Positions 1 to 64,000 of a stretch of DNA of 64,000 bases are shown in pieces (position 1 is the stretch's first letter; every line of letters starts with the position of its first letter). The stretch comes from a virus. The translations under genes were made by a program, and so were the position numbers. The notes beneath the pieces were generated by a model. That model made no database searches and was not told the origin of the DNA. It saw nothing but the letters and a program-made list of their open reading frames with translations. The stretch covers positions 95,508 through 159,507 of IMG/VR virus record IMGVR_UViG_3300037137_001027; one strand, 5' to 3'.

Positions 1-2
1 TT

Positions 3-413
3 TGCAAGCAATGCAAGAGAGAAGCATCTTTAAAGTTATTAGATAATCCAAATAGAAAGAGATATAAGACAAAGAATTCCACATATCGGCAGCACACAAA
101 TTTCAAAAAGATATACAAGGCTTATCATTCTGCTAAAAAGAGAGCAAAAAATAAGAACAGGGAGTTTGATATAAGCATAGATGATTTAATAAACTTATGG
201 GATAGTCAACAAGGGCGATGCGTACTGTCTGGTGAAAAATTTCATGAAGAACACGGAGCATATTCCGCAAGTTTAGATAGAATAGATAGTAAGAAAGGAT
301 ACACAAAGGGCAACATAAGGTTTATATTATTTGCTCTTAATTCTGCTCTTTTGGATTACGGAATAGAAACATATTTAGATATTGCGGAAGCGGTGAAAAA
401 AAATATGAGTTAG
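3..413 (+). CDS. HNH-like homing endonuclease, 5' partial (not in ORF track)
   Basis: Frame 3 open from window start: CKQC...SAKKRAK..REFDISIDDL..LWDSQQGRCVLSG...SLDRIDSKKGYTKGNI; TAG at 411-413. Confidence 0.75.
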   Translation, partial: CKQCKREASLKLLDNPNRKRYKTKNSTYRQHTNFKKIYKAYHSAKKRAKNKNREFDISIDDLINLWDSQQGRCVLSGEKFHEEHGAYSASLDRIDSKKGYTKGNIRFILFALNSALLDYGIETYLDIAEAVKKNMS

Positions 414-475
414 CATTGTTTTTCCCTGAAAATCAGTTATCATGGTTTTTGACCAATTCAACAAGGGTCCAACCA

Positions 476-1126
476 ATGTACGATATTAAATCACTTGCCT
501 ACGGTTTCACCACTGAACAGGCACATGTTCTATCTTTGCCGCTCAAATTCCCTATTTGTGTATTCGACAGGGAAGCCACGTTTTACGAAAACTACTATCA
601 GAAAATTGATTTCTGGTGGTATATTGGTAGAACTCTTGCATCAACGGATGTAAAGATAGACAGGAGTGTTAATCGTTATGATGATGAGAGCAGTGATGTT
701 ATTAGCACTGCTGAGTTTATTGGCATATCTGGTCATCCTGGTTCTATACTCGGCAAAGCCGATCATATGGATTTAAGATATAAGAAAACTAGCTTCAAGA
801 AATTTAAGAAAATTAATTTGGTAAAATTATGTCATAATTGTCAGTTAAATGATCCGCATGAGCCTATAAAGAAGTATAGTGGGAGGAGCATACCGCCCAA
901 TTTATTTTATTACAGGGTAAGTGAGCCTGACGAGTTGCTTTTTAATTTCTTGTGGGGGAGGGCATTGGAGATACCGCATCAGAGTTATGATATTCCAGAG
1001 GAATTTCTGGCTAAGGAAGAACGGTTTTTGGATTATATTAAGGCTGTGCCTAAGACGTTATTTAAGATGAACGATTACAGGCATGATTTAGGTGTAATCA
1101 AGGAGTTATGGAATAGAAATGCGTAG
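476..1126 (+). CDS. hypothetical protein
   Basis: Long ORF (track 416..1126); ATG 476 preferred over TTG; overlaps next gene. Confidence 0.6.
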   Translation: MYDIKSLAYGFTTEQAHVLSLPLKFPICVFDREATFYENYYQKIDFWWYIGRTLASTDVKIDRSVNRYDDESSDVISTAEFIGISGHPGSILGKADHMDLRYKKTSFKKFKKINLVKLCHNCQLNDPHEPIKKYSGRSIPPNLFYYRVSEPDELLFNFLWGRALEIPHQSYDIPEEFLAKEERFLDYIKAVPKTLFKMNDYRHDLGVIKELWNRNA

Positions 1127-1514
1127 TAGACAAACATTTGAGGGCAAGTTTGGTGATTGCAGTATTGTTACGACGAGGGTTAGGGTAACGGCATCGCCAA
1201 CGGAAGAAAATACTTTTCATGTTATTTTATTTGATGTTGAATGCGATATAAAGAATTTCTTTTTACACACGTCGCCAATCCCGAAGGGGGAGGCGAGTGT
1301 TAAGTGGTATGCTAAGGTTCCGCCTAAGTGTCCAAATTGTGGGCATGAATTATACAATATGGGATTGGATCATTATGAATTAAAGGAATCTGACAGTTAC
1401 AATTATAAGGGTGTAACGGCAGAAGTGATTCAATCATATGAAGAAGATATTTTGGAACTTAAACTTCACTATGAGGTGATGGAATATGTTACCCAAGGGC
1501 AAGCAATTGGTTAA
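1119..1514 (+). CDS. hypothetical protein with CxxC
   Basis: CPNCG motif; overlapping operon arrangement. Confidence 0.6.
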   Translation: MRSRQTFEGKFGDCSIVTTRVRVTASPTEENTFHVILFDVECDIKNFFLHTSPIPKGEASVKWYAKVPPKCPNCGHELYNMGLDHYELKESDSYNYKGVTAEVIQSYEEDILELKLHYEVMEYVTQGQAIG

Positions 1515-1902
1515 AATGCTCAAGGAAGCGGAAATAAGAAATGCCAATGAAGCAGAAGAGAAGCGTATCAAAGCTGAAATAGCAAAGGAAAAGAAGATGA
1601 AGGCAGAAGAAGTGAAGTTGAAGAAGGATGTAGAGGGTATAATTAAGCATATAGAGGAAGATATTTTTAATGCGATTAAGAAGGGGAAGAGGGAGACTGA
1701 GTTACGTTTTGGGGATGGTCACACAAGGGAGCCAGCGTGGGAGATGGCGGTTGCGCAGTTGGGGAGGTTGAACAAGGCATACAAGTTTAAGATTGATGCT
1801 ATTAGTATTCATTGTGATAATCATATAGAAGCGGCGAATGTAGATTATGTAACGGCTAGGGATTGGTATGAACCTAGATGGGAGGTAAAGATAAAATGGT
1901 AG
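1486..1902 (+). CDS. hypothetical protein, N-terminal coiled coil
   Basis: K/E-rich helix; GAGGTG/GGA upstream. Confidence 0.6.
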   Translation: MLPKGKQLVKMLKEAEIRNANEAEEKRIKAEIAKEKKMKAEEVKLKKDVEGIIKHIEEDIFNAIKKGKRETELRFGDGHTREPAWEMAVAQLGRLNKAYKFKIDAISIHCDNHIEAANVDYVTARDWYEPRWEVKIKW

Positions 1903-2042
1903 ATTGGAAACAAACAGTTATTATATGTGTAGTTGCTATTTGTTGTACTGTTGTTTTTGGGATAGTGGTAACTGGTTGTCATGGGTGTATGCAGCAGGAC
2001 AGGGAATATAGGTTGAAGTATTTGGAGCAGCAGCGTAAATGA
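1896..2042 (+). CDS. small single-TM protein (48 aa, not in ORF track)
   Basis: MVDWKQTVIICVVAICCTVVFGIVVTGCHGCMQQDREYRLKYLEQQRK; GGAGGT SD upstream. Confidence 0.65.
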   Translation: MVDWKQTVIICVVAICCTVVFGIVVTGCHGCMQQDREYRLKYLEQQRK

Positions 2043-2084
2043 TTACATTACTTATGGGATACCTGAAGAGGTAGTGAATGATTT

Positions 2085-2630
2085 ATGGAACAGTTAAGGG
2101 TTATTTTGGAAGCTCCTGGTGCCGAGGGATGTGGATTTCCAGCTAAAGACAAGTTAGAAGATCGTTTATTATTATTTGCTTTGGTATATGGATTGAAGCC
2201 AAAGGCATGTTTAGAAATAGGTTGTTATAAAGGTGGTTCTACTGAGATTATAGTAGCGGCTGGTGGGCGGGTTTTTTCCATTGACCCTGATCCGCAGATA
2301 TCGGATGAAACTTGGGGAAAAATCAAAGATCATTGTGTAATAATTAAGGGTTATTCACCAGAGAAAATTTGTGAAGCACACGCTTTGGCTAAGGCTAATT
2401 TTGATTTTATATTTATAGATGGCGACCACAACAAGGCTTACGATGATATTAGGGGTATAATGCCATATCTTGCTGACAGTGCTTATATTTTACTACATGA
2501 TTGTTATTATGTTGCTGGTGCTATTCAGAAGGCGGTCAAGGAGTTTGGTTTAGTAGATTGTGGTATATTGGGTATAAAGAGTAAGGATGGGTGGTTAGGT
2601 TCTCAGTTATTGAGATATAGCGTTACATAG
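2085..2630 (+). CDS. class I SAM-dependent methyltransferase (Methyltransf_24-like)
   Basis: LEIGCYKGGST, SIDP, FDFIFIDGDH, ILLHD motifs. Confidence 0.85.
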   Translation: MEQLRVILEAPGAEGCGFPAKDKLEDRLLLFALVYGLKPKACLEIGCYKGGSTEIIVAAGGRVFSIDPDPQISDETWGKIKDHCVIIKGYSPEKICEAHALAKANFDFIFIDGDHNKAYDDIRGIMPYLADSAYILLHDCYYVAGAIQKAVKEFGLVDCGILGIKSKDGWLGSQLLRYSVT

Positions 2631-3020
2631 TTCAATCGTCTTATATTTCCAGGTGACTTCCAAATTTACGGTAGGGTCGGAACTAAAGCATAGTTCCCCG
2701 AAGTTAACGGAGTGTGGCCAGACGCCTATGAAGTGGTAACTGAAGTTGGACTTTGCTTTATTTCCTAGCCAGATTTCGCCTAATTGCATACGAAGTTTAG
2801 CGGCCACGTCATCGCCACTAACTTTACCTTTCTCAAAGTAATCGGCTCCGAATTGATAGAATTCGGCAAATATATTCATTAGGGATTGACTTCTTTCTTC
2901 GCTCCATTCATTAATGGCGGGGAAGGTCGTTATTAGGCCGTTTTCGAAAGATTCATTTTTTAACGTCACTTGACCTATGAAGTGATGGTTAGGGAATTGT
3001 ACATTGATATTGTATAGCAT
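2607..3020 (-). CDS. divergent T4 gp19-like tail tube-fold protein
   Basis: C-terminal FIGVWPHSVNFGELCFSSDPTVNLEVTWKY matches the tube-protein G.WP..V..G.L......VT..Y signature. Confidence 0.55.
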   Translation of the reverse strand: MLYNINVQFPNHHFIGQVTLKNESFENGLITTFPAINEWSEERSQSLMNIFAEFYQFGADYFEKGKVSGDDVAAKLRMQLGEIWLGNKAKSNFSYHFIGVWPHSVNFGELCFSSDPTVNLEVTWKYKTIELCNAISQ

Positions 3021-3109
3021 TATTTTTTCCTATTGAGTAATTTACCGAGGCCATAGCCAAAGGCATAGCCAGCGATGGAGGCGACAGCTAGGAGGAGTAG
3101 GTGGTTCAT
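3020..3109 (-). CDS. 29-aa membrane peptide (not in ORF track)
   Basis: MNHLLLLAVASIAGYAFGYGLGKLLNRKK; TAATG coupling to the downstream gene. Confidence 0.55.
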   Translation of the reverse strand: MNHLLLLAVASIAGYAFGYGLGKLLNRKK

Positions 3110-3175
3110 AGATATAGAGTAGTGTGGTTAAATTAATAAATTTAGATTTTGACGTTGGGATCAATAGATAAAACC

Positions 3176-3880
3176 ATGATGACTTTCAGGGAATATGTAG
3201 TTAGACGGGAGGCGAGTTCTAACATATTTCAAAATGCGGGGGCTGGAAGGGGGAGTATGGCTAGTGACGCCAGGGATGTAGTAAGTACACTTGGTTTTGC
3301 TCCTGCTGGAGCGATTGCGGCACCTTATGCAGCGGCGAAGGGATTTTTAGGAACGACTCCTGGCAAGTATCGTTCGATGGTGCGTGGTAATCCATATCTT
3401 TCAGACACGCCAGAGAGGACGAAGGTATTAGCTGGGAAGGCGTATGAAGACAGTAGTAGTTGGTTGTTAGATCGTGTTGAGCGAGAGAAGGTGCCACAGG
3501 TAAGGGGCAGGTTAATAACATCTTTACAGCAGGCGGTACAGGAATTGGACCAACATTTTCATTCTCAGCAACCGACGAAGATTACGGCTACGGGGCAGAT
3601 GGTAGGTCAGCAGGCAACGGGAATGAGTAATTTCTTTGCATTACCAGCTTCGATTATTGCGGGTATTAAGCAGGCGGCGAAGAATGTCATAGACACGTTA
3701 AATCCTGCGTATCAGAATCAATCAAATGAGTGGGCAGAGAGTGTAAACAAGATGGTATTATCTTTGGATGCTTTGAGGTCGGTATTACCAATGGAGTTGG
3801 TAGACTCATATATTAAGACATTTTTACATAATTTGGAGAAGGGCTGGGGATCAAGGGCTAGAGAAATAGGAAGGAGTTAA
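3176..3880 (+). CDS. putative internal head protein
   Basis: N-terminus MMTFREYVVRREA (capsid-targeting-like); TAGATA box 5 nt before ATG. Confidence 0.55.
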   Translation: MMTFREYVVRREASSNIFQNAGAGRGSMASDARDVVSTLGFAPAGAIAAPYAAAKGFLGTTPGKYRSMVRGNPYLSDTPERTKVLAGKAYEDSSSWLLDRVEREKVPQVRGRLITSLQQAVQELDQHFHSQQPTKITATGQMVGQQATGMSNFFALPASIIAGIKQAAKNVIDTLNPAYQNQSNEWAESVNKMVLSLDALRSVLPMELVDSYIKTFLHNLEKGWGSRAREIGRS

Positions 3881-3892
3881 TATATAATCATT

Positions 3893-4114
3893 ATGGTTAA
3901 GACATTTTTAGATTGGGTAAAGATCAAGGAATCGACGGCTGCTAAGAGGGCAAGACGGGCTGCTGCTGGTATTGACATAGGTAAAGGACCGAGTATTGCA
4001 GATGCAGCAATTAATAGTTACTCTACTGCACCGCCTGCAATAAAGGATGCTATTGTAAAGCGTAACAAGCATGAGAAGAAGAAGGGTTGCGACTCTAAGC
4101 TTCCGCCGAAGTAA
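3893..4114 (+). CDS. small basic putative internal head protein
   Basis: MVKTFLDWVKIKES; TATATA box 6 nt before ATG. Confidence 0.55.
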   Translation: MVKTFLDWVKIKESTAAKRARRAAAGIDIGKGPSIADAAINSYSTAPPAIKDAIVKRNKHEKKKGCDSKLPPK

Positions 4115-4472
4115 GTCGGTGTTCCCATTCTTGTAGTCGATGGCCTTTAATTCTCTTTGCACCTTTACAGGTATCGCAAATGCCATTACTTTCAAAGCCT
4201 GCACGGAAGCCAGTAGGGATACCTTTTAGGTCTTTACAATCACGGCAATGCAGACCTTTTTCTTCGATTTCATTTTCTCTGAGCCAAGTCATAAGGCAGT
4301 TAGTATTACAGAAATAAAAGGGCCAAGTTTCCATTTCATGATGGTGGCACTTTTCGCACAAATGGCTTTCAATATAGAACTTAAGTTCAAAGTCGAACAT
4401 GCCTGATTTCTTGCATTGGTCGCAATGGATGATACTAAGCATAAAGCTCCTTAATCTGGATCGCCCCACCAA
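4095..4472 (-). CDS. multi-CxxC zinc-finger protein
   Basis: CDQC, CEKC, FCNTNC, CRDC, CDTC; true start probably the internal MLSII. Confidence 0.65.
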   Translation of the reverse strand: MVGRSRLRSFMLSIIHCDQCKKSGMFDFELKFYIESHLCEKCHHHEMETWPFYFCNTNCLMTWLRENEIEEKGLHCRDCKDLKGIPTGFRAGFESNGICDTCKGAKRIKGHRLQEWEHRLTSAEA

Positions 4473-4681
4473 CCAGGAGGGCAGCCTGCTTTTTGGTATT
4501 CCTCCATCATTTTTTTATCGTGTTCTTTGCTTGCCAGGTCTAATTGTTCTTCATAATCAACATGGGCGCTCCAACCGAGGAGCGCCCAATGTTTTACGGA
4601 GTTTCTTTTTGGGGCTGGGACTTTATGTTTATAATTGTCCCACCATTCTTGGAAGCCTTCAGGAATTTTTGCTTTTGTCAT
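4451..4681 (-). CDS. hypothetical protein
   Basis: TAATG coupling with upstream gene. Confidence 0.55.
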   Translation of the reverse strand: MTKAKIPEGFQEWWDNYKHKVPAPKRNSVKHWALLGWSAHVDYEEQLDLASKEHDKKMMEEYQKAGCPPGWWGDPD

Positions 4682-5007
4682 TAGACACTCACAGCAGCTA
4701 GACTTTGCTTAGTTAAGAGGGCTGGATAGTCACCACTATCGAACTTTTCAATGAATTTAGAGACTGCCGATGGGTAGGCAACGACATGATCTTCACCTTT
4801 ATAGGTGAATTCTAGTTCTGACGTTACAGAAAGTCCCTTCAAATTCTTGAATTGTTTTCTGATGACTTTAGCGATTGGACAATTATTACCATCAGCCAGT
4901 ACGCCCTTGATTTTCAATGCAGTAAGATTTTCTGCAATCTTATTGGGGCCAGAACCTAGTGTCTTCAAGAAAGTTACAATTTCTTTGTCAATTTGTGTTG
5001 CAGCCAT
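4681..5007 (-). CDS. hypothetical protein
   Basis: ORF with AGGA SD; part of minus-strand small-gene run. Confidence 0.6.
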   Translation of the reverse strand: MAATQIDKEIVTFLKTLGSGPNKIAENLTALKIKGVLADGNNCPIAKVIRKQFKNLKGLSVTSELEFTYKGEDHVVAYPSAVSKFIEKFDSGDYPALLTKQSLAAVSV

Positions 5008-5419
5008 GTTTCACGTCCTTTTTCCATTTACAGTAGGTTAATAGTGAAGATACAATCAATCCAAACAGGATCATACCACCGAATATCCAATCATGGTAGA
5101 GAAATTGAGTCTTTTTGTCAACAAAAAAATCTATGGTTAGTGCGACAAGGAAAGCGAAGCCAAACCAATACAAAAAGAACGATCTGAAAAGGTCTGCTCT
5201 TTTTTCTTTCCTGTTACGTTCGGTCTGTGCTTGTTCCGTCTGGCCTGTAAGTTCGTCTAGCTTATCAGCCAGTAATCTGACTTCATTAATCAGGAAAGTA
5301 GTTTCTTTTACATGGTGGTTGTCCAAGTCTTTATAACGATCTTCCCAGGACTTGGATTCGTCCTCGGTATATCGTTTAACTTTGATCCACTTATAATCGG
5401 CATAGTGTTCTTTGTTCAT
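4988..5419 (-). CDS. membrane protein (2 C-terminal TM)
   Basis: ATG 5419 overlaps upstream stop (ATGA); two hydrophobic segments. Confidence 0.6.
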   Translation of the reverse strand: MNKEHYADYKWIKVKRYTEDESKSWEDRYKDLDNHHVKETTFLINEVRLLADKLDELTGQTEQAQTERNRKEKRADLFRSFFLYWFGFAFLVALTIDFFVDKKTQFLYHDWIFGGMILFGLIVSSLLTYCKWKKDVKHGCNTN

Positions 5420-5754
5420 AGGATAAAAGCGAAAAAGATAAATGTTAAAGCTAGAAATATCACACAAAGACGCCAGATGGTTCCCCACCATCCTAAAGCC
5501 AAGCCGTTTGGATGGTCTATTTGCCATTCACAATAATCCATTGAACGTTCTCGTTCCATCCAACCATAGTCTATAAACTCTGTTAATTTGCCGTTAATAT
5601 ACAATTTAGTAGGATTTCCGTTTGGATCAAGAGAGGCATCTATTTCTGCCCAATTACCATTTTTCTCATATCGCAGGACATTACGGATTTCATCTAACTT
5701 CCATTTGGTTACAGGGTCTTTATTAGTATATCGCGTGCTTAGATAGTCTTTCAT
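5416..5754 (-). CDS. hypothetical protein, C-terminal TM
   Basis: AAGGAG SD; hydrophobic C-terminus. Confidence 0.6.
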   Translation of the reverse strand: MKDYLSTRYTNKDPVTKWKLDEIRNVLRYEKNGNWAEIDASLDPNGNPTKLYINGKLTEFIDYGWMERERSMDYCEWQIDHPNGLALGWWGTIWRLCVIFLALTFIFFAFIL

Positions 5755-5879
5755 TTCGACATACTCCTTTGTTGGTTTACCAGGAACCCCAAGATCAAAA
5801 AGCCACAGCCATTAGGTAATATAAGTCCAGATTTCCCTGGAAGTGCAAAGCCAATTACCTAACTGAATTCCCAGCCTTA

Positions 5880-6026
5880 CTATAACATTTCGGACAAAGT
5901 GTGACATACCTCTGCATGAGTGCAAGTTGCGATTCCTTCATCCTTTTTAAGTTTCTTGTCGCACCAAGAACACTTCTTTTTAGGATGGCCCTCGCCAACA
6001 CCCGCAGATACTATTTTAATTTTCAT
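5880..6026 (-). CDS. small Cys-containing protein, possibly frameshifted zinc finger
   Basis: MKIKIVSAGVGEGHPKKKCSWCDKK...; adjacent frame continues LCPKCY. Confidence 0.4.
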   Translation of the reverse strand: MKIKIVSAGVGEGHPKKKCSWCDKKLKKDEGIATCTHAEVCHTLSEML

Positions 6027-6051
6027 GGTGGCACGGATTCCCAATAAGGTT

Positions 6052-6216
6052 TCATCGTGGTTTAATGAGTTCTTGTACTTTATAATGGTATTCGTATTCT
6101 GCCTTTTGACAACAGACGCCGCCTATTACTAATGCAATACCTAGAATGGTTGCACAAATAATAAAAATGATGGTTGTAGTTTTATCGTTAGTTAGTCTAT
6201 CCCATATGTCTGCCAT
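6052..6216 (-). CDS. small single-TM protein
   Basis: MADIWDRL..IIFIICATILGIALVIGGVCC. Confidence 0.6.
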   Translation of the reverse strand: MADIWDRLTNDKTTTIIFIICATILGIALVIGGVCCQKAEYEYHYKVQELIKPR

Positions 6217-6217
6217 T

Positions 6218-6424
6218 TTATTCTGCCTTCTTCCTTCCCCAAACGTCGTGTTTCCACTCGTAATAGACGATCCACAAACCACCTAATACACCGCAAGCGA
6301 TAGCGGTTTTATCGGCCACGTCTTTATCAAATATGGCAACGATGCTACAGATGATTAGTGTTGGGGCTAGCACAATCAAGTATAGCTTTAGGGTTCGTTT
6401 CAGGTCTATCCAGAATTTACGCAT
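6218..6424 (-). CDS. small 2-TM membrane protein
   Basis: Two hydrophobic helices. Confidence 0.6.
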   Translation of the reverse strand: MRKFWIDLKRTLKLYLIVLAPTLIICSIVAIFDKDVADKTAIACGVLGGLWIVYYEWKHDVWGRKKAE

Positions 6425-6427
6425 AGA

Positions 6428-6661
6428 TTATGGCCGCGCCTGTCTATTTAAATCAAAATATTGCTTGGCAACGTCGGGGTAAATTTTGGTAAGTACCTTT
6501 AGCACCCGTAGTTCAGCGGCAGCATATTCTCCACCTTCTGGTCTGCCTTCGATAGCGTGGTTATTTTCGATGAGGCTACTCATGCCTTCGAAAGAGGCCA
6601 CACTAAAGGCACCTAAAATAACATGCGCCATATCACGATCAATAGGAATAGTAATGTCCAT
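6428..6661 (-). CDS. hypothetical protein
   Basis: ATG 6661 with AAGGAG SD. Confidence 0.55.
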   Translation of the reverse strand: MDITIPIDRDMAHVILGAFSVASFEGMSSLIENNHAIEGRPEGGEYAAAELRVLKVLTKIYPDVAKQYFDLNRQARP

Positions 6662-6674
6662 TAGTTGCTCCTTA

Positions 6675-6851
6675 TTAGTACCCTTCAAATTCAGGCAACA
6701 AATCATATTCTTCTTGTGTCATTTCTTTAAGAATGATCTTAACTTCTTTGACACCATCAACTAAGTGCATTTTTACTTCTTCTAAAGCTTCATCTATATT
6801 GTCAAAAGAACAAGCGGCGAAGTCTTTAGGTTTTACATAATAAACGTCCAT
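6675..6851 (-). CDS. 58-aa hypothetical protein (not in ORF track)
   Basis: MDVYYVKPKDFAAC...EMTQEEYDLLPEFEGY; AAGGA SD; fills the gap exactly. Confidence 0.6.
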   Translation of the reverse strand: MDVYYVKPKDFAACSFDNIDEALEEVKMHLVDGVKEVKIILKEMTQEEYDLLPEFEGY

Positions 6852-6852
6852 T

Positions 6853-7437
6853 TCAATCCTTAAATTTATTATATCTAAAGTTATTGCTCCAGATATCGTT
6901 CACTACATAATCGAGTTGGTTTCCTTCAATGATGCCTTGTCCTTGATTTCCATTGGAAATTCTTGGAGCGCCGTTGAAGTCTGCTGTTTGTCCAACTATA
7001 CCATGTGGTCGAACATTTCCATTATATATAATGGCGTCAAACTTAAAAAAATAAGGCAACATTACGCTGCAATTTTTATTTCTAACGATATTAAAGCAGT
7101 ATTTAACTGCATTGATAAGGAGGCTATTAACAGGAGTATTGCCATTTTCGGTAGCTGAGATTAAGGGTTTTATTTCGACAAAAGAATGATAAGCTTGATT
7201 ATCAACAGTGATATAAGAACGATGATGAAGTTTCTGACCATTGATTTCTGGCTTACCATCTTGTGCTGACCATTTTATTTTTGAATTACCAATTTTGATG
7301 CCGATTTCGTCTATTCTTTTATGCGAGTTGAAGTGTGCATTTACCTGGATGTTTTCATCTGTTAGAAGATTGAAAAATTTATTTGGGATTCCATCAAATT
7401 GAAACTCTTCCCCTTCGAACCCGCTAAAAATCGGCAT
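6853..7437 (-). CDS. VWD-like / Root-cap-type domain protein
   Basis: PIFSGFEGEEFQFDG.P..FFNLLTD....VNAHF and C-terminal HGIVGQT...IEG...DY.V...F.Y..F. Confidence 0.6.
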   Translation of the reverse strand: MPIFSGFEGEEFQFDGIPNKFFNLLTDENIQVNAHFNSHKRIDEIGIKIGNSKIKWSAQDGKPEINGQKLHHRSYITVDNQAYHSFVEIKPLISATENGNTPVNSLLINAVKYCFNIVRNKNCSVMLPYFFKFDAIIYNGNVRPHGIVGQTADFNGAPRISNGNQGQGIIEGNQLDYVVNDIWSNNFRYNKFKD

Positions 7438-7439
7438 AG

Positions 7440-7760
7440 TTACTCCAGGTGGTCTTCAGTAATCCAAAATCTATTATCAGTAGTTCTTATTTCATATAAA
7501 ACACCAATTGATGATAACTGTCTATTTACTATTTCGCCTTCCACATTTTGTGGTTTAACCAAAACTTTTTGGCAAACTTTAAAAGTAAAGTCACCTTTGT
7601 ACTCTACAGGTTCAACGTTAGCCATTGGGCATGGGTCAGTATCGTTCTTACGGGCGGGATTAGAACACTGGCCACAGGAGTAATGTTTACAGTTTGGGCA
7701 ATAGATTTTTATTTGCCAATCTGAGATAATTGGCAATTCATCCATTTTGGGGCAACGCAT
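7440..7760 (-). CDS. Cys-rich hypothetical protein
   Basis: CPNC...CGQC...CP followed by an SH3-like C-terminal half. Confidence 0.55.
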   Translation of the reverse strand: MRCPKMDELPIISDWQIKIYCPNCKHYSCGQCSNPARKNDTDPCPMANVEPVEYKGDFTFKVCQKVLVKPQNVEGEIVNRQLSSIGVLYEIRTTDNRFWITEDHLE

Positions 7761-7769
7761 AAAAACTCC

Positions 7770-8009
7770 TTACTGGTCTGATTTATACCGACCCAACTGG
7801 TCACTCTGTTCTAGGATTTCCATTGTTGACATACACCAATCGTCTTCGCTATTGCTATCAAAGCCAATTTCGCTTACAATAGTAATACTACTTAAACTTG
7901 GCACTGGATTACTTTCTAATGTTCTAAAGGCTTCTATAGCTGCATTGGTGGGGGTTTTTTCGTCAATTATTTTACGAAAGTCACCAGCATCTACATAATA
8001 TTTTGGCAT
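7770..8009 (-). CDS. hypothetical protein
   Basis: GGAG SD; downstream of sigma70-like promoter. Confidence 0.6.
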   Translation of the reverse strand: MPKYYVDAGDFRKIIDEKTPTNAAIEAFRTLESNPVPSLSSITIVSEIGFDSNSEDDWCMSTMEILEQSDQLGRYKSDQ

Positions 8010-8039
8010 CTTTTTCTCCGCTTTTTGACAGGCATTTAT

Positions 8040-8068
8040 ATCCTATCACAAATCAACAGGTAAAGCAA
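8040..8068 (-). promoter_or_regulatory. sigma70-like promoter
   Basis: TTGCTT-17 nt-TAGGAT with TG extension, heading the minus-strand small-gene run. Confidence 0.45.
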
Positions 8069-8069
8069 A

Positions 8070-8297
8070 TTATTCATTGTCGGATTCAGCCAATTGCTGG
8101 AAATGGGCTACTGCATCTTCCAAGAGGTCGGCCACCTGTTGATTGGTCAATTTGGAATAAGTAATATCCCAATTTTGATGGATCGTAACACTACAATTTT
8201 TTACTTCTTTATGAGAGCGAAGAATGATGCCTGCAAAGGTTGTACGTTTGGCGATTTCATCAACAAGTTCTTCGGTTGTATAAAACTCAAGTTCCAT
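8070..8297 (-). CDS. hypothetical protein
   Basis: AAGGAG SD; follows clpP. Confidence 0.6.
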   Translation of the reverse strand: MELEFYTTEELVDEIAKRTTFAGIILRSHKEVKNCSVTIHQNWDITYSKLTNQQVADLLEDAVAHFQQLAESDNE

Positions 8298-8306
8298 TTT
8301 AACTCC

Positions 8307-8918
8307 TTAACCAAATTTGTAATCTACAGATATTTTAACATTAAAACTAGGTACAGCGATATGGTTACACAGATTATGTTTTTTGGCTTCCTTTGCTGTA
8401 AGATACCAGTCTGCGTGGCCTCTTTCGTGGATTATATCCAAGAAAAAGTGCTTGGATTTACCGCAATTTTTTGACAGAAGTTCAAAGATATAGGTATTTA
8501 AACGATCCGTTTCATCAACATCTGCTTTCAAATCCTCTACTTTACCAAATTGAAAACTTGAAACCTCATGGATCATCAACGTAGCATGAGGGGCCATATA
8601 TCGCAAGCCATCATTGCCTAGTCCAAAAAGAATTGCACCTGCGGAAAAAGCTTTGGATTCAACGATGGTAGCTACGGGCAATTGTACATTTTGAAGTTCT
8701 GCGATCATGCCTAAGACAGAATAAACTTGCCCGCCATAGGAATCTACAACTATGGGAATAATTGGCTGGCCTGTCTCATGGGCTTTATTTAAGTCTTCTG
8801 AGAACTTATCAGTGCTTTCTTCATTGAATTTCTTAAGTCTAATAACGATAGGTTGTTCAATTAAATCTGCTAAATTCTTAACTTTGATGCGTGGATCAAC
8901 TTCGATTTTCTTGAGCAT
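8307..8918 (-). CDS. clpP: ClpP-family serine protease
   Basis: DSYGG, AFSAGA (Ser), LMIHE (His), ADWYLTAKEAK (Asp). Confidence 0.9.
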   Translation of the reverse strand: MLKKIEVDPRIKVKNLADLIEQPIVIRLKKFNEESTDKFSEDLNKAHETGQPIIPIVVDSYGGQVYSVLGMIAELQNVQLPVATIVESKAFSAGAILFGLGNDGLRYMAPHATLMIHEVSSFQFGKVEDLKADVDETDRLNTYIFELLSKNCGKSKHFFLDIIHERGHADWYLTAKEAKKHNLCNHIAVPSFNVKISVDYKFG

Positions 8919-9522
8919 TAATATCCTTTGCTAGCCATATAAGCCTGTTTTGATGTATATAGGTTATACTACAATTAACAACGAAATTCAACTGTTCTTT
9001 TATCAGGTGAGTAAGTGCAAGAATCTTTTGGATAAAATCAGTATGGGTAATTAGAACCGATCTAGGCGGAAGAATATCTAGTGTTTCTGTGATACGATTT
9101 TCAAAATCGTGGTAATCTTCGAATGGTGTTCGCTTACAAAGATGGTTGTCAGCTTCAAACGAGATAGAACATATTTCCCTGATTATTGCAGAAGTTTGTT
9201 TACATCTTAGATAAGGACTAGAAAAACCAACATAACCAGCAAGATGAAGTTCCCTTAAGAACTCTGCTGCACGAAATGCTTGCGCACGTCCGCTTGATGT
9301 AATTGAACCATCCTCTACCCGAAGATCACTTTGAGCATGTCGTAAGATGATAATATCTTTGAGATAGATCGTCTCATCTTCGGTGACGAACTTATTATGT
9401 TCGTTATCAAGGAAGCCACTTAGGAGTTCACCGTTCTTTTCCTGGTCGCTGAGCTTGGAAAACGCATCTCCATGATGCGAACCAGTAACAACCTTGTCCC
9501 CGATAAAAAGTGCTGGCACCAT
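8896..9522 (-). CDS. histidine phosphatase (PGM/SixA superfamily)
   Basis: ILRHAQS, SSPYLRCKQT, VLITH. Confidence 0.85.
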   Translation of the reverse strand: MVPALFIGDKVVTGSHHGDAFSKLSDQEKNGELLSGFLDNEHNKFVTEDETIYLKDIIILRHAQSDLRVEDGSITSSGRAQAFRAAEFLRELHLAGYVGFSSPYLRCKQTSAIIREICSISFEADNHLCKRTPFEDYHDFENRITETLDILPPRSVLITHTDFIQKILALTHLIKEQLNFVVNCSITYIHQNRLIWLAKDINAQENRS

Positions 9523-9598
9523 CCTTCACTCCCTGGTTTATATTTACTTTGAGCAAAAAAATTTGATGGCATTCATTCGGTAAATATTTTACGCTATT

Positions 9599-9913
9599 CT
9601 AGTCATTGTTCACGAATCTTCCAAGAAATAATCGGTAAACTTTGCTATAAGCTCTGCCCCAATTTGGCCCATGAATATCTGCGTCCTTATCCCAAGCCAC
9701 AGCATGGGCGACTTCGTGTATTAGCACATCAATGGAGTAGTTCTCATTAAGATTTGAATTAACCTTTATCATAAATTTGTCATTCTTTTTTTCACATAGT
9801 CCATCATAGCCTTCGCGTATCTTTACACGCCTTACACTAATAGATTCATCCACTAAATTAGAGTTCTTAAAGAAACTAGCTACTTCTCGGAAGTAATCAT
9901 ATGCCATAGTCAC
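9599..9913 (-). CDS. SprT/ImmA-like zinc metallopeptidase
   Basis: LIHEVAH...HGPNW. Confidence 0.75.
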   Translation of the reverse strand: MTMAYDYFREVASFFKNSNLVDESISVRRVKIREGYDGLCEKKNDKFMIKVNSNLNENYSIDVLIHEVAHAVAWDKDADIHGPNWGRAYSKVYRLFLGRFVNND

Positions 9914-9976
9914 CCCGAAAACAAAAGATTATAGCTATCTAGTTTTTGTTTATAGGAAAATATATAAGTTAGGATT

Positions 9977-10972
9977 TTGCAAGGAGGCAGAGTGCAGTAT
10001 GCTGGTATTTCCGTAGTCAAAAATGAAGCAGATATTATAGAAGTCTTTATAAGACATAACCTTAAGTATCTAAACAAGTTATACATTGTTGAACACAATA
10101 GCCAGGACAATACGCCTGAAATCATTAATAGCCTAAAAACAGAAGGTTATAACATAGAAATTTATACCAATCAGTCGTCTAGACATATACAGGCAGAAGA
10201 ATTTAATAATCTAATAAGAAAAACTGATGCCGACTTCATTACTTTCCTTGATGCCGACGAGTTCATTATTTCACTAGATTTCACAAAAGAATTGGCTAAA
10301 TTGCCTACGGATGTAGTTTCGTTTTTAACCTGGCACAACTATATGCCACAAACTACAGATGACAAGACCGAGATAAACGTTCTTAAAAGGATTCAGCACA
10401 AGCTTTATCCAGTCGATACCAACCAGCACAAGGCGATTATACCTAAATCAATTTATTCAAGACCAGATAGCTTTGTATTGCTGGGCGGTCACGAAATATA
10501 CTATAAGAACGAAGAACTCGTTCCTGCACCTTACCAAGTGATTTCTTCAATCCACCTGGCACATTTCCCTATCAGAAGCCTCAACCAAATCAAGGTTAAA
10601 GCATTTGCTAATTGGCTCGCCAAACTAGCCGACCCGCTCCATCAATCAGGAAGATTGCATGATGGTAAAATTCCAACCTGGCATCATTGGAAAGTATTAT
10701 TTGATTTATTCAAGAATAATCCCGCGATTACTGAAGCTGAAGCTGTGGAAGCTGTAACCACTGTTTACATGAAGTATTCTAAATTAAAAGGCGAGTTAAA
10801 GTTAGTGGTAGACCCTGTTGTTAACGAAGATGAAATTCGTTATCAAATCAAGGAGCTTACGCCTTTATTGGCGTTAGCGAACACTGCTGAGCAGCAAGTA
10901 GTTATGTTGCAGAAAGCGAACAAGTTTATTTTGAATTTGCTAAACGAGGTTAAGACTTTGGACGCAATTTAG
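9977..10972 (+). CDS. glycosyltransferase family 2-like
   Basis: VKNEADII..F..H, HNSQDNT, FLDADEF, HFPIRS. Confidence 0.85.
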   Translation: MQGGRVQYAGISVVKNEADIIEVFIRHNLKYLNKLYIVEHNSQDNTPEIINSLKTEGYNIEIYTNQSSRHIQAEEFNNLIRKTDADFITFLDADEFIISLDFTKELAKLPTDVVSFLTWHNYMPQTTDDKTEINVLKRIQHKLYPVDTNQHKAIIPKSIYSRPDSFVLLGGHEIYYKNEELVPAPYQVISSIHLAHFPIRSLNQIKVKAFANWLAKLADPLHQSGRLHDGKIPTWHHWKVLFDLFKNNPAITEAEAVEAVTTVYMKYSKLKGELKLVVDPVVNEDEIRYQIKELTPLLALANTAEQQVVMLQKANKFILNLLNEVKTLDAI

Positions 10973-11765
10973 TCAATAGTTCGCCAATGGTGATTAAAGG
11001 GGATGGTTTTTCGAAGCGGTCAATTTCCGCAGGACACATCTCGCAAATAGATTCGTGTTTTCTGGAAATAAAATTATCAAGTTCTTCATCAGTTGCCGTA
11101 TGTTCTAAAGGCTTATATTCTAGGTAATGGTCCCATTTAGGTGAAATGTCGGGCCAACGTTTCTTTTGCAGTTGAAGATAAGCAATCATTGGACACTTAT
11201 AGATTTTACCATCTAGTATTTGCAAACAGTATTTACAGGGGCAGATTTTCCAACTATCTTCGGGGCGATTATCTTCATAGGGCAAAACATCTGGTCCAAA
11301 GCCCTTATAACGGCGTGTCCAATTTTTGCCATCCCTGATACTAAAAGTAATTTCGTTATCATGTAGAAAACTTATAACTTTGTTCCACTGTTGATTAAAC
11401 TCATTTGATTCACCATGTTTAGTAATAATTAGGTTAATTTTTAGTTCCTTGAGAAGTGGTCCCAGGTTTGGAAATTTGGGAAGTAGGAAGCCATTAGTAA
11501 TGAGTTCAATATTACATTTCCAATGGTTCCGAGCAATCCGAACAAATTCTTCAATTCTAGGGTTAAGTAAGGGTTCACCACCCAATATACAAAATGTTTT
11601 GGGGTTTAATCTCTTGCTCCACAAGCCCATTTGGTGGTCAGCGTCTTCTGGAGTAATAAAACCTTTATGACCATTGTTAGAGAAGTGGCTACAGCTTTCG
11701 CATGTGAAGTTACATGCATGAGAAGCATGAATTTCTAGTTTAATAATGTCTTTCAAGGAACTCAT
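10950..11765 (-). CDS. radical SAM protein with C-terminal Cys cluster
   Basis: CNFTCESC, LGGEPLL, ITNG, C..C/KC/CEMC. Confidence 0.9.
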   Translation of the reverse strand: MSSLKDIIKLEIHASHACNFTCESCSHFSNNGHKGFITPEDADHQMGLWSKRLNPKTFCILGGEPLLNPRIEEFVRIARNHWKCNIELITNGFLLPKFPNLGPLLKELKINLIITKHGESNEFNQQWNKVISFLHDNEITFSIRDGKNWTRRYKGFGPDVLPYEDNRPEDSWKICPCKYCLQILDGKIYKCPMIAYLQLQKKRWPDISPKWDHYLEYKPLEHTATDEELDNFISRKHESICEMCPAEIDRFEKPSPLITIGELLTKLRPKS

Positions 11766-12159
11766 AGGTTGTAGTCTCTGTGCTGACGAACATCATGAAT
11801 CACAACCGATTGCAAATTAGGCCATTTTGCTCTTAGGGTTTTACCAAGTTGCACGAAAGCAGGAATGTGTTCTTCCCTATCATCGAAAATTTCTACCATT
11901 TGCACTTCTTGATTTATAAGGCGGTTTAGGATTACAAATTCTTTATAGTCATAGGTATCACCTTTATGTGGGTAGTTTGGGTGTTGGGTAAGGTCTTTTT
12001 GCCCACGAAAGAAGTATTCGTCTGGATGGATTCCGTACTTGTTCAATATTTCTTTGACTTGATTTTCAAATTTAGCTATACGGCCTGTCATTACTACAAC
12101 ACAATTCTTTTGATACCAGGAGATACTGCCTCAACAAATTTTCTGAATTTTAGTTGCAA
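11762..12159 (-). pseudogene. HAD-superfamily phosphatase (PNKP/Swiss-Army-Knife RNA-repair type), internally deleted and frameshifted
   Basis: 5' piece TTG 12159 MQLKFRKFVEAVSPGIKRIVL* (GAGGAG SD); 3' piece in another frame VVMTGR...K...IFDDREEH; DxD motif I absent. Confidence 0.6.
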
Positions 12160-12161
12160 TA

Positions 12162-13790
12162 TTACTCCTCGGTATCATCGCCATGATCTTCGTCGTGGTT
12201 GTAATGATCGTCATGATCTTCTTCTTCATGATCGTCATGATCTTCTTCTTCATGATCTTCGCCACCAGATAGGGCTTCATCTTTTGAACTAAGTCTCTTG
12301 CGGAACTTGTCGGTTTCTAGCCATTTAATTGCGTCTGAGAATTCTGAACCTTGTGGAGTACGACCACCGAAAAGTTTGGCAATTGATGGGTTAATACTTT
12401 TCTTACCTTTTTCATCGGAAACAAAACCTTTAGTGTCAAGTTCATGATTTAGGAAGTGATGCAGAACATCTTCTGGTTGCTTGTTCATGCTGCCCCATTG
12501 TTTTACTAAACTTGGCACCATGCCAGTCTTATGAAAATTCTTCTTCATGTCGAAGAACTTATCCAAGAACAGTTTTGGATTCTTGCCATGTTCACTCATC
12601 CATTTTGAGAATTCAATAAGTGTAACAATATCACGCACTTCGTCATCTGACCAAGCGCCCTGGTGGAGCATTTTCTCTACTTTAGCAGGTGGATTAGCTC
12701 TTAGCAACCATGCAATTGCCAATCGCTTTTCTTTTTTATCAGAGAAGTCTTCGGCTGAGTCAAGTTTGAAAGTCATATCAGGGAACACGGTATCTAATAG
12801 ACCCATTTCCTTATACATTTTAACATATTGGACAGGATCGGTGTCTGGATGTTGTAAGCCTTTAAGGAATTCTTCTTTAATCTTTTCACGGCTAATTGAT
12901 GGTAAATCTTTGATATCTTTGATAGCAGACTTAACATCGTCGCCAATCTTGGTATTTTTGCCGTGTGAAGCGACCTGGCGCACATATCTCAATACGCGGC
13001 CTTGATCTTCTCCAAGTCTTTCTTTCGGGTTGCCTACGAATTCAATTTCACCACGGCGCAAGTGATGTGCGCCACCGTGCGGATCGACAAGTTTAGCATT
13101 AGCCCCGTCAGCACTTGTCAAAGGAATGTACATAGCATTAACAGTAAAGTCTCTTCTGGCTGCATCGTCATCCAAAGTACCGAACTCCATGCTGTCTGGA
13201 GTCTTGCCGTCACCGCTGCCTTTGGAACCTTTTCTAAATGTGGCTATTTCGAATTCTTCTCCATTGACTCTGGCGTTAAATACATATTCTTTTCCACCAC
13301 GATCCCAGCCCTTTGCGTGGAAAACCTTGTTCTTTTGTCCTGCTTCTGGATGCTTGTCATATTTGGTGGTTTGTGACTTACCATCGCCTTGTGGTTTAAC
13401 TTCAGTAAATCCAGCGCTTCTCAGGATTAAACGAATTTCATCTGGTCCTGCATCCGTTACTAAATTGTAGTCTCTAGGAGTTTTGCCCAAGAGGTGGTCA
13501 CGGACTGCGCCACCAGTAAGATACAATCCCTTCTTCTTTAGACGTGGGGAGGTTTCACCTTTTGCTGGGTCAATGGTGGTTAACTTTTGCGGATAACCGT
13601 CAGGACCAGGCAGGGAAACCTTATCACTATCTAAGAAAGCTTTAGCAATAACCCTTAAATTAGGGTGATTTTCACCATCAATAACAAATGGCTTGAAGTC
13701 TGTATCATCAGCCAGTTTGACTTCTGAAGATGCCTTCTTAGCTTCTGTATTCTCTTTCAATCCAACAAATTCTAAAAATGTTTTTCTCAT
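12162..13790 (-). CDS. CCA-adding enzyme / poly(A) polymerase-family nucleotidyltransferase
   Basis: GGAVRDHLLGK.P.DYN, EIATFR, DAARRDFTVNAM, DPHGG, ED..R.LR, SREKI..E; ATG 13790 or GTG 13802. Confidence 0.9.
   Translation of the reverse strand: MRKTFLEFVGLKENTEAKKASSEVKLADDTDFKPFVIDGENHPNLRVIAKAFLDSDKVSLPGPDGYPQKLTTIDPAKGETSPRLKKKGLYLTGGAVRDHLLGKTPRDYNLVTDAGPDEIRLILRSAGFTEVKPQGDGKSQTTKYDKHPEAGQKNKVFHAKGWDRGGKEYVFNARVNGEEFEIATFRKGSKGSGDGKTPDSMEFGTLDDDAARRDFTVNAMYIPLTSADGANAKLVDPHGGAHHLRRGEIEFVGNPKERLGEDQGRVLRYVRQVASHGKNTKIGDDVKSAIKDIKDLPSISREKIKEEFLKGLQHPDTDPVQYVKMYKEMGLLDTVFPDMTFKLDSAEDFSDKKEKRLAIAWLLRANPPAKVEKMLHQGAWSDDEVRDIVTLIEFSKWMSEHGKNPKLFLDKFFDMKKNFHKTGMVPSLVKQWGSMNKQPEDVLHHFLNHELDTKGFVSDEKGKKSINPSIAKLFGGRTPQGSEFSDAIKWLETDKFRKRLSSKDEALSGGEDHEEEDHDDHEEEDHDDHYNHDEDHGDDTEE
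12204..12260. repeat. 24-bp tandem repeat encoding His/Asp/Glu tail
   Basis: atgatcgtcatgatcttcttcttc x2 plus partial; EDHEEEDHDDHEEEDHDDH. Confidence 0.85.
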
Positions 13791-13814
13791 ATACCTGCTC
13801 ACCTATTATTATAT

Positions 13815-14216
13815 TTACGGCTTAAGGCCCAATTTCCACAAAATTATACTGCCAATTACTACCACACCAACCTTGAAAATAAAATCAACGATACTAGACC
13901 ACTTATTATTTGTTTGCATCATCTCTTTCTCGACATGAACTAATCGTTCTGAAAGATGCTCAATCTTACCATCTATTATATTAACGTCGTTCTTAAGATC
14001 AGTGATTAATTGTGTGCCATTTTTGTTTTCTAGTATAGCAATACGATTTATTAAAGTCATCTGATTTTCATAGAGCTTCTCGATTCTATCCTTAGACTCG
14101 TTGTTGCTCTCGATAAGCACTTTCATCCTCTCGTCAATACGAGCGGTCATTTCGAAAACAAGTTTCAGGGAATCATTAACTTCTTTAAATTTTTCTTCCA
14201 TAGATATCCTTGCCAT
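13815..14216 (-). CDS. coiled-coil protein with C-terminal membrane anchor
   Basis: Heptad pattern then FIFKVGVVVIGSIILWKLG. Confidence 0.65.
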   Translation of the reverse strand: MARISMEEKFKEVNDSLKLVFEMTARIDERMKVLIESNNESKDRIEKLYENQMTLINRIAILENKNGTQLITDLKNDVNIIDGKIEHLSERLVHVEKEMMQTNNKWSSIVDFIFKVGVVVIGSIILWKLGLKP

Positions 14217-14267
14217 ATATAGTTTTAATAAGCTTACAAAATAGATGTACCTGCCATAAATAATTAT

Positions 14268-14726
14268 ATGGACGATAAAGAATTGGAAAATTTAATTCCC
14301 CAAATGAATGTAAATATTCCAGCACAACCCCAAGAAGAAGAGAAGGCTCTTATTCCTGACGAAGTATGGATGGGCTGGTGTAATGAGGTCATGAATAATT
14401 TACGCCAGGAGCGACAAGAAGTAGATGAAGTTAAGCATAATTTTATAGAAATGGTTATTAACGAAGGTGATTCTACCAGTGCAAGTAAGGAGGCATTGAC
14501 TAAACTCTTTGAGATTAAAGCAGGAATTTCTGAGAAAATGACTAAAGTTCTCGATTTGGCAACTAGAGTTAAATTGAAAGAACGAGATACGTTCCCTAGA
14601 TACTTAGCAGCGCACCAGAACAATACTATAAACTTGGGTGATAGTTCTGCCAAGAGGGAGCTAATCAAGCAAATTAATAAGATTCAAAAGCAAAAGGAAG
14701 CAAATGACGGACAGAATAAATCTTGA
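14268..14726 (+). CDS. hypothetical protein, possible terminase small subunit
   Basis: Helical hairpin then NNTINLGDSSAKRELIKQI, resembling the T4-like gp16 C-terminus; TAAATA box. Confidence 0.35.
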   Translation: MDDKELENLIPQMNVNIPAQPQEEEKALIPDEVWMGWCNEVMNNLRQERQEVDEVKHNFIEMVINEGDSTSASKEALTKLFEIKAGISEKMTKVLDLATRVKLKERDTFPRYLAAHQNNTINLGDSSAKRELIKQINKIQKQKEANDGQNKS

Positions 14727-16035
14727 GGATTGGTTAGACAATGTTAAAAAGAAGCTAACTGAGCAAGGCACTTATGCTACAGGTACAGGTCCAGGCGATC
14801 AAGCTGGCGGTTTGGCCACTGATCCTTATAGTCCAACGGGGGCAAACGCTCCTGCTGCGTCCCCAGGTGGCGATCCAAATGTAGCCAATATGCCGCCTGA
14901 CCAGATGGATACACACCCAGGCGAAGAAGATTTTTCGGCTGATCCACAGTATCCAGACATGCCAGAAGAAAAGAAACATCTCGACTTTGAACAATGGAAA
15001 AAAGAATTCATGAATTCATCCATCAAAGGTGATGTTCAAGAAATGAAGGGAATGATTATGGATGTTCGTGATAGGAATTTAGACCCCTATCAAAGAAAGT
15101 TCGTAGAAGACAACCTACAAATTATCTTCTTGAGAGAACATTCAAACATCGAAAAAGCTTCAAAAGAAATCAAGAAACTAATCAAGGATGATTTAGACCA
15201 TACTAATCCAGGCACATCTGTCTCCAACCATATAGTTGAAGTTTTGCAGACTCAACCAATGTTGAATAACGTTTTCATTAAACTCACTGGTTTGTACAGT
15301 ATGAAGGCAGACATGCATCGCAAATTCATTGCGGCACTAACTGGCTCCGTGCAAGTTGGCAGTGGCGCATCTACAGAAGACCTTATTTACAATGAAAAAG
15401 ATTTCTCTATTCGCATGTCCACAAGATTTAATTCCAGGTTTGGTGATCTTTATATTGGCAATTGGAGTCTAAGGACAGATGATCCACAAAGATATCTTAA
15501 AGCACCAGAGTTGCAAAGACTAGAGGATGGCAGTCCAGAAGAAAAGGATGTACTGCGTAAGCGTATTGTAATGGAGTCAATTTCTGAAACCTTCAAAACA
15601 AGAGCTTTCATTATTAATGTTACTGGCACTGATGGGACAGTATATTCAGTAGGTTGGGACATTGCTACTTCTTTGAAGGCAGCTTACACGGATGGTCGTT
15701 TAGTTGTTCGCACAAAGCAGGATGACGGCTCAGAAGCCATGATTGATGACGATGGAGCAATTATTAGTTTCGTTGATCTTAAAATCATGTATATGAAGAA
15801 CAGTGGTGAAGTAGACGAAGATGGTAAACCCTATAAGAAAGAGCATGAATTTATTGTAAGGCGTCAGGGGCAATTGTTCTTGACTGCAAATATGCAGATT
15901 ATCAAGGAAGCAGCTTCGAGTTTTCCTGGTATCGTCATAAGGGAAACTCCTTATACTGGCAACCCAAGTGATCTGCGAGTTTTGCAGCGATGCGTGCCAA
16001 ATGCGCCAGAAATATTAATGAGACAGTGTGGATAA
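14704..16035 (+). CDS. hypothetical late protein (443 aa)
   Basis: Long ORF, AAGGA SD, Pro/Gly/acidic N-terminal linker after KKKLTEQ. Confidence 0.65.
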   Translation: MTDRINLEDWLDNVKKKLTEQGTYATGTGPGDQAGGLATDPYSPTGANAPAASPGGDPNVANMPPDQMDTHPGEEDFSADPQYPDMPEEKKHLDFEQWKKEFMNSSIKGDVQEMKGMIMDVRDRNLDPYQRKFVEDNLQIIFLREHSNIEKASKEIKKLIKDDLDHTNPGTSVSNHIVEVLQTQPMLNNVFIKLTGLYSMKADMHRKFIAALTGSVQVGSGASTEDLIYNEKDFSIRMSTRFNSRFGDLYIGNWSLRTDDPQRYLKAPELQRLEDGSPEEKDVLRKRIVMESISETFKTRAFIINVTGTDGTVYSVGWDIATSLKAAYTDGRLVVRTKQDDGSEAMIDDDGAIISFVDLKIMYMKNSGEVDEDGKPYKKEHEFIVRRQGQLFLTANMQIIKEAASSFPGIVIRETPYTGNPSDLRVLQRCVPNAPEILMRQCG

Positions 16036-16038
16036 AAA

Positions 16039-16392
16039 TTATTGCAGTCCTCTTTGTTTTCTGGTTTTGTAGTGTTTTTGTTGTTTGGTTATTAAACGAT
16101 GGCAATTAGCACAAATATATTCCAAATTATCTGGATTATTGTTGTGCTTATTGCCATCTTTATGATTTACGTCAATTTGACATTTATCCTCAGCAACAAA
16201 TGGGCAACGTTGGCATTTGTTTGGAGTCTTTAATCTAGCATTTCTATGTGTGTCCCAACGATATCCTGATATCGAACATCGCCACGCCAATCCATTTCCT
16301 TTTCGCCTAATGTGAACAGGGCCACACGATGAACAAATGGCTGTACGCAACTCTTCATTAATTTCTGAAAGTCTATGTAGCCATTTGCCCAT
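16039..16392 (-). CDS. HNH endonuclease
   Basis: CQRC...VNHKDGNKHNNNPDNLEYICANCHR. Confidence 0.85.
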   Translation of the reverse strand: MGKWLHRLSEINEELRTAICSSCGPVHIRRKGNGLAWRCSISGYRWDTHRNARLKTPNKCQRCPFVAEDKCQIDVNHKDGNKHNNNPDNLEYICANCHRLITKQQKHYKTRKQRGLQ

Positions 16393-16408
16393 CGAGTGGC
16401 CTTTTTTG

Positions 16409-17050
16409 TTATTTGATACCCTTATAAGGGGGATCAATCTTTCGACCTTTGGCCGCGATCATGGCGAGTTTATTATATTCATCCATGACTTCTGGCCACA
16501 TCTCGCGTGGCACTGGAATCCGTTGGAAGGTGGGTAATCCTTCCAGGTCGGGATAAGTTACACAGACGGTTGCCCCTCTGTGTTCCATATCACCTGTTTT
16601 ATAGTTGCGGGACCAACGGTGGTACAGTTTATATAGTTCATTTGCGGTGCGAGTTAATTGGGTCAAATCGCACTTCTTTTCAATGATATTTTCAACTGCA
16701 TCTGTTGATAGGTGCCGACCAAAAATAATGTCGGTGATCCACCCATCTTCCTCATAAATCATTAGGTGGGCAACCCATTTGCCCTCTTTATATGTCCAAC
16801 CACTGCCAATTGGACCTTGGAAAGAAGCGCACACTTCCAACCAAGTTCGATGAGGTCCAGCGCTCTTACGAGCTTTTGTGTCGTCTTCCTCACCGTTAAG
16901 ACGGCGGAAGTCTACGCCTCCGCAATCCTCTTCAATAGAAGTTTCGTTGAATCCTACACGATAGTAATTCAACACCTTTCGATAAAGGTTTTCGGCAAAA
17001 TCGCCTTCTCTACTTTGACCTTTTTTCGCATACGGACTTTGATAAGCCAT
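16409..17050 (-). CDS. putative PD-(D/E)xK endonuclease-like protein
   Basis: G..AE...EED..GVDF...DTK...WLE...GW spacing seen in phage restriction-fold nucleases. Confidence 0.45.
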   Translation of the reverse strand: MAYQSPYAKKGQSREGDFAENLYRKVLNYYRVGFNETSIEEDCGGVDFRRLNGEEDDTKARKSAGPHRTWLEVCASFQGPIGSGWTYKEGKWVAHLMIYEEDGWITDIIFGRHLSTDAVENIIEKKCDLTQLTRTANELYKLYHRWSRNYKTGDMEHRGATVCVTYPDLEGLPTFQRIPVPREMWPEVMDEYNKLAMIAAKGRKIDPPYKGIK

Positions 17051-17180
17051 ATACAAACTCCCTTTCAATTACATTACATATTACTATCTCCATTTCCAAA
17101 GCAACAACAAGTTTCATTGGTAGCGAAGCAGCATGACAAAAAGATACTAAAATTCACTACCGAGTGCAATAGATATTCCG

Positions 17181-17669
17181 ATGATAAAGTTTATTGAATT
17201 CATTGACAAAAAGGAAAGAGAGACGAAGAAACAACTCAAGATCATTGAGCATATCCTTCTCGCTCACGAAATGAACGTCAAAAGTCATCTGGATGACGAT
17301 GATCCATACCTTTTTGTTTACAACACAAAGAAAAACACTTTCTTCGAAGGTATTAGAATTTACAAAGTTGGCGATCAAATCTCTTTCAGGGTTCAAAAAG
17401 ACGAAAAAACAGAACCTTTTGGTCGTGCATACCCGATGGACATTGAAGAAATGTTTGAAGATTTAGTTACAGATTATAAACCTGAAGAAGCTGGCAGGAA
17501 AATAATGGCAGCAGTTACCACCGAGGTTAAGAAATTTTTTGACCGAAGTGCTATTGCTGAAAAAGAGTTGCGTGACAAAGAGTTTGAACGTGATCCGTGG
17601 GGCAAGGTGGTTGTCCGAAGTTCCGATTATGGGATGGATTACAGCAACCTCACATATATGAAGGCTTAA
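17181..17669 (+). CDS. hypothetical late protein
   Basis: MIKFIEFIDKKE; TAGATA box 5 nt before ATG. Confidence 0.65.
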   Translation: MIKFIEFIDKKERETKKQLKIIEHILLAHEMNVKSHLDDDDPYLFVYNTKKNTFFEGIRIYKVGDQISFRVQKDEKTEPFGRAYPMDIEEMFEDLVTDYKPEEAGRKIMAAVTTEVKKFFDRSAIAEKELRDKEFERDPWGKVVVRSSDYGMDYSNLTYMKA

Positions 17670-17671
17670 AG

Positions 17672-18001
17672 ATGGGTGGGTTCCAAGAGTGGGTGGGCAA
17701 GAAGCGAGTTGTTGATAATTTTGAATTAGGGCTTGGAAAATCTATACCAGAAAACAAAAACGCTGGTGGTGGCTTTGATCCCACAAGCAAAGAACAAGTT
17801 AAAAAATTCAAGAAAGTAGATTTAATAACGTTACCCGTTGAAGGAACTAACTGTGGCAACTGTATGTTTATGGTTCCAGTTGATAAGGCAAAAGGTGTCG
17901 GTTGGTGTAATCACAAGGATGTTTTAGAGTTTGTTACCCCAAAAATGTGTTGTGCAATGTGGAATCACACAGATGTTAAACGGCAGTGGGAAACTAAATA
18001 A
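17672..18001 (+). CDS. HiPIP-like Cys-motif protein
   Basis: NCGNCMFM-x9-GWC-x8-V-x4-CC..W; N-terminus MGGFQEWV. Confidence 0.5.
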   Translation: MGGFQEWVGKKRVVDNFELGLGKSIPENKNAGGGFDPTSKEQVKKFKKVDLITLPVEGTNCGNCMFMVPVDKAKGVGWCNHKDVLEFVTPKMCCAMWNHTDVKRQWETK

Positions 18002-18004
18002 GAT

Positions 18005-18535
18005 ATGCCAATTACTCCACGGCAAGTTCAACAATTGGGTAGTTTCTGGAAGGCTATCGACTATCCAACTCCTGCTGTGCCAACCCCGAAAATAGTTCAC
18101 AAAGGTAGTATTGTAAATTTTCACTATGCTGGGCAGCGGACGAACAAGATGGTCCACGACCCTTACCCGTTGGTATTAGTATCAGATATATACAGTGATG
18201 CTATAAGAGGTGTGAATTTAAATTACTTAACAGTCCCTTACGTTAAGTATATGATTAACACTTATTTAGACAAACCATTCGCTTACTCCTTTATAAAAGG
18301 CAATGCTTACTTAACAGGCGGGAAGGATGACCCTGGTACGTTCAGAACTTATAAGAGGAGTGGGATTAGTCAACTAAGAATGATGGACAGTGATTTCTTG
18401 AGGGGTATTGCGGCAGTGTCGAGGACTTTAGATGCAAATGAATTGGACCAAATAAGGATGCAGATAGAAGAGTTAATAAAGTATCAATTAAATCAACCTG
18501 TTGCTCAACCAGGAGAGGTACAACAAAATTACTGA
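18005..18535 (+). CDS. T4 gp2-like DNA end protector
   Basis: G....FHY...HDPYPLVLV...RGVNLNYL...FRTYK. Confidence 0.65.
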   Translation: MPITPRQVQQLGSFWKAIDYPTPAVPTPKIVHKGSIVNFHYAGQRTNKMVHDPYPLVLVSDIYSDAIRGVNLNYLTVPYVKYMINTYLDKPFAYSFIKGNAYLTGGKDDPGTFRTYKRSGISQLRMMDSDFLRGIAAVSRTLDANELDQIRMQIEELIKYQLNQPVAQPGEVQQNY

Positions 18536-18614
18536 TATCTGCATAGATACTGTAATTCCTTTTCGCAATTCATTTTATTAATTAATAGTTTTTTAGAAAG
18601 AGATAAATAACAAT

Positions 18615-21600
18615 ATGCCAGTCGATGTATTTGACCGTAAGGTAAGTGCCAGTATTGACGAGATTAAGGCAGCATTACTTGGTGATGTTGGCAACAAAAA
18701 GACTGCGCAAAAAAAGGATGAAAACACCGAACAACTTAAAAAGCTCAATGATAATCTAGAAAAGATTGTTGGAAATGACCTTGACAGGGAATTAAAAGCT
18801 CTTAACAAATTAATCAAGCGAGTAGCAGATTGTTGTGAAGAACAGTCTGGCAAACGAAGTCAAAATCTTGATAAAGAAGCAAAAGCTTATGCTAAGGCAG
18901 TTGCCAAAGCATTAAAGCCAGCTAATGGTGGCGACATATCAAAAGTAATTAAAGATACATTTGGCGGTATCAAACCAGCGTTCGATAAAATTACTGATAA
19001 AACGATGGATTTTGGTAAGGCTCTGGAAAGAAGCCAAAGAAGATTTAGTGCTGCATTCGGTATGATCGGCAAGGACTTCACAAAAACTTTTGGCGATATA
19101 GGGAAACTAAATCCTTTCAAGTGGTTTCAAAAAGAGGGGGAGAAGGCGACTAAAGAATCCCAAAACATGTTCCGCAGTGGGTGGAACACAACCATAAGTT
19201 TTTTCAAAGATAACTGGCAGCGCATGACTACTGCCGTCTCAAGTAAAGCTTCTGCTTTGTGGGAAGGAGTTACGAGTAAAGCTTCTGCTTTGTGGGAAGG
19301 AGTTACGAGTAAAGCTTCTGCTTTGTGGGAAGGAGTTACGAGTAAAGCTTCTGCTTTGTGGGAAGGAGTTACAAATAGGGTTTCTGGCTGGTGGAAAAAG
19401 ACCACCGATGTAGCTTCTGATTTATGGGGTAAAGTTACAAAAAGGGTTTCAGATAGTTGGGTCGGCAAAACATTTGGTTTTATAGGGCGTTCTGTTGATA
19501 CGCTGGGTAAGGCTGTAGGCGGTACAGTTAGAAATTTATTAAATTTGGGCAAAACCACAGGAACAGGAAAGCAAAAGAAATCTCAAAGCGATATAGATGA
19601 TTTAACTGGCAAGGGTAGAACAGTGCATGGTGAAGGAACGCCAGTTGGTAAAGGGCGTAAAACAAAAGGAGCAGGTGGTACATCTGATTTATGTCGTTGT
19701 ATTTGCAGATGTATAGGAAAGCTACTTGGAGTAACCAAAGAAGGAGTAAAACAATCTAAGCAAGGAGTTAAGCACTCTAAAGATATCAGTAAAATTGGGT
19801 CAAGTCAATTGCGGCAGGGCGCGAAAAAAGACATGACATTAAAACCAGCTACAGACACAGGTGAAGACATTCGTAAATCCCTGGAGGAGGAGAATGACAG
19901 GCGTGAAAAACTAGAAAGAAAAAGGGCAAATTGGGAAAGACGTAGCCAGGATGTAAAAGGCCACATAAAGACGGCTACTGGTTTCCTTAGTCAAGTCATG
20001 TCAGCAGATAAGGGTGACACTGCGAGAGTAATAGCTCAAGGCTTGGCTAACAGCATATCAAAAGCTGCTGGATATATAGTTGGCAAGCCACTTGAGGTAT
20101 TAGGTGGCTTTTTAGAGAAACAAAACGTTGAAATCCTTGGTTTTGGTGGCAACTTAGCTTTTCTTGGCGCTCCAATTAAATTCTTGGGTGAAGCTCTTGG
20201 TGGTCTTGCTGAAGGTATAACAAGTTTAGTTTTACAGCCATTAGCGGATGAAGTGGTTAATTTCCAAGAAGAAATGCAGGCCATGTATATTACCAGAGGT
20301 GCAACCAGAGGTGGTCGAGTTGCTGGAGGTGTTGGTGCGCCAGGTCTTACTGGAATGGCTCAAGGGGTTCAGGATTGGACTAACAACATAGATATTGCGG
20401 CAAAAAAAGAAGAGATGTTGGGGCGTAATGCTGCGGAAATTGCTGAAACAGGGCAGAAATTATCAACGATCCAGAAACAGCACGTCAAAAACCTGAAAAT
20501 GGGTATTAGAGAAGAAGATAAGTTTAACAAAGCCTCTAATATTGGTTTAAGGGCATCTTCTCAAATAGGTTCTAATGCTGAGCAAACAGCAGATATGTTC
20601 GCTGAGTGGAAACAGAATTTAGGCGCATCAAATGTACAATTAGGGATGATGGAACGTGGTTTACTAAGCATTGCCAGGTCTACAGGCATATTTGGAGACA
20701 ATTTAATTAAGGTTGCAAGGTCGTCTCAAAAATTCATGGAATATATGAGAATGTCTGGTACTTTTACAGCCAAAGCATCCAACAACATTGTAGGTTTGAT
20801 GGCTGAAGCACAAAAACGTGGTGTTAGCAAAGGTATGGAAAATTTATTAGAGGTTTTTAAGCAAAGTTTGCTTAGTCCAGAAGGCGGTGGTTTAAAAGAT
20901 TTCGTAACAGCATCAATTGGAGGTGATGAGCCATTAAGGGAACGTATGATAACGGGGACGTTGATGCAAGATCGTGGTTCACAAAAGATGCTTGCTCAAA
21001 ATATGAGTAAAAAGTTCAATGAATGGGCTGCGGACATGTTCCAAGGTAAGAAATTTGACCAATTAAGCATTGAAGAAAAGGGCTTGTTTGATGTTTTCAT
21101 AAGGCAAATAACAAAGAATCAAGCTGGAGCGGAAGAGTTAAATCAGCTTATAAAAGGCATGATAGAAAATACAAAAAACTTCTCTGAAAGCATGAAAGAC
21201 TTAGAAGCTGGTGCGAAGAAAGGCAAAGCGGGTTTAACCGAACAGGAAAAAACTACACAAAGACAACAACTCATCTATAACACAAGTGATGAAATACTAG
21301 AAGATTATACGCGAGCATTAAAAGAGTCAACAGATGCAATGGGCAAAGCAGACGTTGGCAAGGCTTTCGAAAAGCTTAAAGAGAGTTCAGAGGATTTAAC
21401 CAGTTTTTATGAAAGCCAAAGCATCGACATGAATAAGGGTGCCGCCTCGATTGGCGATATTCTAAGAAAACAGGTAGAACAAGTCCGTAAAAGGGCAGAG
21501 AAAGAAGGTTTAACAGCACAGATGATAGGAGCAGCAGGCATTGAAAAAGAAGATATAGACAATGCATTAAAGGAACTAGAAAAAGGCAATACAAAAGATT

Positions 21601-24137
21601 TTGAAGATTTAAGGGCAAAAATGACTGCTCTCGAAGGCAAGACAAGAGAAGAAATGAGACAGAATGCTGATCCGATTACCAAAATACAAATGTTAGTATT
21701 CAAGATGGAAGGCCATCTTAGACTCATTATGAGAACCTTAATTACTGAAATTGCGCCTGAAATACAAGGATTGATGAATGATTTCGACGTGGTTATGGAT
21801 CGAGCCGCGAAGGAATATGCTAAAGGTAACACGGAAGAAGCTGTCAAAATCATTGGGGATTATATGAAGAAAATCCCTGAAGATATCACAAAAAGCAGAG
21901 AACAAATAGACAAAATGCCAAGGGCATCGACTGCACAGAAAGGTTTCGCAGGTTTCCTTGAAGGTATCATCGGTAAAGGTTCTTTGGGTGGTGGCGCGCT
22001 AGAAGGATTGGGTACGACGATTCAGAAAAATGCTAAGGAAATATCAGACGCCATTAAGGATATTACAGAGAAGATCAAGATGCTCAAAGATAACATATCA
22101 TCAATAGCCAAAGTGTTTGGTGTGTTAGCCGCTGTGGTAGCAGGTGGTACTATTGCTGTGCTAATCATGGGTATTGTTGCGGCATTAGGACCGATGGGCT
22201 TACTTGGCGTGCTTGCGGGGGGTGGTATTGCCTATGCTATTTGGGATATTGTACAAAATCTTAAAGAAATAAAGAGAATAAAGGACGAAGAAAGAGGCGT
22301 TCAGGCAAAAGTTCAACAACAAGTAGAAGCTACCCAAAGACGGAATGTTGAAACCGCCGCTGATTTGGCAAAACGTGGTGAAGTAGAATTGTTGGAAGTG
22401 CAACGAGCGAGACTTAAATTAGAGCTTGAACAACAAAAAACAGCGCTTAAAGGAAATGAGAAGACAGCAAAAGAAGCCAACCAAGCTGCCGTAGATGGAG
22501 AGTGGTATTTGCATGAAGTATTCACTGAAACTTTTACACGATCCTGGGGAGAGCAACAGGCGGAAAGAGATGTTACAGCCAGTACAGCTAAAACAGCATT
22601 AGAGCATAGAAAGAAAGAAGTTGAGTCCCGTGAAAAGGCACTTGCCGATTTAGAAAAAAACTTAGCGATTGCTAGGGAAAATGCTGCCAAATTACCAAAA
22701 AGTGCAGAAAGGGATTTGGCTAATTGGACGGCACAATGGGAAAAATTCTTTCTAGAACACAAGCCCGAAGCATTATCGCCTATACAGCAAAGAAAAAAGA
22801 AGGCCATCATGATTAGTGGAACTCAATGGGATGCTTCAGAGGCTGGTAAATATGGAGAATCATCAGACGAACAATATGTGAGACGATCTTTGGCAATAAA
22901 AGCACCTCAGCAAAGACTCTTGGGGGTTACGAAAAAGGATATTCCACAATATAAAGAACTTAGTCAAATTTTATGGACCAAAGGATATGATGAAGCGGTT
23001 GCGTATGTTAAAAAGAATGCTGAAACTTTAAACATGGATATTGCACAAGCAATGTTTGATGCATATGGTGAGAAGCTTCCCGCTGATCTTAGAAAAAAAC
23101 TGATTTCTTATGAGCCAGCCGCCCTTGCGAATCTTCAAAAAGCAGCCCAAGAATCAGGCTGGTTGAAAAAAGCCCAGCTTGGGCCAGGGGGCAAAGTAAT
23201 TCAAAAAGAGGAGGTTTTAAGCGCTGAAACGTTTATGAAAGCCAGAGAATTAGCAAGGGCGAGGGGTGCGGAAACCCCTGAACTTGCTGATGTTCAGAAA
23301 GTATTATCTAATCCAGAAATTGTTCAACTAAACCAAAAACAACTTGAGTATTTAAAAAAGATGGTTGAAGCCAATGACACAGCAAATGCAATTGCTAAAT
23401 CAAAAAATATGCCTATCTCCGAAGACAAAGCATTTATAGCTTCGCCTGAGACGCTTAAAAAGTTACAGAGCATAGGAACACCAACTGCGGCAACCACAAG
23501 CGGACAAGCACCACCAGTTGCCCGTGGCCCAACTTCTGAAGAACTTCGGGCAATGCAAGAGAGAATAAATGGATTGCAAGAACAATTAAGGAATAAGTCT
23601 ACCAAATTCGGTGATCCAAACTTTGTTGGACCACCTTCGTTAGAAGATATGGCGAAGGAAGCAATAACCCCGACAGGAGGTGGCTCTATTTATACACATG
23701 ATAAACGATTAGAAAATCTTGCAAAAGAAGAGTTAAAACAACAAGAAAACTCTATAATTGCGAAGCCAGAGCTTATGGGACCGCCAATGACAGATGAAGT
23801 TAAAGCAGCAGTAAATAAAGAGATTAGTGTTAGTCCAACGTTGCCAGGCATGTCTAGTGCCGCAGAGGATGAAATTCGTCGCAGAAATGCGGAAATGCAG
23901 AACAGTGGTGATGTGGATATGGCAAAAACAGAAGAAAACACAGGTACTACCGCAGCTAACACAAGGGCAATGGCTAAAATGCTGGGTCAAATAGGAAGGA
24001 TATTAACCAAAAAACGCAGTAATGACCTTGGTTTAGAAGGACCAGATTATCCAGTAGAAGCTTTCTTTGAAGAAGTTCTAAATACAAATTGGGATAGCGC
24101 AGGCATAGGCAGAAGTGGCGGTTTAGAGTTTGAATAA
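18615..24137 (+). CDS. tail tape measure protein
   Basis: 1840 aa, helical, 11-aa Trp-periodic repeats, central TM hairpin, directly upstream of baseplate genes. Confidence 0.85.
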   Translation: MPVDVFDRKVSASIDEIKAALLGDVGNKKTAQKKDENTEQLKKLNDNLEKIVGNDLDRELKALNKLIKRVADCCEEQSGKRSQNLDKEAKAYAKAVAKALKPANGGDISKVIKDTFGGIKPAFDKITDKTMDFGKALERSQRRFSAAFGMIGKDFTKTFGDIGKLNPFKWFQKEGEKATKESQNMFRSGWNTTISFFKDNWQRMTTAVSSKASALWEGVTSKASALWEGVTSKASALWEGVTSKASALWEGVTNRVSGWWKKTTDVASDLWGKVTKRVSDSWVGKTFGFIGRSVDTLGKAVGGTVRNLLNLGKTTGTGKQKKSQSDIDDLTGKGRTVHGEGTPVGKGRKTKGAGGTSDLCRCICRCIGKLLGVTKEGVKQSKQGVKHSKDISKIGSSQLRQGAKKDMTLKPATDTGEDIRKSLEEENDRREKLERKRANWERRSQDVKGHIKTATGFLSQVMSADKGDTARVIAQGLANSISKAAGYIVGKPLEVLGGFLEKQNVEILGFGGNLAFLGAPIKFLGEALGGLAEGITSLVLQPLADEVVNFQEEMQAMYITRGATRGGRVAGGVGAPGLTGMAQGVQDWTNNIDIAAKKEEMLGRNAAEIAETGQKLSTIQKQHVKNLKMGIREEDKFNKASNIGLRASSQIGSNAEQTADMFAEWKQNLGASNVQLGMMERGLLSIARSTGIFGDNLIKVARSSQKFMEYMRMSGTFTAKASNNIVGLMAEAQKRGVSKGMENLLEVFKQSLLSPEGGGLKDFVTASIGGDEPLRERMITGTLMQDRGSQKMLAQNMSKKFNEWAADMFQGKKFDQLSIEEKGLFDVFIRQITKNQAGAEELNQLIKGMIENTKNFSESMKDLEAGAKKGKAGLTEQEKTTQRQQLIYNTSDEILEDYTRALKESTDAMGKADVGKAFEKLKESSEDLTSFYESQSIDMNKGAASIGDILRKQVEQVRKRAEKEGLTAQMIGAAGIEKEDIDNALKELEKGNTKDFEDLRAKMTALEGKTREEMRQNADPITKIQMLVFKMEGHLRLIMRTLITEIAPEIQGLMNDFDVVMDRAAKEYAKGNTEEAVKIIGDYMKKIPEDITKSREQIDKMPRASTAQKGFAGFLEGIIGKGSLGGGALEGLGTTIQKNAKEISDAIKDITEKIKMLKDNISSIAKVFGVLAAVVAGGTIAVLIMGIVAALGPMGLLGVLAGGGIAYAIWDIVQNLKEIKRIKDEERGVQAKVQQQVEATQRRNVETAADLAKRGEVELLEVQRARLKLELEQQKTALKGNEKTAKEANQAAVDGEWYLHEVFTETFTRSWGEQQAERDVTASTAKTALEHRKKEVESREKALADLEKNLAIARENAAKLPKSAERDLANWTAQWEKFFLEHKPEALSPIQQRKKKAIMISGTQWDASEAGKYGESSDEQYVRRSLAIKAPQQRLLGVTKKDIPQYKELSQILWTKGYDEAVAYVKKNAETLNMDIAQAMFDAYGEKLPADLRKKLISYEPAALANLQKAAQESGWLKKAQLGPGGKVIQKEEVLSAETFMKARELARARGAETPELADVQKVLSNPEIVQLNQKQLEYLKKMVEANDTANAIAKSKNMPISEDKAFIASPETLKKLQSIGTPTAATTSGQAPPVARGPTSEELRAMQERINGLQEQLRNKSTKFGDPNFVGPPSLEDMAKEAITPTGGGSIYTHDKRLENLAKEELKQQENSIIAKPELMGPPMTDEVKAAVNKEISVSPTLPGMSSAAEDEIRRRNAEMQNSGDVDMAKTEENTGTTAANTRAMAKMLGQIGRILTKKRSNDLGLEGPDYPVEAFFEEVLNTNWDSAGIGRSGGLEFE
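19242..19373 (+). repeat. 33-bp tandem repeat x4 in tape measure gene
   Basis: agtaaagcttctgctttgtgggaaggagttacg (SKASALWEGVT). Confidence 0.95.
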
Positions 24138-24151
24138 TAACAAGGAGGATA

Positions 24152-24769
24152 ATGCCAAGAGGAACTAAAAATGATGGGTCATTAGCCCCATTACAATATA
24201 CATCAATAGGTGGTGGAAAATGTGAAATACAAACACCTTGCGGATGTATTACATTAAAAATACTTCCAGAAATTACGGATAGTAAAGGAGCGCAATATGT
24301 CAATGACCCTGCCCCTGGCAGATCAAGCCCAATGTTGACTTATGCCTACTCAGAGTCTAGAAATATAAATACAGAATTACACTTCATGATAACCACATTT
24401 GACGATATATCCGAAAACATCAGAGCAATTAGAATTATCCAAAATTTAGTTTACCCAGGTGCAGGCACAGGGATAGCTCCTTTTACGCCGCCGCCTGTGA
24501 TTAAATTTGTTTGTGGTCAACTATTAGATGGACCTGATGGATTATGTATGGTACTTAAAAGTTATAACATACGTTATCCTACGGAAGTGGCGTGGGATGT
24601 AAAAACTTTTCTACCTTATAAATTTTCGATTAGTTGTAATTGGGAAGTTGTTTATCCGTGTAACAAATTGCCAGTTAATAAGTGTATAAACAGGGACAGT
24701 GGTGATGCTATTTTGTTCCCTGGAGACGATTTCTCGCCAGGAGAATTCCCACAGTTTTATCAAAAGTAA
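24152..24769 (+). CDS. tail tube initiator / baseplate-tube junction protein
   Basis: GRSSP...Y..SESR.I..ELHF...LVYP...PPP.I.F; position after tape measure gene. Confidence 0.7.
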   Translation: MPRGTKNDGSLAPLQYTSIGGGKCEIQTPCGCITLKILPEITDSKGAQYVNDPAPGRSSPMLTYAYSESRNINTELHFMITTFDDISENIRAIRIIQNLVYPGAGTGIAPFTPPPVIKFVCGQLLDGPDGLCMVLKSYNIRYPTEVAWDVKTFLPYKFSISCNWEVVYPCNKLPVNKCINRDSGDAILFPGDDFSPGEFPQFYQK

Positions 24770-24784
24770 GCATAAGGAGACTAC

Positions 24785-25108
24785 ATGCCTAAACCAATTG
24801 AATATTCCAAGATGGAAGGAAGGTCTTATGTTCCTCCGACAAGTAGGTACGCTATGACTCCAATAATATATTACGAAGGCAAATTAGCATATCCTATATA
24901 CAGGAAGAAAAAAGCATCATTTAGTTCACAAGATCAACACTATGAAATAACAAAGGAAGTAGAATTCCGACCAGATATTGTATCATATAGGACATATGGC
25001 GCACCCGATTACTGGTGGAAGATAATGGAAATGAACGGAATGAAAGATATTTTGGAGTTCAGAGCAGGAAGAAACATTATCCTGCCTGGCGGTAGTTTAA
25101 TGTTTTAA
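24785..25108 (+). CDS. baseplate wedge protein, T4 gp53/LysM-like
   Basis: RPDIVSYRTYG.PDYWWKIMEMNG. Confidence 0.85.
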   Translation: MPKPIEYSKMEGRSYVPPTSRYAMTPIIYYEGKLAYPIYRKKKASFSSQDQHYEITKEVEFRPDIVSYRTYGAPDYWWKIMEMNGMKDILEFRAGRNIILPGGSLMF

Positions 25109-25116
25109 GGAGAAGT

Positions 25117-27312
25117 ATGGCTGTTCCACCTGTTCCACCTATAGAACCTGTGTGTTCATATGATATAGACCCTAATTTTCCACTTGTTTGCGATGTAGAT
25201 TATACAAAAGCATATTGTTGTAATCCTGCGCCTACAAGTGGGGATAAATTCGTGATATGCAAGGAAGAAGTCGGTGATTGTGTTGTTGGCATACCTGGCC
25301 CTGGCGCTCAGTACATGACTTTCCCCATCAGGAATAGTGATGACCAACCAATGTTAAAAACCGCATTGAATGGCACCACAATGTCAGCTTGGGTAAAGAT
25401 AGCTTTCCAACAATATTGCGGTCCTATTGAATATGCGCCCACAACTGCTCAAACCATTATTACGATGGGTAACTTGTCTCAACCATGTAATCCAGAACAA
25501 TGTAAAGCTATTATTAAGGCTTTTCAATATGGGTGGGGTACTGTTGACCAGGGCAATAAAGTCCGAGTCACAATTATGGATCAAAAAGGCAGTGAATTCC
25601 AACAATGGGTCCAAAGAATGGGCATTAACCCTGAAGGTAACTCAACACCAATTCAAGGTAAATATCGTATGAAAGTACAATGGGGTTGGTATGTTACTGG
25701 TGGCGCAGATGAAGATATTTGTGGTCAACCACCAATGCCTTTAGGCGACCCTGATTGTGGAAATAATACAGATTTAACTCCAGGTGGTCATCTTCCTATA
25801 ATTCCCGCAGCGCCAGGTTTTAATTCAGCATTCATAATTTGTAGTCCAGTATTATATTTTTTAACTGACTGGATTAACGTGCATTACGAAAATGGCAAGT
25901 TTATATATGAAGTCGAGGGTACAGATACATTACAACGTGGTCAAGAGAACAAAATTCAACAGATTTTTGGACGCTCTGGCAAACATTTCTACTTTACCAA
26001 GGCTGTTGAATTACTAGGGCAGGTTTCTTTCCCGCAGTTTCGTGTTGAATTTAAATGTTTAGATTCGAATGGTAAGGAAACGGACATAGAATTTGTAAAA
26101 CCAAATGGTGATACTACCTGTAGAGAAAAAAAATCAGAAGATACTGATTGTCTAGGATACGGACCATATAAAATTTACAGGGCCGATACCCGTGGGCCAC
26201 TTGAAATAATACGGGAGTGGCTCAACCAAGGTGTTTTGGCGAGAGACAAAACTGGTAAAGTTACCTCAGATAAACAAAGAGTTGGTATTACATTAAATTA
26301 TGACCCAACATATAAGTTTGTCCCAGCGGACGACATTAAGGACAAAACCACAAATGATAAATGTGCTACATGTACCTCTTCTCAACCACAATATGGAAGG
26401 TTGCTTGTGTGGGCGAACGCCATACCTTATTGTCAAGGAAACTTTACTGAAAGTCAAATTAACACTAGGTTAAAAGCTGTTTATATAGTTAACGGTGGAA
26501 ATTGCTCACCAGTATTAGCATTTGCTCCTACGTTCAGATGGCACGCAATGGCTGCACAACGAACCGCTGGTAACTCCACGCCAGTTGTAGGTACAAATGT
26601 CGATCAGAGAATAGGTTTCCGTAGAGTTAACTGTCCAATTGCTGCTGGCAGCGGCCCTAACAAGAATGCCGTACCAACAGGTACTCAAGAAGTTCAAATA
26701 ACTACTACACCTAGCACCCAAACGCAAGAGGCAGTATTTCACCACGTTATGGCTAACTTAATGATTGGTGCTATTGAAGCAGACTTAAGAGTTCAAGGTG
26801 ATCCTTCTAAGTGGTTATGTAGTCCAATTTATGGGTATGGAAGATGTGTTGGTATAGTGTTCGTTAATCCATTCTTCTTGGTAGACGACCCAAACTCAGC
26901 AATTAAATGCCCTGGATGGTTTGCAACTGATCCTGATAGTCCAAATGCTGCATTTAAAAGCAGTATTAACGAATTGCTTACGAGTAAAGGATGGTTTATA
27001 TTTGGTGTAGATCATCAAATTAAAGATGGTCAATACATAACTACTATAAAACTTAAACTAATTGCGCCTGGCGCTGAATTAAATCAAGCTGGTTCTGTTG
27101 TAAATCTTGGTGCGTGGGATGGCACAAGTATAGATGAAGGCACACCAATGCCATTTGGCGGTAGATTTGGTTGCTTGGATAAATTCTTAGTTGGTAATGC
27201 TGGTACTGCTTGGGGACAATCAGGGGATTGCCCTGGACACGTCACATGGATTGGTGGTGGGACAGCATGTTCTGATAACTATGTAACTGATCCTAACTCG
27301 CCACCAGATTAA
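25117..27312 (+). CDS. baseplate hub protein (gp27/gpD-like), Cys-rich
   Basis: Synteny; VQWGW, EADLRVQGDP, GWFIFGVDHQIKDGQYITTIKL. Confidence 0.7.
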   Translation: MAVPPVPPIEPVCSYDIDPNFPLVCDVDYTKAYCCNPAPTSGDKFVICKEEVGDCVVGIPGPGAQYMTFPIRNSDDQPMLKTALNGTTMSAWVKIAFQQYCGPIEYAPTTAQTIITMGNLSQPCNPEQCKAIIKAFQYGWGTVDQGNKVRVTIMDQKGSEFQQWVQRMGINPEGNSTPIQGKYRMKVQWGWYVTGGADEDICGQPPMPLGDPDCGNNTDLTPGGHLPIIPAAPGFNSAFIICSPVLYFLTDWINVHYENGKFIYEVEGTDTLQRGQENKIQQIFGRSGKHFYFTKAVELLGQVSFPQFRVEFKCLDSNGKETDIEFVKPNGDTTCREKKSEDTDCLGYGPYKIYRADTRGPLEIIREWLNQGVLARDKTGKVTSDKQRVGITLNYDPTYKFVPADDIKDKTTNDKCATCTSSQPQYGRLLVWANAIPYCQGNFTESQINTRLKAVYIVNGGNCSPVLAFAPTFRWHAMAAQRTAGNSTPVVGTNVDQRIGFRRVNCPIAAGSGPNKNAVPTGTQEVQITTTPSTQTQEAVFHHVMANLMIGAIEADLRVQGDPSKWLCSPIYGYGRCVGIVFVNPFFLVDDPNSAIKCPGWFATDPDSPNAAFKSSINELLTSKGWFIFGVDHQIKDGQYITTIKLKLIAPGAELNQAGSVVNLGAWDGTSIDEGTPMPFGGRFGCLDKFLVGNAGTAWGQSGDCPGHVTWIGGGTACSDNYVTDPNSPPD

Positions 27313-27324
27313 TAAGGATAAAAA

Positions 27325-29598
27325 ATGGCATCTAAAAACGTAAAAGAGCATATTAAAGCTTTATATGACTTAGTTCAAGCTCATGAAAAAAGACTAAGGG
27401 AGATGAACTTTCAGGCTAATTATAAAAAGATATTCAAGAAGAAGCTCCAATATTACCAACAGAGGATATCGTATCGCGGACTACACTTAGCTTTATGCGT
27501 AGATACACGCGATCCACTAAAACAGAACAGAGTTAGATATTTCAGTCCAATCTTGCATAATGGCTTAATGTTTAGCCAAAAAGCTCTATTTGATGGGCAG
27601 CCTGGCGAGAGCCAAGTTACTAAATTAGAGGCTTTAGATTGGGCGTGGCCTGTTTCCTCAATGGGTGGTTTTGACGATACTGGATTAAATTGGGTTCCAC
27701 CTCCAGGGTCAATGTTATGTTTAATGTTTCTGCATGGCTCCCCACAAATGGTATTTTACTTAGGTAGCACTTGGTACAGAGATAAGGGACCAATCCAGCA
27801 CGACAATTGGAACTATCACATCCAAGAATATTACAAGATTTGGGAAGGACACCGTAATGGTTACATGGTAGGCGCAAACGATGAATCACAGGTTTACCCA
27901 CACAACAACACTGATAATTACCAAGGTTACGATGTAGACACACAAACAGATGTGGAGTTCTCCCCCGACTCGGTTACTAAAACTACCTGGCCACATCAAT
28001 ACAGTATTTCCAGTCCAGAAAAACACCGCGTTATCATGGACGACGGTGATCCAAAGTGTAATAGAAGATGGAAGAGATTAGAAGTAATTTCAAGTATGGG
28101 TAATCTTTTATTAATGAAAGATGACCCATATCATCCATGTGGTGAATGGCTAAATCCACAATGTTTTATTTCTTATGTTGACGTAGTGCCAAAAATTTGC
28201 GCTGTGTCGATGACAATTTATACTGATCCTCTCAACAATATAATAAAATTTGTTCCAACCGATGTACCTTATACTTGTCCGCAAGGTCCAGAAAACTGTA
28301 ATACAATTCCAGAAACTCCAAGTTTAACAGTAGACCAAGAATATGTTGGGACTGGCACTTTCTCCTTTCCGTCAGGTGGCGTGACAGGCGTTGGATACGG
28401 TGGCGCTCGCATCCCTGTCGTGGTAGGGAGAGAAGATTGGTGTCCACCAAAGACGCCATTTCCTGACGTTATTCTACCAGAAATACCGAAAGATTGTTTA
28501 CATGGCATTATCGACGGTCTAACCGACTTTTGTTTCAAATTTAACAACTATGGTAAGAACAAATATCAAAAACACAGACACGATTGTTACCCATATTATT
28601 GTCAAGATTGCGGGTTAAATCAGTCGGGCATTCAAGTTCGTTCTCGTTCAGGGGCCACTATAGTATTTGATGATTCTGTGGAGGAGCCAAGGGAAAAGCC
28701 AGAATGGGAACGAACTTTGAAGCCTTTCGATTATGACGGTTGCACAGGTAATTTCCGTGGTAGAACTTACTGGCGTTCCGCAACAGGTCATTATATCGAA
28801 ATGGTTGACTATGAAGACCAACCACACTTACGAAGTAAACGCAATGGTATTAACATCGTTACTGCTTGTGGTAATCAAATTTGTTTGAATGATGAAACAC
28901 TGCCAGGCTGTGTTGCTGGGCCATTGCGCGGAATTCACATGAAAAGTACAGCCAATCATACTTTTGATATGGTTGACGAACTTAATAAACAATGCAGTGC
29001 TGACCGTAATGGTTGTTCTAAGACTGGTCCTTACGCAAAGAAAGCGTTCGTAAGACTTCGAAGTGGTTACGGAATAACGGTAACATTATGCGATTTCCAT
29101 GACCAGACGAAGACTGACCAGCAGTATTTCCAGATTATGTCGCCTCAAAAGGATAATCTTATTCGTGGCCCACACGTTCTTCATATGCAAGAACGCCCAC
29201 ATGGGCCAGGACAAATCTTCCTGCGTGCAGGTGGAGATTATATCGTTTACTCTTACGACAAATTCGTGGAAGTCGTGGGAGAAGAGAAGGATAATCCATC
29301 CGACAAAATGGAGTTTATTTCTCGCCATAAGTTAGTGAGCGTTAAAGACGTTTATTATAATCGTGCTGGCACTCATGTATTTTGGGCTGACGACTATATA
29401 TTCTTACTGGCTGGAAAGGATTGCGAGCCACAAAGCCCTGTTGGACAGGGGCAACCTTGTGTGTATCCAGTTGTAGTCGCTTTCCAACAAATTCCTGAGT
29501 ATGTCTCTGCTGTTACAGGACTTAAGGCAAGCGAACATGTGTTTGCTTCCGCACTACATGAGCCAGAGCCGTGTGAAGGAATAGCCAGCGATACTTGA
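27325..29598 (+). CDS. baseplate central spike (gp5/VgrG-like), Cys-rich
   Basis: OB-fold DPLKQNRVR...WAWP...VPPPGS....F..GSP...YLG; repeated S..GH.I...D units. Confidence 0.8.
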   Translation: MASKNVKEHIKALYDLVQAHEKRLREMNFQANYKKIFKKKLQYYQQRISYRGLHLALCVDTRDPLKQNRVRYFSPILHNGLMFSQKALFDGQPGESQVTKLEALDWAWPVSSMGGFDDTGLNWVPPPGSMLCLMFLHGSPQMVFYLGSTWYRDKGPIQHDNWNYHIQEYYKIWEGHRNGYMVGANDESQVYPHNNTDNYQGYDVDTQTDVEFSPDSVTKTTWPHQYSISSPEKHRVIMDDGDPKCNRRWKRLEVISSMGNLLLMKDDPYHPCGEWLNPQCFISYVDVVPKICAVSMTIYTDPLNNIIKFVPTDVPYTCPQGPENCNTIPETPSLTVDQEYVGTGTFSFPSGGVTGVGYGGARIPVVVGREDWCPPKTPFPDVILPEIPKDCLHGIIDGLTDFCFKFNNYGKNKYQKHRHDCYPYYCQDCGLNQSGIQVRSRSGATIVFDDSVEEPREKPEWERTLKPFDYDGCTGNFRGRTYWRSATGHYIEMVDYEDQPHLRSKRNGINIVTACGNQICLNDETLPGCVAGPLRGIHMKSTANHTFDMVDELNKQCSADRNGCSKTGPYAKKAFVRLRSGYGITVTLCDFHDQTKTDQQYFQIMSPQKDNLIRGPHVLHMQERPHGPGQIFLRAGGDYIVYSYDKFVEVVGEEKDNPSDKMEFISRHKLVSVKDVYYNRAGTHVFWADDYIFLLAGKDCEPQSPVGQGQPCVYPVVVAFQQIPEYVSAVTGLKASEHVFASALHEPEPCEGIASDT

Positions 29599-29605
29599 GG
29601 AATAG

Positions 29606-30019
29606 ATGAGATATAAAGGCATAGCTTATCCGCTCGTTAAACATCCGCAAGGATATTTTCACAATGCTGCTAACGATGTGGCTCAAATAAAGTCTAATCT
29701 TGCAGCAATTATACTTACGGAGCCAAATGATAGGATATTTATTCCTTTTTTTGGCGTGGGATTAAGAAAGGTTAATTTCAATGCGCCTATAGAAATAGTC
29801 AGAAGCGAAATTAAGGTCAAAATAGCAGTGGCTATTAAGAAATGGGAACAGCGAATTCAAGTTGAAGATATTGTTGTGGACTTGGCCAGAAATGAAGAAA
29901 ATAAATTTATAATTAAAGTTACTGTTTTGTTTATTGATCCTCTTAACGTCAATAATATTGAAAGCTTAGTAGTTTATAAATCTCTTGGAGGAATTGATGG
30001 CAGAAATATGCCCTTTTGA
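29606..30019 (+). CDS. baseplate wedge gp25-like
   Basis: IKSNL..IILT.P.DR...P.FG.GL; AIKKWEQRI. Confidence 0.9.
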   Translation: MRYKGIAYPLVKHPQGYFHNAANDVAQIKSNLAAIILTEPNDRIFIPFFGVGLRKVNFNAPIEIVRSEIKVKIAVAIKKWEQRIQVEDIVVDLARNEENKFIIKVTVLFIDPLNVNNIESLVVYKSLGGIDGRNMPF

Positions 30020-31562
30020 TGTAACACCATTGGCCGTGCCTAGATTTATAAATAATTTACCTGTTTATAGTGTAAATTATACTAATCAGGATTTTCCATC
30101 CATCAGAGTGCGCACGTTGGAGTTGTTGAAAAACAACTTTGGCAATGAATTTAATGATATAAATGAGTCATCATTGGCAGTCATGCTTGTCGAATGTTGG
30201 GCAGCAATGGCTGACATGTTATCTTTCAAGATAGACCAACTGGCCAATGAACTTTATATTGATACTGTTACAGAACTAGAAAATGCTTTCAGACTAGCCA
30301 AACTGGTAGGTTACAAACCAACACCACCATTACCAGCAAAGTCTATGTTTTTTGCTAAAATAAATACAGTGTACTCAAAAGACCTTATAATAAAGACTCC
30401 AATATTAATCAATCTGGATGGATTAGGTTTTGATATAGCATATGAACTATTTGCATCCGATGGTGAAAATAACCCAATTTTTGGTGCAGATATCATTATT
30501 CCTGCTGGTGCCATGTTTACAGAGGCAGTTGTTGGTTTGGAAGGCATGTCGAGACAGACCACTTTCACCAGCACAGGCAAAGCAAACCAAATATTTACAT
30601 TGCCTTTTGAGAATGTATTTTTAGGTTCAATTAAAGTGATTGTTAACAACTTGGCATGGAACGAAGTTGAGCATTTTACAGAATCGAAAGCTAAAGCAGA
30701 ATATATTATTGAATGCGATGCATATTACAAGCCTTCTATCATATTCGGTGATAACAGAACGGGGCTTGTGCCACCAATTGACTCCAACGTTACAGTAAGT
30801 TTTCGTTTGCCTAACCGAGTCACAACAGAAATTATTAGTGGTGCTTTTGACACAAAAGTTTTCGGTGGCATACCTGGAATCACTGACCATGTAATCATTA
30901 ATGTTAAGAACTATACAAAAAGCGAATATGGATATCCAGGCGACTCTATAAATGATATTAGAAAAAAGTTACCTGCATATTTGCGCTCGCAGAACCGCGC
31001 GGTTACAGGCGCGGATTACAAATACATTACAGACAGTTTTACAACACCACATGATGGCATGATTGGCAAATCCAACATAGTTTTAAGAAGTCATGGATGT
31101 GCGGCTAACGTAATAGATGTAATTATACTGGCGCAAACTGGAGACTATAGACTCGTAAAGGCTAATGATAATCTGAAAGCCAGTTTGCTTGAGATGATAA
31201 ATAACAAAAAAATATTTACTGATTATGTATGTATCAAAGATGGTGAGGTAATTTACACTGACATAAATGTTAATGTTTATCTGAACAAGAACATGAAGAA
31301 ATTTGAGACAGAAATTAGAAACAAAATAATCGAGAAGTTAGAACAATATTTTGACTTAAATAATTGGGAGTTTGGACAACCTCTGAAAGAGAAAGACATT
31401 GTAAAAAGTTTAGCCACTATCAAGGAGGCGAAACAATTTGACATTGGATTTGTCACCAACCAACCAACGCATGATAAAGTTTCAGAGAACATAGTTGTTG
31501 CAAAGCATAATGAAATTATAAGACCAGATAATTTAAATATAAATTTCACATACGAAAAATGA
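29997..31562 (+). CDS. baseplate wedge gp6 / baseplate J-like
   Basis: YTNQDF..IR, LAKLVGYKP, FGD...G..P, QNRAVTGADY. Confidence 0.9.
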   Translation: MAEICPFDVTPLAVPRFINNLPVYSVNYTNQDFPSIRVRTLELLKNNFGNEFNDINESSLAVMLVECWAAMADMLSFKIDQLANELYIDTVTELENAFRLAKLVGYKPTPPLPAKSMFFAKINTVYSKDLIIKTPILINLDGLGFDIAYELFASDGENNPIFGADIIIPAGAMFTEAVVGLEGMSRQTTFTSTGKANQIFTLPFENVFLGSIKVIVNNLAWNEVEHFTESKAKAEYIIECDAYYKPSIIFGDNRTGLVPPIDSNVTVSFRLPNRVTTEIISGAFDTKVFGGIPGITDHVIINVKNYTKSEYGYPGDSINDIRKKLPAYLRSQNRAVTGADYKYITDSFTTPHDGMIGKSNIVLRSHGCAANVIDVIILAQTGDYRLVKANDNLKASLLEMINNKKIFTDYVCIKDGEVIYTDINVNVYLNKNMKKFETEIRNKIIEKLEQYFDLNNWEFGQPLKEKDIVKSLATIKEAKQFDIGFVTNQPTHDKVSENIVVAKHNEIIRPDNLNINFTYEK

Positions 31563-33379
31563 GGTTCGTTATGAAATATGTAAGAAGTATAGATCATCCA
31601 AAAACAGACGATACAGTAGGTTTTCTATTAGAAACCTACAATGATGATGGTCTATTGAAAAATCCATATACTTTAGAACAAATTTACATATATCGAATAG
31701 AAAGACGAACAACAGGCAATGACCGATTTATAGAGTTTAAAAAATGGCATCCAGAAATAGAGAACGAACACGCAGCCCTGGCGTCACAACAGAATGCGGA
31801 TACCAGCAGGTTGCTTAAGCTTAAAAAAACTGCTACGGATAATAAAATTTCTTATTCAGAAGCTAAAATTGTGTTAGAAACAACAAATCCATTGTGGCAA
31901 CGAGAAGGTAAAAGTTTAGTTTTCAACATCACAGACGACAATAAAAAGGAAATTGAAGGCAAGTTTTTGTTCTTGTGGCAGCCAAAAGGAATGCGAGAAG
32001 GAAGTTACCTGATACAGTGGCATTGGAAAAATACAAAAAACGGGAAACTAAACTCTGCACAGAAGTTGTTTACACTTTATCCAGCGTTGGAAAAAATAAA
32101 CAGCATTTATAGAAACTTCGTACCAAGGCAGAAATATAACTTCCTTTTCGACAAGTATATTCCGCCGATGTATCGCACTCAAACAACCATGACGGATATT
32201 ACTCCTGAAGTGCTTGTGAAGTTTAACAAATCAATCGCTCAGTTTTTGTTAGAGTTAGATGATTTGGCCGTAGGATTAATTGACCTAATCAGTCCTACGT
32301 TTATACCAGAGGGTTTCTTGCCAGCTTTAGCAAACTTTTTCAATCTACAATTAAGGTCTGATAATGTTGCTGCATGGCGCAACCAGATTAAACACGCAAT
32401 GCTTTTGTACAAAAAGAAAGGGACAAAACAAGGATTATCGGAAGCTTTAGATCAAGCTGGAATTAAATTGCTGAAATTAACCAATTTGTGGCAAGTAATC
32501 TCGCCGTGTACATGGACAGATGGCTTCGTAATTAATGCAGATATGCAGCAAGGCACAACACTAGGTCACTTAAGTAGAAAACCAGTAGACAAAACAATAG
32601 AAGTTTCAATTAAGTCAGTAGAAACAGATGAATACTTTATTTTGCCAAACAATATAATAAGTTTACAAGAAATGTCAATTCCAGAACCACAAATAGCGGT
32701 TATATGGTTGGGTGACTCGCATTCAGAACCAATTAACTTGTTCAAGGGTGACGTTGTAAGAGTAAAATACAAGTACAATAAAATGCCAGAAAGTTTAAAG
32801 GAAATAGAAAACTACATTCAAACTTTACCGCTAGCAGACCAAAGAGATGAGACAAAGGTTAAATACCCATTGAAAAATTGGAATGTGAAATTGATTGAAG
32901 AAGATGATCCTTTATTCGACTTGCTGATTCCAGAAAGACATTCTTTCCATAATCCAGTCACTTTCGGTAAGATTAGGACTACGTTCCTATACAGTGAAAA
33001 AGCTTTTAATATGGACACATATAACGGTAGTCTATATAACTCTAATAATCCATGCGACATGGACAAAGACTTTGTAGACCCGTGTAGTGGTGGGCAAAGC
33101 AGTAAGTTCAACGTTCACCTTGAATTTGACCAAGCGAGTGATGAAAAAATAGAAGAGGCGAAAGAAATCATAGAAGATTATTCTCCGTTTCATGCGGTGT
33201 TACACAATATGAAAATAAGCAGCAAGACCACTGAATTCATAATTCCGCCTACAGAAAAAGTAAAGAGTAAAGTAAAGAATAAAAACTCAAATATAAGTGA
33301 AAATGTTAGTTGTTCTGAAGCTATCTATTGTCAAATAAAATACAAGGATGGTAAAGTAGAACATGGGAGATTAATCTAG
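31559..33379 (+). CDS. baseplate wedge gp7 / P2 gpI-like
   Basis: FLPALA.F...WRNQIK.A..LYKKKGT..GL; YSPFH. Confidence 0.75.
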   Translation: MRFVMKYVRSIDHPKTDDTVGFLLETYNDDGLLKNPYTLEQIYIYRIERRTTGNDRFIEFKKWHPEIENEHAALASQQNADTSRLLKLKKTATDNKISYSEAKIVLETTNPLWQREGKSLVFNITDDNKKEIEGKFLFLWQPKGMREGSYLIQWHWKNTKNGKLNSAQKLFTLYPALEKINSIYRNFVPRQKYNFLFDKYIPPMYRTQTTMTDITPEVLVKFNKSIAQFLLELDDLAVGLIDLISPTFIPEGFLPALANFFNLQLRSDNVAAWRNQIKHAMLLYKKKGTKQGLSEALDQAGIKLLKLTNLWQVISPCTWTDGFVINADMQQGTTLGHLSRKPVDKTIEVSIKSVETDEYFILPNNIISLQEMSIPEPQIAVIWLGDSHSEPINLFKGDVVRVKYKYNKMPESLKEIENYIQTLPLADQRDETKVKYPLKNWNVKLIEEDDPLFDLLIPERHSFHNPVTFGKIRTTFLYSEKAFNMDTYNGSLYNSNNPCDMDKDFVDPCSGGQSSKFNVHLEFDQASDEKIEEAKEIIEDYSPFHAVLHNMKISSKTTEFIIPPTEKVKSKVKNKNSNISENVSCSEAIYCQIKYKDGKVEHGRLI

Positions 33380-33390
33380 GAGAAATTATT

Positions 33391-33852
33391 ATGGATGTAA
33401 TTAAACTAAAAGGTTTTATAGAAGCAAAAATAACACATAAAAACACTGATAGGATAGACGTAATCAAGTTTAACAATAGTGTTTTGACTGGCGGTAAAAC
33501 ATACTTGGCAAGATGTTTATTGGAGGAACCAACGAAACTTCATGTCGCTCACATGTTGTTTGGCGACGGTGGTACAACGAATGGTAATCCAAAGGAAGTA
33601 TCCCCTTTTCAAGATAAGCTTTTTGGAGTAACAAGAATCAAAAAGCCAGTAATTGCTCAAGTTGACCATGAAATGCCAACGCAAGTTATTTTTAGCGTAA
33701 TTGTTACCGACAATGAAGGTAATGATTTCCCCTTAAATGAAATGGGATTAGAATTATCTGATGGTACTCTTTTCAATCTTTCAACTTTTGCTGATTTGAA
33801 TAAAACAGATCAAATGGAGATTGCCTGGAGTTGGTTTGTTTGTTTCGTTTAA
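33391..33852 (+). CDS. tail collar / fibre-attachment-like protein
   Basis: N.V...G...LA, FGDGGT, LNEMGL, LNKT...I.W. Confidence 0.6.
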   Translation: MDVIKLKGFIEAKITHKNTDRIDVIKFNNSVLTGGKTYLARCLLEEPTKLHVAHMLFGDGGTTNGNPKEVSPFQDKLFGVTRIKKPVIAQVDHEMPTQVIFSVIVTDNEGNDFPLNEMGLELSDGTLFNLSTFADLNKTDQMEIAWSWFVCFV

Positions 33853-33856
33853 TAGT

Positions 33857-34399
33857 ATGACTAATTTATATAAATACAAACCCTTAAAATTTGGGTTTAT
33901 AGTATTGTGTCCAAATTTAAATTTGGGCCATTTGACCAACACAATTAGCTCTATAAATATATATTTTCCAGAAGCTAAAACTGTTATTATTTTGCCTAGC
34001 AACTGTAAAAAAGAAGACTTAGATACAGCGTCTAGTTTCAAGAAGAGTTACAAAGGTGGTAAAACAACAGCCGCAATGATTAACGCTGGTATGACGCACA
34101 CCCTCTGTAACGAATGGAACTTTATACTCTTCTCAAAAGGCTGGGTCAGGAACAGATTAGACATTAAGTATTCTTATTTCGTGGAAAATGAACAAGACAT
34201 TCTATTTCCGATCATCAACCGCAATCTCACTTTCGCTTATTCAGACATGAACGGACTCTTTATTCACAAAAAATCTTTTCAAGACATTGGCGACTTCCCC
34301 GATATGGACCCATTAGATTCAAGCAAAATAATTTGGGCGAGTAACGCAATACAAAAAGGATACAGGTTCAAGGGAATCATAGGTGGCAAGGTGTTTTAA
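33857..34399 (+). CDS. degenerate GT-A-fold glycosyltransferase-like protein
   Basis: T..SI, INAGM, WNFIL, GLFIHKK.F..IG.F. Confidence 0.45.
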   Translation: MTNLYKYKPLKFGFIVLCPNLNLGHLTNTISSINIYFPEAKTVIILPSNCKKEDLDTASSFKKSYKGGKTTAAMINAGMTHTLCNEWNFILFSKGWVRNRLDIKYSYFVENEQDILFPIINRNLTFAYSDMNGLFIHKKSFQDIGDFPDMDPLDSSKIIWASNAIQKGYRFKGIIGGKVF

Positions 34400-35179
34400 A
34401 TCCGCTAACGTGGTCAATTTAAGATTTGGATACTTATTATAGAAACGATCAAGCAAACCATTTTCTTGCAAAAAAGAATACATTGAACGTTCCATTCTCG
34501 CATGATGTTTGTGATGTTCACCATTATTTGATATTATTGCCAGGTTATCTAACTTGTTGTTTAACTTATTCCCATCAACATGATGCACCACCAATTTTTC
34601 GCTCCATTCCTTATTTTTCAGCATGAATAATTTTTTTGCTTCATGGAGATGCAAAAGTTCTTTTGTTTTAATTATTCTACAATATTTAAATTTGCCATAC
34701 GAAACAGATATTTTTTCTCCATCTATTTCACTAATAAAAATTTGTTCATTTTTTCTTCTAATACAGCCGCACGATCTAATATGTTTTATTTTTAGTCGAA
34801 CCAGGCTACTTTTTACCTCATTGCCACAATCACAATTCAAAACAAACCAAGTACCCTTATATTTTGGATGATGGTAAATTTCTTTAACTGTCAGCCTATC
34901 AAATTTTTTTCCGATATATTCTTCTGCAATTACTTTATCTTTATTCCTCCTTCTAGTTTTTATCATTTTTTCTATTTGAGCTTCATTTTTTATTGATAAA
35001 AGGCACCCACATGATTTAATTTTACCAGATTTCAATTGGTCATAACGAATTACTTTTTTACTTCCGCACTCACAAAGGCAATAAACATACCTTCTATTCT
35101 CTTCAGTCAGAACCTCTTCAATAATCTCTAATTTATTATATTTTTTACCAATGGGCAACAAGCGTTTTTGATAAGGCAT
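34319..35179 (-). mobile_element. free-standing HNH homing endonuclease
   Basis: Two G.K..L...C.CG...L......SCGC modules plus VVHHVDGNKLNNKLDNL..H..HH. Confidence 0.85.
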
Positions 35180-35719
35180 TTAAATTTCTCCATATATAAA
35201 ACTCCATCTGTTGTTGTGTTTATGCTTACCATCATTTACTTCTGTTAAATAAAAAAACAATGCATCCCACCCAGCAAACATAAACTCTGGTGGTATAAAA
35301 CCGAAATACCATAATGGTATATATGTAATATTGTCTAAATTTGTCACTAATAATGTAGGTTTTTTTGCATTATTACTATTAATGATTTCATGATGGGTTC
35401 CAGTGGTTGGAATCTTATAAGGAAGGTAAGCAATTAATAAATCGCTTCTATCAACAAGAGACAAATCTTTGCGCACAAAGTTTTTTGCAATACGAACTAT
35501 TGTCTCCACATCTTTATTTTTTTGTGCCTCGGTTAATGTCGGCACCCATTGTTGTTTGGGGTCTGCAAAAGGATCAAAAATCTGTAAGCCAAATTTTTGG
35601 GTGAGGATATCTTTAGGCTTGTCTCGCCAGTTAGATTCATCACCAAACTGGATTGGACCAGATAAATAAACTCTCTTGTCAGCAAGTGGTTTGTTTGCAA
35701 GTGGTTTGTTTGCAATCAT
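35180..35719 (-). CDS. nucleoside 2-deoxyribosyltransferase-like protein
   Basis: VYLSGPI, WR, FDP, DL..V..SD, GT..E; 15-bp duplication gives ANKPLANKPL. Confidence 0.85.
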   Translation of the reverse strand: MIANKPLANKPLADKRVYLSGPIQFGDESNWRDKPKDILTQKFGLQIFDPFADPKQQWVPTLTEAQKNKDVETIVRIAKNFVRKDLSLVDRSDLLIAYLPYKIPTTGTHHEIINSNNAKKPTLLVTNLDNITYIPLWYFGFIPPEFMFAGWDALFFYLTEVNDGKHKHNNRWSFIYGEI

Positions 35720-35761
35720 TGTAACCTCCGAAACTATAATAAATAACCAGGAGAAAATAAA

Positions 35762-36454
35762 ATGTCAAGTAATGAAGAGTTTTTCGAGAAGATTGATAAG
35801 GTTTTGGAACGCGCACCTGAAAACCGACACAGTTTCTACCAGTTGAAGTATTTCGTACTAGGCAAAGAGCCTACCACACAAGCACAATTATGGCAATGTC
35901 TAAAAGAGCTTCAATCAAGAAAAGAAACCATCGAGACACTAGCCCTTCAAATCGAAGATACTAAGGACGAAATCGAACTAATCAAAATAGATCACGAAAA
36001 GTTCTATTCCGATACCGATTTAACTTATCTAAACACAAAATTAAACGAAATTTGCAAGCGTGAACAGACAATAAAATCAAGGAGACTAAAAAGGAAGGTA
36101 GAATCCCTTTTAAATAACATAGATAAGATGCAAAAAAAGCTAGAATTTGAAATTCAGGAAGCGAAGTTCTTTCTTCAGGCATTTGAAGCTTTAGAGAAGG
36201 TAGAAGAACTAAAAGATTACGATGACCATGAAGCACAACAGGAATTTTGGGAAGCGAAAATTTCAGAAGAAATTAATTTGCGAATTTTAACCAAACAGCC
36301 ATTGCCATCGGACTTACTTAGAACGGCATTATCTCTACATGAAAAGTCTGGGGTTAAGGCGCAAGTTATCAATCTTTTAGAAGGCTGTAAAGCTCAAATA
36401 CAAGTTGCATGTGAAAAGGAGAATAATGTCCGAAAACAAATTAACAATAAATAA
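35762..36454 (+). CDS. coiled-coil protein
   Basis: Long heptad region; TAAATA box and AGGAG SD. Confidence 0.65.
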   Translation: MSSNEEFFEKIDKVLERAPENRHSFYQLKYFVLGKEPTTQAQLWQCLKELQSRKETIETLALQIEDTKDEIELIKIDHEKFYSDTDLTYLNTKLNEICKREQTIKSRRLKRKVESLLNNIDKMQKKLEFEIQEAKFFLQAFEALEKVEELKDYDDHEAQQEFWEAKISEEINLRILTKQPLPSDLLRTALSLHEKSGVKAQVINLLEGCKAQIQVACEKENNVRKQINNK

Positions 36455-37421
36455 GAGTTCAACGCCAGGCCATTTATCCGTTTTCCCGAAAGCAAAAGAC
36501 ACCCCGTTTAACCTACATTATGCGACAAATAAAGCTCAGGATACGCTTAGATATACACTGTCTGTTAATGGCAAATACATAGTCTTGAATGATGCAAGCA
36601 GTTTCCCGAATAGTGGCATAATTAAAATTACACCATCTAATTCAGATACATTGCTTGGAATTAATGAAGTGGTTTTCTATGGTAAAAAAATTGGGGATCA
36701 GTTGCATTTGTTACATAGAGGCTACAGCGGCACCTCTACACATACATGGCCAACAGGGAGTAAAGTTACTTGTCCATTAATGGCCGAACACCATAATGCA
36801 ATTAAAGACGCCATCATCCAGATTGAAAAGAAAATAGGATTAAAAGAACATCCAAGTGACGACTCGATTAATGGAATTTTGAACTACCTGGAAAACAAAT
36901 GGCTAGCACCAAAACCAGTGTTTAGAGGCTATCCTCGAATGGGTGCAGCACCATTAATCGTAACATTTCACAATTTTTCAACAGGCTATGGCGGCAGGTA
37001 TTTGTGGGACTTTGGAGACGGAGAAACAAGCAATCAAGAAAATCCTATTCACACCTATTCGACCGAAGGTAAATTTACAGTGCGATTAACCATGACTTCC
37101 GTTAACCAAGGGCAAGGTTTAACAGAAAAAACTGACTATATAGAGATAAATAATAATCAACTCCCTTCTTTCTTTTATGTAACTCCACTTCAGGGCAGCA
37201 CAGATACTGAGTTCTCTTTTGTAGACCAAAGTGATGGGGATATAGTTGAAAGACACTGGTTTTTTGGAGATGGGGTAGATATCACAGTAACTAACCCAAA
37301 TATTCATAGTGTTACTCACAAATATAGCAAAAAAGGCAGTTATACACCATCTCTGATACTTAGATTGTCGGATAACAAAATTAAGAAGGTCGTATTACCA
37401 GAAGGAATAGACATAGTATGA
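36426..37421 (+). CDS. virion appendage protein with 2 PKD domains
   Basis: WDFGDG...NP.HTY...G.FTV.LT; W.FGDG...H.Y...G.Y. Confidence 0.8.
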   Translation: MSENKLTINKSSTPGHLSVFPKAKDTPFNLHYATNKAQDTLRYTLSVNGKYIVLNDASSFPNSGIIKITPSNSDTLLGINEVVFYGKKIGDQLHLLHRGYSGTSTHTWPTGSKVTCPLMAEHHNAIKDAIIQIEKKIGLKEHPSDDSINGILNYLENKWLAPKPVFRGYPRMGAAPLIVTFHNFSTGYGGRYLWDFGDGETSNQENPIHTYSTEGKFTVRLTMTSVNQGQGLTEKTDYIEINNNQLPSFFYVTPLQGSTDTEFSFVDQSDGDIVERHWFFGDGVDITVTNPNIHSVTHKYSKKGSYTPSLILRLSDNKIKKVVLPEGIDIV

Positions 37422-39538
37422 TGAAACTACCCCAAGGCAGTTATTATCCAGAATCCTTAGACAACGATGAAAATTTGTACTTGGTGCATGATGCATTAAG
37501 AGTACCATTAGGGTTCGACTACCATCCTGGTAGCAGCATGATATTGGCTGACGGCGACATTAGTAAATTCCCAGCATCTGGAATCATAACCTTAGTCGAG
37601 CAGCACAATTCCCCAAAGGAAAGAGCCGTTTCTCTGTATTATGGTGCAAGAACTAACAGAGAATTCACCAACTTGGAGTTATTGCCAGACTCCATTGATT
37701 GTATGAAGCCTAAAAAAATCACAATGATAACTCTTCAGGCAATGGCAAATCACAGGGAAGCATTAAAAGAAGCTATCTTGGCTATAGAAAAATTCTTAGG
37801 CCCAAAACATTCGGTTGAGAGTGAACCCAAGATTGGAACCATATTTGGAAGATTAAACTTCATGAAAAAGATTTTATTCTCTCCTAAGGCGTGGTTCGAA
37901 GCAGATAGATCAATAGGCGCGGCACCATTTACAACAAAATTTGTTTTTACTGGCTCTGGTAATGTAGGACCAGTTGGTGATGTTACATACGAATGGAAAT
38001 TCAATGATGAAGAAATAACAACATTTGAACCAGTGGTTGAAAAAATATTCCTTAGCCCTGGAAATTATACTGTCTCACTTACTGTTAAAAACTATTATGG
38101 AGAAGATACAGTTACTTTTGTCGATATGGTCAAAATCAAAGGTCAAGCTCCTGACCAAGCCAGCATAAAATTCTTGCCATTCGAGAACCAAATCCACCTT
38201 GATGATATTATCCCTAAAATCCGTACTCCAGTTAACCAGCCTGTCTTAATTGAAATTCCACAAAAATCTGTTGAAAATAATAAGAAAACTTTTGCTGGTG
38301 AACTCATCGACCCAAAAACAAACAAAGCAACAGATGCTGTTACAAGTTATACCTGGACCCTAAGCGATGACCTACCACACGCCAATGCCCATAAAACAAA
38401 GGCGCTTTTCACAGTCGGAGGCTTTCACGATTTGGTAGTGCGGACAGATACTGACTTAGGTGCTTACAGAATAACGACTTACGAAAATGCCATAGATGTT
38501 GTGGAGCCGACAAACCTATGGATTTGGGGCAATGAGAACAAGCAAAGAGTTAGGTCTTATGAGTTTGGTTTAGTAAGTGAGGTATTGAAAACTTCAAACA
38601 ATACTTACGCTTTAAGATCAAGTGACAAGTTTATTGATGACAAGCCCGAAAATCAAAGACAAATATTTGAATTTTGGAGGAACAATGGCGCGGCCAAGAA
38701 GGACAGTCTTAAATCTGGAGAAGGTGGTGAATGTTTGCTATTTTGGGCAAGCGGAAGAACCATAACAGATTTGCCTGACGAGGAACGCATAAACTTTGCA
38801 ACCTACAATGGATTTAGCGATCATTACAAGGTTGAACATTCTATTAACAGACCTTGGAATTGGGCAGCGTTGGCGTCCAACAAGGATATATACTTTATAT
38901 GTGGATTGCCAACAACCGAGCAACTACCTACATTGTCATTGACTAATAAAACAAAAACTACATATAACATTGCGGCAGAGATAAGTGCTAATGACACTCT
39001 TGAGTACAGTAATTTCAAAAATGGCGCACATGATCTAACGGTTAATCCTGGCGTATTTGATTCAAAATACGACGCTCCATATGGACATTATTCTGCTTAC
39101 AGAACGACTTGGAAAGATGACGTTGGTTATATGGTAAGAACTGTTGGGTTGGGAGAACACTTCGCATTTCAGAATTTCTACAAGACAGAAGGTACGCTAG
39201 GACTGCCGTTCAGGAATATCGTCAAACTTCCAGATATGCCTGGAGAGGGAAATAAAGAAGGTTCTTTAATTGGTTTGAATAATGGAATTTATTTCTTTAA
39301 TAACCACGGTGGCTCTTATTGTTTTAATACGACAACTGGCACTTGGGAACTGGTTAATTCCCACAATAAAATAGCAAGGAGTGATTTAAATAGTTTGTTA
39401 GCTGCATCTGATTTGGAGTCAAAGGCATATATAAGCATTGAGGATACAGCGTTCTTCAAGTTTAATGAACTAGATATGTCCTATGTCACTTTCAGTCAAA
39501 GTCCTATAAATAAACAGTGGTTAATGACAATTTTTTAA
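37418..39538 (+). CDS. virion appendage protein with PKD domains and beta-rich C-terminus
   Basis: Shared N-terminal domain; YEWKF...PGNYTVSLTV. Confidence 0.7.
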   Translation: MMKLPQGSYYPESLDNDENLYLVHDALRVPLGFDYHPGSSMILADGDISKFPASGIITLVEQHNSPKERAVSLYYGARTNREFTNLELLPDSIDCMKPKKITMITLQAMANHREALKEAILAIEKFLGPKHSVESEPKIGTIFGRLNFMKKILFSPKAWFEADRSIGAAPFTTKFVFTGSGNVGPVGDVTYEWKFNDEEITTFEPVVEKIFLSPGNYTVSLTVKNYYGEDTVTFVDMVKIKGQAPDQASIKFLPFENQIHLDDIIPKIRTPVNQPVLIEIPQKSVENNKKTFAGELIDPKTNKATDAVTSYTWTLSDDLPHANAHKTKALFTVGGFHDLVVRTDTDLGAYRITTYENAIDVVEPTNLWIWGNENKQRVRSYEFGLVSEVLKTSNNTYALRSSDKFIDDKPENQRQIFEFWRNNGAAKKDSLKSGEGGECLLFWASGRTITDLPDEERINFATYNGFSDHYKVEHSINRPWNWAALASNKDIYFICGLPTTEQLPTLSLTNKTKTTYNIAAEISANDTLEYSNFKNGAHDLTVNPGVFDSKYDAPYGHYSAYRTTWKDDVGYMVRTVGLGEHFAFQNFYKTEGTLGLPFRNIVKLPDMPGEGNKEGSLIGLNNGIYFFNNHGGSYCFNTTTGTWELVNSHNKIARSDLNSLLAASDLESKAYISIEDTAFFKFNELDMSYVTFSQSPINKQWLMTIF

Positions 39539-39560
39539 TATATAGTATAAAGGAGTAGAA

Positions 39561-42500
39561 GTGCCGCGAGGGATACCGAAACCAGTATATCCAATTGCTC
39601 TCGATTCAGATTACACGCTGTTCAACGTAAAAAACAGTACGCAGGCCACTTTGTCCAAAGATTTAGAAAGACTAGACGATTTACTCAACATTGTTCCCCA
39701 AGATGCTAATTCAGTAGAAATATGGCCTGAAAACGGTTTCGTAACCATCGCTGACGAGCTAATTTATTATGATGCAGTGAACTTTGATGAAAATAGAAAA
39801 ATAAATCAGTTAAAAGATTGTATCCGTGGAGTCGAGGGTGAACCACAATCATATTATGAAGGTACAGCAATATACTCAAATGTGGTGGCACAGACCCACA
39901 ACCAATTAGTAGATGCTGTTATAGCAATTGAAGAGGCAATTGGTGATATTAGTGATGTATTAAAGGTAGGACCACAACTTAAAACTCAACAAAGTGTAAG
40001 AAAAAACTTATTGCCCCCACAAATTCAAAAAATGAATGCGTTGGCAGTTAGTCCAGACGCCTTACATGCAGCCCCACTAACTTCATCAATTTCTTCAATG
40101 GTAGGATGCTGCCCACAGGTGGGCGATGACGCCTGCCCCGATGTTGAATTTGAATTCAATAACACAGGTGGTTTAGCCGAATATTGCATACGAATTTTTG
40201 GCAACTATCTTTCTTTTGAACTTGATTTTGGCGACGGCTTCAAAGAAAACACTCAGCTATCTGGAGTTCATCAATACATAAGTGCTGGCCCTTACAATCC
40301 TACTGTAATGGTTGAAGGAGCAACTTGCTGTATAGTACAAAGTCCAACACCACCAAATGAATTCTGCTGCGGTATTAATCTACCAAATCCTTCTGTGCCA
40401 TTTGTGGTTCATATTCCTGACATACCAGCTTTTCCAGAGTTTATAGCTCCAAAACAAATATGCCCTGGACCGTTACTGAACTTGCCACCTATTTTATTGC
40501 CAGAAGTAAACTTATGTCCTTCACAGATATCAATGTCACAAATATCTTGTTGTGTGTCTGTAATTGAAGCGTGTAAAACACCACAGGTTATACAAATAGT
40601 TAGTCCATGCAAAATTAGCGTAATATCATTAGAAGGATGCCATTTGCCTAGCGTTATATCGCTGATTGGCTGTTGTATGCCAAGCATCGTGTCCTTCGAC
40701 GTAGTTATAGATTTGAGTATCGAGCCTGTATGCTTCTGTGAACCACCAAGCTTCGCCCCTATTAGCTTCGAGCCTGTATGCTTCTGTGAACCACCAAGGT
40801 TTGATGTGATTAGCTTCGCACCATTCCCAAGCTTTGACAGAATATCCTTCGACGTAGTTATAGATTTGAGTATCGAGCCTGTATGCTTCTGTGAACCACC
40901 AAGCTTTGGTGTAATTAGCTTCGCACCATTCCCAAATATTAAACCAGTGTCATTTGATGTAGCTATAGATTTAAGCATAGAACCTATATGCTTCTGTCAG
41001 CCGCCAAAATTTGATCCCATATCATTAGACTTAAACATAGACTTAAGCATAGAACCTATATGCTTCTGTGAACCACCAAGCTTTGGTGTAATTAGCTTCG
41101 CACCATTCCCAAATATTAAACCAGTGTCATTCGACGTAGCTATAGACTTAAGTATCGAGCCTGTATGCTTCTGTGAACCACCAAGCTTTGCTCTTATTAG
41201 TTTCGCACCATTCCCAAGCATTCAACCAGTGTCATTTGATGTAGCTATAGATTTAACCATAGAACCTGTATGCTTTTGTGAACCACCAAGCTTTGCTCCT
41301 ATTAGTTTCGCACCATTGCCAGCGTTTGACAGAATATCATTCGACGTAGCTGTAGGATTAAGTTTGGAACCTATATGCTTCTGTGAACCACCAAGCTTTG
41401 GTGTAATTAGCTTTGCGCCATTACCAGTATTTGACAGAATATCATTCGACGTAGCTGTAGGATTAAGCATGGAACCTATTTGCTTCTGTGAACCACCAAG
41501 CTTTCAATGCATAAGTTTCTGTCCAGTGCCAAGTTTTGCACCTATTAGTTTTGCGCCATTACCAGTATTTGACAGAATATCATTCGACGTAGCTGTAGGA
41601 CTAAGTATAGAACCTATTTGTTTTTGCGAACCACCAAAATTTGACTGCGTTAGCTTCTGTAATGTACCAAGTTTCGGCAACATTAGTTTTGGGCCATTAC
41701 CAGTATTTGACAGAATATCATTCGACGTAGCTGTAGGACTAAGTATAGAACCTATTTGTTTTTGCGAACCACCAAAATTTGACTGCATAAGCTTCTGCTC
41801 ATTGCCAAGTTTTGCACCTATTAGTTTTGGGCCATTACCAGTATTTGACAGAATATCATTCGACGTAGCTGTAGGACTAAGTATAGAGCCTATTTGTTTT
41901 TGCGAACCACCGAGTTTCCAGTGCGTTAGCTTCTGTCCACCGCCAGATTTTCATTGTATTAGCTTCTGTCCATCGCCAGTGTTTGCACCTATTAGTTTTG
42001 CTCCATTCCCTGTTATATCTCCTGTTAAGTTTGACGTAATTGTGGATTTGAGTATAGAACCTGTGTGTTTTTGCGAACCACCGAGTTTCCAGTGTATTAG
42101 CTTCTGCCCAGCGCCAGATTTTCATTGTATTAGCTTCTGTCCATCGCCAGTGTTTGCGCCTATTAGTTTTGCTCCATTACCTGTTATATCTCCTGTTAAG
42201 TTTGACGTAATTGTGGATTTGAGTATAGAACCTGTGTGCTTCTGTGAACCACCTAGTTTCCAGTGTATTAGTTTCTGCCCAGCGCCAGATTTTCATTGTA
42301 TTAGCTTCTGTCCACCGCCAATGTTTGCACCTATTAGTTTTGCTCCATTACCAGTGTTTGATAAGATATCTTTGGATGTGGCTGTAAACGTAAAGATAAG
42401 TCCTATCTGTTTTTGCGAGCCGCCTAGCATTAATTGCATTAGTTTTTGTCCATTCCCTATTGTGCCAGCAATTAGTTTTGCTCCATTCCCTGTTATATCT

Positions 42501-43775
42501 CCTGTTAATTTTGACGTAATTGTGGATTTGAGTATAGAACCTGTGTGCTTCTGTGAACCACCGAGTTTCCAGTGCGTTAGCTTCTGTCCACCGCCAGATT
42601 TCCCGTGCGTTAACTTCTGCCCACCGCCAGATTTCCCGTGCGTTAACTTCTGCCCACCGCCAACTTTCCAGTGTATTAGCTTCTGTCCACCGCCAACTTT
42701 CCAGTGTATTAGCTTCTGTCCACCGCCAATGTTTGCGCCTATTAGTTTTGCTCCATTACCTGTTATACCTCCTGTTAAGTTTGACGTAATTGTGGATTTG
42801 AGTATAGAACCTGTGTGCTTCTGTGAGCCGCCTAGCTTTCAGTGTATTAGCTTTTGTACACCACCAACCTTTACTTGTATTAGTTTCTGCGTACCAGAAG
42901 ATTTGTGCATTAGCTTCTGCCCAGCGCCAGATTTGTGCATTAGTTTCTGCACACCGCCAACTTTCCCGTGCGTTAACTTCTGCCCACCGCCAACTTTCCA
43001 GTGTATTAGCTTCTGCCCACCGCCAACTTTCCAGTGTATTAACTTCTGTACGCCGCCAACTTTCCCGTGCATTAGTTTCTGTCCACCACCGAGCTTCCCG
43101 TGCATTAACTTCTGTCCACCACCAGTCATTTCGGTTAATTGGGGTACGCCGCCAGTCGTAACCGTACAGGTTGTATGTCCATCTACTTCAATGGCTTTTG
43201 GGGCTGCACCGCCAATGACTGTCGCTCCAAATAAACGACAAATGACAGAGGAGATTGATGATGATAATTTGGCTATTAATTTAAGTGAATTGTTGCCTTC
43301 TGAAATTAAGTTAATAGTGCCTAAAATTAATGATATAAAGGTAATGCATGATTTGCCCCAAGAAATTTTCTTAAGAGGAAATTTACCAGCGGAAATTAAA
43401 GTTATAGGTCCAAGTCAGCCTATACCAGATACAATCCTTATTCGTGGAGATATTCCAAAGAGCATCGAGATAGTTCATAATCTGCCAGAGAGGATTATCC
43501 TTGATGCGAAAGATGTTCCTCGTAGAATTTTGGTCGAACCAGCACCTAATTTCCCAACTTCTATTAAACTGGAAGTTACAGGGATGCCACAAACTCTCCA
43601 AGTTACGGGCATACCAAAAACCATCGAAATCATCGAAAATATTCCAAGGACTATTCAATTACTAATGCCTGAGAATCCAGAAGTCATCATGCGATGGAAC
43701 GGGGTGCCAGTGGAATTAAAGCCAAGTCCAGATTTAGAAAAATTGTTGACTAACTTAGTTATTCCACAAAGATAA
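39561..43775 (+). CDS. giant Cys/Pro-repeat virion fibre-like protein
   Basis: Shared N-terminal domain, PKD-like DFGDG, then ~830 aa of ISFCPPP/CFCEPP repeats; AAGGAG SD before GTG. Confidence 0.75.
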   Translation: MPRGIPKPVYPIALDSDYTLFNVKNSTQATLSKDLERLDDLLNIVPQDANSVEIWPENGFVTIADELIYYDAVNFDENRKINQLKDCIRGVEGEPQSYYEGTAIYSNVVAQTHNQLVDAVIAIEEAIGDISDVLKVGPQLKTQQSVRKNLLPPQIQKMNALAVSPDALHAAPLTSSISSMVGCCPQVGDDACPDVEFEFNNTGGLAEYCIRIFGNYLSFELDFGDGFKENTQLSGVHQYISAGPYNPTVMVEGATCCIVQSPTPPNEFCCGINLPNPSVPFVVHIPDIPAFPEFIAPKQICPGPLLNLPPILLPEVNLCPSQISMSQISCCVSVIEACKTPQVIQIVSPCKISVISLEGCHLPSVISLIGCCMPSIVSFDVVIDLSIEPVCFCEPPSFAPISFEPVCFCEPPRFDVISFAPFPSFDRISFDVVIDLSIEPVCFCEPPSFGVISFAPFPNIKPVSFDVAIDLSIEPICFCQPPKFDPISLDLNIDLSIEPICFCEPPSFGVISFAPFPNIKPVSFDVAIDLSIEPVCFCEPPSFALISFAPFPSIQPVSFDVAIDLTIEPVCFCEPPSFAPISFAPLPAFDRISFDVAVGLSLEPICFCEPPSFGVISFAPLPVFDRISFDVAVGLSMEPICFCEPPSFQCISFCPVPSFAPISFAPLPVFDRISFDVAVGLSIEPICFCEPPKFDCVSFCNVPSFGNISFGPLPVFDRISFDVAVGLSIEPICFCEPPKFDCISFCSLPSFAPISFGPLPVFDRISFDVAVGLSIEPICFCEPPSFQCVSFCPPPDFHCISFCPSPVFAPISFAPFPVISPVKFDVIVDLSIEPVCFCEPPSFQCISFCPAPDFHCISFCPSPVFAPISFAPLPVISPVKFDVIVDLSIEPVCFCEPPSFQCISFCPAPDFHCISFCPPPMFAPISFAPLPVFDKISLDVAVNVKISPICFCEPPSINCISFCPFPIVPAISFAPFPVISPVNFDVIVDLSIEPVCFCEPPSFQCVSFCPPPDFPCVNFCPPPDFPCVNFCPPPTFQCISFCPPPTFQCISFCPPPMFAPISFAPLPVIPPVKFDVIVDLSIEPVCFCEPPSFQCISFCTPPTFTCISFCVPEDLCISFCPAPDLCISFCTPPTFPCVNFCPPPTFQCISFCPPPTFQCINFCTPPTFPCISFCPPPSFPCINFCPPPVISVNWGTPPVVTVQVVCPSTSMAFGAAPPMTVAPNKRQMTEEIDDDNLAINLSELLPSEIKLIVPKINDIKVMHDLPQEIFLRGNLPAEIKVIGPSQPIPDTILIRGDIPKSIEIVHNLPERIILDAKDVPRRILVEPAPNFPTSIKLEVTGMPQTLQVTGIPKTIEIIENIPRTIQLLMPENPEVIMRWNGVPVELKPSPDLEKLLTNLVIPQR
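40690..43170 (+). repeat. nested 33/39-bp coding tandem repeats
   Basis: Units such as VCFCEPPSFxx, ISFAPxPxFxx, ISFDVxxxLSIEP, ISFCPPPxFxC. Confidence 0.9.
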
Positions 43776-43776
43776 T

Positions 43777-44604
43777 ATGCTAATTAAAAATCACATAAAC
43801 AAGAATGAATATTGTTTGTCAAGAAGCGGTCATTGGGTTAGAAATTTTACCAAACCTATAATTAAGCCCATTGACATAAATGACATTACGCCTTTAGAAG
43901 ATATTAAGCTCATTGTAGAGAATGAATTCAAAAACAGTCTCAAAAAGTATCCACCTTGGGAAGAAGGTTCGCATGAAAAAGCAGTCATAATAGGTGATGG
44001 TTACGGGTTTGACGAAAGTTTGAAAGCCATTGAAGAACTGCCATCGGATGTAGTAATCATTGGGGTCAATAAAGCATTTGCCAAATGGCAAAGTCAGCGA
44101 AGGTTGAATTATTATGTAGTAAACAACCCATACCAGGAATGTTTATATTATTATCCGCAGATAATTAGGTCTTGGCCAAAATGCATTGCTTCTACAAGAA
44201 CTTTTGCCCATTTTCTAGAAGTTTATAAAGGTTCATTAAACACTTACTCACCTACGGCTGGTGACTTTTATAACGGTCCATTCTTGGACCAAAGTAATTT
44301 TATTGATGATTATAGAAATCCAGTATGTGCTGCCGTAGGGATATCTTATAAACTTAATGTAAAGAAATTAGCCCTTATGTCAACTTTAGAAATGTACAAT
44401 GATGAGCGGCCTGGAGTGGATAAAATAAGGGATGGATTATGGATTTATCCACAACAAAAGGTAGCACACAACTTAATTGACGCTAATTTATATTGGATGC
44501 AAAAAGCAAAAATTAATGTAGCTTACACTAACCACGATCCAGTTTATGAATTTGCTACATATATAAAATTAGATGATTTGAAAAGGTTTTTCAATGATGG
44601 ATAA
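43777..44604 (+). CDS. Maf/DUF115-type glycosyltransferase-like Rossmann protein
   Basis: AVIIGDGYG...IIGVN.A...YYVV.NP...A..++..L..KK. Confidence 0.55.
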   Translation: MLIKNHINKNEYCLSRSGHWVRNFTKPIIKPIDINDITPLEDIKLIVENEFKNSLKKYPPWEEGSHEKAVIIGDGYGFDESLKAIEELPSDVVIIGVNKAFAKWQSQRRLNYYVVNNPYQECLYYYPQIIRSWPKCIASTRTFAHFLEVYKGSLNTYSPTAGDFYNGPFLDQSNFIDDYRNPVCAAVGISYKLNVKKLALMSTLEMYNDERPGVDKIRDGLWIYPQQKVAHNLIDANLYWMQKAKINVAYTNHDPVYEFATYIKLDDLKRFFNDG

Positions 44605-44917
44605 AAATAATAGGAAGGAACCTAATTTTTCACTAAATGATTTTAGAAAGTGGATGAGCAAACAAAAAAAGTTTGAGTCTCGTAAGCCGAAGTACCGTGG
44701 ATGCATTGTTGAATCAAAAGTAAGTTTTAAAAGACTTATCACTAAGATGGACGTTGACCAAGGTGATCTTCAAGAAATGGCGAAGGACTTCAAGCGTAGA
44801 GGTGGGACCATCCTAGAGTGTGACGGAGATAATATATTGCTGGTCGAAGTTAAATCAGGGACATTCCGAATACCTAAATTCTTCGTAAATATACTTAGCT
44901 CATACGGCGAGTCATAA
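44594..44917 (+). CDS. hypothetical protein
   Basis: FSLNDFRKWM...FES motif. Confidence 0.6.
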   Translation: MMDKNNRKEPNFSLNDFRKWMSKQKKFESRKPKYRGCIVESKVSFKRLITKMDVDQGDLQEMAKDFKRRGGTILECDGDNILLVEVKSGTFRIPKFFVNILSSYGES

Positions 44918-45251
44918 CCTTATTTTTATTGAGTTTTACTGCTGTAGCCTTCGGAAGTTCCGTTGCTTTAAAGTTAAAGATAGGGGTATTTGACGGTGGT
45001 GCATTGATCCCCCGCTTAATCAATTTTTCTTTTAAGTCTTGGTAGTTCTCGGCACTTTCTATCCAGGGTTCCCACTCCAGAAGATAACCAGAAACAATCA
45101 TCTTCAATTCGTCTCTATCCCCTGCTGACAAGCCCAAGTGACCAATTTCATTCAGCCTTGATGCATGAATTTGTTGAGAACTAAGAATCGTTCCAATGAT
45201 TCTTACGTCACTCTTATTCCTTCTTGTCAGGTAAATGTAAACGTTGCCCAT
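44895..45251 (-). CDS. hypothetical protein
   Basis: GGAG SD; ORF. Confidence 0.6.
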   Translation of the reverse strand: MGNVYIYLTRRNKSDVRIIGTILSSQQIHASRLNEIGHLGLSAGDRDELKMIVSGYLLEWEPWIESAENYQDLKEKLIKRGINAPPSNTPIFNFKATELPKATAVKLNKNKVMTRRMS

Positions 45252-45384
45252 TTTTTTTCTCCAAAATAACCTTAAATAAAATCTCTAGTACCATTTTACT
45301 ATGATAATCAAAAGGCTCAAGCTGTTTAAATAAACAACCAAAGCTTTCATGTACTAATTTAGTTTTTTCCTGAGATTCTGTCAT
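45214..45384 (-). CDS. small hypothetical protein
   Basis: MTESQEK start with AAAGG SD. Confidence 0.4.
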   Translation of the reverse strand: MTESQEKTKLVHESFGCLFKQLEPFDYHSKMVLEILFKVILEKKNGQRLHLPDKKE

Positions 45385-45697
45385 GACAATACCTTTCAAC
45401 AAATATCTAGAGATCAAGGATAACTATTGCCTGTCATATTTTGGTGAAGATAAAGACATTATAGCAGAAATCCTATGGGCTAGAATGTATATCGAGAAGG
45501 AATTAAAAGGGATAAAAGTGTTCATTGCTTGCAATGATGCCTTTAAAAATGAAATGCATGGCAAGAGAAACATAATTTTAGAGTCAAAAATGGGTAATTA
45601 TGCAGGAAAAATGGCTCATACTTGTAATTTGGAAAAAAAAGATGACTTAAAAGCACTTTTAGTGAATGCAAAAATACCAATTCCTGAAAATTTTTAA
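45383..45697 (+). CDS. hypothetical protein
   Basis: ORF only. Confidence 0.5.
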   Translation: MTIPFNKYLEIKDNYCLSYFGEDKDIIAEILWARMYIEKELKGIKVFIACNDAFKNEMHGKRNIILESKMGNYAGKMAHTCNLEKKDDLKALLVNAKIPIPENF

Positions 45698-45757
45698 ACA
45701 ACAGTTCTATATACACTCAGACAGATGGACCAAACTCAAACAAGGAGTTAGTTTAAG

Positions 45758-46360
45758 ATGAGTGTTTTTAAAGTACATTTGAATTACCCAGGCAAGCAGG
45801 GTTATCTAGATTTTAACCCAGCGACAGCATCCCCAGGTTTTTTGGGCAATCAGATGCAGCCTTCAAAACAGCGCACTATGTTTTGTACTGGCCCGAATCG
45901 TATCTATCGTGAATTATTTGACGGCCAGGTATTCACAGACTGCAACTATTGGAAGCGTTTTGCTTTCCCACAGGTTCCTCAGGAAACCGCTTTCATCGAA
46001 ACTTTAGTAGATGATGGTAGTATTTTCTCGGATATCCCAGGTGAAAACACCTTCCCGAAGATTTTCTATCCATATACCGTTCTTGCAGTCGATACATTTG
46101 CAACCAACTTTATCGACATTGTTGGAACATATGGTGCAGCAGCAACCTTCGTACAGATGACCAATTTGGGTACTGTTCCTAACCAGAACATTACTGTTGA
46201 GCTAAACGGCGACGTTGGCGCAGTTATGTTGTTAGCCGCAGGCGATACTCAGGTCTTCAATGCAGGCGACTTGGCAGTAACCAAGCTTGCATTTGACGGC
46301 ACAGTAACAAACACAACCCTACAGATCATTCTAGGTCTAACGGTTCAGTGCAACAGCTAA
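45758..46360 (+). CDS. putative abundant virion protein
   Basis: Own TATATA box, AAGGAG SD, terminator; beta-rich. Confidence 0.55.
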   Translation: MSVFKVHLNYPGKQGYLDFNPATASPGFLGNQMQPSKQRTMFCTGPNRIYRELFDGQVFTDCNYWKRFAFPQVPQETAFIETLVDDGSIFSDIPGENTFPKIFYPYTVLAVDTFATNFIDIVGTYGAAATFVQMTNLGTVPNQNITVELNGDVGAVMLLAAGDTQVFNAGDLAVTKLAFDGTVTNTTLQIILGLTVQCNS

Positions 46361-46382
46361 TAAGGATTATATCCTTAAAGAG

Positions 46383-46413
46383 AGGCCGCTCTTTTGAGCG
46401 GCCTTTTTCTTTT
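46383..46413 (+). terminator. intrinsic terminator
   Basis: AGGCCGCTC-TTTT-GAGCGGCCT then T-rich tract. Confidence 0.9.
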
Positions 46414-46429
46414 ATTACTATATTAATTC

Positions 46430-47455
46430 ATGATACTAGGACTCAAAAAGAAACAAAAACCGCTTGAACCCACTCTAAGGGATTTCTACGACAAGAGAAA
46501 CAAAGTGGTAGTAATTCGCAATTCAAGGGGCATTGGTGACATTCTCAATTGCAGGATGCTGTTTAAAAATTTCAAAAACTTACATCCAGACCTACATCTA
46601 ACATTTGCATGTTTTGAGGAGTATGCAGAGTTACTTAAAAATCATCCGTATCTTGATGCTGTGGTTGATGTGGAAAAACTAAACAAAAATGATTATATGA
46701 CTTCTTACGATATTAGCAATTGCTGTATCAAATATGAGTCCCGTGAAATGAGCAAAAACACCAAGCACCGTGCCGAAATTTGGGCAGAGTATTGTGGTAT
46801 TAAACTATTAGATTACGACATGCATCTTCCTTACATCGGCAACGATAAAATAATGGATGGTATTTTAGCATTACGAGAGTTAAGAAATAGGTCTTTATTA
46901 CAGTACAACAAGAATGGTCGAAGTGTGTTTTTCTCTCCATTTGCATATGAAAAATTAAGGTCTTTAACTCTGGAGCAAATTAATGAAACTGTCAAAATGT
47001 TGAGACGTAAGGGTTTGTTTGTTTATTCTGCCCACAATGAGCCTCTAGAAGCATTAAGCAGCCTGGAAGTACCTGTGTTGATTGGAAAAACGATAACAGA
47101 TTGGATGAGTTATATCCATGCCGCAGATTATGTTGTTACGGTTGATACTTCTAACTTTCATTACGCGGGGGCGATAAATAAACCACTTACAGGTATTTTT
47201 ACTCATGTTGACGGTAAATTAAGAGGTAAGTTTTATGACTTTATCCTTGTTCAAAAACACAGAGATAATGGTGATTGGCCCTGTGGTGGACCTTGCTATA
47301 ACTATCTTTATTGTACCCATCCAAAGTGCGATGCTCCTGTTACGGGGCCAAATAACCAAAGAACTCCATTGGGTTTACGACCATGCGTTACTGAATTAAC
47401 ATTGACTGAAATAGAGACAGGAGTTGATAAAATGCTCTCAAAGTGGGCTATATAA
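46430..47455 (+). CDS. glycosyltransferase family 9 (heptosyltransferase-like)
   Basis: RGIGDIL, LL..HPY.D, AD.VVTVDTS..H.AGA..KP. Confidence 0.85.
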   Translation: MILGLKKKQKPLEPTLRDFYDKRNKVVVIRNSRGIGDILNCRMLFKNFKNLHPDLHLTFACFEEYAELLKNHPYLDAVVDVEKLNKNDYMTSYDISNCCIKYESREMSKNTKHRAEIWAEYCGIKLLDYDMHLPYIGNDKIMDGILALRELRNRSLLQYNKNGRSVFFSPFAYEKLRSLTLEQINETVKMLRRKGLFVYSAHNEPLEALSSLEVPVLIGKTITDWMSYIHAADYVVTVDTSNFHYAGAINKPLTGIFTHVDGKLRGKFYDFILVQKHRDNGDWPCGGPCYNYLYCTHPKCDAPVTGPNNQRTPLGLRPCVTELTLTEIETGVDKMLSKWAI

Positions 47456-47461
47456 TAAGTT

Positions 47462-47692
47462 ATGGCAGATTTAATTAGGCCCACAAAAGTCCAGGTAGTA
47501 ACAAAAGAAGGTGAATGTCAGTTAAATATAACAATAGACCTGAACATTAACCTGAATACTGGTACTGTAGATATACAATCTAGCAAAGCTAACAAAATAG
47601 TGGAGAAAGAAGACGATGATAAAGCAGTTTGGGCCATACCGACATTTGAATCGAAAGATAAAGTGAAGTTTGGCAAAAAGAAAGAGGAATAA
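47462..47692 (+). CDS. small protein co-transcribed with actin-like gene
   Basis: TATATA box; 2-nt gap to next ATG. Confidence 0.6.
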   Translation: MADLIRPTKVQVVTKEGECQLNITIDLNINLNTGTVDIQSSKANKIVEKEDDDKAVWAIPTFESKDKVKFGKKKEE

Positions 47693-47694
47693 TT

Positions 47695-48705
47695 ATGGCA
47701 ATCGGTTTTGATGCTGGAACATATAATCTTGTGTGCTGTACAAGAGACGACAAGAAAGATTTTGTTTATGACCGAGAAGTGAATGCCTTTCTTGAAATAG
47801 CCCTAGAGGATCGGCTCGTTTTTCAAATGATGAAGACGGTTGGGGTGCCTTTGATTGAGCGATCAAATAAAGCCTACGCTCTTGGGGAAAAGGCCGTTCG
47901 AATGGCTTATACATTGGCTCAGTTAGAACTAAAACGTCCGATGAAGGATGGCTGTGTAAATTCAAAAGAACGCGATGCTTACGAAGTTATGAGTATTATG
48001 TTACACAGCTTGTTAGAAGGCAATGTCAAGAGTAATAATGATATTCTTTATTTCAGTGTGCCAGCCAACGCGATTAATGAAGAAACGGATGCAGAATTCC
48101 ATACCAATATATTAGACTCCATTTTCAAAGCATATGAATCTGATGAAGGTTACAAAGTCAAAGCATTCCCAATCAACGAAGGTTTGGCTTTGGTCTACGC
48201 TGAATTAAAAGCCGATAATTACACTGGCATTGGTATTTCTTTTGGTGCGGGCATGGTTAATTTATGCTTTGCTATGTTTGGTGTACCAGTTTTTACCTTC
48301 GCCATTGTCAATAGTGGTGACTGGATTGACAAAATGGCAGCTAAGGCTACAGGCGAGAGTATTACTTTCATCAACCAGGAAAAAACTAAAGTTAATCTAA
48401 GTTCTAATCCTGCTAACATTATTGAAAGAGCAATTCAAACGCAGTATCGAATTATGGTTGAAAAGACCGTAACGGTAATCAAGAAGGGTTTAAGTGAAGC
48501 TGGGAAAAAGGCTCGTTCCGACAAACCTGTTGATATTGTTATTGCGGGCGGCACATCACTTCCTGTGGGTTTTGACACCCTATTCCGAGATGTTATCAAG
48601 CAAACAGAACTACCAATTCAGGTCGGGAAAATTGTCCGTCCAGATGACCCATTGTTCAGCGTTGCTAGAGGATGTTTAGTGGCAGCAGAAAATTCTCTGC
48701 AATAA
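47695..48705 (+). CDS. actin-fold ATPase (MreB/ParM/FtsA superfamily)
   Basis: IGFDAGT, SVPA, INEGLA, GISFGAG, GDWID, IAGGTS, ARG. Confidence 0.85.
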   Translation: MAIGFDAGTYNLVCCTRDDKKDFVYDREVNAFLEIALEDRLVFQMMKTVGVPLIERSNKAYALGEKAVRMAYTLAQLELKRPMKDGCVNSKERDAYEVMSIMLHSLLEGNVKSNNDILYFSVPANAINEETDAEFHTNILDSIFKAYESDEGYKVKAFPINEGLALVYAELKADNYTGIGISFGAGMVNLCFAMFGVPVFTFAIVNSGDWIDKMAAKATGESITFINQEKTKVNLSSNPANIIERAIQTQYRIMVEKTVTVIKKGLSEAGKKARSDKPVDIVIAGGTSLPVGFDTLFRDVIKQTELPIQVGKIVRPDDPLFSVARGCLVAAENSLQ

Positions 48706-48753
48706 ATGGTAAAAATTAATAAAAATTACATAGTCAATCATAAATAAAATTGA

Positions 48754-48831
48754 AAGTCCTTATAGTTGTTCAGGTTGTATGGAATGATTCCATTATATTT
48801 GGGCCTCGTTGCTAGACGAAGTAAGGCATTT
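48754..48831 (+). ncRNA. candidate structured 5' leader RNA (three-way junction)
   Basis: Three hand-folded helices between a TAAATA box (48741) and the SD of the gene at 48852. Confidence 0.4.
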
Positions 48832-48851
48832 TGTTAATTAGAAAGGTGAAA

Positions 48852-49454
48852 ATGAGAGACTATGATGATGATGTAGCAATACATCCTACGGAAGAACCCG
48901 ATGTGGTTGCTTTAGGCGACCAGGACGTGGAAGAAGTTAAAGACATTATCTCTAAGGCTGACAAAGCCAGAGAAGAATGGCGTAAGAAGAAGCATCAAGA
49001 GACACTGGATCACATTCAGGGTGCTTGTGGGTTAAAAGGCAAAGACCCCAGACTCACTTTCTCTGATGAATCGAGTGATTGTTGCCAGCCAGATTTAAGC
49101 ACAGCAAGAGGAAATTGTGGTTTTCGCAGGGATGTTGATGAATTCGCATTATGGCGAAGACTAGCCGATATTAAAGTTGGCGATCCGACTTTAGAACCGC
49201 AAATTTTCTGTCCAACCAAAGACTTAATGGATTACATTCTCCTTAAACTCAATAGGTCTTTCCCTAAATTAGAGCTAGCTTGGAGCGACGAATCTTGGAA
49301 TCCTTGTCTAAAAATCAATGGATGTCCAACCAAGATTAGTATGGAAAAGATAGCTTTGGCATATCAAGGTTTATTAAATATTGCAGAAGAATTAAACGTG
49401 CAAGCTGTAATTTGTAATATTGTTACTAAAAAACTTAAAGAGTTATTCATTTAA
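48852..49454 (+). CDS. hypothetical protein
   Basis: AAAGGTG SD; monocistronic between promoter box and terminator. Confidence 0.65.
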   Translation: MRDYDDDVAIHPTEEPDVVALGDQDVEEVKDIISKADKAREEWRKKKHQETLDHIQGACGLKGKDPRLTFSDESSDCCQPDLSTARGNCGFRRDVDEFALWRRLADIKVGDPTLEPQIFCPTKDLMDYILLKLNRSFPKLELAWSDESWNPCLKINGCPTKISMEKIALAYQGLLNIAEELNVQAVICNIVTKKLKELFI

Positions 49455-49462
49455 GTGTGGAT

Positions 49463-49496
49463 AAGCCTTGGGGTGACGGCATCCCAAGGCTTTTCT
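49463..49496 (+). terminator. intrinsic terminator
   Basis: AAGCCTTGGGGTG-ACGG-CATCCCAAGGCTT-TTCT. Confidence 0.85.
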
Positions 49497-49523
49497 AATA
49501 TTATAGCAATAGAAAGGAATAGA

Positions 49524-49742
49524 ATGGTAATGCAGAAGACAATAGATGATCTAGGTGCAGGTGCTTATTACATGATGCACAAATATGAAGCAATAGGCAA
49601 GAGGGGTAAGGCTATTATTTTTGAAATAGATGAGAAAGACTCGGAAGAGTTTGACCGTCTTTATAGGAAATATCTTAATAGCGAATTTCACCGATTTGAT
49701 TCTTGTATAATGTCCTTGAAAAAACTGCCCCAAATCAACTAA
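49524..49742 (+). CDS. small hypothetical protein
   Basis: AAGGA SD; DLG.GAY...F.....F pattern. Confidence 0.6.
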   Translation: MVMQKTIDDLGAGAYYMMHKYEAIGKRGKAIIFEIDEKDSEEFDRLYRKYLNSEFHRFDSCIMSLKKLPQIN

Positions 49743-49750
49743 ATATTGGC

Positions 49751-52294
49751 ATGAACAAGTGGCCAAAAATAAAGAGCAGTATTTATCAAGAAAAATTAGA
49801 TGAGGTTTGTAAAGTATTCGTTGATGTAAAAGATAATAGTGCGAGTACAAAGACCCCTCGTTGTGAGTGGACAGTCCCACTGAAAAATTGGACCACTGCA
49901 CAAATCAAGACAGACAATTCGCTCAAATTATCACTGCAAGAATTCGCCCATCTTAGCGGCCAGGTTAATGCCTTGAAAATAGCTATGGCAAACAACCACG
50001 GCAAAGAGAACGAAGTAATACAGGAATATCAGCAGGCTTTTACTAATGATTACTTAAGAATTCTAGAAAGTAAGACCAATGAGTTAAAACTAGAAGTTAC
50101 AGCCGAATTAGTAGAAGAGAAGCAATTTCCACTAGAACTTTTCGTCATTTGGTATGAAGAAGCTCATAAACTACCACCAGAACAATTTAATGAAGAATTA
50201 GGTGACTTTTGGGGAGATGTTTGGAAAAATGCTGGTAAAGGCGCAGGATATGGAGGTTTAATAGGTGGTGCTGCTGGTGGTATTCCTACAGGCGGTATGG
50301 GAACCTTTGCGGGCGCAGGCTTGGGCGGATTAGCAGGCTGGGCGGCTGGTGGATTATATGGCGGCGCTTCACACTTATTAAAGAAAGTTTGGCACTATCG
50401 ACAAACCCAACGTAATTTTGAACAGACAAAACAAAAAGCATTAGAAGCTCTTAAAAATTTGAAAGATTTATCTGATAACTTTGACATGCATCCAAATTTC
50501 ATAAAATCATTAGACACGATGATTGACCAGTTGGGAACTGCAAGAGCGTATCGCACAGCAGGAGCAACACCGCAACCTACAGACCAAAATGCTATACCTG
50601 GAAAGCAAGTTAATACGACAGAACCCCCAACGAGTCCAGAACCAGAAGCTTCACTTGGAACATCAGGAGTTCCTAAAACTACGCCGCCTCCTACTCCAGC
50701 TTCATCGTCAGCGGCGGCAGCTTCACCTCCTGTTTCACCGACCGCACCGCCAGGCGCAACTGCTGCCGCGCCATTAGCACCAAAGCCGACCGCACCGCCA
50801 GGCGCAACTGCTGCCGCGCCATTAGCACCAAAGCCGACCGCACCTGCACCAGTTGTATCAGCGCCAGTTACACCGACCGCACCTGAACCAGTTGTACCTC
50901 CAGTTGTATCAGCACCAGTCAAGCAAAAGAAAGAAGTGAACATAGCAAAGGGAATAATGCTTCAGGGGCGATTGGCATTTAGTAACGGTAGAAAATTAGA
51001 GGATAATCCTTGGCTTAGACCTGAAAAATTAGATAAGCCTAAAGCTGATACTTGGGCATATGGATATAACGCCGCAAAAGAAAAAGCTGAAAAGGGTACT
51101 CCAGGCATCCCACCAGAAGCCACACCCCCTGTAGAAACATCGCCAGAAACTACAACAGCACCTGCTAGAAAAAGATTTGATGAAGAAAAGCATATTTTGG
51201 ATCACTACAAAGATGCTAGTGAAGAAGAATTGGCTAAATTAGGCACAATAGCATTAAATACAATTGGCATCGTACAGGGAGATAACGATAAGCCGCAGTT
51301 GAACAAAATACAAGATATGGACTTTAATACTTTTACTGATGCGTTTCATCAGTTACGCGGCCCGCAGCATGTCCCAACAAATGAAGACGATTTAAAAGAC
51401 ATGGCAAACATTGGTAGACAGTTTTTACAACAACTTACCGATAAAACATCAGGTGGGGCAGGCACCTCAAAAGTAGACACAGGCGCTGGTGCGCCAGTGC
51501 CAAAAGAAGAGAAGCCGTTAAGTAAAGAAGAAGTTTTGGAAACTCTAAGGAAAAAGTTTGATTATCTTAGCCATTTAGCTTCACCTGATCTAAAAGCATT
51601 CATCGCAAAGCACGGCCTTGATGATTTGGCAAAAGATGATAATGACAAGATAACTGTTAGTGGTCCTGGCACCCCAAATCGTAAAGGATTTGTAAGAGAT
51701 TTAGCAGTTAAACTAAATCGGTCGTTAGGTGGCCCTGAAGAACCACCATCGCCAGAATTAGCAGAACTAAATCCAGCAGCGCCTGTTGCACCGCCAGCAG
51801 CAGCGGCAGCAAAGGCAACAGAGCCAGGTGAAGCTACACCACCTAAGCCAAAAGAACCAGAAGTGACGGCTACGCCGCCAGCGGCTAGCACTGTTAGTAG
51901 GCCACAACCCAAAAAAGAAGCCCCAACGGGAGAACCAGTTAGAGATTATAAAAAACACACAGATGAAGAACTTGAAAAGTTATCAAATAAAGAACTGAAA
52001 AAAATAGGTATGCACTTAGACTTGGACACAGACATTAAAGATGCTAGAAACAGACGTGACATTATTAATATCTTGGGACAATTCTATAGTATGCCAGATG
52101 CATCTGAAGGTGACAGAACAAGAACCGCAAAAGCAAAAGCTGAAAAGTGGGCAGCGGAAAACTTATTAAAAGGCAAACAAGAGTCCGCAATGGAAAAATA
52201 CGGCAGAATTCTCCATGAGCGAAAACTGGCTGCATTACCTATGAATGAAAAGGTGGGATATTTGAAATCTTTACTTAGTTGCCGTGGTAGCTAG
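49751..52294 (+). CDS. large Pro/Ala-rich protein with glycine zipper (putative ejection/internal protein)
   Basis: TAAATA box 5 nt before ATG; GxxxG run; PA linkers. Confidence 0.6.
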   Translation: MNKWPKIKSSIYQEKLDEVCKVFVDVKDNSASTKTPRCEWTVPLKNWTTAQIKTDNSLKLSLQEFAHLSGQVNALKIAMANNHGKENEVIQEYQQAFTNDYLRILESKTNELKLEVTAELVEEKQFPLELFVIWYEEAHKLPPEQFNEELGDFWGDVWKNAGKGAGYGGLIGGAAGGIPTGGMGTFAGAGLGGLAGWAAGGLYGGASHLLKKVWHYRQTQRNFEQTKQKALEALKNLKDLSDNFDMHPNFIKSLDTMIDQLGTARAYRTAGATPQPTDQNAIPGKQVNTTEPPTSPEPEASLGTSGVPKTTPPPTPASSSAAAASPPVSPTAPPGATAAAPLAPKPTAPPGATAAAPLAPKPTAPAPVVSAPVTPTAPEPVVPPVVSAPVKQKKEVNIAKGIMLQGRLAFSNGRKLEDNPWLRPEKLDKPKADTWAYGYNAAKEKAEKGTPGIPPEATPPVETSPETTTAPARKRFDEEKHILDHYKDASEEELAKLGTIALNTIGIVQGDNDKPQLNKIQDMDFNTFTDAFHQLRGPQHVPTNEDDLKDMANIGRQFLQQLTDKTSGGAGTSKVDTGAGAPVPKEEKPLSKEEVLETLRKKFDYLSHLASPDLKAFIAKHGLDDLAKDDNDKITVSGPGTPNRKGFVRDLAVKLNRSLGGPEEPPSPELAELNPAAPVAPPAAAAAKATEPGEATPPKPKEPEVTATPPAASTVSRPQPKKEAPTGEPVRDYKKHTDEELEKLSNKELKKIGMHLDLDTDIKDARNRRDIINILGQFYSMPDASEGDRTRTAKAKAEKWAAENLLKGKQESAMEKYGRILHERKLAALPMNEKVGYLKSLLSCRGS
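50738..50844 (+). repeat. 48-bp tandem repeat x2.2
   Basis: Encodes PTAPPGATAAAPLAPK. Confidence 0.9.
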
Positions 52295-53192
52295 TTAGCC
52301 AACGGACTGTTCCGCTTTCTGATCGCATAAATACGCTATTGGTAATTGGGCCGAATTCACTAAAACGAACCCCTTTCAGAAGGCTACCGTCCGTTATTCC
52401 AGTTGCTGCAAATACACAATGTCCAACTACTAGATCATCCTGATGATAAACCTTATCATCAAGTTTATTGCCATCTTTATCGCATAATTGTGCTTGAAAG
52501 CCACCGCCCAAGCATTTCACAGCACATGCAGTCAAAACTCCTTCGGGTGCGCCACCCGCGCCATACAACAAATCAATACCCCTATCTGGCAAACAAGCTG
52601 CTATAGCTCCACTAACATCGCAGTCCTGTATCAGCTTAATCCTAACGCCCATTTTTCTCATTCTTGCTATCACTTCAACATGGCGTGGTCTATCTAAAAT
52701 ACAAACCATAATGTCAGTCATTTTCTTGCCAGTAGCAAGTGCTAATAACTGTATCGTTCTCTCAATAGGATCGTTTATATTCAACTGGACAGTTTTGGCG
52801 ATAGAAGCTCCAAAAGCCAGTTTGTTCATATAGAACTCATGCGTCCGAAACATGCTGCCGCCATCGGCTACAGCTATTGTAGACATGGCTTCTGGACCAG
52901 AAGTAACGGTTGGTCTTGTACCTTCGATTGGATCAACTGCTATGTCTAATGCAGGAGTTTGTTCTGTCCTTAAACTACCAACATCTTCGCCGCAATAAAG
53001 ACCAAATGATTCATCTTTTTTACCTTCACCAATGGCTATGGTGCCACGGAACTCCATCTTATTTAGTCGGCGTCTCATTGCTTCGGTGGCAGCTTTATCT
53101 GCTTCTAGTTTATCACCGCTACCGATCCAATGAGAGGCGGCGATGGCGGCGTTCTCGGTAGTACGCACTATATCAAGACCCAACAATTTCAT
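52275..53192 (-). CDS. glpX: class II fructose-1,6-bisphosphatase
   Basis: R.TE.AA, AD.AA..AMR, IGEG..DE, DIAVDPIEGT, YM.KL, LDRPRH, D.DV, G.GGAPEGV, ATGITDG.LL.GV. Confidence 0.95.
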   Translation of the reverse strand: MKLLGLDIVRTTENAAIAASHWIGSGDKLEADKAATEAMRRRLNKMEFRGTIAIGEGKKDESFGLYCGEDVGSLRTEQTPALDIAVDPIEGTRPTVTSGPEAMSTIAVADGGSMFRTHEFYMNKLAFGASIAKTVQLNINDPIERTIQLLALATGKKMTDIMVCILDRPRHVEVIARMRKMGVRIKLIQDCDVSGAIAACLPDRGIDLLYGAGGAPEGVLTACAVKCLGGGFQAQLCDKDGNKLDDKVYHQDDLVVGHCVFAATGITDGSLLKGVRFSEFGPITNSVFMRSESGTVRWLTSYHGN

Positions 53193-53587
53193 TTCTTTTC
53201 CTCGGTAAAAGCTTGTTTTGCTTTCTTGGCCATTTCAGCCAAAGCAGCAGGATTAACAAGTGGCGAGGCTTCTTGCATTTTCATCGACGGGACAGCATGT
53301 TTTACAGCCGTTAATGGTTTTTCCTTCCGATATTCTGCAATGATTTTAGCATGTTCAGGATTATCTTCAAAGAGCATTTGCTCCTCGGTAATTGAAACAA
53401 TGTGTGGGAACAGTATGTAGCTGTGGCAATTGGTCATGGGATGAACCAACCAGATGCCTTTGTCGTCAACAGTTTCAACAAATCCCATAAAATAATCCAT
53501 CATTGCTTCTTCTTTGAAGCGAAAATTGATTTGGATTGTCGTGATTGTGCAGGCTTTGCCTATGAAATACTTCAAATACTCTTTCAT
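53189..53587 (-). CDS. hypothetical protein, Sm-like beta fold suspected
   Basis: L..FIGK.C.I...G.VE.VD..GI...HIVSI. Confidence 0.5.
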   Translation of the reverse strand: MKEYLKYFIGKACTITTIQINFRFKEEAMMDYFMGFVETVDDKGIWLVHPMTNCHSYILFPHIVSITEEQMLFEDNPEHAKIIAEYRKEKPLTAVKHAVPSMKMQEASPLVNPAALAEMAKKAKQAFTEEKK

Positions 53588-53618
53588 AAAATTAATATAG
53601 TAACGTAAATAGATTATT

Positions 53619-53951
53619 ATGCCAGGACCAGATCACAAAGCATATGCAGGTTTTAGGGGTACGATTCGAGCAATGTTGACTCATCACCCTGACAAGTTCA
53701 GTAAGGAAGCCTGTGGCAAGAAGGGTACGGGCAAACTTTGCCCTTATGCTATTGCCACCAAGGAAAAAGAAGAAGGTGACACGGCCCATTATAAAGAACT
53801 GCCACATACAACAAAAGGCGAACCTAAAAAGAAGCCAGAATTCAAGGATGAATCTTTTGCTGCTTATGTCGAGCATCGGGACTTAACGGAAGCTAAAAAG
53901 AAAAAGAAAATGACTGTTAGTATGCTAAATGCAACTGGCGGGATGCCTTAA
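53619..53951 (+). CDS. small basic late protein
   Basis: TAAATA box; ESFAAYVE...LTEA motif. Confidence 0.6.
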   Translation: MPGPDHKAYAGFRGTIRAMLTHHPDKFSKEACGKKGTGKLCPYAIATKEKEEGDTAHYKELPHTTKGEPKKKPEFKDESFAAYVEHRDLTEAKKKKKMTVSMLNATGGMP

Positions 53952-54139
53952 TGCCATTCAAAAGTAAATCACAAAGACGTGCGTGTTATGCTGCACATGA
54001 TCCTAATTGGGATTGTGGAGAATGGGAAGCCCACACCAAGGACAAAAAACTCCCTGAAAAAACCAAAAAACAAGAAAATTTTAGTTTTAGAGGTTGGTTA
54101 GATGATTACAGTAATAATTCCAGTATACAACAACGCTGA
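53951..54139 (+). CDS. small basic late protein
   Basis: MPFKSKSQRR..YA...WE..T..K.LPEK; TAATG coupling. Confidence 0.6.
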   Translation: MPFKSKSQRRACYAAHDPNWDCGEWEAHTKDKKLPEKTKKQENFSFRGWLDDYSNNSSIQQR

Positions 54140-54800
54140 TTATACTGAACAATGTATCAAATCTATTTGTTTAAAAAATATTCAAGAAATCATAGTGGTT
54201 GATAATGGATCAACTGACAATACTCCCCAATTACTCCAATCCTTGCCAGTTAAAGTAATAACATTAGAAAAAAACATAGGATTTGGCAAAGCTTGTAATA
54301 TGGGTCTGCATAATGCTAAAAGTGAATACATCTATTTCCTGAACAACGACACCATTTTGAACACAACCACTATTACAACTTTACTTGATAGAATTCAAGA
54401 TAATAGACTTGGTGCAGTTGGGTCTAAGGTTATATCACCTGAAGGAAAGATAAGAGAAGCGGGCGGCAACATTAACAGTAGTTATACATGGCAAAGGGGA
54501 ATAGGCTCAGATGGTAACGAGTATAATGATTTTGAAATAGTTGATTATTGTTCTGCCTGTAGTTTACTAACTAGAAAATCATTAATTACAAAAGGCTTTG
54601 ATGAAGTGTATGGGTATGGATATTATGAAGATGTAGACTTATGTATGCAAATAAAAAAACAAGGATATCTTATAGGTTATGAGCCATTATCAACAATTAT
54701 ACATTTTGAACAAACAACAAGTAGAAATGTAATCAAAGATGTTACTCATTTATCGAATACTAATAGATCAAGATTCTTACACAAGTGGGAATTAGTGTAA
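54102..54800 (+). CDS. glycosyltransferase family 2
   Basis: VIIPVYN, VVDNGSTD, N.GF..ACN.G, FLNND, GFDE, YEDVD. Confidence 0.92.
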   Translation: MITVIIPVYNNADYTEQCIKSICLKNIQEIIVVDNGSTDNTPQLLQSLPVKVITLEKNIGFGKACNMGLHNAKSEYIYFLNNDTILNTTTITTLLDRIQDNRLGAVGSKVISPEGKIREAGGNINSSYTWQRGIGSDGNEYNDFEIVDYCSACSLLTRKSLITKGFDEVYGYGYYEDVDLCMQIKKQGYLIGYEPLSTIIHFEQTTSRNVIKDVTHLSNTNRSRFLHKWELV

Positions 54801-55427
54801 GCTTTCTCCATAATCTGATAAAACTGCATGGCGAACAATAAGTTTTGTGTCACACAAAACCCTACAACCCAAACATTTACCAAATTGGCATACTCCCATA
54901 TGATCGGTAGGATGTGCTGGATTATACAAGTGTTTCGCGCCGCCGCGATAAACAAATGCTGGGACAATGTAAAAACAACCAACACTATCCATGTTTATAA
55001 ATCTTCTCCCAGGCTCCATGCAGTAAGGATAATTAATGTTGGTCCATTTCCAATTTTTAATGAACCCAGCAATATCATAAAATCTATCTTGACCATCAAG
55101 TAAAACCATAGGTGCAACGATTGCATTATATTCAATGCTAGTGCGGTAAATACTACTAATTAAAGTTAAAGAATAATCAATAATATCTGCATCTATCCAC
55201 AAAACGTGAGTATAATGCGGTTGTAAATAGTCTTCAACTATTGATTGTCTTATTTTAGCAGTGTGTCGAACACGATCTTCTAGATTAGTGATACCAGCGT
55301 CACCTGGACCGCGAGCATCTCGCACTACTTCAATAGCGTCACATTGCAGTCTATCTGATAGCTTCTTTGATAACTCACTAAGGACAGGTGACATATTAGG
55401 CTTAACTGGAATGAGAACAAGTATCAT
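54792..55427 (-). CDS. GT-A glycosyltransferase (Anp1-like)
   Basis: A.IR, HVLWIDAD, FYD..GF, DSVGC. Confidence 0.75.
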   Translation of the reverse strand: MILVLIPVKPNMSPVLSELSKKLSDRLQCDAIEVVRDARGPGDAGITNLEDRVRHTAKIRQSIVEDYLQPHYTHVLWIDADIIDYSLTLISSIYRTSIEYNAIVAPMVLLDGQDRFYDIAGFIKNWKWTNINYPYCMEPGRRFINMDSVGCFYIVPAFVYRGGAKHLYNPAHPTDHMGVCQFGKCLGCRVLCDTKLIVRHAVLSDYGESLH

Positions 55428-55442
55428 TTACCCTTCCATATA

Positions 55443-56447
55443 TCATTTATTTAATAAAAGAGTTATGGCGGTAAAATCATCAAATGATTTTTCATACTGT
55501 TCTATCCAAGCCACGATAATCTCTGTGTTAAATTTGACTAGCATTTTATTCCAATCCTTCACTCCAGCAGGCGGGATAACAAAAGTTATATCGGATATTT
55601 GGTTAAGTATTAGCTTTTTACCCATTTCAATAATACCGTTAAATCCCGCCTCATCTTCATCCAATGCTAGACATATCTTGTAATCTCTTATGAACTCTAT
55701 CTGTTTGTCACTTAAGGTTTTGCCACCACACGCCATGCCATTGAAACCGCATATTTTAAGGGTGAAAGCATCTAACTCACCTTCAGTCAGATATATCTTA
55801 GAGCCTTTATTTGGCCAGCAAGTCGCATAGATTACGTCACCCTTACCAACACCGATCCCCTTTTCAGGACCAAGATATCTCAATCCTTTATTTGACATAT
55901 TGCGGCCATTAAAATAAATAAGCCCGCCTTTAGCATCATAATATGGGATAATTATTCTATTTTTATAGTCTCCAGTCGAACAGACATAAAGACCTTCGGT
56001 TGGCAGCTTTCTTTTGACAAGATAATCTTCTGCTTCCATGCGAAGCAAGCTGCTTTTTGGCAAGCCTGTAATCAAATAAGTGTAAGGCGGAAGTTTGATT
56101 TTAACTTCTTTTGGTATGACTATTTCTTTTTCTTCAAAGAGCTTGTCTAATATATCTTCCAGTATCCTAATGGGCGTGTTGCCTGAAAGTAACTCTTTGG
56201 CTTCTTCGTAACTACAATTATCAACCTCCATGACCAGACCAACAAGAGTACCCTTCTTGTCGGTGTAGAAACAGCGATAGACTCCATCATCCCTATGATG
56301 TTTGCCACCATAAGGATTTGCCCACATGTGGTGTTTATGATCGGGCGCAAATATAGAGTTAAGTCTTACTTCTTTGCCCTTAATGACCACATCACCAGGG
56401 AAGCGATCTTCACACCATGAAACAAAGCTATCAAAATCAATTGACAT
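55443..56447 (-). CDS. DNA primase (DnaG/gp61 type)
   Basis: RIIIPY, F.GR, RY, YLTEGELDA, LALDED, KDWN. Confidence 0.9.
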   Translation of the reverse strand: MSIDFDSFVSWCEDRFPGDVVIKGKEVRLNSIFAPDHKHHMWANPYGGKHHRDDGVYRCFYTDKKGTLVGLVMEVDNCSYEEAKELLSGNTPIRILEDILDKLFEEKEIVIPKEVKIKLPPYTYLITGLPKSSLLRMEAEDYLVKRKLPTEGLYVCSTGDYKNRIIIPYYDAKGGLIYFNGRNMSNKGLRYLGPEKGIGVGKGDVIYATCWPNKGSKIYLTEGELDAFTLKICGFNGMACGGKTLSDKQIEFIRDYKICLALDEDEAGFNGIIEMGKKLILNQISDITFVIPPAGVKDWNKMLVKFNTEIIVAWIEQYEKSFDDFTAITLLLNK

Positions 56448-57051
56448 AATCAGGTTTTCTAATCAGCAATTTCCACACTTCTACCACGTCATCACCAAAC
56501 ATCTTGGACGGGACACGAAGATGTGTTCTCAATTCTATAAATTCAGAACAGATGAAATCTCGCGGGTCTTCGATGGACTGGTAGGAATAAATTCCACCAG
56601 TTTCTTTTACCTGTTCTTCTTTTATCTTATTCTCGTAATAAAAGCCAGATACTAACGCCACCTGTATTGGAAATACGTTAAATATCCTACGGTAGAAAGA
56701 AAATTTGTCCCATTTATCCATGCAGCATTCTGTGGAAAACAAACTGACAAAGGCATGGATCGGGAATCCAGCTTTCTCCGTGATTACTTTGTCGGGAACC
56801 CGCTTGTAGTCACAGGCGTAACAGTCGTGATGGGATGGCGGATTCAGGTCCAGGCCAAGATAACCGCTGTGTATTCCATGTTGCCTGTATTCACAACATT
56901 GTCCGCACCCAAAGTCAATAACGTTAAGGGGATACTTCCACTGCGGGAAGGCGGATTCGAAGGTGCGAAGCATGTAATTATGGGCATGTCTGACGGTAGC
57001 TTCCTGTAAGTAATTTTTATATTCATCGAAAAACTCTTGATTGTAACTCAT
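56437..57051 (-). CDS. SAM-dependent methyltransferase-like protein
   Basis: VIDFGCG, YLGLD. Confidence 0.6.
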   Translation of the reverse strand: MSYNQEFFDEYKNYLQEATVRHAHNYMLRTFESAFPQWKYPLNVIDFGCGQCCEYRQHGIHSGYLGLDLNPPSHHDCYACDYKRVPDKVITEKAGFPIHAFVSLFSTECCMDKWDKFSFYRRIFNVFPIQVALVSGFYYENKIKEEQVKETGGIYSYQSIEDPRDFICSEFIELRTHLRVPSKMFGDDVVEVWKLLIRKPDYVN

Positions 57052-57071
57052 TTTTATTGTAACCTTTCAAC

Positions 57072-57854
57072 ATGAGGAAAAAACTAGAACTAATGAAAAT
57101 AGAACATTTGAGCGTTTCCAGAGTCGGTGTATGGGAACTTTGCCAACAACAGTACAAGTACAAATACCACGAAAAAATACCATCCCTTGAAGAAGACCCA
57201 ATCTATTTTACTTATGGATCAATTGTACACAAAATTGCCGAAAGATACATAGAAAGTAAAGGCGAAATATTGATTTCTGAGATTGCCAATGATGTTTTGA
57301 ACGGCAAAATACCATTGGATGATGGCAAGAAGAACATCAAACTGCCCCAGGAATATAAGAGCAAGATAGTCGATCATATTCGGGCAATTAAGAAAATATC
57401 TGACCAGCTAGGGTTCGACGGTCACACGGAATGGGAATTCAATTTTGACTTAGACCCACCACACAAAAAGATCGTTATGGGCTATATCGACCGCTTGGTG
57501 CAAAAAGGTGATAAATTCTGGATTTTAGACTATAAAACAACCAAAAAAGGTCCGTGGCGCAAAGGTATAAAAGAGATCACAAATGATTTACAGTTAAAGA
57601 CTTATGCCAGAGTAGTTCAGAAAGAGTTCAATGCCAAAGCGGAAAACATTAAAGCAGCATTATATTACCTTGAAGGGCCAGAGTTAGTAGGCGCGACATT
57701 CAGTGAACAATCCCTGGATCGGGTTGAAGAAGAATTACTAAAATGCTATAATGAAATTGCAAACACTAATCCAAACAAGGTCTTAGGTAACGTCGGACAG
57801 CATTGTAGTAGATGCAACTATAGAAAAATTTGTCCTTTTTATTCATTAACATGA
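57072..57854 (+). CDS. RecB/Cas4-like PD-(D/E)xK exonuclease with Fe-S staple
   Basis: LS.S, C..Y, G..VH, GYIDR, ILDYKT, QL..Y, CSRC.....C. Confidence 0.9.
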   Translation: MRKKLELMKIEHLSVSRVGVWELCQQQYKYKYHEKIPSLEEDPIYFTYGSIVHKIAERYIESKGEILISEIANDVLNGKIPLDDGKKNIKLPQEYKSKIVDHIRAIKKISDQLGFDGHTEWEFNFDLDPPHKKIVMGYIDRLVQKGDKFWILDYKTTKKGPWRKGIKEITNDLQLKTYARVVQKEFNAKAENIKAALYYLEGPELVGATFSEQSLDRVEEELLKCYNEIANTNPNKVLGNVGQHCSRCNYRKICPFYSLT

Positions 57855-58276
57855 GCTTAACTTTAACAATATCTCATAATATGTTTTTGGACCGTCAACA
57901 ACGCTATGATCTTTTCGAAGGAAAAGAAGTAGATGTTGTTGGGGTCAGTGTTCCAGTGTGGTACTATCAAAAGAAAACATCGGAGCCAGGCAATGAAGTA
58001 TTCTGTAAATACAGACTAATACCTACAGACTATAAGATATTCGTAAAACATAATGATGAAGGATATGAAATATATCTCCCAAAGAAATCTTTTAATCCAG
58101 AAGATAACAGAAACAATCCTTTGACATTAAAAAACATATTGGATCATAAGGATGGCGGAATTGAATGGATAGCTTTTAGGCAATTTGGCAAGGCTAAGAA
58201 AAACAAAAGGTCAGTTGATATCATCCATTTTGTGGAAATTAAAACTATAGAAGAGTTTGAAAAAACTACATCATAA
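57851..58276 (+). CDS. hypothetical protein
   Basis: ATGA coupling to nuclease gene. Confidence 0.6.
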   Translation: MSLTLTISHNMFLDRQQRYDLFEGKEVDVVGVSVPVWYYQKKTSEPGNEVFCKYRLIPTDYKIFVKHNDEGYEIYLPKKSFNPEDNRNNPLTLKNILDHKDGGIEWIAFRQFGKAKKNKRSVDIIHFVEIKTIEEFEKTTS

Positions 58277-59086
58277 CATAATTGTTGGTTTCGTTCTTTT
58301 GTTTCTAAAATGTTCTCTAACATTATCTTCACGATACATGTCGGCTTCTGTTGGATGAATAATAGCAGTGTGAGAATGTGTAATTGGAATTAGTCCAGTC
58401 GGCGTTGAGAAGCTTGGCAGCGATTGCCGCCATTTCATTTCCATAATATGTCCTATATTCTCAACCCTGCATACATTACAACCAAGTAACCAAGTCGATA
58501 TCTGGTCGTGGGCAAAGTGGATTAAAGGATATAGTTTGTCAAACTTATCAGCAGGCATTAAGCCAATTTGTTTAAAAAATTTGAAACAATGATTGGTCCA
58601 CATCATACAGGGGCCAGCCGCCATTTCAGTTCTGAAATTATATGTGTACTCACCCATAAATCCAGAAGTTCTTAAAGAACTATGAAACCCAAAATCTTTA
58701 CTAGGAGTATGCCAAATACTGCCAACAAAAAATATGTCTGTATCTACTACCTTGCTGGACATTATATCAATGAATGGTCCGACACATAATGCATCAGAAT
58801 CCATAGTAATAACATGATGATAACCCATCGGTTTAAAGTAATCCAAAGCATGAATGATTGTGCGTAAAATGCCACGTCCCCAACCATTCTGTTCGGAAGA
58901 AACAAATACATGTTCCTTGCCATATCTACTTCTTAATGAAGATGCAGCTTCTTTATTAAAATCAATTGCAAAAACCACATCATAATTTCCCTTGTTATAA
59001 TATCTTATTGAATCGGCAGTATCGACCAAGTAATGTGGGTTTTTGTGACCTACTACCATCACTAGAGTTTTTGGATTTTTTAGCAT
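58271..59086 (-). CDS. GT-A glycosyltransferase-like protein
   Basis: DT.DSI, NGWG, ITMDSD, GP.M, HDQ. Confidence 0.6.
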   Translation of the reverse strand: MLKNPKTLVMVVGHKNPHYLVDTADSIRYYNKGNYDVVFAIDFNKEAASSLRSRYGKEHVFVSSEQNGWGRGILRTIIHALDYFKPMGYHHVITMDSDALCVGPFIDIMSSKVVDTDIFFVGSIWHTPSKDFGFHSSLRTSGFMGEYTYNFRTEMAAGPCMMWTNHCFKFFKQIGLMPADKFDKLYPLIHFAHDQISTWLLGCNVCRVENIGHIMEMKWRQSLPSFSTPTGLIPITHSHTAIIHPTEADMYREDNVREHFRNKRTKPTIML

Positions 59087-59111
59087 CGGCCCCCTCTACC
59101 ATATATAATAC

Positions 59112-59309
59112 ATGGTAAAGTTAAATTTTAGATCATGGTTGGAGTCCGTTTTTGGAGCGGGAGATGTGAATGGGCCAACCCCCGCCTCAGTAGCACCAGA
59201 ATTAATTGCTAAAAATATAGGTGGGGCTTACCCCACCTATGACCTACGCCCGCTACCACATGAAAAACACATGAAAAGAAATACTATGAAGAAGCAAAAG
59301 AAACATTAA
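59112..59309 (+). CDS. small putative internal head protein
   Basis: MVKLNFRSWLES; TATATA box 4 nt before ATG; basic C-terminus. Confidence 0.55.
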   Translation: MVKLNFRSWLESVFGAGDVNGPTPASVAPELIAKNIGGAYPTYDLRPLPHEKHMKRNTMKKQKKH

Positions 59310-59578
59310 CTGTCGTCATCTTCTTCGTCATCGTCCCAATCGTCATCGTCGTCATCTTCTTCGTCATCGTCCCAATCGTCATCGTCGTCATCTTCTTCGT
59401 CATCGTCGTCGTCATCTTCTTCGTCATCGTCCCAATCGTCATCGTCGTCATCATCTTCGTCGTCATCTTCGGGATCATCTTCATTATCCCATTCTAGATC
59501 GTTAAAGTCTTCATCTTCATCGTTATAGCGATGGCCAGCGAGCATTTTTAGACTCTTCAATAAAGGATCGTCATGCAT
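59306..59578 (-). CDS. extremely acidic Asp/Glu-repeat protein
   Basis: AGGAG SD; DDDDDWDDDEE repeats. Confidence 0.7.
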   Translation of the reverse strand: MHDDPLLKSLKMLAGHRYNDEDEDFNDLEWDNEDDPEDDDEDDDDDDDWDDDEEDDDDDDEEDDDDDDWDDDEEDDDDDDWDDDEEDDDS

Positions 59579-59679
59579 GATAATCTCTCCTATTAATATC
59601 TTAATAATTAGTAGGTATATAGTAAAAAATTAACAACTTGGTTTGCTTTTTGCGTTTTGTCCAAAAGTAAATTTTACGT

Positions 59680-61212
59680 TTACTCCCGATGTAATTTTTG
59701 AGTCATACTTAATCGTGTGTTGGCAACTGTAATGGAAGTAACGCCTTTGGTATTACATGTAGGTTTCTTTTTCCCGTTGCAACTACAGCCAGCGTTATTT
59801 TCTGGCTTCCAGCACTTAAGAAATTCAATTTGGTTAGGGTTTGTGCAGTTATTCAGAAAACAGCCCGCAAAATGACTACGAATCAAATTACCATCTGGAG
59901 TAATTTCAAATGGCGTGGCTTTGTCTGCCCTAATCAAACCTTTTTCATGCAAAAAGTCAACACAATCACGGGCATGATCTATCAATTCCATTGGAGATGT
60001 TACCACACTGTCCACACAATTGCCCTGTTGGTCAAATTCGTAATAAGTGTCGTTTGGAACTTCAACATTAACCATAAAATCAGGTAGTGTCAATAGTTCA
60101 ATATTCTTGCTTCTTACCACTGATACCGCACTGTGTTCAATTACTTCGTCTGATGGCTCCAGCATTGCTTTGAACATTGTCCAGTCCATCGAAACCATTG
60201 GACGAACAACCTGTCGCAAAATACCACGCTTGATAAAAGCATCGTTAATTACTTGATTGTACAAATAGTTATTGAGTTTATCCTGCACCAGCATTGCTCT
60301 TGCAAATGCGTCATAAAACCTAATCGTTGCAGGAGCATTAGAGATAGCATTGAATGTGTAAGAAGTCAACACATCTCTTGCATTTATCAATGCGGTTTTT
60401 GCATCTGGAGTAACTTTCCTTTGTGCTTCGTAAATTCCACAAAGGCAATCATACCAAGCACCAAGAAACACACGGGAAAAACTGTGCGGTTCACTCGTCA
60501 ATTGATTGTCTACACCATTTCTAGGTAACTTTTCTGGTTCAATATAGGTAAAATTATTGACCGCATTGCGTAATGCGCCCGCCGTATGACCACCACGCCC
60601 ACCTGTGAGATTGAATATGGCTTGACCCATCTCTTCCGCCAATTTTGTAAGTGTATTGCTTTGGGCAATATTGCCACCCGTCTCATTTAACACCAATTCA
60701 AGAAATTCATCATGCTGCATAGCATTAATGATTGCATTAATGTCACCAAATGCTTCGTGGAAGCCCCAAATTTCATAAGCCTGAACATTGAATAGGTCAG
60801 GCCGTAATGCATCCAAAAGAGCATGACCTAATTCGTGTAAAACTACATCAGATGAATTAACCGCATACACCATATTCCTTGTAACAGGGTCCATTGCATA
60901 AAAGAACCTTAACGCCTGTCGATCATAAAAAGCGTTTAGTTGTTTGCCAGCCCGTGGCTGAACGTATAGAGTTTGCACAGATGACCAGTGATTTAGTAAT
61001 GGAGTCTTTAGATGCTTTCTCATAACATTAATACCTTGTGTAACATTGTAATGACACAAAGCCGCTTGGTGTTCGAGAGTATACATAGTTGTGGTTGCAC
61101 CACGGAATCCATCAATTCTAAAATCCATGCCATTTGGCTTAGGCGGCAAATCAACAGGGATTACTAGACTAGGTGTAGTAGGATCGTTTAAGACATAATT
61201 AATATCTGGCAT
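59680..61212 (-). CDS. M4/M36-like zinc metallopeptidase
   Basis: NAFY, DVVLHELGHA, FHEAFGD, LR, EPH. Confidence 0.85.
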   Translation of the reverse strand: MPDINYVLNDPTTPSLVIPVDLPPKPNGMDFRIDGFRGATTTMYTLEHQAALCHYNVTQGINVMRKHLKTPLLNHWSSVQTLYVQPRAGKQLNAFYDRQALRFFYAMDPVTRNMVYAVNSSDVVLHELGHALLDALRPDLFNVQAYEIWGFHEAFGDINAIINAMQHDEFLELVLNETGGNIAQSNTLTKLAEEMGQAIFNLTGGRGGHTAGALRNAVNNFTYIEPEKLPRNGVDNQLTSEPHSFSRVFLGAWYDCLCGIYEAQRKVTPDAKTALINARDVLTSYTFNAISNAPATIRFYDAFARAMLVQDKLNNYLYNQVINDAFIKRGILRQVVRPMVSMDWTMFKAMLEPSDEVIEHSAVSVVRSKNIELLTLPDFMVNVEVPNDTYYEFDQQGNCVDSVVTSPMELIDHARDCVDFLHEKGLIRADKATPFEITPDGNLIRSHFAGCFLNNCTNPNQIEFLKCWKPENNAGCSCNGKKKPTCNTKGVTSITVANTRLSMTQKLHRE

Positions 61213-61247
61213 ATTTTACCTCTAGTCTATATATTATTAATAACACT

Positions 61248-61820
61248 ATGCTAGAAAAAGAAAAAATAATAAGAGAGCAGAGAGTTGCTCAAGCTACTGA
61301 CAAGAATTATGTAGGATTAGAAGGTAAGTTTGGAGTTATCTTAAAATACCTTGGTAAGCCAATCATATCTCAAGAATCAGCCAACTATAACGTGACGGAT
61401 TGGCAGGATGTTTATGATTTGCAAGAGGAGGATGGCTTCCCTGAACACGATCCTGATGCACCAATAACCGAGATGGGTAAAGTTTTTGATGGACTAAAAT
61501 ATGGTTATCACCTCGAAATTAGCTACCTTAAAGATGGTGCTATTCCTGTTAAAAAAAGTGAATATCGCACTGTATATGAACAAGCATTCAAGGTTTTGAA
61601 AGTATCTTATAAAGGATGCTTAGTTTATTTAGAAGCAGAAAATGAAATTCATATATTTACACCAAATCCAGAATGGGAAGACATGGTGACTAAAATATAT
61701 GAATCTGCACGGAAACTTCAAAATACATACAAATTTAATGTTTCTTTAAATATGCAGACAGAAATTAAAGATAAGAAATTGAACTTATTAGAGAGGCTGA
61801 GAGAGAAGTGGGGAATTTAG
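61248..61820 (+). CDS. hypothetical protein
   Basis: 190-aa ORF. Confidence 0.6.
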   Translation: MLEKEKIIREQRVAQATDKNYVGLEGKFGVILKYLGKPIISQESANYNVTDWQDVYDLQEEDGFPEHDPDAPITEMGKVFDGLKYGYHLEISYLKDGAIPVKKSEYRTVYEQAFKVLKVSYKGCLVYLEAENEIHIFTPNPEWEDMVTKIYESARKLQNTYKFNVSLNMQTEIKDKKLNLLERLREKWGI

Positions 61821-61869
61821 AAACACAAAAAGTGAAATTAGAATTGGTAGTACGCATCCAAGATGAAAA

Positions 61870-61912
61870 GACGAGTGACAGGTTCGTTAATTTTATAACC
61901 TTGTCACTCGTC
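61870..61912. terminator. hairpin between convergent genes, likely bidirectional terminator
   Basis: GACGAGTGACA-GGTT...AACC-T-TGTCACTCGTC flanked by A- and T-rich tracts. Confidence 0.7.
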
Positions 61913-61942
61913 ATTATTTTTAACCTTATCACAGTTTACCTT

Positions 61943-62260
61943 TTATGCACCAGTAAATAGGTAATCATTGATGCGACTACGCTTGAGCGTGGATATCATC
62001 GGTCCCCGTGAAATAACCAAATAGTCCTTCTTTATTGAAGCTCGCATGTTCTTAACACGGGCAATCTTCCTTCGCAAGAAGGATTTAACAGGTGCAGCAT
62101 TCGGTGGTAGTACCACCTTGCCCGCACGAACTTCGTAACCCGTAATATGAGTATCCGTAGATTCAGTTATCAACACAGTCCTTTGAATTGGATGGGAGTG
62201 ACCACCCTTGTAATAAAAACGTGCTACAGGGTAAGTGTTAACCAGTTTGTACTTTTTCAT
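61943..62260 (-). CDS. basic hypothetical protein
   Basis: ATG 62260 with AAGGA SD. Confidence 0.6.
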   Translation of the reverse strand: MKKYKLVNTYPVARFYYKGGHSHPIQRTVLITESTDTHITGYEVRAGKVVLPPNAAPVKSFLRRKIARVKNMRASIKKDYLVISRGPMISTLKRSRINDYLFTGA

Positions 62261-62783
62261 TGGTAAATTCCTTAACAAGTCTATAAAGGTCGCTAGCATA
62301 GCGGATGTCAGCTAATAATTTACTGGCAAACCTACAATCTGTCAAGGGAACTTCAAACAACAAATTTTCTCTGATGAAACGTGGCATAAAATCAGGAGCC
62401 AACTGTCCTTCTGGCATCTCAAATTCCGCTAACGCAAAGTAATTAATGCCGTTATGGTCTTTGAAAAAATCAACTTCCCAAATTTGACCCTGCTTGTCTG
62501 GCACAATGTAACGAACCTTTTCCAGTTTATTCATACATCGCGTCCACAAGTCATTAAAATCTCGTTCGTCAATTTGATTTTCAATTTCTACGACTCGGCC
62601 ATTAACCGTTGATTTAAGGGTTAAATAATGTTTGTTTTTCATTTTACGAAGCCTAAGAGAAGTCCCTTTGCTAGAAAACAAATAGCCTTGTAAGATTAAA
62701 TTCTTACTTTCAGCTAACTTCTGAAACTTCTCTTCGGTATCTTTATGCTCTAGCATGAATTTACATTCATTTTCGGTTGGCAT
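62238..62783 (-). CDS. CYTH / triphosphate tunnel metalloenzyme
   Basis: ENECKF, QGYL, LRLRK, LTLK, EIE, EK.RY, WEVD.F, LAEFE. Confidence 0.9.
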   Translation of the reverse strand: MPTENECKFMLEHKDTEEKFQKLAESKNLILQGYLFSSKGTSLRLRKMKNKHYLTLKSTVNGRVVEIENQIDERDFNDLWTRCMNKLEKVRYIVPDKQGQIWEVDFFKDHNGINYFALAEFEMPEGQLAPDFMPRFIRENLLFEVPLTDCRFASKLLADIRYASDLYRLVKEFTNEKVQTG

Positions 62784-63226
62784 TACTTGATGTTCCTTTT
62801 GAGGAATTGTACGATTTCATCTAGATCACCACGACTATCTAAAAGCTGGTCTTCCAGAAACAATTCTACATACTTTGCATCACTAATATCAAGCTCTTTA
62901 CTATCCACTATTTCCTCCATACGATGCGCATAGTTCGCAACTACTTCACTCTCAAGCTGTTGCGCATACAAGAAGATTTCATGTGGATCAGTCAAATTGG
63001 GTATGTTTTTGTGGTCTGTTCTAGGCACTCCACCTAGCCCGACAATCACTTTTGCAAACTCCTGAATGTGCTTAAATTCACTTGCAGCATGTTCAGCCAA
63101 CCACTCTGCAACTTCATGTCGATAAGTGCCTTCTACTAAAAACGAGGAATGTAAATAAAAATGCATGTGCGTATATTCATTTACCAAATCATTGTTCAAT
63201 CTAGAAATCAACTCTAACTTATTCAT
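62783..63226 (-). CDS. ferritin/bacterioferritin-like protein
   Basis: LN.DL..E....Y, E..H, I..LGG.P, E......Y. Confidence 0.85.
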   Translation of the reverse strand: MNKLELISRLNNDLVNEYTHMHFYLHSSFLVEGTYRHEVAEWLAEHAASEFKHIQEFAKVIVGLGGVPRTDHKNIPNLTDPHEIFLYAQQLESEVVANYAHRMEEIVDSKELDISDAKYVELFLEDQLLDSRGDLDEIVQFLKRNIK

Positions 63227-63417
63227 TTTTGCCTTTCTTTAACCACCAGCTTCGCAGTGCGTTGCTGGTAAAATAATGTATAACTGCGATCCCAAGTTCA
63301 GATAATAGAGTTCGATACTTAAAATCTTTGCAAGTACATTCTTTTATTGCAAGGAAACATAATTTGGCGGTTTGCATAATATATAAAGGTAATTAGTTAG
63401 AAAGGTTTTGTTAAATT

Positions 63418-64000
63418 ATGAACATTGCTGATTCCCTCTGGCGAGGCAAGTACAAAAATTTAGAGGAATATTACAAAGCGGAATATCCATCCGAGTATTA
63501 TAGCCTCACCAAATACGAGTTAGACATTGACCCCGACGAGACTGTTGAAGATTATAACAAGTACGATGTGAATAAGCAACGTATAGAATACGCAAAATGC
63601 GCATTGGACTTTTTTTATTTTGCAAATAAGTATGTCAGGATTTTACACCCGAAACGTGGTGCCGTTCGTTTTCTTTGTTATAAATATCAACACCGTGTAG
63701 TAAATGACTTTGAAAAATATCGTTTCAATCTTATCTCAAAATTCCGTCAAGGTGGACTAACCACGTTGGCTGAGTTGTGGGGTATGTGGCGATGCATGTT
63801 CAAGTTAGATCAACAGATTGTTTTGTTGTCTAAGACAGACACAGAAGCTATCACGGCAGGTGAAATTGTTAATACTGCTGTTAAGAATTTACCAGACTGG
63901 ATGAAACCGACAGCGAATGAAGGTAAATGGAACGATCACCAAAAGCATTTTCCAGGCACGGGCGGGAAAATGATATTTGGTACTCCAGAGCGTGCGCGTG
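63418..64000 (+). CDS. terminase large subunit (T4 gp17-like), 3' partial (not in ORF track)
   Basis: EYAKCALDFFYF..KYV.I.HP..G...F..Y.YQ...RFNLISKFRQGGLTT (Walker A)...LPDWM. Confidence 0.92.
   Translation, partial: MNIADSLWRGKYKNLEEYYKAEYPSEYYSLTKYELDIDPDETVEDYNKYDVNKQRIEYAKCALDFFYFANKYVRILHPKRGAVRFLCYKYQHRVVNDFEKYRFNLISKFRQGGLTTLAELWGMWRCMFKLDQQIVLLSKTDTEAITAGEIVNTAVKNLPDWMKPTANEGKWNDHQKHFPGTGGKMIFGTPERAR

Follow-up and report, generated by a model that had tools for sequence, protein, structure and literature searches.

A probable T4-like capsid-targeting signature at the N-termini of otherwise unrelated huge-phage proteins

Introduction

Why do proteins with unrelated bodies begin with nearly the same short sequence? 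The question is raised by a window of 64,000 nt (positions 95,508 to 159,507 of the IMG/VR record IMGVR_UViG_3300037137_001027) from a ~160-kb contig, itself a fragment of an uncultured phage of roughly 600 kb. In phage T4, the internal proteins IPI, IPII and IPIII carry an N-terminal capsid targeting sequence (CTS) (Mullaney & Black 1996; reviews PMC3012670, PMC9026906), in which residues 4 and 7 serve targeting and residues 8 and 10 processing (PMC9026906). The original prediction held that a CTS of this kind marks proteins loaded into the phage head, among them several enzymes. Our computational analysis supports this well, and we consider it likely that the shared N-terminus is a T4-type CTS marking head cargo; several details of the cargo proved wrong or weaker than proposed. 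While the mechanism is already known from T4, the new element is an unusually large set of head-carried, probably injected proteins, predicted from sequence alone. The comparison genome LR756511 (595 kb) is an independent relative with 63-75% amino acid identity to the contig.

Results and discussion

The tagged genes

All ten motif strings on which the original prediction drew are present at the positions given for them, and the seven placed at protein starts are true N-termini of open reading frames (3176+, 3893+, 12159-, 13790-, 17181+, 17672+ and 59112+). These seven share the form M-x(1-4)-F-x-[ED]-[WFY]-[VIL], often with a Glu 5 or 8 residues past the Phe. The genes and the boxes in front of them are:

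3165..3170, + strand: TAGATA late-type box, 5 nt 5' of the ATG of 3176; Shine-Dalgarno sequence absent
3176..3880, + strand: tagged gene, 234 aa, N-terminus MMTFREYVVRRE
3881-3886: TATATA box, 6 nt 5' of the ATG of 3893
3893..4114, + strand: tagged gene, 73 aa, MVKTFLDWVKIKE
11762..12091, - strand: C-terminal half of a HAD phosphatase, in a different frame from the remnant below (three-frame translation aligned with the LR756511 orthologue)
12094..12159, - strand: tag-bearing 21-codon remnant of the HAD phosphatase gene, TTG start, LQLKFRKFVE...
12162..13790, - strand: tagged nucleotidyltransferase of the CCA-adding/poly(A)-polymerase family, 542 aa, MRKTFLEFVGLKE
13812-13817: TAAATA box, 21 nt 5' of the start of 13790
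17170-17175: TAGATA box, 5 nt 5' of the ATG of 17181
17181..17669, + strand: tagged gene, 162 aa, MIKFIEFIDKKE
17672..18001, + strand: tagged gene, 109 aa, Cys-rich, MGGFQEWVGKK, starting 2 nt past the stop of 17181
59102-59107: TATATA box, 4 nt 5' of the ATG of 59112
59112..59309, + strand: tagged gene, 65 aa, MVKLNFRSWLE

The consensus of the tag is M-K-T-F-x-E-W/F-L/V/I-E-x-K-E. Trp is the commonest residue at +3 from the Phe, and Glu stands at +5 in 34% and at +8 in 29% of cases.

Enrichment of the motif at N-termini

The pattern was defined on these very sequences, which favors the reading that the resemblance arose by chance or from N-terminal compositional bias and was selected post hoc. 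Internal matches are also common (52 of the core pattern in the contig), and the N-terminal matches of 45383, where Leu replaces Phe in the orthologue, and of the primase at 56447, which lacks a box, are probably fortuitous. Against this stands the frequency of the strict test pattern F.[EDKS][WFY][VIL], starting at residues 2-7, relative to an expectation taken from its internal rate. The contig has 6 N-terminal matches against 0.70 expected (P=9e-5), despite a crude gene caller that missed three tagged starts, and LR756511, an independent genome, has 18 against 3.0 (P=4e-9), with a sharp peak of motif starts at residues 3-5. In an unbiased scan of all gapped residue pairs in LR756511, the top pair was F..W at residues 2-8 (38 observed, 6.2 expected, P=6e-18); next came F.E, T....W, T...E and K.F. 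The exact coding pattern MKTFxEWLE occurs across IMG/VR in 25 stretches on 23 contigs, whereas a scrambled control gave 0, and orthologues with as little as about 40% identity still keep the tag. Tag enrichment is not due to chance: this highly improbable reading is effectively refuted by the LR756511 enrichment, the pair scan and the scrambled control.

The bodies behind the tag are unrelated. After trimming of the first 16 residues, the 63 tagged proteins of both genomes fell into 58 BLASTP clusters, the sole links being four between-genome orthologue pairs and one paralogue pair. A DNA repeat as the source of the tag was rejected, because the 36-nt tag region has a mean pairwise nucleotide identity of 49% and its synonymous codons are mixed (TTT 22, TTC 11). 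Within the contig, tagged genes are concentrated in the window (7/83 against 2/215 elsewhere, P=0.002); an underpowered comparison with early-promoter genes gave 0/64 against 6/234 tagged (P=0.35). The motif [LIV]-x-E in residues 7-22 is found in 19/38 tagged and 254/1020 untagged LR756511 proteins (P=0.001), while in the contig taken alone (2/6) its enrichment is not significant.

Comparison with the T4 signal

According to NC_000866, ipII and ipIII of T4 start with MKTYQEFIAE, ipI with MKTFKEF and gp61.1 with MKTFKEFIKE. In both systems the signal comprises 10-13 N-terminal residues (MKT[YF][QK]EF in T4, MKTFxE[WF][LVI] here), with aromatics at the two T4 targeting positions and then an aliphatic residue. 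The counterparts of the T4 targeting and processing residues in the tag are the Phe, the aromatic at +3 and the aliphatic at +4. In both it heads otherwise unrelated, often small proteins encoded in small gene islands, in which the tag is retained and the body exchanged: the LR756511 counterpart at the position of 3176 has kept promoter and tag (MLTFLEYVVRCDE) in front of an unrelated body. A kept tag with a swapped body is known for the internal-protein loci of T-even phages.

The systems differ in scale, with three internal proteins in T4 (plus gp61.1 with its CTS-like start) against roughly 30 strict or 45 relaxed tag matches in LR756511 and at least 9 tagged proteins in the contig. In the huge phages the +3 residue is mostly Trp, some tagged proteins reach about 1000 aa, and the predicted cargo comprises a nucleotidyltransferase, a HAD_SAK_1 phosphatase and a phosphoribosyltransferase-domain protein. 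Many tagged genes here, unlike those of T4, have a box 4-6 nt 5' of the ATG and no Shine-Dalgarno sequence. For the proposed T4-type cleavage after Glu, a nearby Glu is often present, but it stands at +5 or +8 from the Phe instead of +6 as in T4. Its conservation does not extend to distant homologues of the 162-aa protein, where the +8 Glu is often replaced; cleavage may therefore not be universal.

T4 Alt, a packaged ADP-ribosyltransferase, is a precedent for an injected enzyme; together with gp67 and gp68 it enters via the prohead core and is processed by gp21. The likeness would lie in this incorporation and processing. The N-termini of the three proteins (MELITELF..., MEGLIEAI..., MLLIPETH...) lack the F-x-x-aromatic motif, and BLAST found no Alt, gp67 or gp68 homologue in the contig or LR756511. 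Giant phages of the phiKZ/SPN3US type also have ejection proteins with long N-terminal propeptides (PMC5694885, PMC7411985). They share with the proposed system the large size, the many internal head or ejection proteins and processing by a gp21-related protease; their propeptides, however, mostly exceed 100 residues, show no short motif in common and have A/S/G-x-E cleavage sites.

Head genes in relatives

63418..64000, + strand: 5' part of the gene for the terminase large subunit; the contig ends here

No protease, scaffold or capsid gene was found in the contig, because it ends inside the terminase gene; the head machinery is therefore deduced from relatives. In LR756511, portal, protease, scaffold and capsid genes form a head module immediately past the corresponding position. 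As in T4, the lineage has a gp21-type protease, a gp23-type capsid protein and gp20 and gp17 homologues: in LR756511, which also has a gp4 homologue, Peptidase_S77 (gp21-type prohead protease, 95.9 bits) adjoins the Gp23 capsid gene (290 bits). A closer relative of 341 kb, 87% identical in the 162-aa protein, likewise encodes a gp21-type protease. Of the 23 exact-tag contigs from IMG/VR, most of them small fragments, 12 had Peptidase_S77 and 14 had Gp23 above the cut-off, and the distance between tagged genes and the capsid gene is often no more than a few kb. The match to the T4 CTS, the gp21- and gp23-type genes of relatives, the co-occurrence with the protease and the late-type signal described below together support the CTS reading.

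Late-type boxes and leaderless starts

18604..18609, + strand: reference TAAATA late-type box of the tape-measure gene (1840 aa), 5 nt 5' of its ATG

Most tagged genes of the window do lie behind a late-type box, TAGATA or TATATA 4-6 nt 5' of the ATG at 3176, 3893, 17181 and 59112 and TAAATA 21 nt 5' of 13790. The arrangement seen at the tape-measure gene is shared by other structural operon starts and recurs upstream of 18005, 14268, 47462 and 53619. In LR756511 a TAnATA box 2-9 nt 5' of the ATG precedes 22/38 tagged and 59/995 untagged genes (OR 22, P=2e-16). Tagged genes thus appear to be expressed late, alongside the structural genes. No BLAST-detectable homologue of T4 gp55 was found, so the label "late" derives from the occurrence of this box in front of structural genes.

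The many leaderless-type tagged genes could point to an N-terminal amphipathic helix with a non-packaging role, for instance as a signal for partner binding or for localisation elsewhere, or as something that leaderless late mRNAs need in their coding region for translation. The AlphaFold model of the 162-aa protein, which gave no match in a fold search, fits this: residues 4-28 form one helix continuing into the body. Tag conservation in this family could thus have a partly structural cause. In addition, three of the 23 exact-tag contigs, 60-100% complete by CheckV, lack a T4-type protease or capsid match. However, leaderless structural genes such as those of the tape measure, 18005, 14268 and 47462 carry no tag, and a Shine-Dalgarno sequence precedes 13/38 tagged LR756511 genes and the majority of the distant 162-aa family members, which makes tag and leaderless start separable. 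Conservation is moreover at the protein level, and near-identity to the dissected T4 signal together with Peptidase_S77 co-occurrence would be hard to explain otherwise. We therefore regard a non-packaging role as quite improbable.

Returning to the CTS reading, we propose by analogy with T4 that the tagged proteins are packaged, docked, cleaved and injected. Their genes would be read late with the structural genes, many from a TAnATA box 4-6 nt 5' of an ATG without Shine-Dalgarno sequence. The first 10-13 residues would start a helix that presents the invariant Phe, the aromatic residue at +3 and the aliphatic residue at +4 on one face, and with this face the cargo could dock on the prohead's scaffolding core during assembly. 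Once the shell is closed, the gp21-type protease probably cuts after the nearby Glu, and the freed cargo would leave the head with the DNA at infection.

Predicted cargo of the window

The predicted cargo comprises the nucleotidyltransferase (possibly inactive), the 162-aa and Cys-rich 109-aa proteins, the 234-, 73- and 65-aa proteins and the tagged remnant of the HAD phosphatase. In the nucleotidyltransferase, PF01743 spans aa 89-249; the ~88 aa before this head domain are an N-terminal extension opened by the tag, and alignments with other phage homologues begin only at about aa 87-90. The LR756511 orthologue is 75% identical and starts MRTTFLEFMGLKE. The proposed tRNA-nucleotidyltransferase-like cargo is thus a tagged member of this family, but its metal motif is D-Y-N here and D-Y-D in the relative; with D-Y-N in place of the metal-binding D-x-D, the window enzyme may be inactive. 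The proposed RNA-repair-type phosphatase is broken in the window: about 90 aa, including the catalytic DxDGT motif, are deleted, and of the 203 positions in the HAD_SAK_1 profile 11762..12091 covers only 81-183. Intact and tagged it is found only in LR756511 (220 aa, MNLNFRQYVE, matching HAD_SAK_1).

The 162-aa protein, the product of a core gene of its huge-phage group, has 54 protein homologues and no fewer than 80 IMG/VR loci, nearly all of which retain F-x-x-F-[VIL]-D-K-K at the N-terminus. No homologue was found in cultured phages. Conservation at at least 80 huge-phage loci, unlike that of variable anti-defence cargo, would suit a tag that targets the prohead core while the bulk of its carriers serve in assembly or in the core, as T4 gp67, gp68 and gp22 do, and are degraded or stay structural rather than being injected as active enzymes. 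The degenerate look of both window enzymes (D-x-N transferase, deleted phosphatase) and two large LR756511 proteins with tag-like N-termini (MDFKEWY, MEFREWF) that directly adjoin the capsid gene point the same way. We nevertheless hold this to be unlikely: most tagged proteins are small, unrelated, located in islands and exchanged between relatives, which is the T4 internal-protein pattern, at least two T4 internal proteins (IPI, IPIII) act in the host after entry, and the enzyme domains are intact in LR756511.

The HiPIP-like assignment of the 109-aa protein goes back to a Pfam match below the cut-off (16.4 against 22 bits), and no PDB sequence match was found. In LR756511 the orthologue, 56% identical, has the N-terminus MISFNEWQ and a TAAATA box of its own in front. 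The 234-aa body at 3176 matches no Pfam family at E<=0.01 and has only a marginal PHROG match (phrog_28671, function unknown, E 0.0053). The LR756511 orthologue of 3893 starts MKTFIDWLKVKE and adjoins a tagged gene starting MLTFMDWLKAKE; that of 59112 starts MRLDFKQWAE and is preceded by a TAAATA box.

Further motif copies had been proposed inside or at the ends of proteins:

44594..44917, + strand: doubtful, internal DFRKWM at residues 16-21, kept at residues 10-15 of the orthologue
53619..54139, + strand: doubtful, two genes with internal or C-terminal copies SFAAYVE and FSFRGWL

These copies, at 44594, 53619 and 53951, are present but not above chance, given the internal frequency of the core pattern in the same contig. 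The LR756511 orthologue of the FSFRGWL gene has GFKEWLEE at residues 45-52, followed by ~130 residues that are absent from the window copy.

Shared N-terminal tag on unrelated proteins

The seven N-termini that were quoted in the original prediction (at 3176, 3893, 12159, 13790, 17181, 17672 and 59112) are each the start of a real open reading frame. They carry a short motif of the form M-x(1-4)-F-x-[ED]-[WFY]-[VIL], here called the tag, which was likened to the capsid targeting sequence (CTS) of phage T4. The excess of this motif at N-termini was confirmed with crude gene calls in two genomes. When the strict pattern F.[EDKS][WFY][VIL] was placed at residues 2-7, we observed 6 matches in this contig compared with 0.70 expected. 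LR756511, an independent relative of 595 kb, was retrieved as a whole and had no role in the definition of the pattern; here 18 matches were observed compared with 3.0 expected (P = 4e-9), and the motif starts concentrate at residues 3-5. Among all gapped residue pairs in the N-termini of LR756511, F..W ranks first (38 vs 6.2, P = 6e-18), followed by F.E, T....W, T...E and K.F. Thus, K-T-F-x-E-W arises from these pairs without any given pattern. From 59 candidates we derived the consensus M-K-T-F-x-E-W/F-L/V/I-E-x-K-E, with MKTFNEWLE and MRKTFLEFVGLKE as examples.

The proteins behind the tag are largely unrelated. BLASTP of 63 tagged proteins, from which the first 16 residues had been trimmed, resulted in 58 clusters, and only four inter-genome orthologue pairs and one paralogue pair were found as links. 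The DNA encoding the tag has a mean identity of 49% with mixed codons at conserved positions and, judged from these sequences, the conservation of the tag is at the protein level.

Tagged genes are unevenly distributed over the contig, with 7 of 83 genes in the window vs 2 of 215 in the remaining 95 kb (P = 0.002), which consist mostly of early gene arrays. Two tagged genes outside the window lie amid plus-strand early arrays, and each has its own late-type box (TAnATA) just 5′ of the ATG:

Genome 29292-29795, minus strand: tagged gene with the N-terminus MKFKEYYRLHE
Genome 46858-47130, minus strand: tagged gene with the N-terminus MKTFNEFLE

The proposed contrast between tags and early genes, recognized by the GTTGTACT promoter, points in the right direction (0/64 vs 6/234) but is underpowered (P = 0.35). 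Three internal or C-terminal copies of the motif, which had been brought forward in support of the system, do not serve as evidence, occurring at chance frequency; two of the three have conserved counterparts in orthologues, one of which carries a perfect GFKEWLEE at residues 45-52. We do not count genome position 51962 (MTFPEFIHGEAE) as a tag, since it lies inside a gene that is preceded by an early promoter and a Shine-Dalgarno sequence. The matches in the primase gene (56447, minus strand) and at 45383 are probably due to chance.

Late-type boxes and leaderless starts

In agreement with the original prediction, TAnATA is found 4-6 nt 5′ of the ATG at 3176, 3893, 17181 and 59112, without a Shine-Dalgarno sequence. 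The starts of structural operons (the tape-measure gene, 18005, 14268, 47462 and 53619) are arranged in a similar way, with TAAATA or TATATA 4-7 nt 5′ of the ATG and no Shine-Dalgarno sequence, which suggests that these operons give rise to leaderless late mRNAs.

Window 18604-18609: box of the tape-measure gene
Window 17995-18000: box of gene 18005
Window, within 15 nt 5′ of each gene: boxes of 14268, 47462 and 53619

We infer the designation “late” from the kind of genes located downstream of the box; BLAST searches with T4 gp55, gp45, gp22, gp67, gp68, Alt and gp2 against this contig and LR756511 gave no match. In LR756511, a box 2-9 nt 5′ of the ATG precedes 22/38 tagged vs 59/995 untagged genes (OR 22, P = 2e-16), and tag matches in IMG/VR show the same box layout. 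Box and tag are separable: there are leaderless structural genes without a tag, and distant members of the family of the 162-aa protein (gene 17181) keep the tag despite the presence of a Shine-Dalgarno sequence.

Genome context and head machinery

The window represents the final 64 kb of a linear IMG/VR contig of 159.5 kb and contains a myovirus tail and baseplate module, a tape-measure gene encoding 1840 amino acids and replication genes (primase, exonuclease). Neither a gp21-type protease gene nor a gp23-type capsid gene was found on the 159.5-kb contig, which breaks off within the terminase gene:

Window 63418-64000: terminase large-subunit gene, incomplete at the contig end

The nearest GenBank record is LR756511.1 (“uncultured phage”, 595 kb, without annotation), whose proteins share 63-75% of their amino acids with those encoded here, and contigs with homologues of one window protein have lengths of 586-623 kb. 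Because relatives with the same genes are of this size, the contig most likely represents roughly one quarter of a ~600-kb genome, and the CheckV completeness of 79% is probably an overestimate and far too high. No match among GenBank phages was obtained by megablast with the tape-measure gene. Among GenBank phage records, a homologue of the 162-aa protein was found only in LR756511, and there was no cultured relative.

LR756511 encodes a Peptidase_S77 protein (95.9 bits; 525953-526621) whose gene adjoins a Gp23-type capsid gene (290 bits), as well as homologues of gp20, gp17 and gp4. A scaffold-like protein is encoded beside the protease, at 525018-525950. This set of genes is located just downstream of the terminase gene, which is the break point of our contig. 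A closer relative of 341 kb, whose version of the 162-aa protein is 87% identical, likewise encodes the protease. LR756511 has another, diverged paralogue of Peptidase_S77 (34.8 bits) at 242543-242992 (minus strand), far from the head module. A few genes past the capsid gene, at 516905-521964 (minus strand), LR756511 has two genes for proteins of 1076 and 486 amino acids; their N-termini, MEFREWF and MDFKEWY, represent variants of the tag in which position +4 (counted from the tag Phe) is aromatic, and the 486-aa protein has a C-terminal phosphoribosyltransferase domain.

A search of IMG/VR with the DNA pattern of MKTFxEWLE yielded 25 stretches on 23 contigs, compared with 0 for a scrambled version of equal composition. 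Among these 23 exact-tag contigs, which are mostly small fragments, Peptidase_S77 was above the cut-off in 12 and Gp23 in 14, and several short contigs have tagged genes no more than a few kb away from the capsid gene. The pattern MKTFxEFIxE, which is closer to T4, was found in more than 120 stretches.

Tagged enzymes and small proteins

Three proteins had been singled out as cargo: a tRNA-nucleotidyltransferase-like enzyme, an RNA-repair-type phosphatase and a HiPIP-like protein. The family assignment of the first holds, as the 542-aa protein belongs to the CCA-adding/poly(A)-polymerase family, but its metal motif reads D-Y-N vs D-Y-D in LR756511. The head domain of this enzyme starts at residue 89, and the first 88 residues form a tag-led extension that is absent from other phage homologues. 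The phosphatase (HAD_SAK_1) is encoded by the next gene, which in this phage is broken by the deletion of ~90 amino acids including DxDGT and by a change of frame. LR756511 retains an intact, tagged orthologue (582920-583582). The D-Y-N motif together with the broken neighbouring phosphatase gene suggests decay of this operon in our phage.

Window 13440-13520, minus strand: metal-motif region of the nucleotidyltransferase, residues 94-119 of the 542-aa protein
Window 11762-12161, minus strand: broken HAD_SAK_1 phosphatase gene, comprising a tagged stub of 21 codons and, separately, the C-terminal half

Except for the nucleotidyltransferase, no tagged protein was assigned to a Pfam family at E ≤ 0.01, and PHROGs gave only a marginal match, to a family of unknown function, for the 234-aa protein. 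For the 162-aa protein, we found 54 protein homologues and at least 80 loci, with a nearly invariant N-terminus; by this distribution it is a core gene of the clade. Residues 4-28 form a single helix in its AlphaFold model (pLDDT 72.7), and a fold search of the model against the PDB gave nothing at E ≤ 0.001. The Cys-rich 109-aa protein (gene 17672), which had been described as HiPIP-like, has only a sub-threshold HiPIP match, and a sequence search against the PDB gave no match.

At the 3176 locus, promoter and tag are conserved between this contig and LR756511, and the bodies of the proteins are unrelated. This resembles the T-even internal-protein loci, for which a conserved tag with swapped bodies has been described (PMC3012670). 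T4 IPI and IPIII act against host defences (PMC3012670), which by analogy suggests that the small putative cargo proteins may have similar roles. The 62-aa gene at window 53951 is shortened compared with its 182-aa orthologue in LR756511, and a glycosyltransferase-like gene (window 54102-54800) overlaps its end, as if inserted.

Relation to the T4 capsid targeting sequence

The first ten residues of IPIII are enough for packaging in T4, where residues 4 and 7 of the CTS serve mainly in targeting and residues 8 and 10 in processing; with Asp at residue 10, the protein is still targeted but no longer cut (PMC9026906). The N-termini of T4 ipII and ipIII read MKTYQEFIAE and that of ipI reads MKTFKEF (sequences from NC_000866). 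Like the CTS, an N-terminal propeptide of 10-19 amino acids that gp21 cuts after Glu, the tag is a short N-terminal MKT[YF]xEF[IL]xE-like element on unrelated proteins. CTS residues 4, 7 and 8 correspond to the tag Phe, the aromatic residue at +3 and the aliphatic residue at +4, the aromatics Tyr4 and Phe7 of IPIII being matched by the tag Phe and W/F/Y at +3. The tag Phe and the +3 aromatic are retained in homologues down to ~40% identity, the equivalent of CTS position 8 is present in the tags as the +4 aliphatic residue, and the three positions (i, i+3, i+4) share one helix face. The placement of Glu, however, differs from T4: it is found at +5 in 20/59 and at +8 (usually as K-E) in 17/59 candidates, and at +6, the position in T4, in 7/59. 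[LIV]-x-E is enriched in LR756511 (P = 0.001), whereas this contig shows no such enrichment, and more remote homologues of the 162-aa protein do not conserve the Glu. Ejection proteins of the phiKZ/SPN3US type offer another precedent, with protein-specific propeptides of more than 100 amino acids that are cut at A/S/G-x-E (PMC5694885). In contrast to these, the motif found here is shared, comprises ~10-13 amino acids and is located at the extreme N-terminus. We favour the comparison with T4 and, from the sequence evidence, consider it rather likely that this huge-phage lineage, which has a head module of the T4 type, uses the tag as a T4-type capsid targeting sequence.

Compared with T4, the system is set apart by the number of tagged proteins, by its predicted enzyme cargo and by how often a leaderless late-type start accompanies the tag. 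A broader reading has about even chances: across the clade of uncultured ~600-kb phages, the T4-type tag might have expanded into a general loading system for some 30-50 proteins per genome, ~10 times as many as in T4, including RNA-repair and tRNA-end enzymes and proteins of ~1000 amino acids, many of them translated from late mRNAs without a leader. In that case, the tag would allow the ready-made, injected proteome of phages that cannot be grown to be read from sequence alone. Almost no huge phage can be grown in culture, which has kept the load that they bring in before expressing their own genes out of reach. Should the tag function like that of T4, it would provide a cheap computational read-out of the payload of this clade and flag candidate anti-defence and RNA-repair proteins for the first moments of infection, and a signal dissected in T4 would have stayed nearly unchanged across very distant T4-like head modules. 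As CTS loading of varied proteins is already described in the T4 literature, this would extend a known idea and not constitute a new mechanism. Our literature search found no account of CTS tags in huge phages, which is not proof that none exists. In T4 itself, the hypothetical protein gp61.1 (54 amino acids; NC_000866 18966-19130, minus strand) has the CTS-like N-terminus MKTFKEFIKE.

What the first reader, a model, noticed from the sequence alone, without database searches (positions are those of the whole stretch)
10950..13817. Nucleotidyltransferase + RNA-repair-type HAD + radical SAM operon with an altered catalytic motif
Seen: a tightly packed minus-strand unit behind a TAAATA box (13812-13817): CCA/PAP-family gene, HAD gene 2 nt later, radical SAM gene by ATGA overlap. 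The transferase keeps RRDFT.NA and the EDxxR templating motif, but the metal-binding DxD reads D-Y-N (GAC TAC AAT). It has a long N-terminal extension, no recognisable HD domain, and a His/Asp/Glu tail (EDHEEEDHDDH...). Established: class II nucleotidyltransferases need both Asp residues; 3'-phosphatase plus CCA addition can repair tRNA 3' ends cut by host nucleases. Inference: a tRNA/RNA end-healing counter-defence module, or a re-purposed or inactive tRNA-binding decoy.
Basis: partly seen in the sequence, partly recalled or inferred. Interest (0 to 1): 0.72.

Follow-up and report, generated by a model that had tools for sequence, protein, structure and literature searches.

The report
Conserved but probably inactive phage CCA-enzyme
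A huge uncultured phage keeps a full-length tRNA CCA-adding-type protein whose catalytic aspartate is replaced, and its relatives lost catalytic residues about ten separate times while selection kept the protein intact, so its value probably lies in binding tRNA-like RNA, not in adding nucleotides.

Summary
The D-Y-N motif is real: GAC TAC AAT at 13472-13464. It is not an error. The closest relative (94% identical) has Asn through a different codon, and dN/dS between the two is 0.05.

The "three-gene operon" does not hold.
- The HAD gene is broken by a private, recent 214-bp out-of-frame deletion that removes the DxDxT nucleophile motif.
- The radical SAM gene and the convergent GT2 gene form an inserted cassette with its own history. 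Only 1 of 43 viral loci with a homologue has it beside the transferase.
- TAAATA is not enriched.

The conserved unit is the transferase plus a SAK-family HAD phosphatase, adjacent in 33 of 66 related loci (some are near-duplicate contigs).

Only 66 of 159 non-redundant relatives keep DxD.
- One old clade lost four catalytic or nucleotide-binding motifs.
- The canonical clade shows about nine more state changes, best read as losses.
- Dead-looking forms are as constrained as intact ones (dN/dS about 0.05).

The AlphaFold model keeps the whole head-neck-body-tail fold.

Best reading: a pseudoenzyme or severe hypomorph selected for RNA binding. The conserved N-terminus resembles the T4 capsid-targeting peptide, so it may be packaged and injected; this is a lead only.

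Another window of this scan noted this same stretch and the capsid-targeting resemblance.

The parts
12162..13790 (-). Class II CCA-adding/poly(A)-polymerase-type nucleotidyltransferase homologue, 542 aa from ATG 13790 (the ORF is open from GTG 13802).
   Evidence: PF01743 E 3e-23. phrog_2244 tRNA nucleotidyltransferase E 9e-36. AF2 pLDDT 88.6 and pTM 0.81. Foldseek top hits are full-length class II CCA enzymes. The exact 542-aa form is present in JGI, Logan and ENA calls.
13752..13790 (-). N-terminal 13 residues, MRKTFLEFVGLKE. The motif F-x-x-[YF]-h-x-h-[KR]-E is conserved across the whole family and resembles the T4 capsid-targeting sequence MKTYQEFIAE.
   Evidence: Family N-termini. T4 sequence and cleavage after Glu. 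8-9 of 238 ORFs in this genome start with a similar motif against 1.1-1.7 expected.
13464..13472 (-). D111-Y112-N113 in place of the catalytic DxD (GAC TAC AAT).
   Evidence: L004 has GAT TAC AAC. L005 and L003 have GAC TAT GAT.
13227..13229 (-). Gly192 at the acidic position of the BxA motif (TFR-K-D/E in canonical members).
   Evidence: The motif is defined in PMC2910056.
13134..13157 (-). Motif B, RRDFTVNA, retained.
12996..13010 (-). Motif D, EDQGR (EDxxR templating motif), retained.
12165..12260 (-). Disordered Asp/Glu/His tail containing a perfect 24-nt x 2.2 tandem repeat (12204-12257). Hypervariable among relatives.
12094..12159 (-). 5' stump of the HAD gene (21 codons then TAG). It aligns to the N-terminus of the intact HADs of L004, L005 and L003.
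11762..12091 (-). 3' remnant of the SAK-family HAD phosphatase (109 aa). It keeps motif II (VVVMTGR) and the FDDR acidic motif but lacks motif I. The deletion junction lies at about 12100/12101 within TTGT microhomology.
   Evidence: PF10307 positions 81-183 of 203 only. 214-bp gap against L004. The remnant is seen in JGI and Logan assemblies. dN/dS against L004 is 0.037.
10950..11765 (-). Radical SAM protein (271 aa, CNFTCESC cluster motif) of unknown specificity. Part of an inserted accessory cassette, not of the RNA module.
   Evidence: PF04055 E 1e-9. No specific NCBIfam family. Contexts. dS 2.4 against L004.
9977..10972 (+). Family 2 glycosyltransferase, convergent with and overlapping the 3' end of the radical SAM gene. 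The second gene of the inserted cassette.
   Evidence: PF13704 and PF00535. Present only in the window and L004.
9599..9913 (-). SprT-like protein. It directly follows the HAD in relatives that lack the cassette.
8896..9522 (-). Histidine phosphatase (branch 1) homologue, a syntenic neighbour in L003-L006.
13815..14216 (-). Upstream 133-aa coiled-coil protein with a C-terminal hydrophobic segment. It ends 12 nt before the transferase ORF and is syntenic in all close relatives.

Best explanation
Shown:
- Gene 12162-13790 encodes a full-length class II CCA-enzyme-type protein of a huge phage. Related phages have T4-type head genes.
- Two catalytic-core acids are changed: the second Asp of DxD is Asn113, and the acid of the BxA motif is Gly192.
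- The protein has stayed under strong purifying selection since those changes.
- In the wider family the ancestral partner is a SAK-family HAD phosphatase encoded just downstream.
- Catalytic residues were lost once anciently (a large clade) and about nine more times recently, with no relaxation of constraint on the rest of the protein.
- In this genome the HAD was recently destroyed by a 214-bp deletion.
- The radical SAM and GT2 genes are an unrelated inserted cassette.

Inferred:
- The protein here is a pseudoenzyme or severe hypomorph.
- The selected function of the family is recognition and binding of tRNA or tRNA-like 3' ends through the head-neck-body-tail scaffold.
- That binding would present damaged ends to the HAD phosphatase, or shield or sequester them.
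- Nucleotide addition is optional. It could be supplied by the host enzyme, and in this sub-lineage by a second, short canonical transferase (G000:C1:62874-63563).
For: The substitutions are real:
- N113 aligns to the second Asp of solved CCA enzymes.
- Its codon is AAT here and AAC in L004. G192 is GGT here and GGC there.

Selection:
- dN/dS window against L004 is 0.048 at dS 0.42, and 0.036 in the head domain.

Fold:
- AF2 pLDDT is 88.6. Foldseek aligns about 440 columns to 4X4W, 1MIV, 6QY6 and 5HC9.

Family pattern:
- DxD is intact in 66 of 159 non-redundant members, with at least 13 state changes on a FastTree.
- IQ-TREE gives 10 state changes among 74 rows. The window and P0001 sit in a clade with 95% SH-aLRT support, together with canonical P0002 and the ND/GD forms P0003 and P0006.
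- The old clade has NYD, no BxA motif, NRD and EDxxT.
- Its dN/dS is 0.047-0.053, against 0.054 for a canonical pair.
- Where DxD is lost, a second motif is lost in about 5.4 of 7 independent pairs and never the reverse.

Partner and redundancy:
- The HAD is adjacent with an intact DxDxT in both canonical and degenerate lineages.
- The short canonical paralogue is present here and in the L005 and L006 genomes.

Literature:
- In E. coli the DxA variant is inactive, and a GNN library at D23 returned only Asp in 15 of 15 clones (PMC6468291).
Against: - No biochemistry was done, and Asn at this position has not been tested in the papers I read.
- The third carboxylate (E185), RRD and EDxxR are all retained here, so nucleotide binding and weak catalysis are possible.
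- RNA binding is inferred from the fold alone.
- The HAD adaptor idea cannot explain selection in this genome now that the HAD is broken.
- G001, estimated 100% complete, carries only the degenerate copy, so a phage-encoded active paralogue is not required.
- The correlated motif loss has a median p of about 0.06, limited by only 7 pairs.
Confidence: 0.6

Rival explanations
1. The protein is still an active CCA-, CC- or A-adding enzyme or poly(A) polymerase. Asn113 would be tolerated because D111 and E185 still hold the metals, and the protein would repair tRNA 3' ends.
For: E185, RRDFTVNA and EDQGR are retained. Purifying selection is strong in the head domain. The family is listed among jumbo-phage RNA-repair enzymes.
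Against: - In E. coli the second Asp was irreplaceable in vivo.
- The BxA acid is lost as well.
- Close relatives replace either Asp with Gly, Asn or Ser and then lose further motifs.
- The partner phosphatase is broken here.
Confidence: 0.17
2. The protein, and in relatives the HAD, is a head-packaged internal protein. It would be targeted to the prohead by its N-terminal 13 residues, cleaved after Glu13 by a T4 gp21-type protease, and injected with the DNA to act on host tRNA before phage genes are expressed. This adds to the best explanation and is not exclusive of it.
For: - MRKTFLEFVGLKE resembles the T4 sequence MKTYQEFIAE.
- The motif is conserved at the N-terminus of the whole family and is followed by a variable Gly/Ser/Glu linker.
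- Several HADs carry it.
- The motif is enriched 5- to 8-fold at ORF starts in this genome.
- Relatives G005 and G001 encode PF03420 (E 1e-29) beside a gp23-type capsid protein (E 1e-88).
- In T4, residues 4 and 7 drive targeting and cleavage follows a Glu.
Against: - This is sequence resemblance only, over a short and A/T-rich start region.
- The protease and capsid genes were not found in this record or in G004.
- There is no proteome.
- HADs of the degenerate clade mostly lack the motif.
Confidence: 0.35
3. The whole block is a decaying, non-functional remnant of an RNA-repair module.
For: The HAD is disrupted by a frameshifting deletion. Two catalytic-core acids of the transferase are lost.
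Against: - The transferase ORF is intact, with dN/dS 0.048 over dS 0.42 since the Asn arose.
- The Asn and Gly codons differ synonymously between lineages.
- Degenerate clades persist at dN/dS about 0.05.
- The HAD remnant's dN/dS of 0.037 shows the deletion is recent.
Confidence: 0.04
4. The transferase, HAD and radical SAM genes form one functional operon, for example for RNA modification coupled to repair.
For: The genes share a strand, and the HAD-frame stop and radical SAM start overlap as ATGA. The same order is seen in L004.
Against: - The cassette is absent in L005, L006 and L003.
- A 72% homologue lies 80 kb from the transferase in G004.
- 42 of 43 viral loci lack the transferase and HAD.
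- Typical neighbours elsewhere are 2OG-Fe(II) oxygenases and a transaldolase.
- One homologue is fused to a GT25 glycosyltransferase.
- The cassette's dS against L004 is saturated while the flanks are at 0.4-0.6.
Confidence: 0.04

Closest known systems
Class II CCA-adding enzymes (Geobacillus stearothermophilus 1MIV, human TRNT1 4X4W, Planococcus halocryophilus 6QY6/6IBP, Thermotoga maritima 5HC9)
   Same: PF01743 head domain, GGxVRD, RRD, EDxxR and a third carboxylate. The predicted head-neck-body-tail fold aligns over about 440 columns.
   Different: - The second Asp of DxD is Asn and the BxA acid is Gly.
- There is an extra N-terminal region of about 90 aa, including a conserved 13-residue leader.
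- There is an insertion of about 50 aa in the head.
- There is a hypervariable acidic/His tail.
- Sequence identity is only about 15-21% by Foldseek.
Jumbo-phage RNA-repair parts: CCA-adding enzymes and stand-alone 'Swiss-army-knife' HAD phosphatases (Iyer et al. 2021, PMC7824862)
   Same: The same two protein families occur in large phages. The pair is adjacent in 33 of 66 related loci.
   Different: - That survey treats the transferases as active repair enzymes. In the passages I read it does not mention loss of catalytic residues.
- Here most family members lack them, and this genome's HAD is broken.
T4 tRNA healing and sealing (Pnkp plus RNA ligase)
   Same: The logic of a phage HAD-type 3' phosphatase acting on damaged tRNA ends (from general knowledge).
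   Different: No kinase or ligase is seen in the block. The partner is a CCA-type protein, so the acceptor end rather than the anticodon loop would be the target (inference).
T4 internal proteins IPI-III and Alt, carrying a capsid-targeting sequence
   Same: A short N-terminal leader with aromatic residues about 3 apart and a cleavable Glu. Relatives have gp21-type protease and gp23-type capsid genes.
   Different: The leader is 13 rather than 10 residues. The cargo is a 60-kDa enzyme-like protein. Packaging is untested.
Inactive nucleotidyltransferase domains used for RNA or partner binding (for example the N-terminal domain of TUT4/TUT7; recalled from memory, not checked here)
   Same: A Pol-beta-type fold kept without catalytic carboxylates.
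   Different: They belong to a different subfamily and organisms. This is only an analogy.

Membership tests
Class II tRNA nucleotidyltransferase / poly(A) polymerase (PF01743) | Motif A: GGxVRD followed by DxD with two catalytic carboxylates | tested here: not met
   GGAVRD is present, but the motif reads D111-Y-N113. N113 aligns to the second Asp of 6IBP.
Class II tRNA nucleotidyltransferase / poly(A) polymerase (PF01743) | BxA basic/acidic motif upstream of the flexible loop | tested here: not met
   R190-K-G192. Canonical relatives have R-K-D. The motif is defined in PMC2910056.
Class II tRNA nucleotidyltransferase / poly(A) polymerase (PF01743) | Third catalytic carboxylate, motif B (RRD) and motif D (EDxxR) | tested here: met
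   E185 in EFEIATFR, RRDFTVNA at residues 216-223, and EDQGR at residues 265-269.
Class II tRNA nucleotidyltransferase / poly(A) polymerase (PF01743) | Head-neck-body-tail fold | tested here: met
   AF2 pLDDT 88.6. Foldseek E 5e-15 to 4X4W, with about 440 aligned columns.
Class II tRNA nucleotidyltransferase / poly(A) polymerase (PF01743) | Template-independent CMP/AMP addition to RNA 3' ends | not testable with these tools
   Needs an enzyme assay.
HAD_SAK_1 phosphatase (PF10307) | HAD motif I, DxDxT, with the nucleophile Asp | tested here: not met
   Deleted in the window. Intact in all 32 other loci where the HAD was found.
HAD_SAK_1 phosphatase (PF10307) | Motif II Thr/Ser and the C-terminal acidic motif | tested here: met
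   VVVMTGR and EIFDDRE are in the 109-aa remnant. Profile positions 81-183 match at E 2e-8.
Radical SAM superfamily (PF04055) | CxxxCxxC cluster motif and core domain | tested here: met
   CNFTCESC at residues 18-25. PF04055 E 1e-9. No specific subfamily reaches its cut-off.
T4-type capsid-targeted internal proteins | N-terminal targeting leader ending in a Glu cleaved by a gp21-type prohead protease | tested here: inconclusive
   A leader-like motif is conserved and enriched. The protease is found in relatives G005 and G001 but not in this record. Cleavage and packaging are untested.

The most novel reading that the evidence does not exclude
Huge phages with T4-type heads package and inject a catalytically dead CCA-enzyme look-alike, often with a SAK HAD phosphatase. 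It would clamp tRNA acceptor ends from the first moments of infection. That would shield them from host immunity aimed at tRNA 3' ends, or hand them to the phosphatase for repair. Such immunity could be nucleases, nucleotidyltransferase toxins or 3'-end-modifying toxins. This would be a new class of virion-delivered pseudoenzyme counter-defence that arose repeatedly from an active repair enzyme.
Probability: 0.2. Interest if true: 0.85.

Novelty: new variant of a known kind. Interest (0 to 1): 0.6.

Why it matters
CCA-type transferases in large phages are routinely annotated as active tRNA-repair enzymes.

- **Annotation.** More than half of one large, metagenome-wide phage family lacks the catalytic carboxylates yet is as constrained as the intact members. 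Those annotations are therefore probably wrong for many genomes.
- **Biology.** The family offers a natural series from active enzyme to pseudoenzyme, with about ten independent transitions. This makes the non-catalytic role of the tRNA-binding scaffold directly testable.
- **Counter-defence.** If the N-terminal leader really is a capsid-targeting signal, the family would also show that T4-style protein injection extends to RNA-directed factors in huge phages.

Tried and rejected
- **TAAATA as a late promoter.** It is not enriched and sits on a stop codon. The sigma-70 and terminator scans are at chance level.
- **Sequencing error or private mutation.** Rejected by the L004 codons and by three assemblies holding the exact protein.
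- **Pseudogene decay of the transferase.** Rejected by dN/dS.
- **Redundancy as a general explanation.** G001, estimated complete, has only the degenerate copy, and LR756511.1 lacks the short paralogue. Redundancy may have helped in this sub-lineage but is not required.
- **The His/Asp/Glu tail as a metal site or HD substitute.** It is a labile tandem repeat, disordered and not conserved.
- **Radical SAM specificity.** NCBIfam gives only generic core matches far below the cut-offs. Neighbours in L095 and in marine viral loci gave no RNA link.
- **tRNA genes.** None in the window and one tRNA-Glu in the 159.5-kb record.
- **Gene context by the look-up of encoding contigs.** I used viral-contig loci instead.
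- **Literature.** Searches for inactive or pseudo CCA enzymes in phages found nothing on this point. This covers only the open library searched.

Full report
**Context**

The window is bases 95508-159507 of a 159.5-kb IMG/VR virus record estimated 79% complete.
- Its only relative in the annotated phage collection is the 595-kb uncultured phage LR756511.1, at 72% nucleotide identity over the transferase gene.
- Protein relatives sit on contigs of 340-670 kb.
- Two related genomes, G005 and G001, carry a T4 gp21-type prohead protease next to a gp23-type capsid gene.
- So this is a huge phage lineage in which related genomes carry T4-like head genes. They were not found in this incomplete record or in G004.

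**What is at the coordinates**

On the minus strand the order is as follows.
- A 133-aa coiled-coil protein at 13815-14216.
- The transferase homologue at 12162-13802.
- A short 21-codon ORF at 12094-12159.
- A 109-aa HAD fragment at 11762-12091.
- A radical SAM gene at 10950-11765.
- A convergent GT2 gene on the plus strand at 9977-10972.
- A SprT-like gene and a histidine phosphatase.

The transferase most likely starts at ATG 13790, behind AGGTGA. That 542-aa form is the one found in three public assemblies.

The D-Y-N reading is correct: GAC TAC AAT at 13472-13464. N113 aligns to the second Asp of the solved Planococcus enzyme. RRDFTVNA and EDQGR are present.

The acid of the BxA motif (TFR-K-D in canonical relatives) is thought to position the tRNA 3' end (PMC2910056). 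It is Gly192 here.

**The HAD is broken**

- The TTG two bases after the transferase stop opens a frame that matches the N-terminus of the intact HADs of relatives but stops after 21 codons.
- The 109-aa ORF starts at the Met of motif II (VVVMTGR).
- Alignment with L004 shows a 214-bp deletion, which is not a multiple of three, between TTGT microhomologies. It removes DFDDT.
- Pfam sees only profile positions 81-183 of 203 of HAD_SAK_1. The intact relatives match the family over most of its length.
- The remnant occurs in both JGI and Logan assemblies.
- Its dN/dS against L004 is 0.037 at dS 0.58, so the deletion is recent.

**The radical SAM gene is not part of the module**

- L005, L006 and L003 go straight from the HAD to the SprT-like gene.
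- Only L004 shares the radical SAM plus GT2 cassette.
- Between the window and L004 the cassette is saturated at synonymous sites (dS 2.4), while the flanks are at 0.4-0.6.
- In G004 a 72% homologue lies 80 kb from the transferase.
- Of 43 viral loci with homologues, 42 have no transferase, HAD or this GT2 nearby.
- Recurrent neighbours there are 2OG-Fe(II) oxygenases and a transaldolase.
- One homologue is fused to a GT25 glycosyltransferase.
- Its chemistry remains unknown.

**The Asn is real and selected**

- L004 is 94% identical and has D-Y-N and R-K-G through different synonymous codons, AAC and GGC.
- dN/dS between the two genes is 0.048 at dS 0.42, and 0.036 in the head domain.
- L005, L006, L003 and L007 have D-Y-D.

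**The family pattern is the main result**

A search returned more than 1,000 hits. The top 120 are proteins of about 500 aa.

Aligned motifs show two states.
- The canonical set is KDYD, ATFRKD, RRDFT and EEDQLR.
- The coherent degenerate set is RNYD, ATLSKS, NRDFT and EDPST.

Many intermediates lie close to the window, with NYD, GYD, DYN or NYN and with GRD, KRD or SRD.

Tree-based counts:
- Among 159 non-redundant proteins DxD is intact in 66.
- A FastTree needs at least 13 state changes.
- An IQ-TREE of the canonical clade with three degenerate outgroups needs 10 state changes. The window and P0001 fall in a five-row clade with 95% SH-aLRT support, together with canonical P0002 and the ND/GD forms P0003 and P0006.
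- Parsimony counts changes, not direction. I read them as losses because the distant outgroups are canonical.

Constraint is unchanged. dN/dS is 0.047-0.053 in the degenerate clade against 0.054 for a canonical pair.

Where DxD is lost, a second catalytic-core motif tends to be lost too. This holds in about 5.4 of 7 independent pairs and never in the opposite direction, with a median p of about 0.06.

This is the pattern expected when catalysis, but not the protein, becomes dispensable.

**Why catalysis is probably lost**

- In E. coli the DxA enzyme is inactive.
- A GNN library at the second Asp gave only Asp in 15 of 15 clones (PMC6468291).
- Asn itself was not in that library, so a weak residual activity cannot be excluded here. 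E185, RRD and EDxxR are all still present.

**Structure**

- The AlphaFold model built on 78 sequences has pLDDT 88.6 and pTM 0.81.
- Foldseek aligns about 440 columns to full-length class II CCA enzymes, including tRNA complexes. The body and tail that hold tRNA are therefore kept.
- Lack of an HD domain is normal for this class.
- The acidic/His tail is disordered. It is a perfect 24-nt tandem repeat that varies among relatives.

**Partner and redundancy**

- The HAD follows the transferase in 33 of 66 related loci, in both canonical and degenerate lineages. Some of those loci are near-duplicate contigs. Motif I is intact in all of them except this window.
- This genome also has a short canonical transferase of 229 aa with DLD, RRDFTMNA and EDSLR, at C1:62874-63563.
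- The short transferase is also in the L005 and L006 genomes, so it predates the Asn and may have eased the loss in this sub-lineage.
- G001, estimated complete, has only a degenerate copy. A phage-encoded active enzyme is therefore not required in general.

**The N-terminal leader**

A note from another window of this scan suggested a capsid-targeting-like N-terminus, and I tested what I could.
- The leader MRKTFLEFVGLKE resembles the T4 sequence MKTYQEFIAE (PMC8442874).
- In T4, positions 4 and 7 drive targeting and cleavage follows a Glu (PMC9026906).
- The pattern F-x-x-[YF]-h-x-h-[KR]-E heads the whole family and is followed by a variable linker.
- Several HADs have it.
- Eight or nine of 238 ORFs in this genome start this way, against 1.1-1.7 expected.

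Packaging and injection are therefore plausible but unproven.

**Verdict**

- The three-gene operon and the working repair module are not supported for this genome.
- The altered motif is genuine and points to a larger, apparently undescribed pattern of repeated pseudoenzyme evolution in a huge-phage CCA-enzyme family.

Noticed in passing
window 3179-3880, 3893-4114, 17181-17669, 17672-18001, 45383-45697; also G000:C1:46858-47130, 51962-52438, 57923-58960: Several unrelated ORFs start with the same kind of leader, for example MTFREYVV, MVKTFLDWVKIKE, MIKFIEFIDKKE and MKTFNEFLE. The motif is enriched 5- to 8-fold at ORF starts. These may be a set of capsid-targeted proteins.
   Followed up: partly
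G000:C1:62874-63563 (outside the window; L002:1291-1980): A second, short (229 aa) CCA-type transferase with all canonical motifs but no body or tail domains. It is 92% conserved in the L005 and L006 genomes and absent from LR756511.1.
   Followed up: partly
window 9977-11765 against L004:8250-10035: The radical SAM plus GT2 cassette is far more diverged between the window and L004 (78% and 71% aa identity, synonymous sites saturated) than the flanking genes (94-96% aa identity). This suggests replacement of the cassette by recombination with a distant allele.
   Followed up: partly
L003:5277-5969 (+): In LR756511.1 a 230-aa gene is inserted on the opposite strand between the transferase and the HAD. 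It has a signal-peptide-like start and caspase-like His and Cys motifs (DAHGW, DTCHSG). This is read from the sequence only.
   Followed up: no
window 8896-9913: A SprT-like metalloprotease-type protein and a branch-1 histidine phosphatase are syntenic with the transferase-HAD pair in L003-L006. They may belong to the same functional neighbourhood.
   Followed up: no
G000:C1:77186-77258: Only one tRNA gene (tRNA-Glu, anticodon UUC) was found in the whole 159.5-kb record, and none in the window.
   Followed up: yes
G003:C1:226299-226742: One relative with a degenerate long transferase also has a separate canonical 412-aa PF01743 protein.
   Followed up: no
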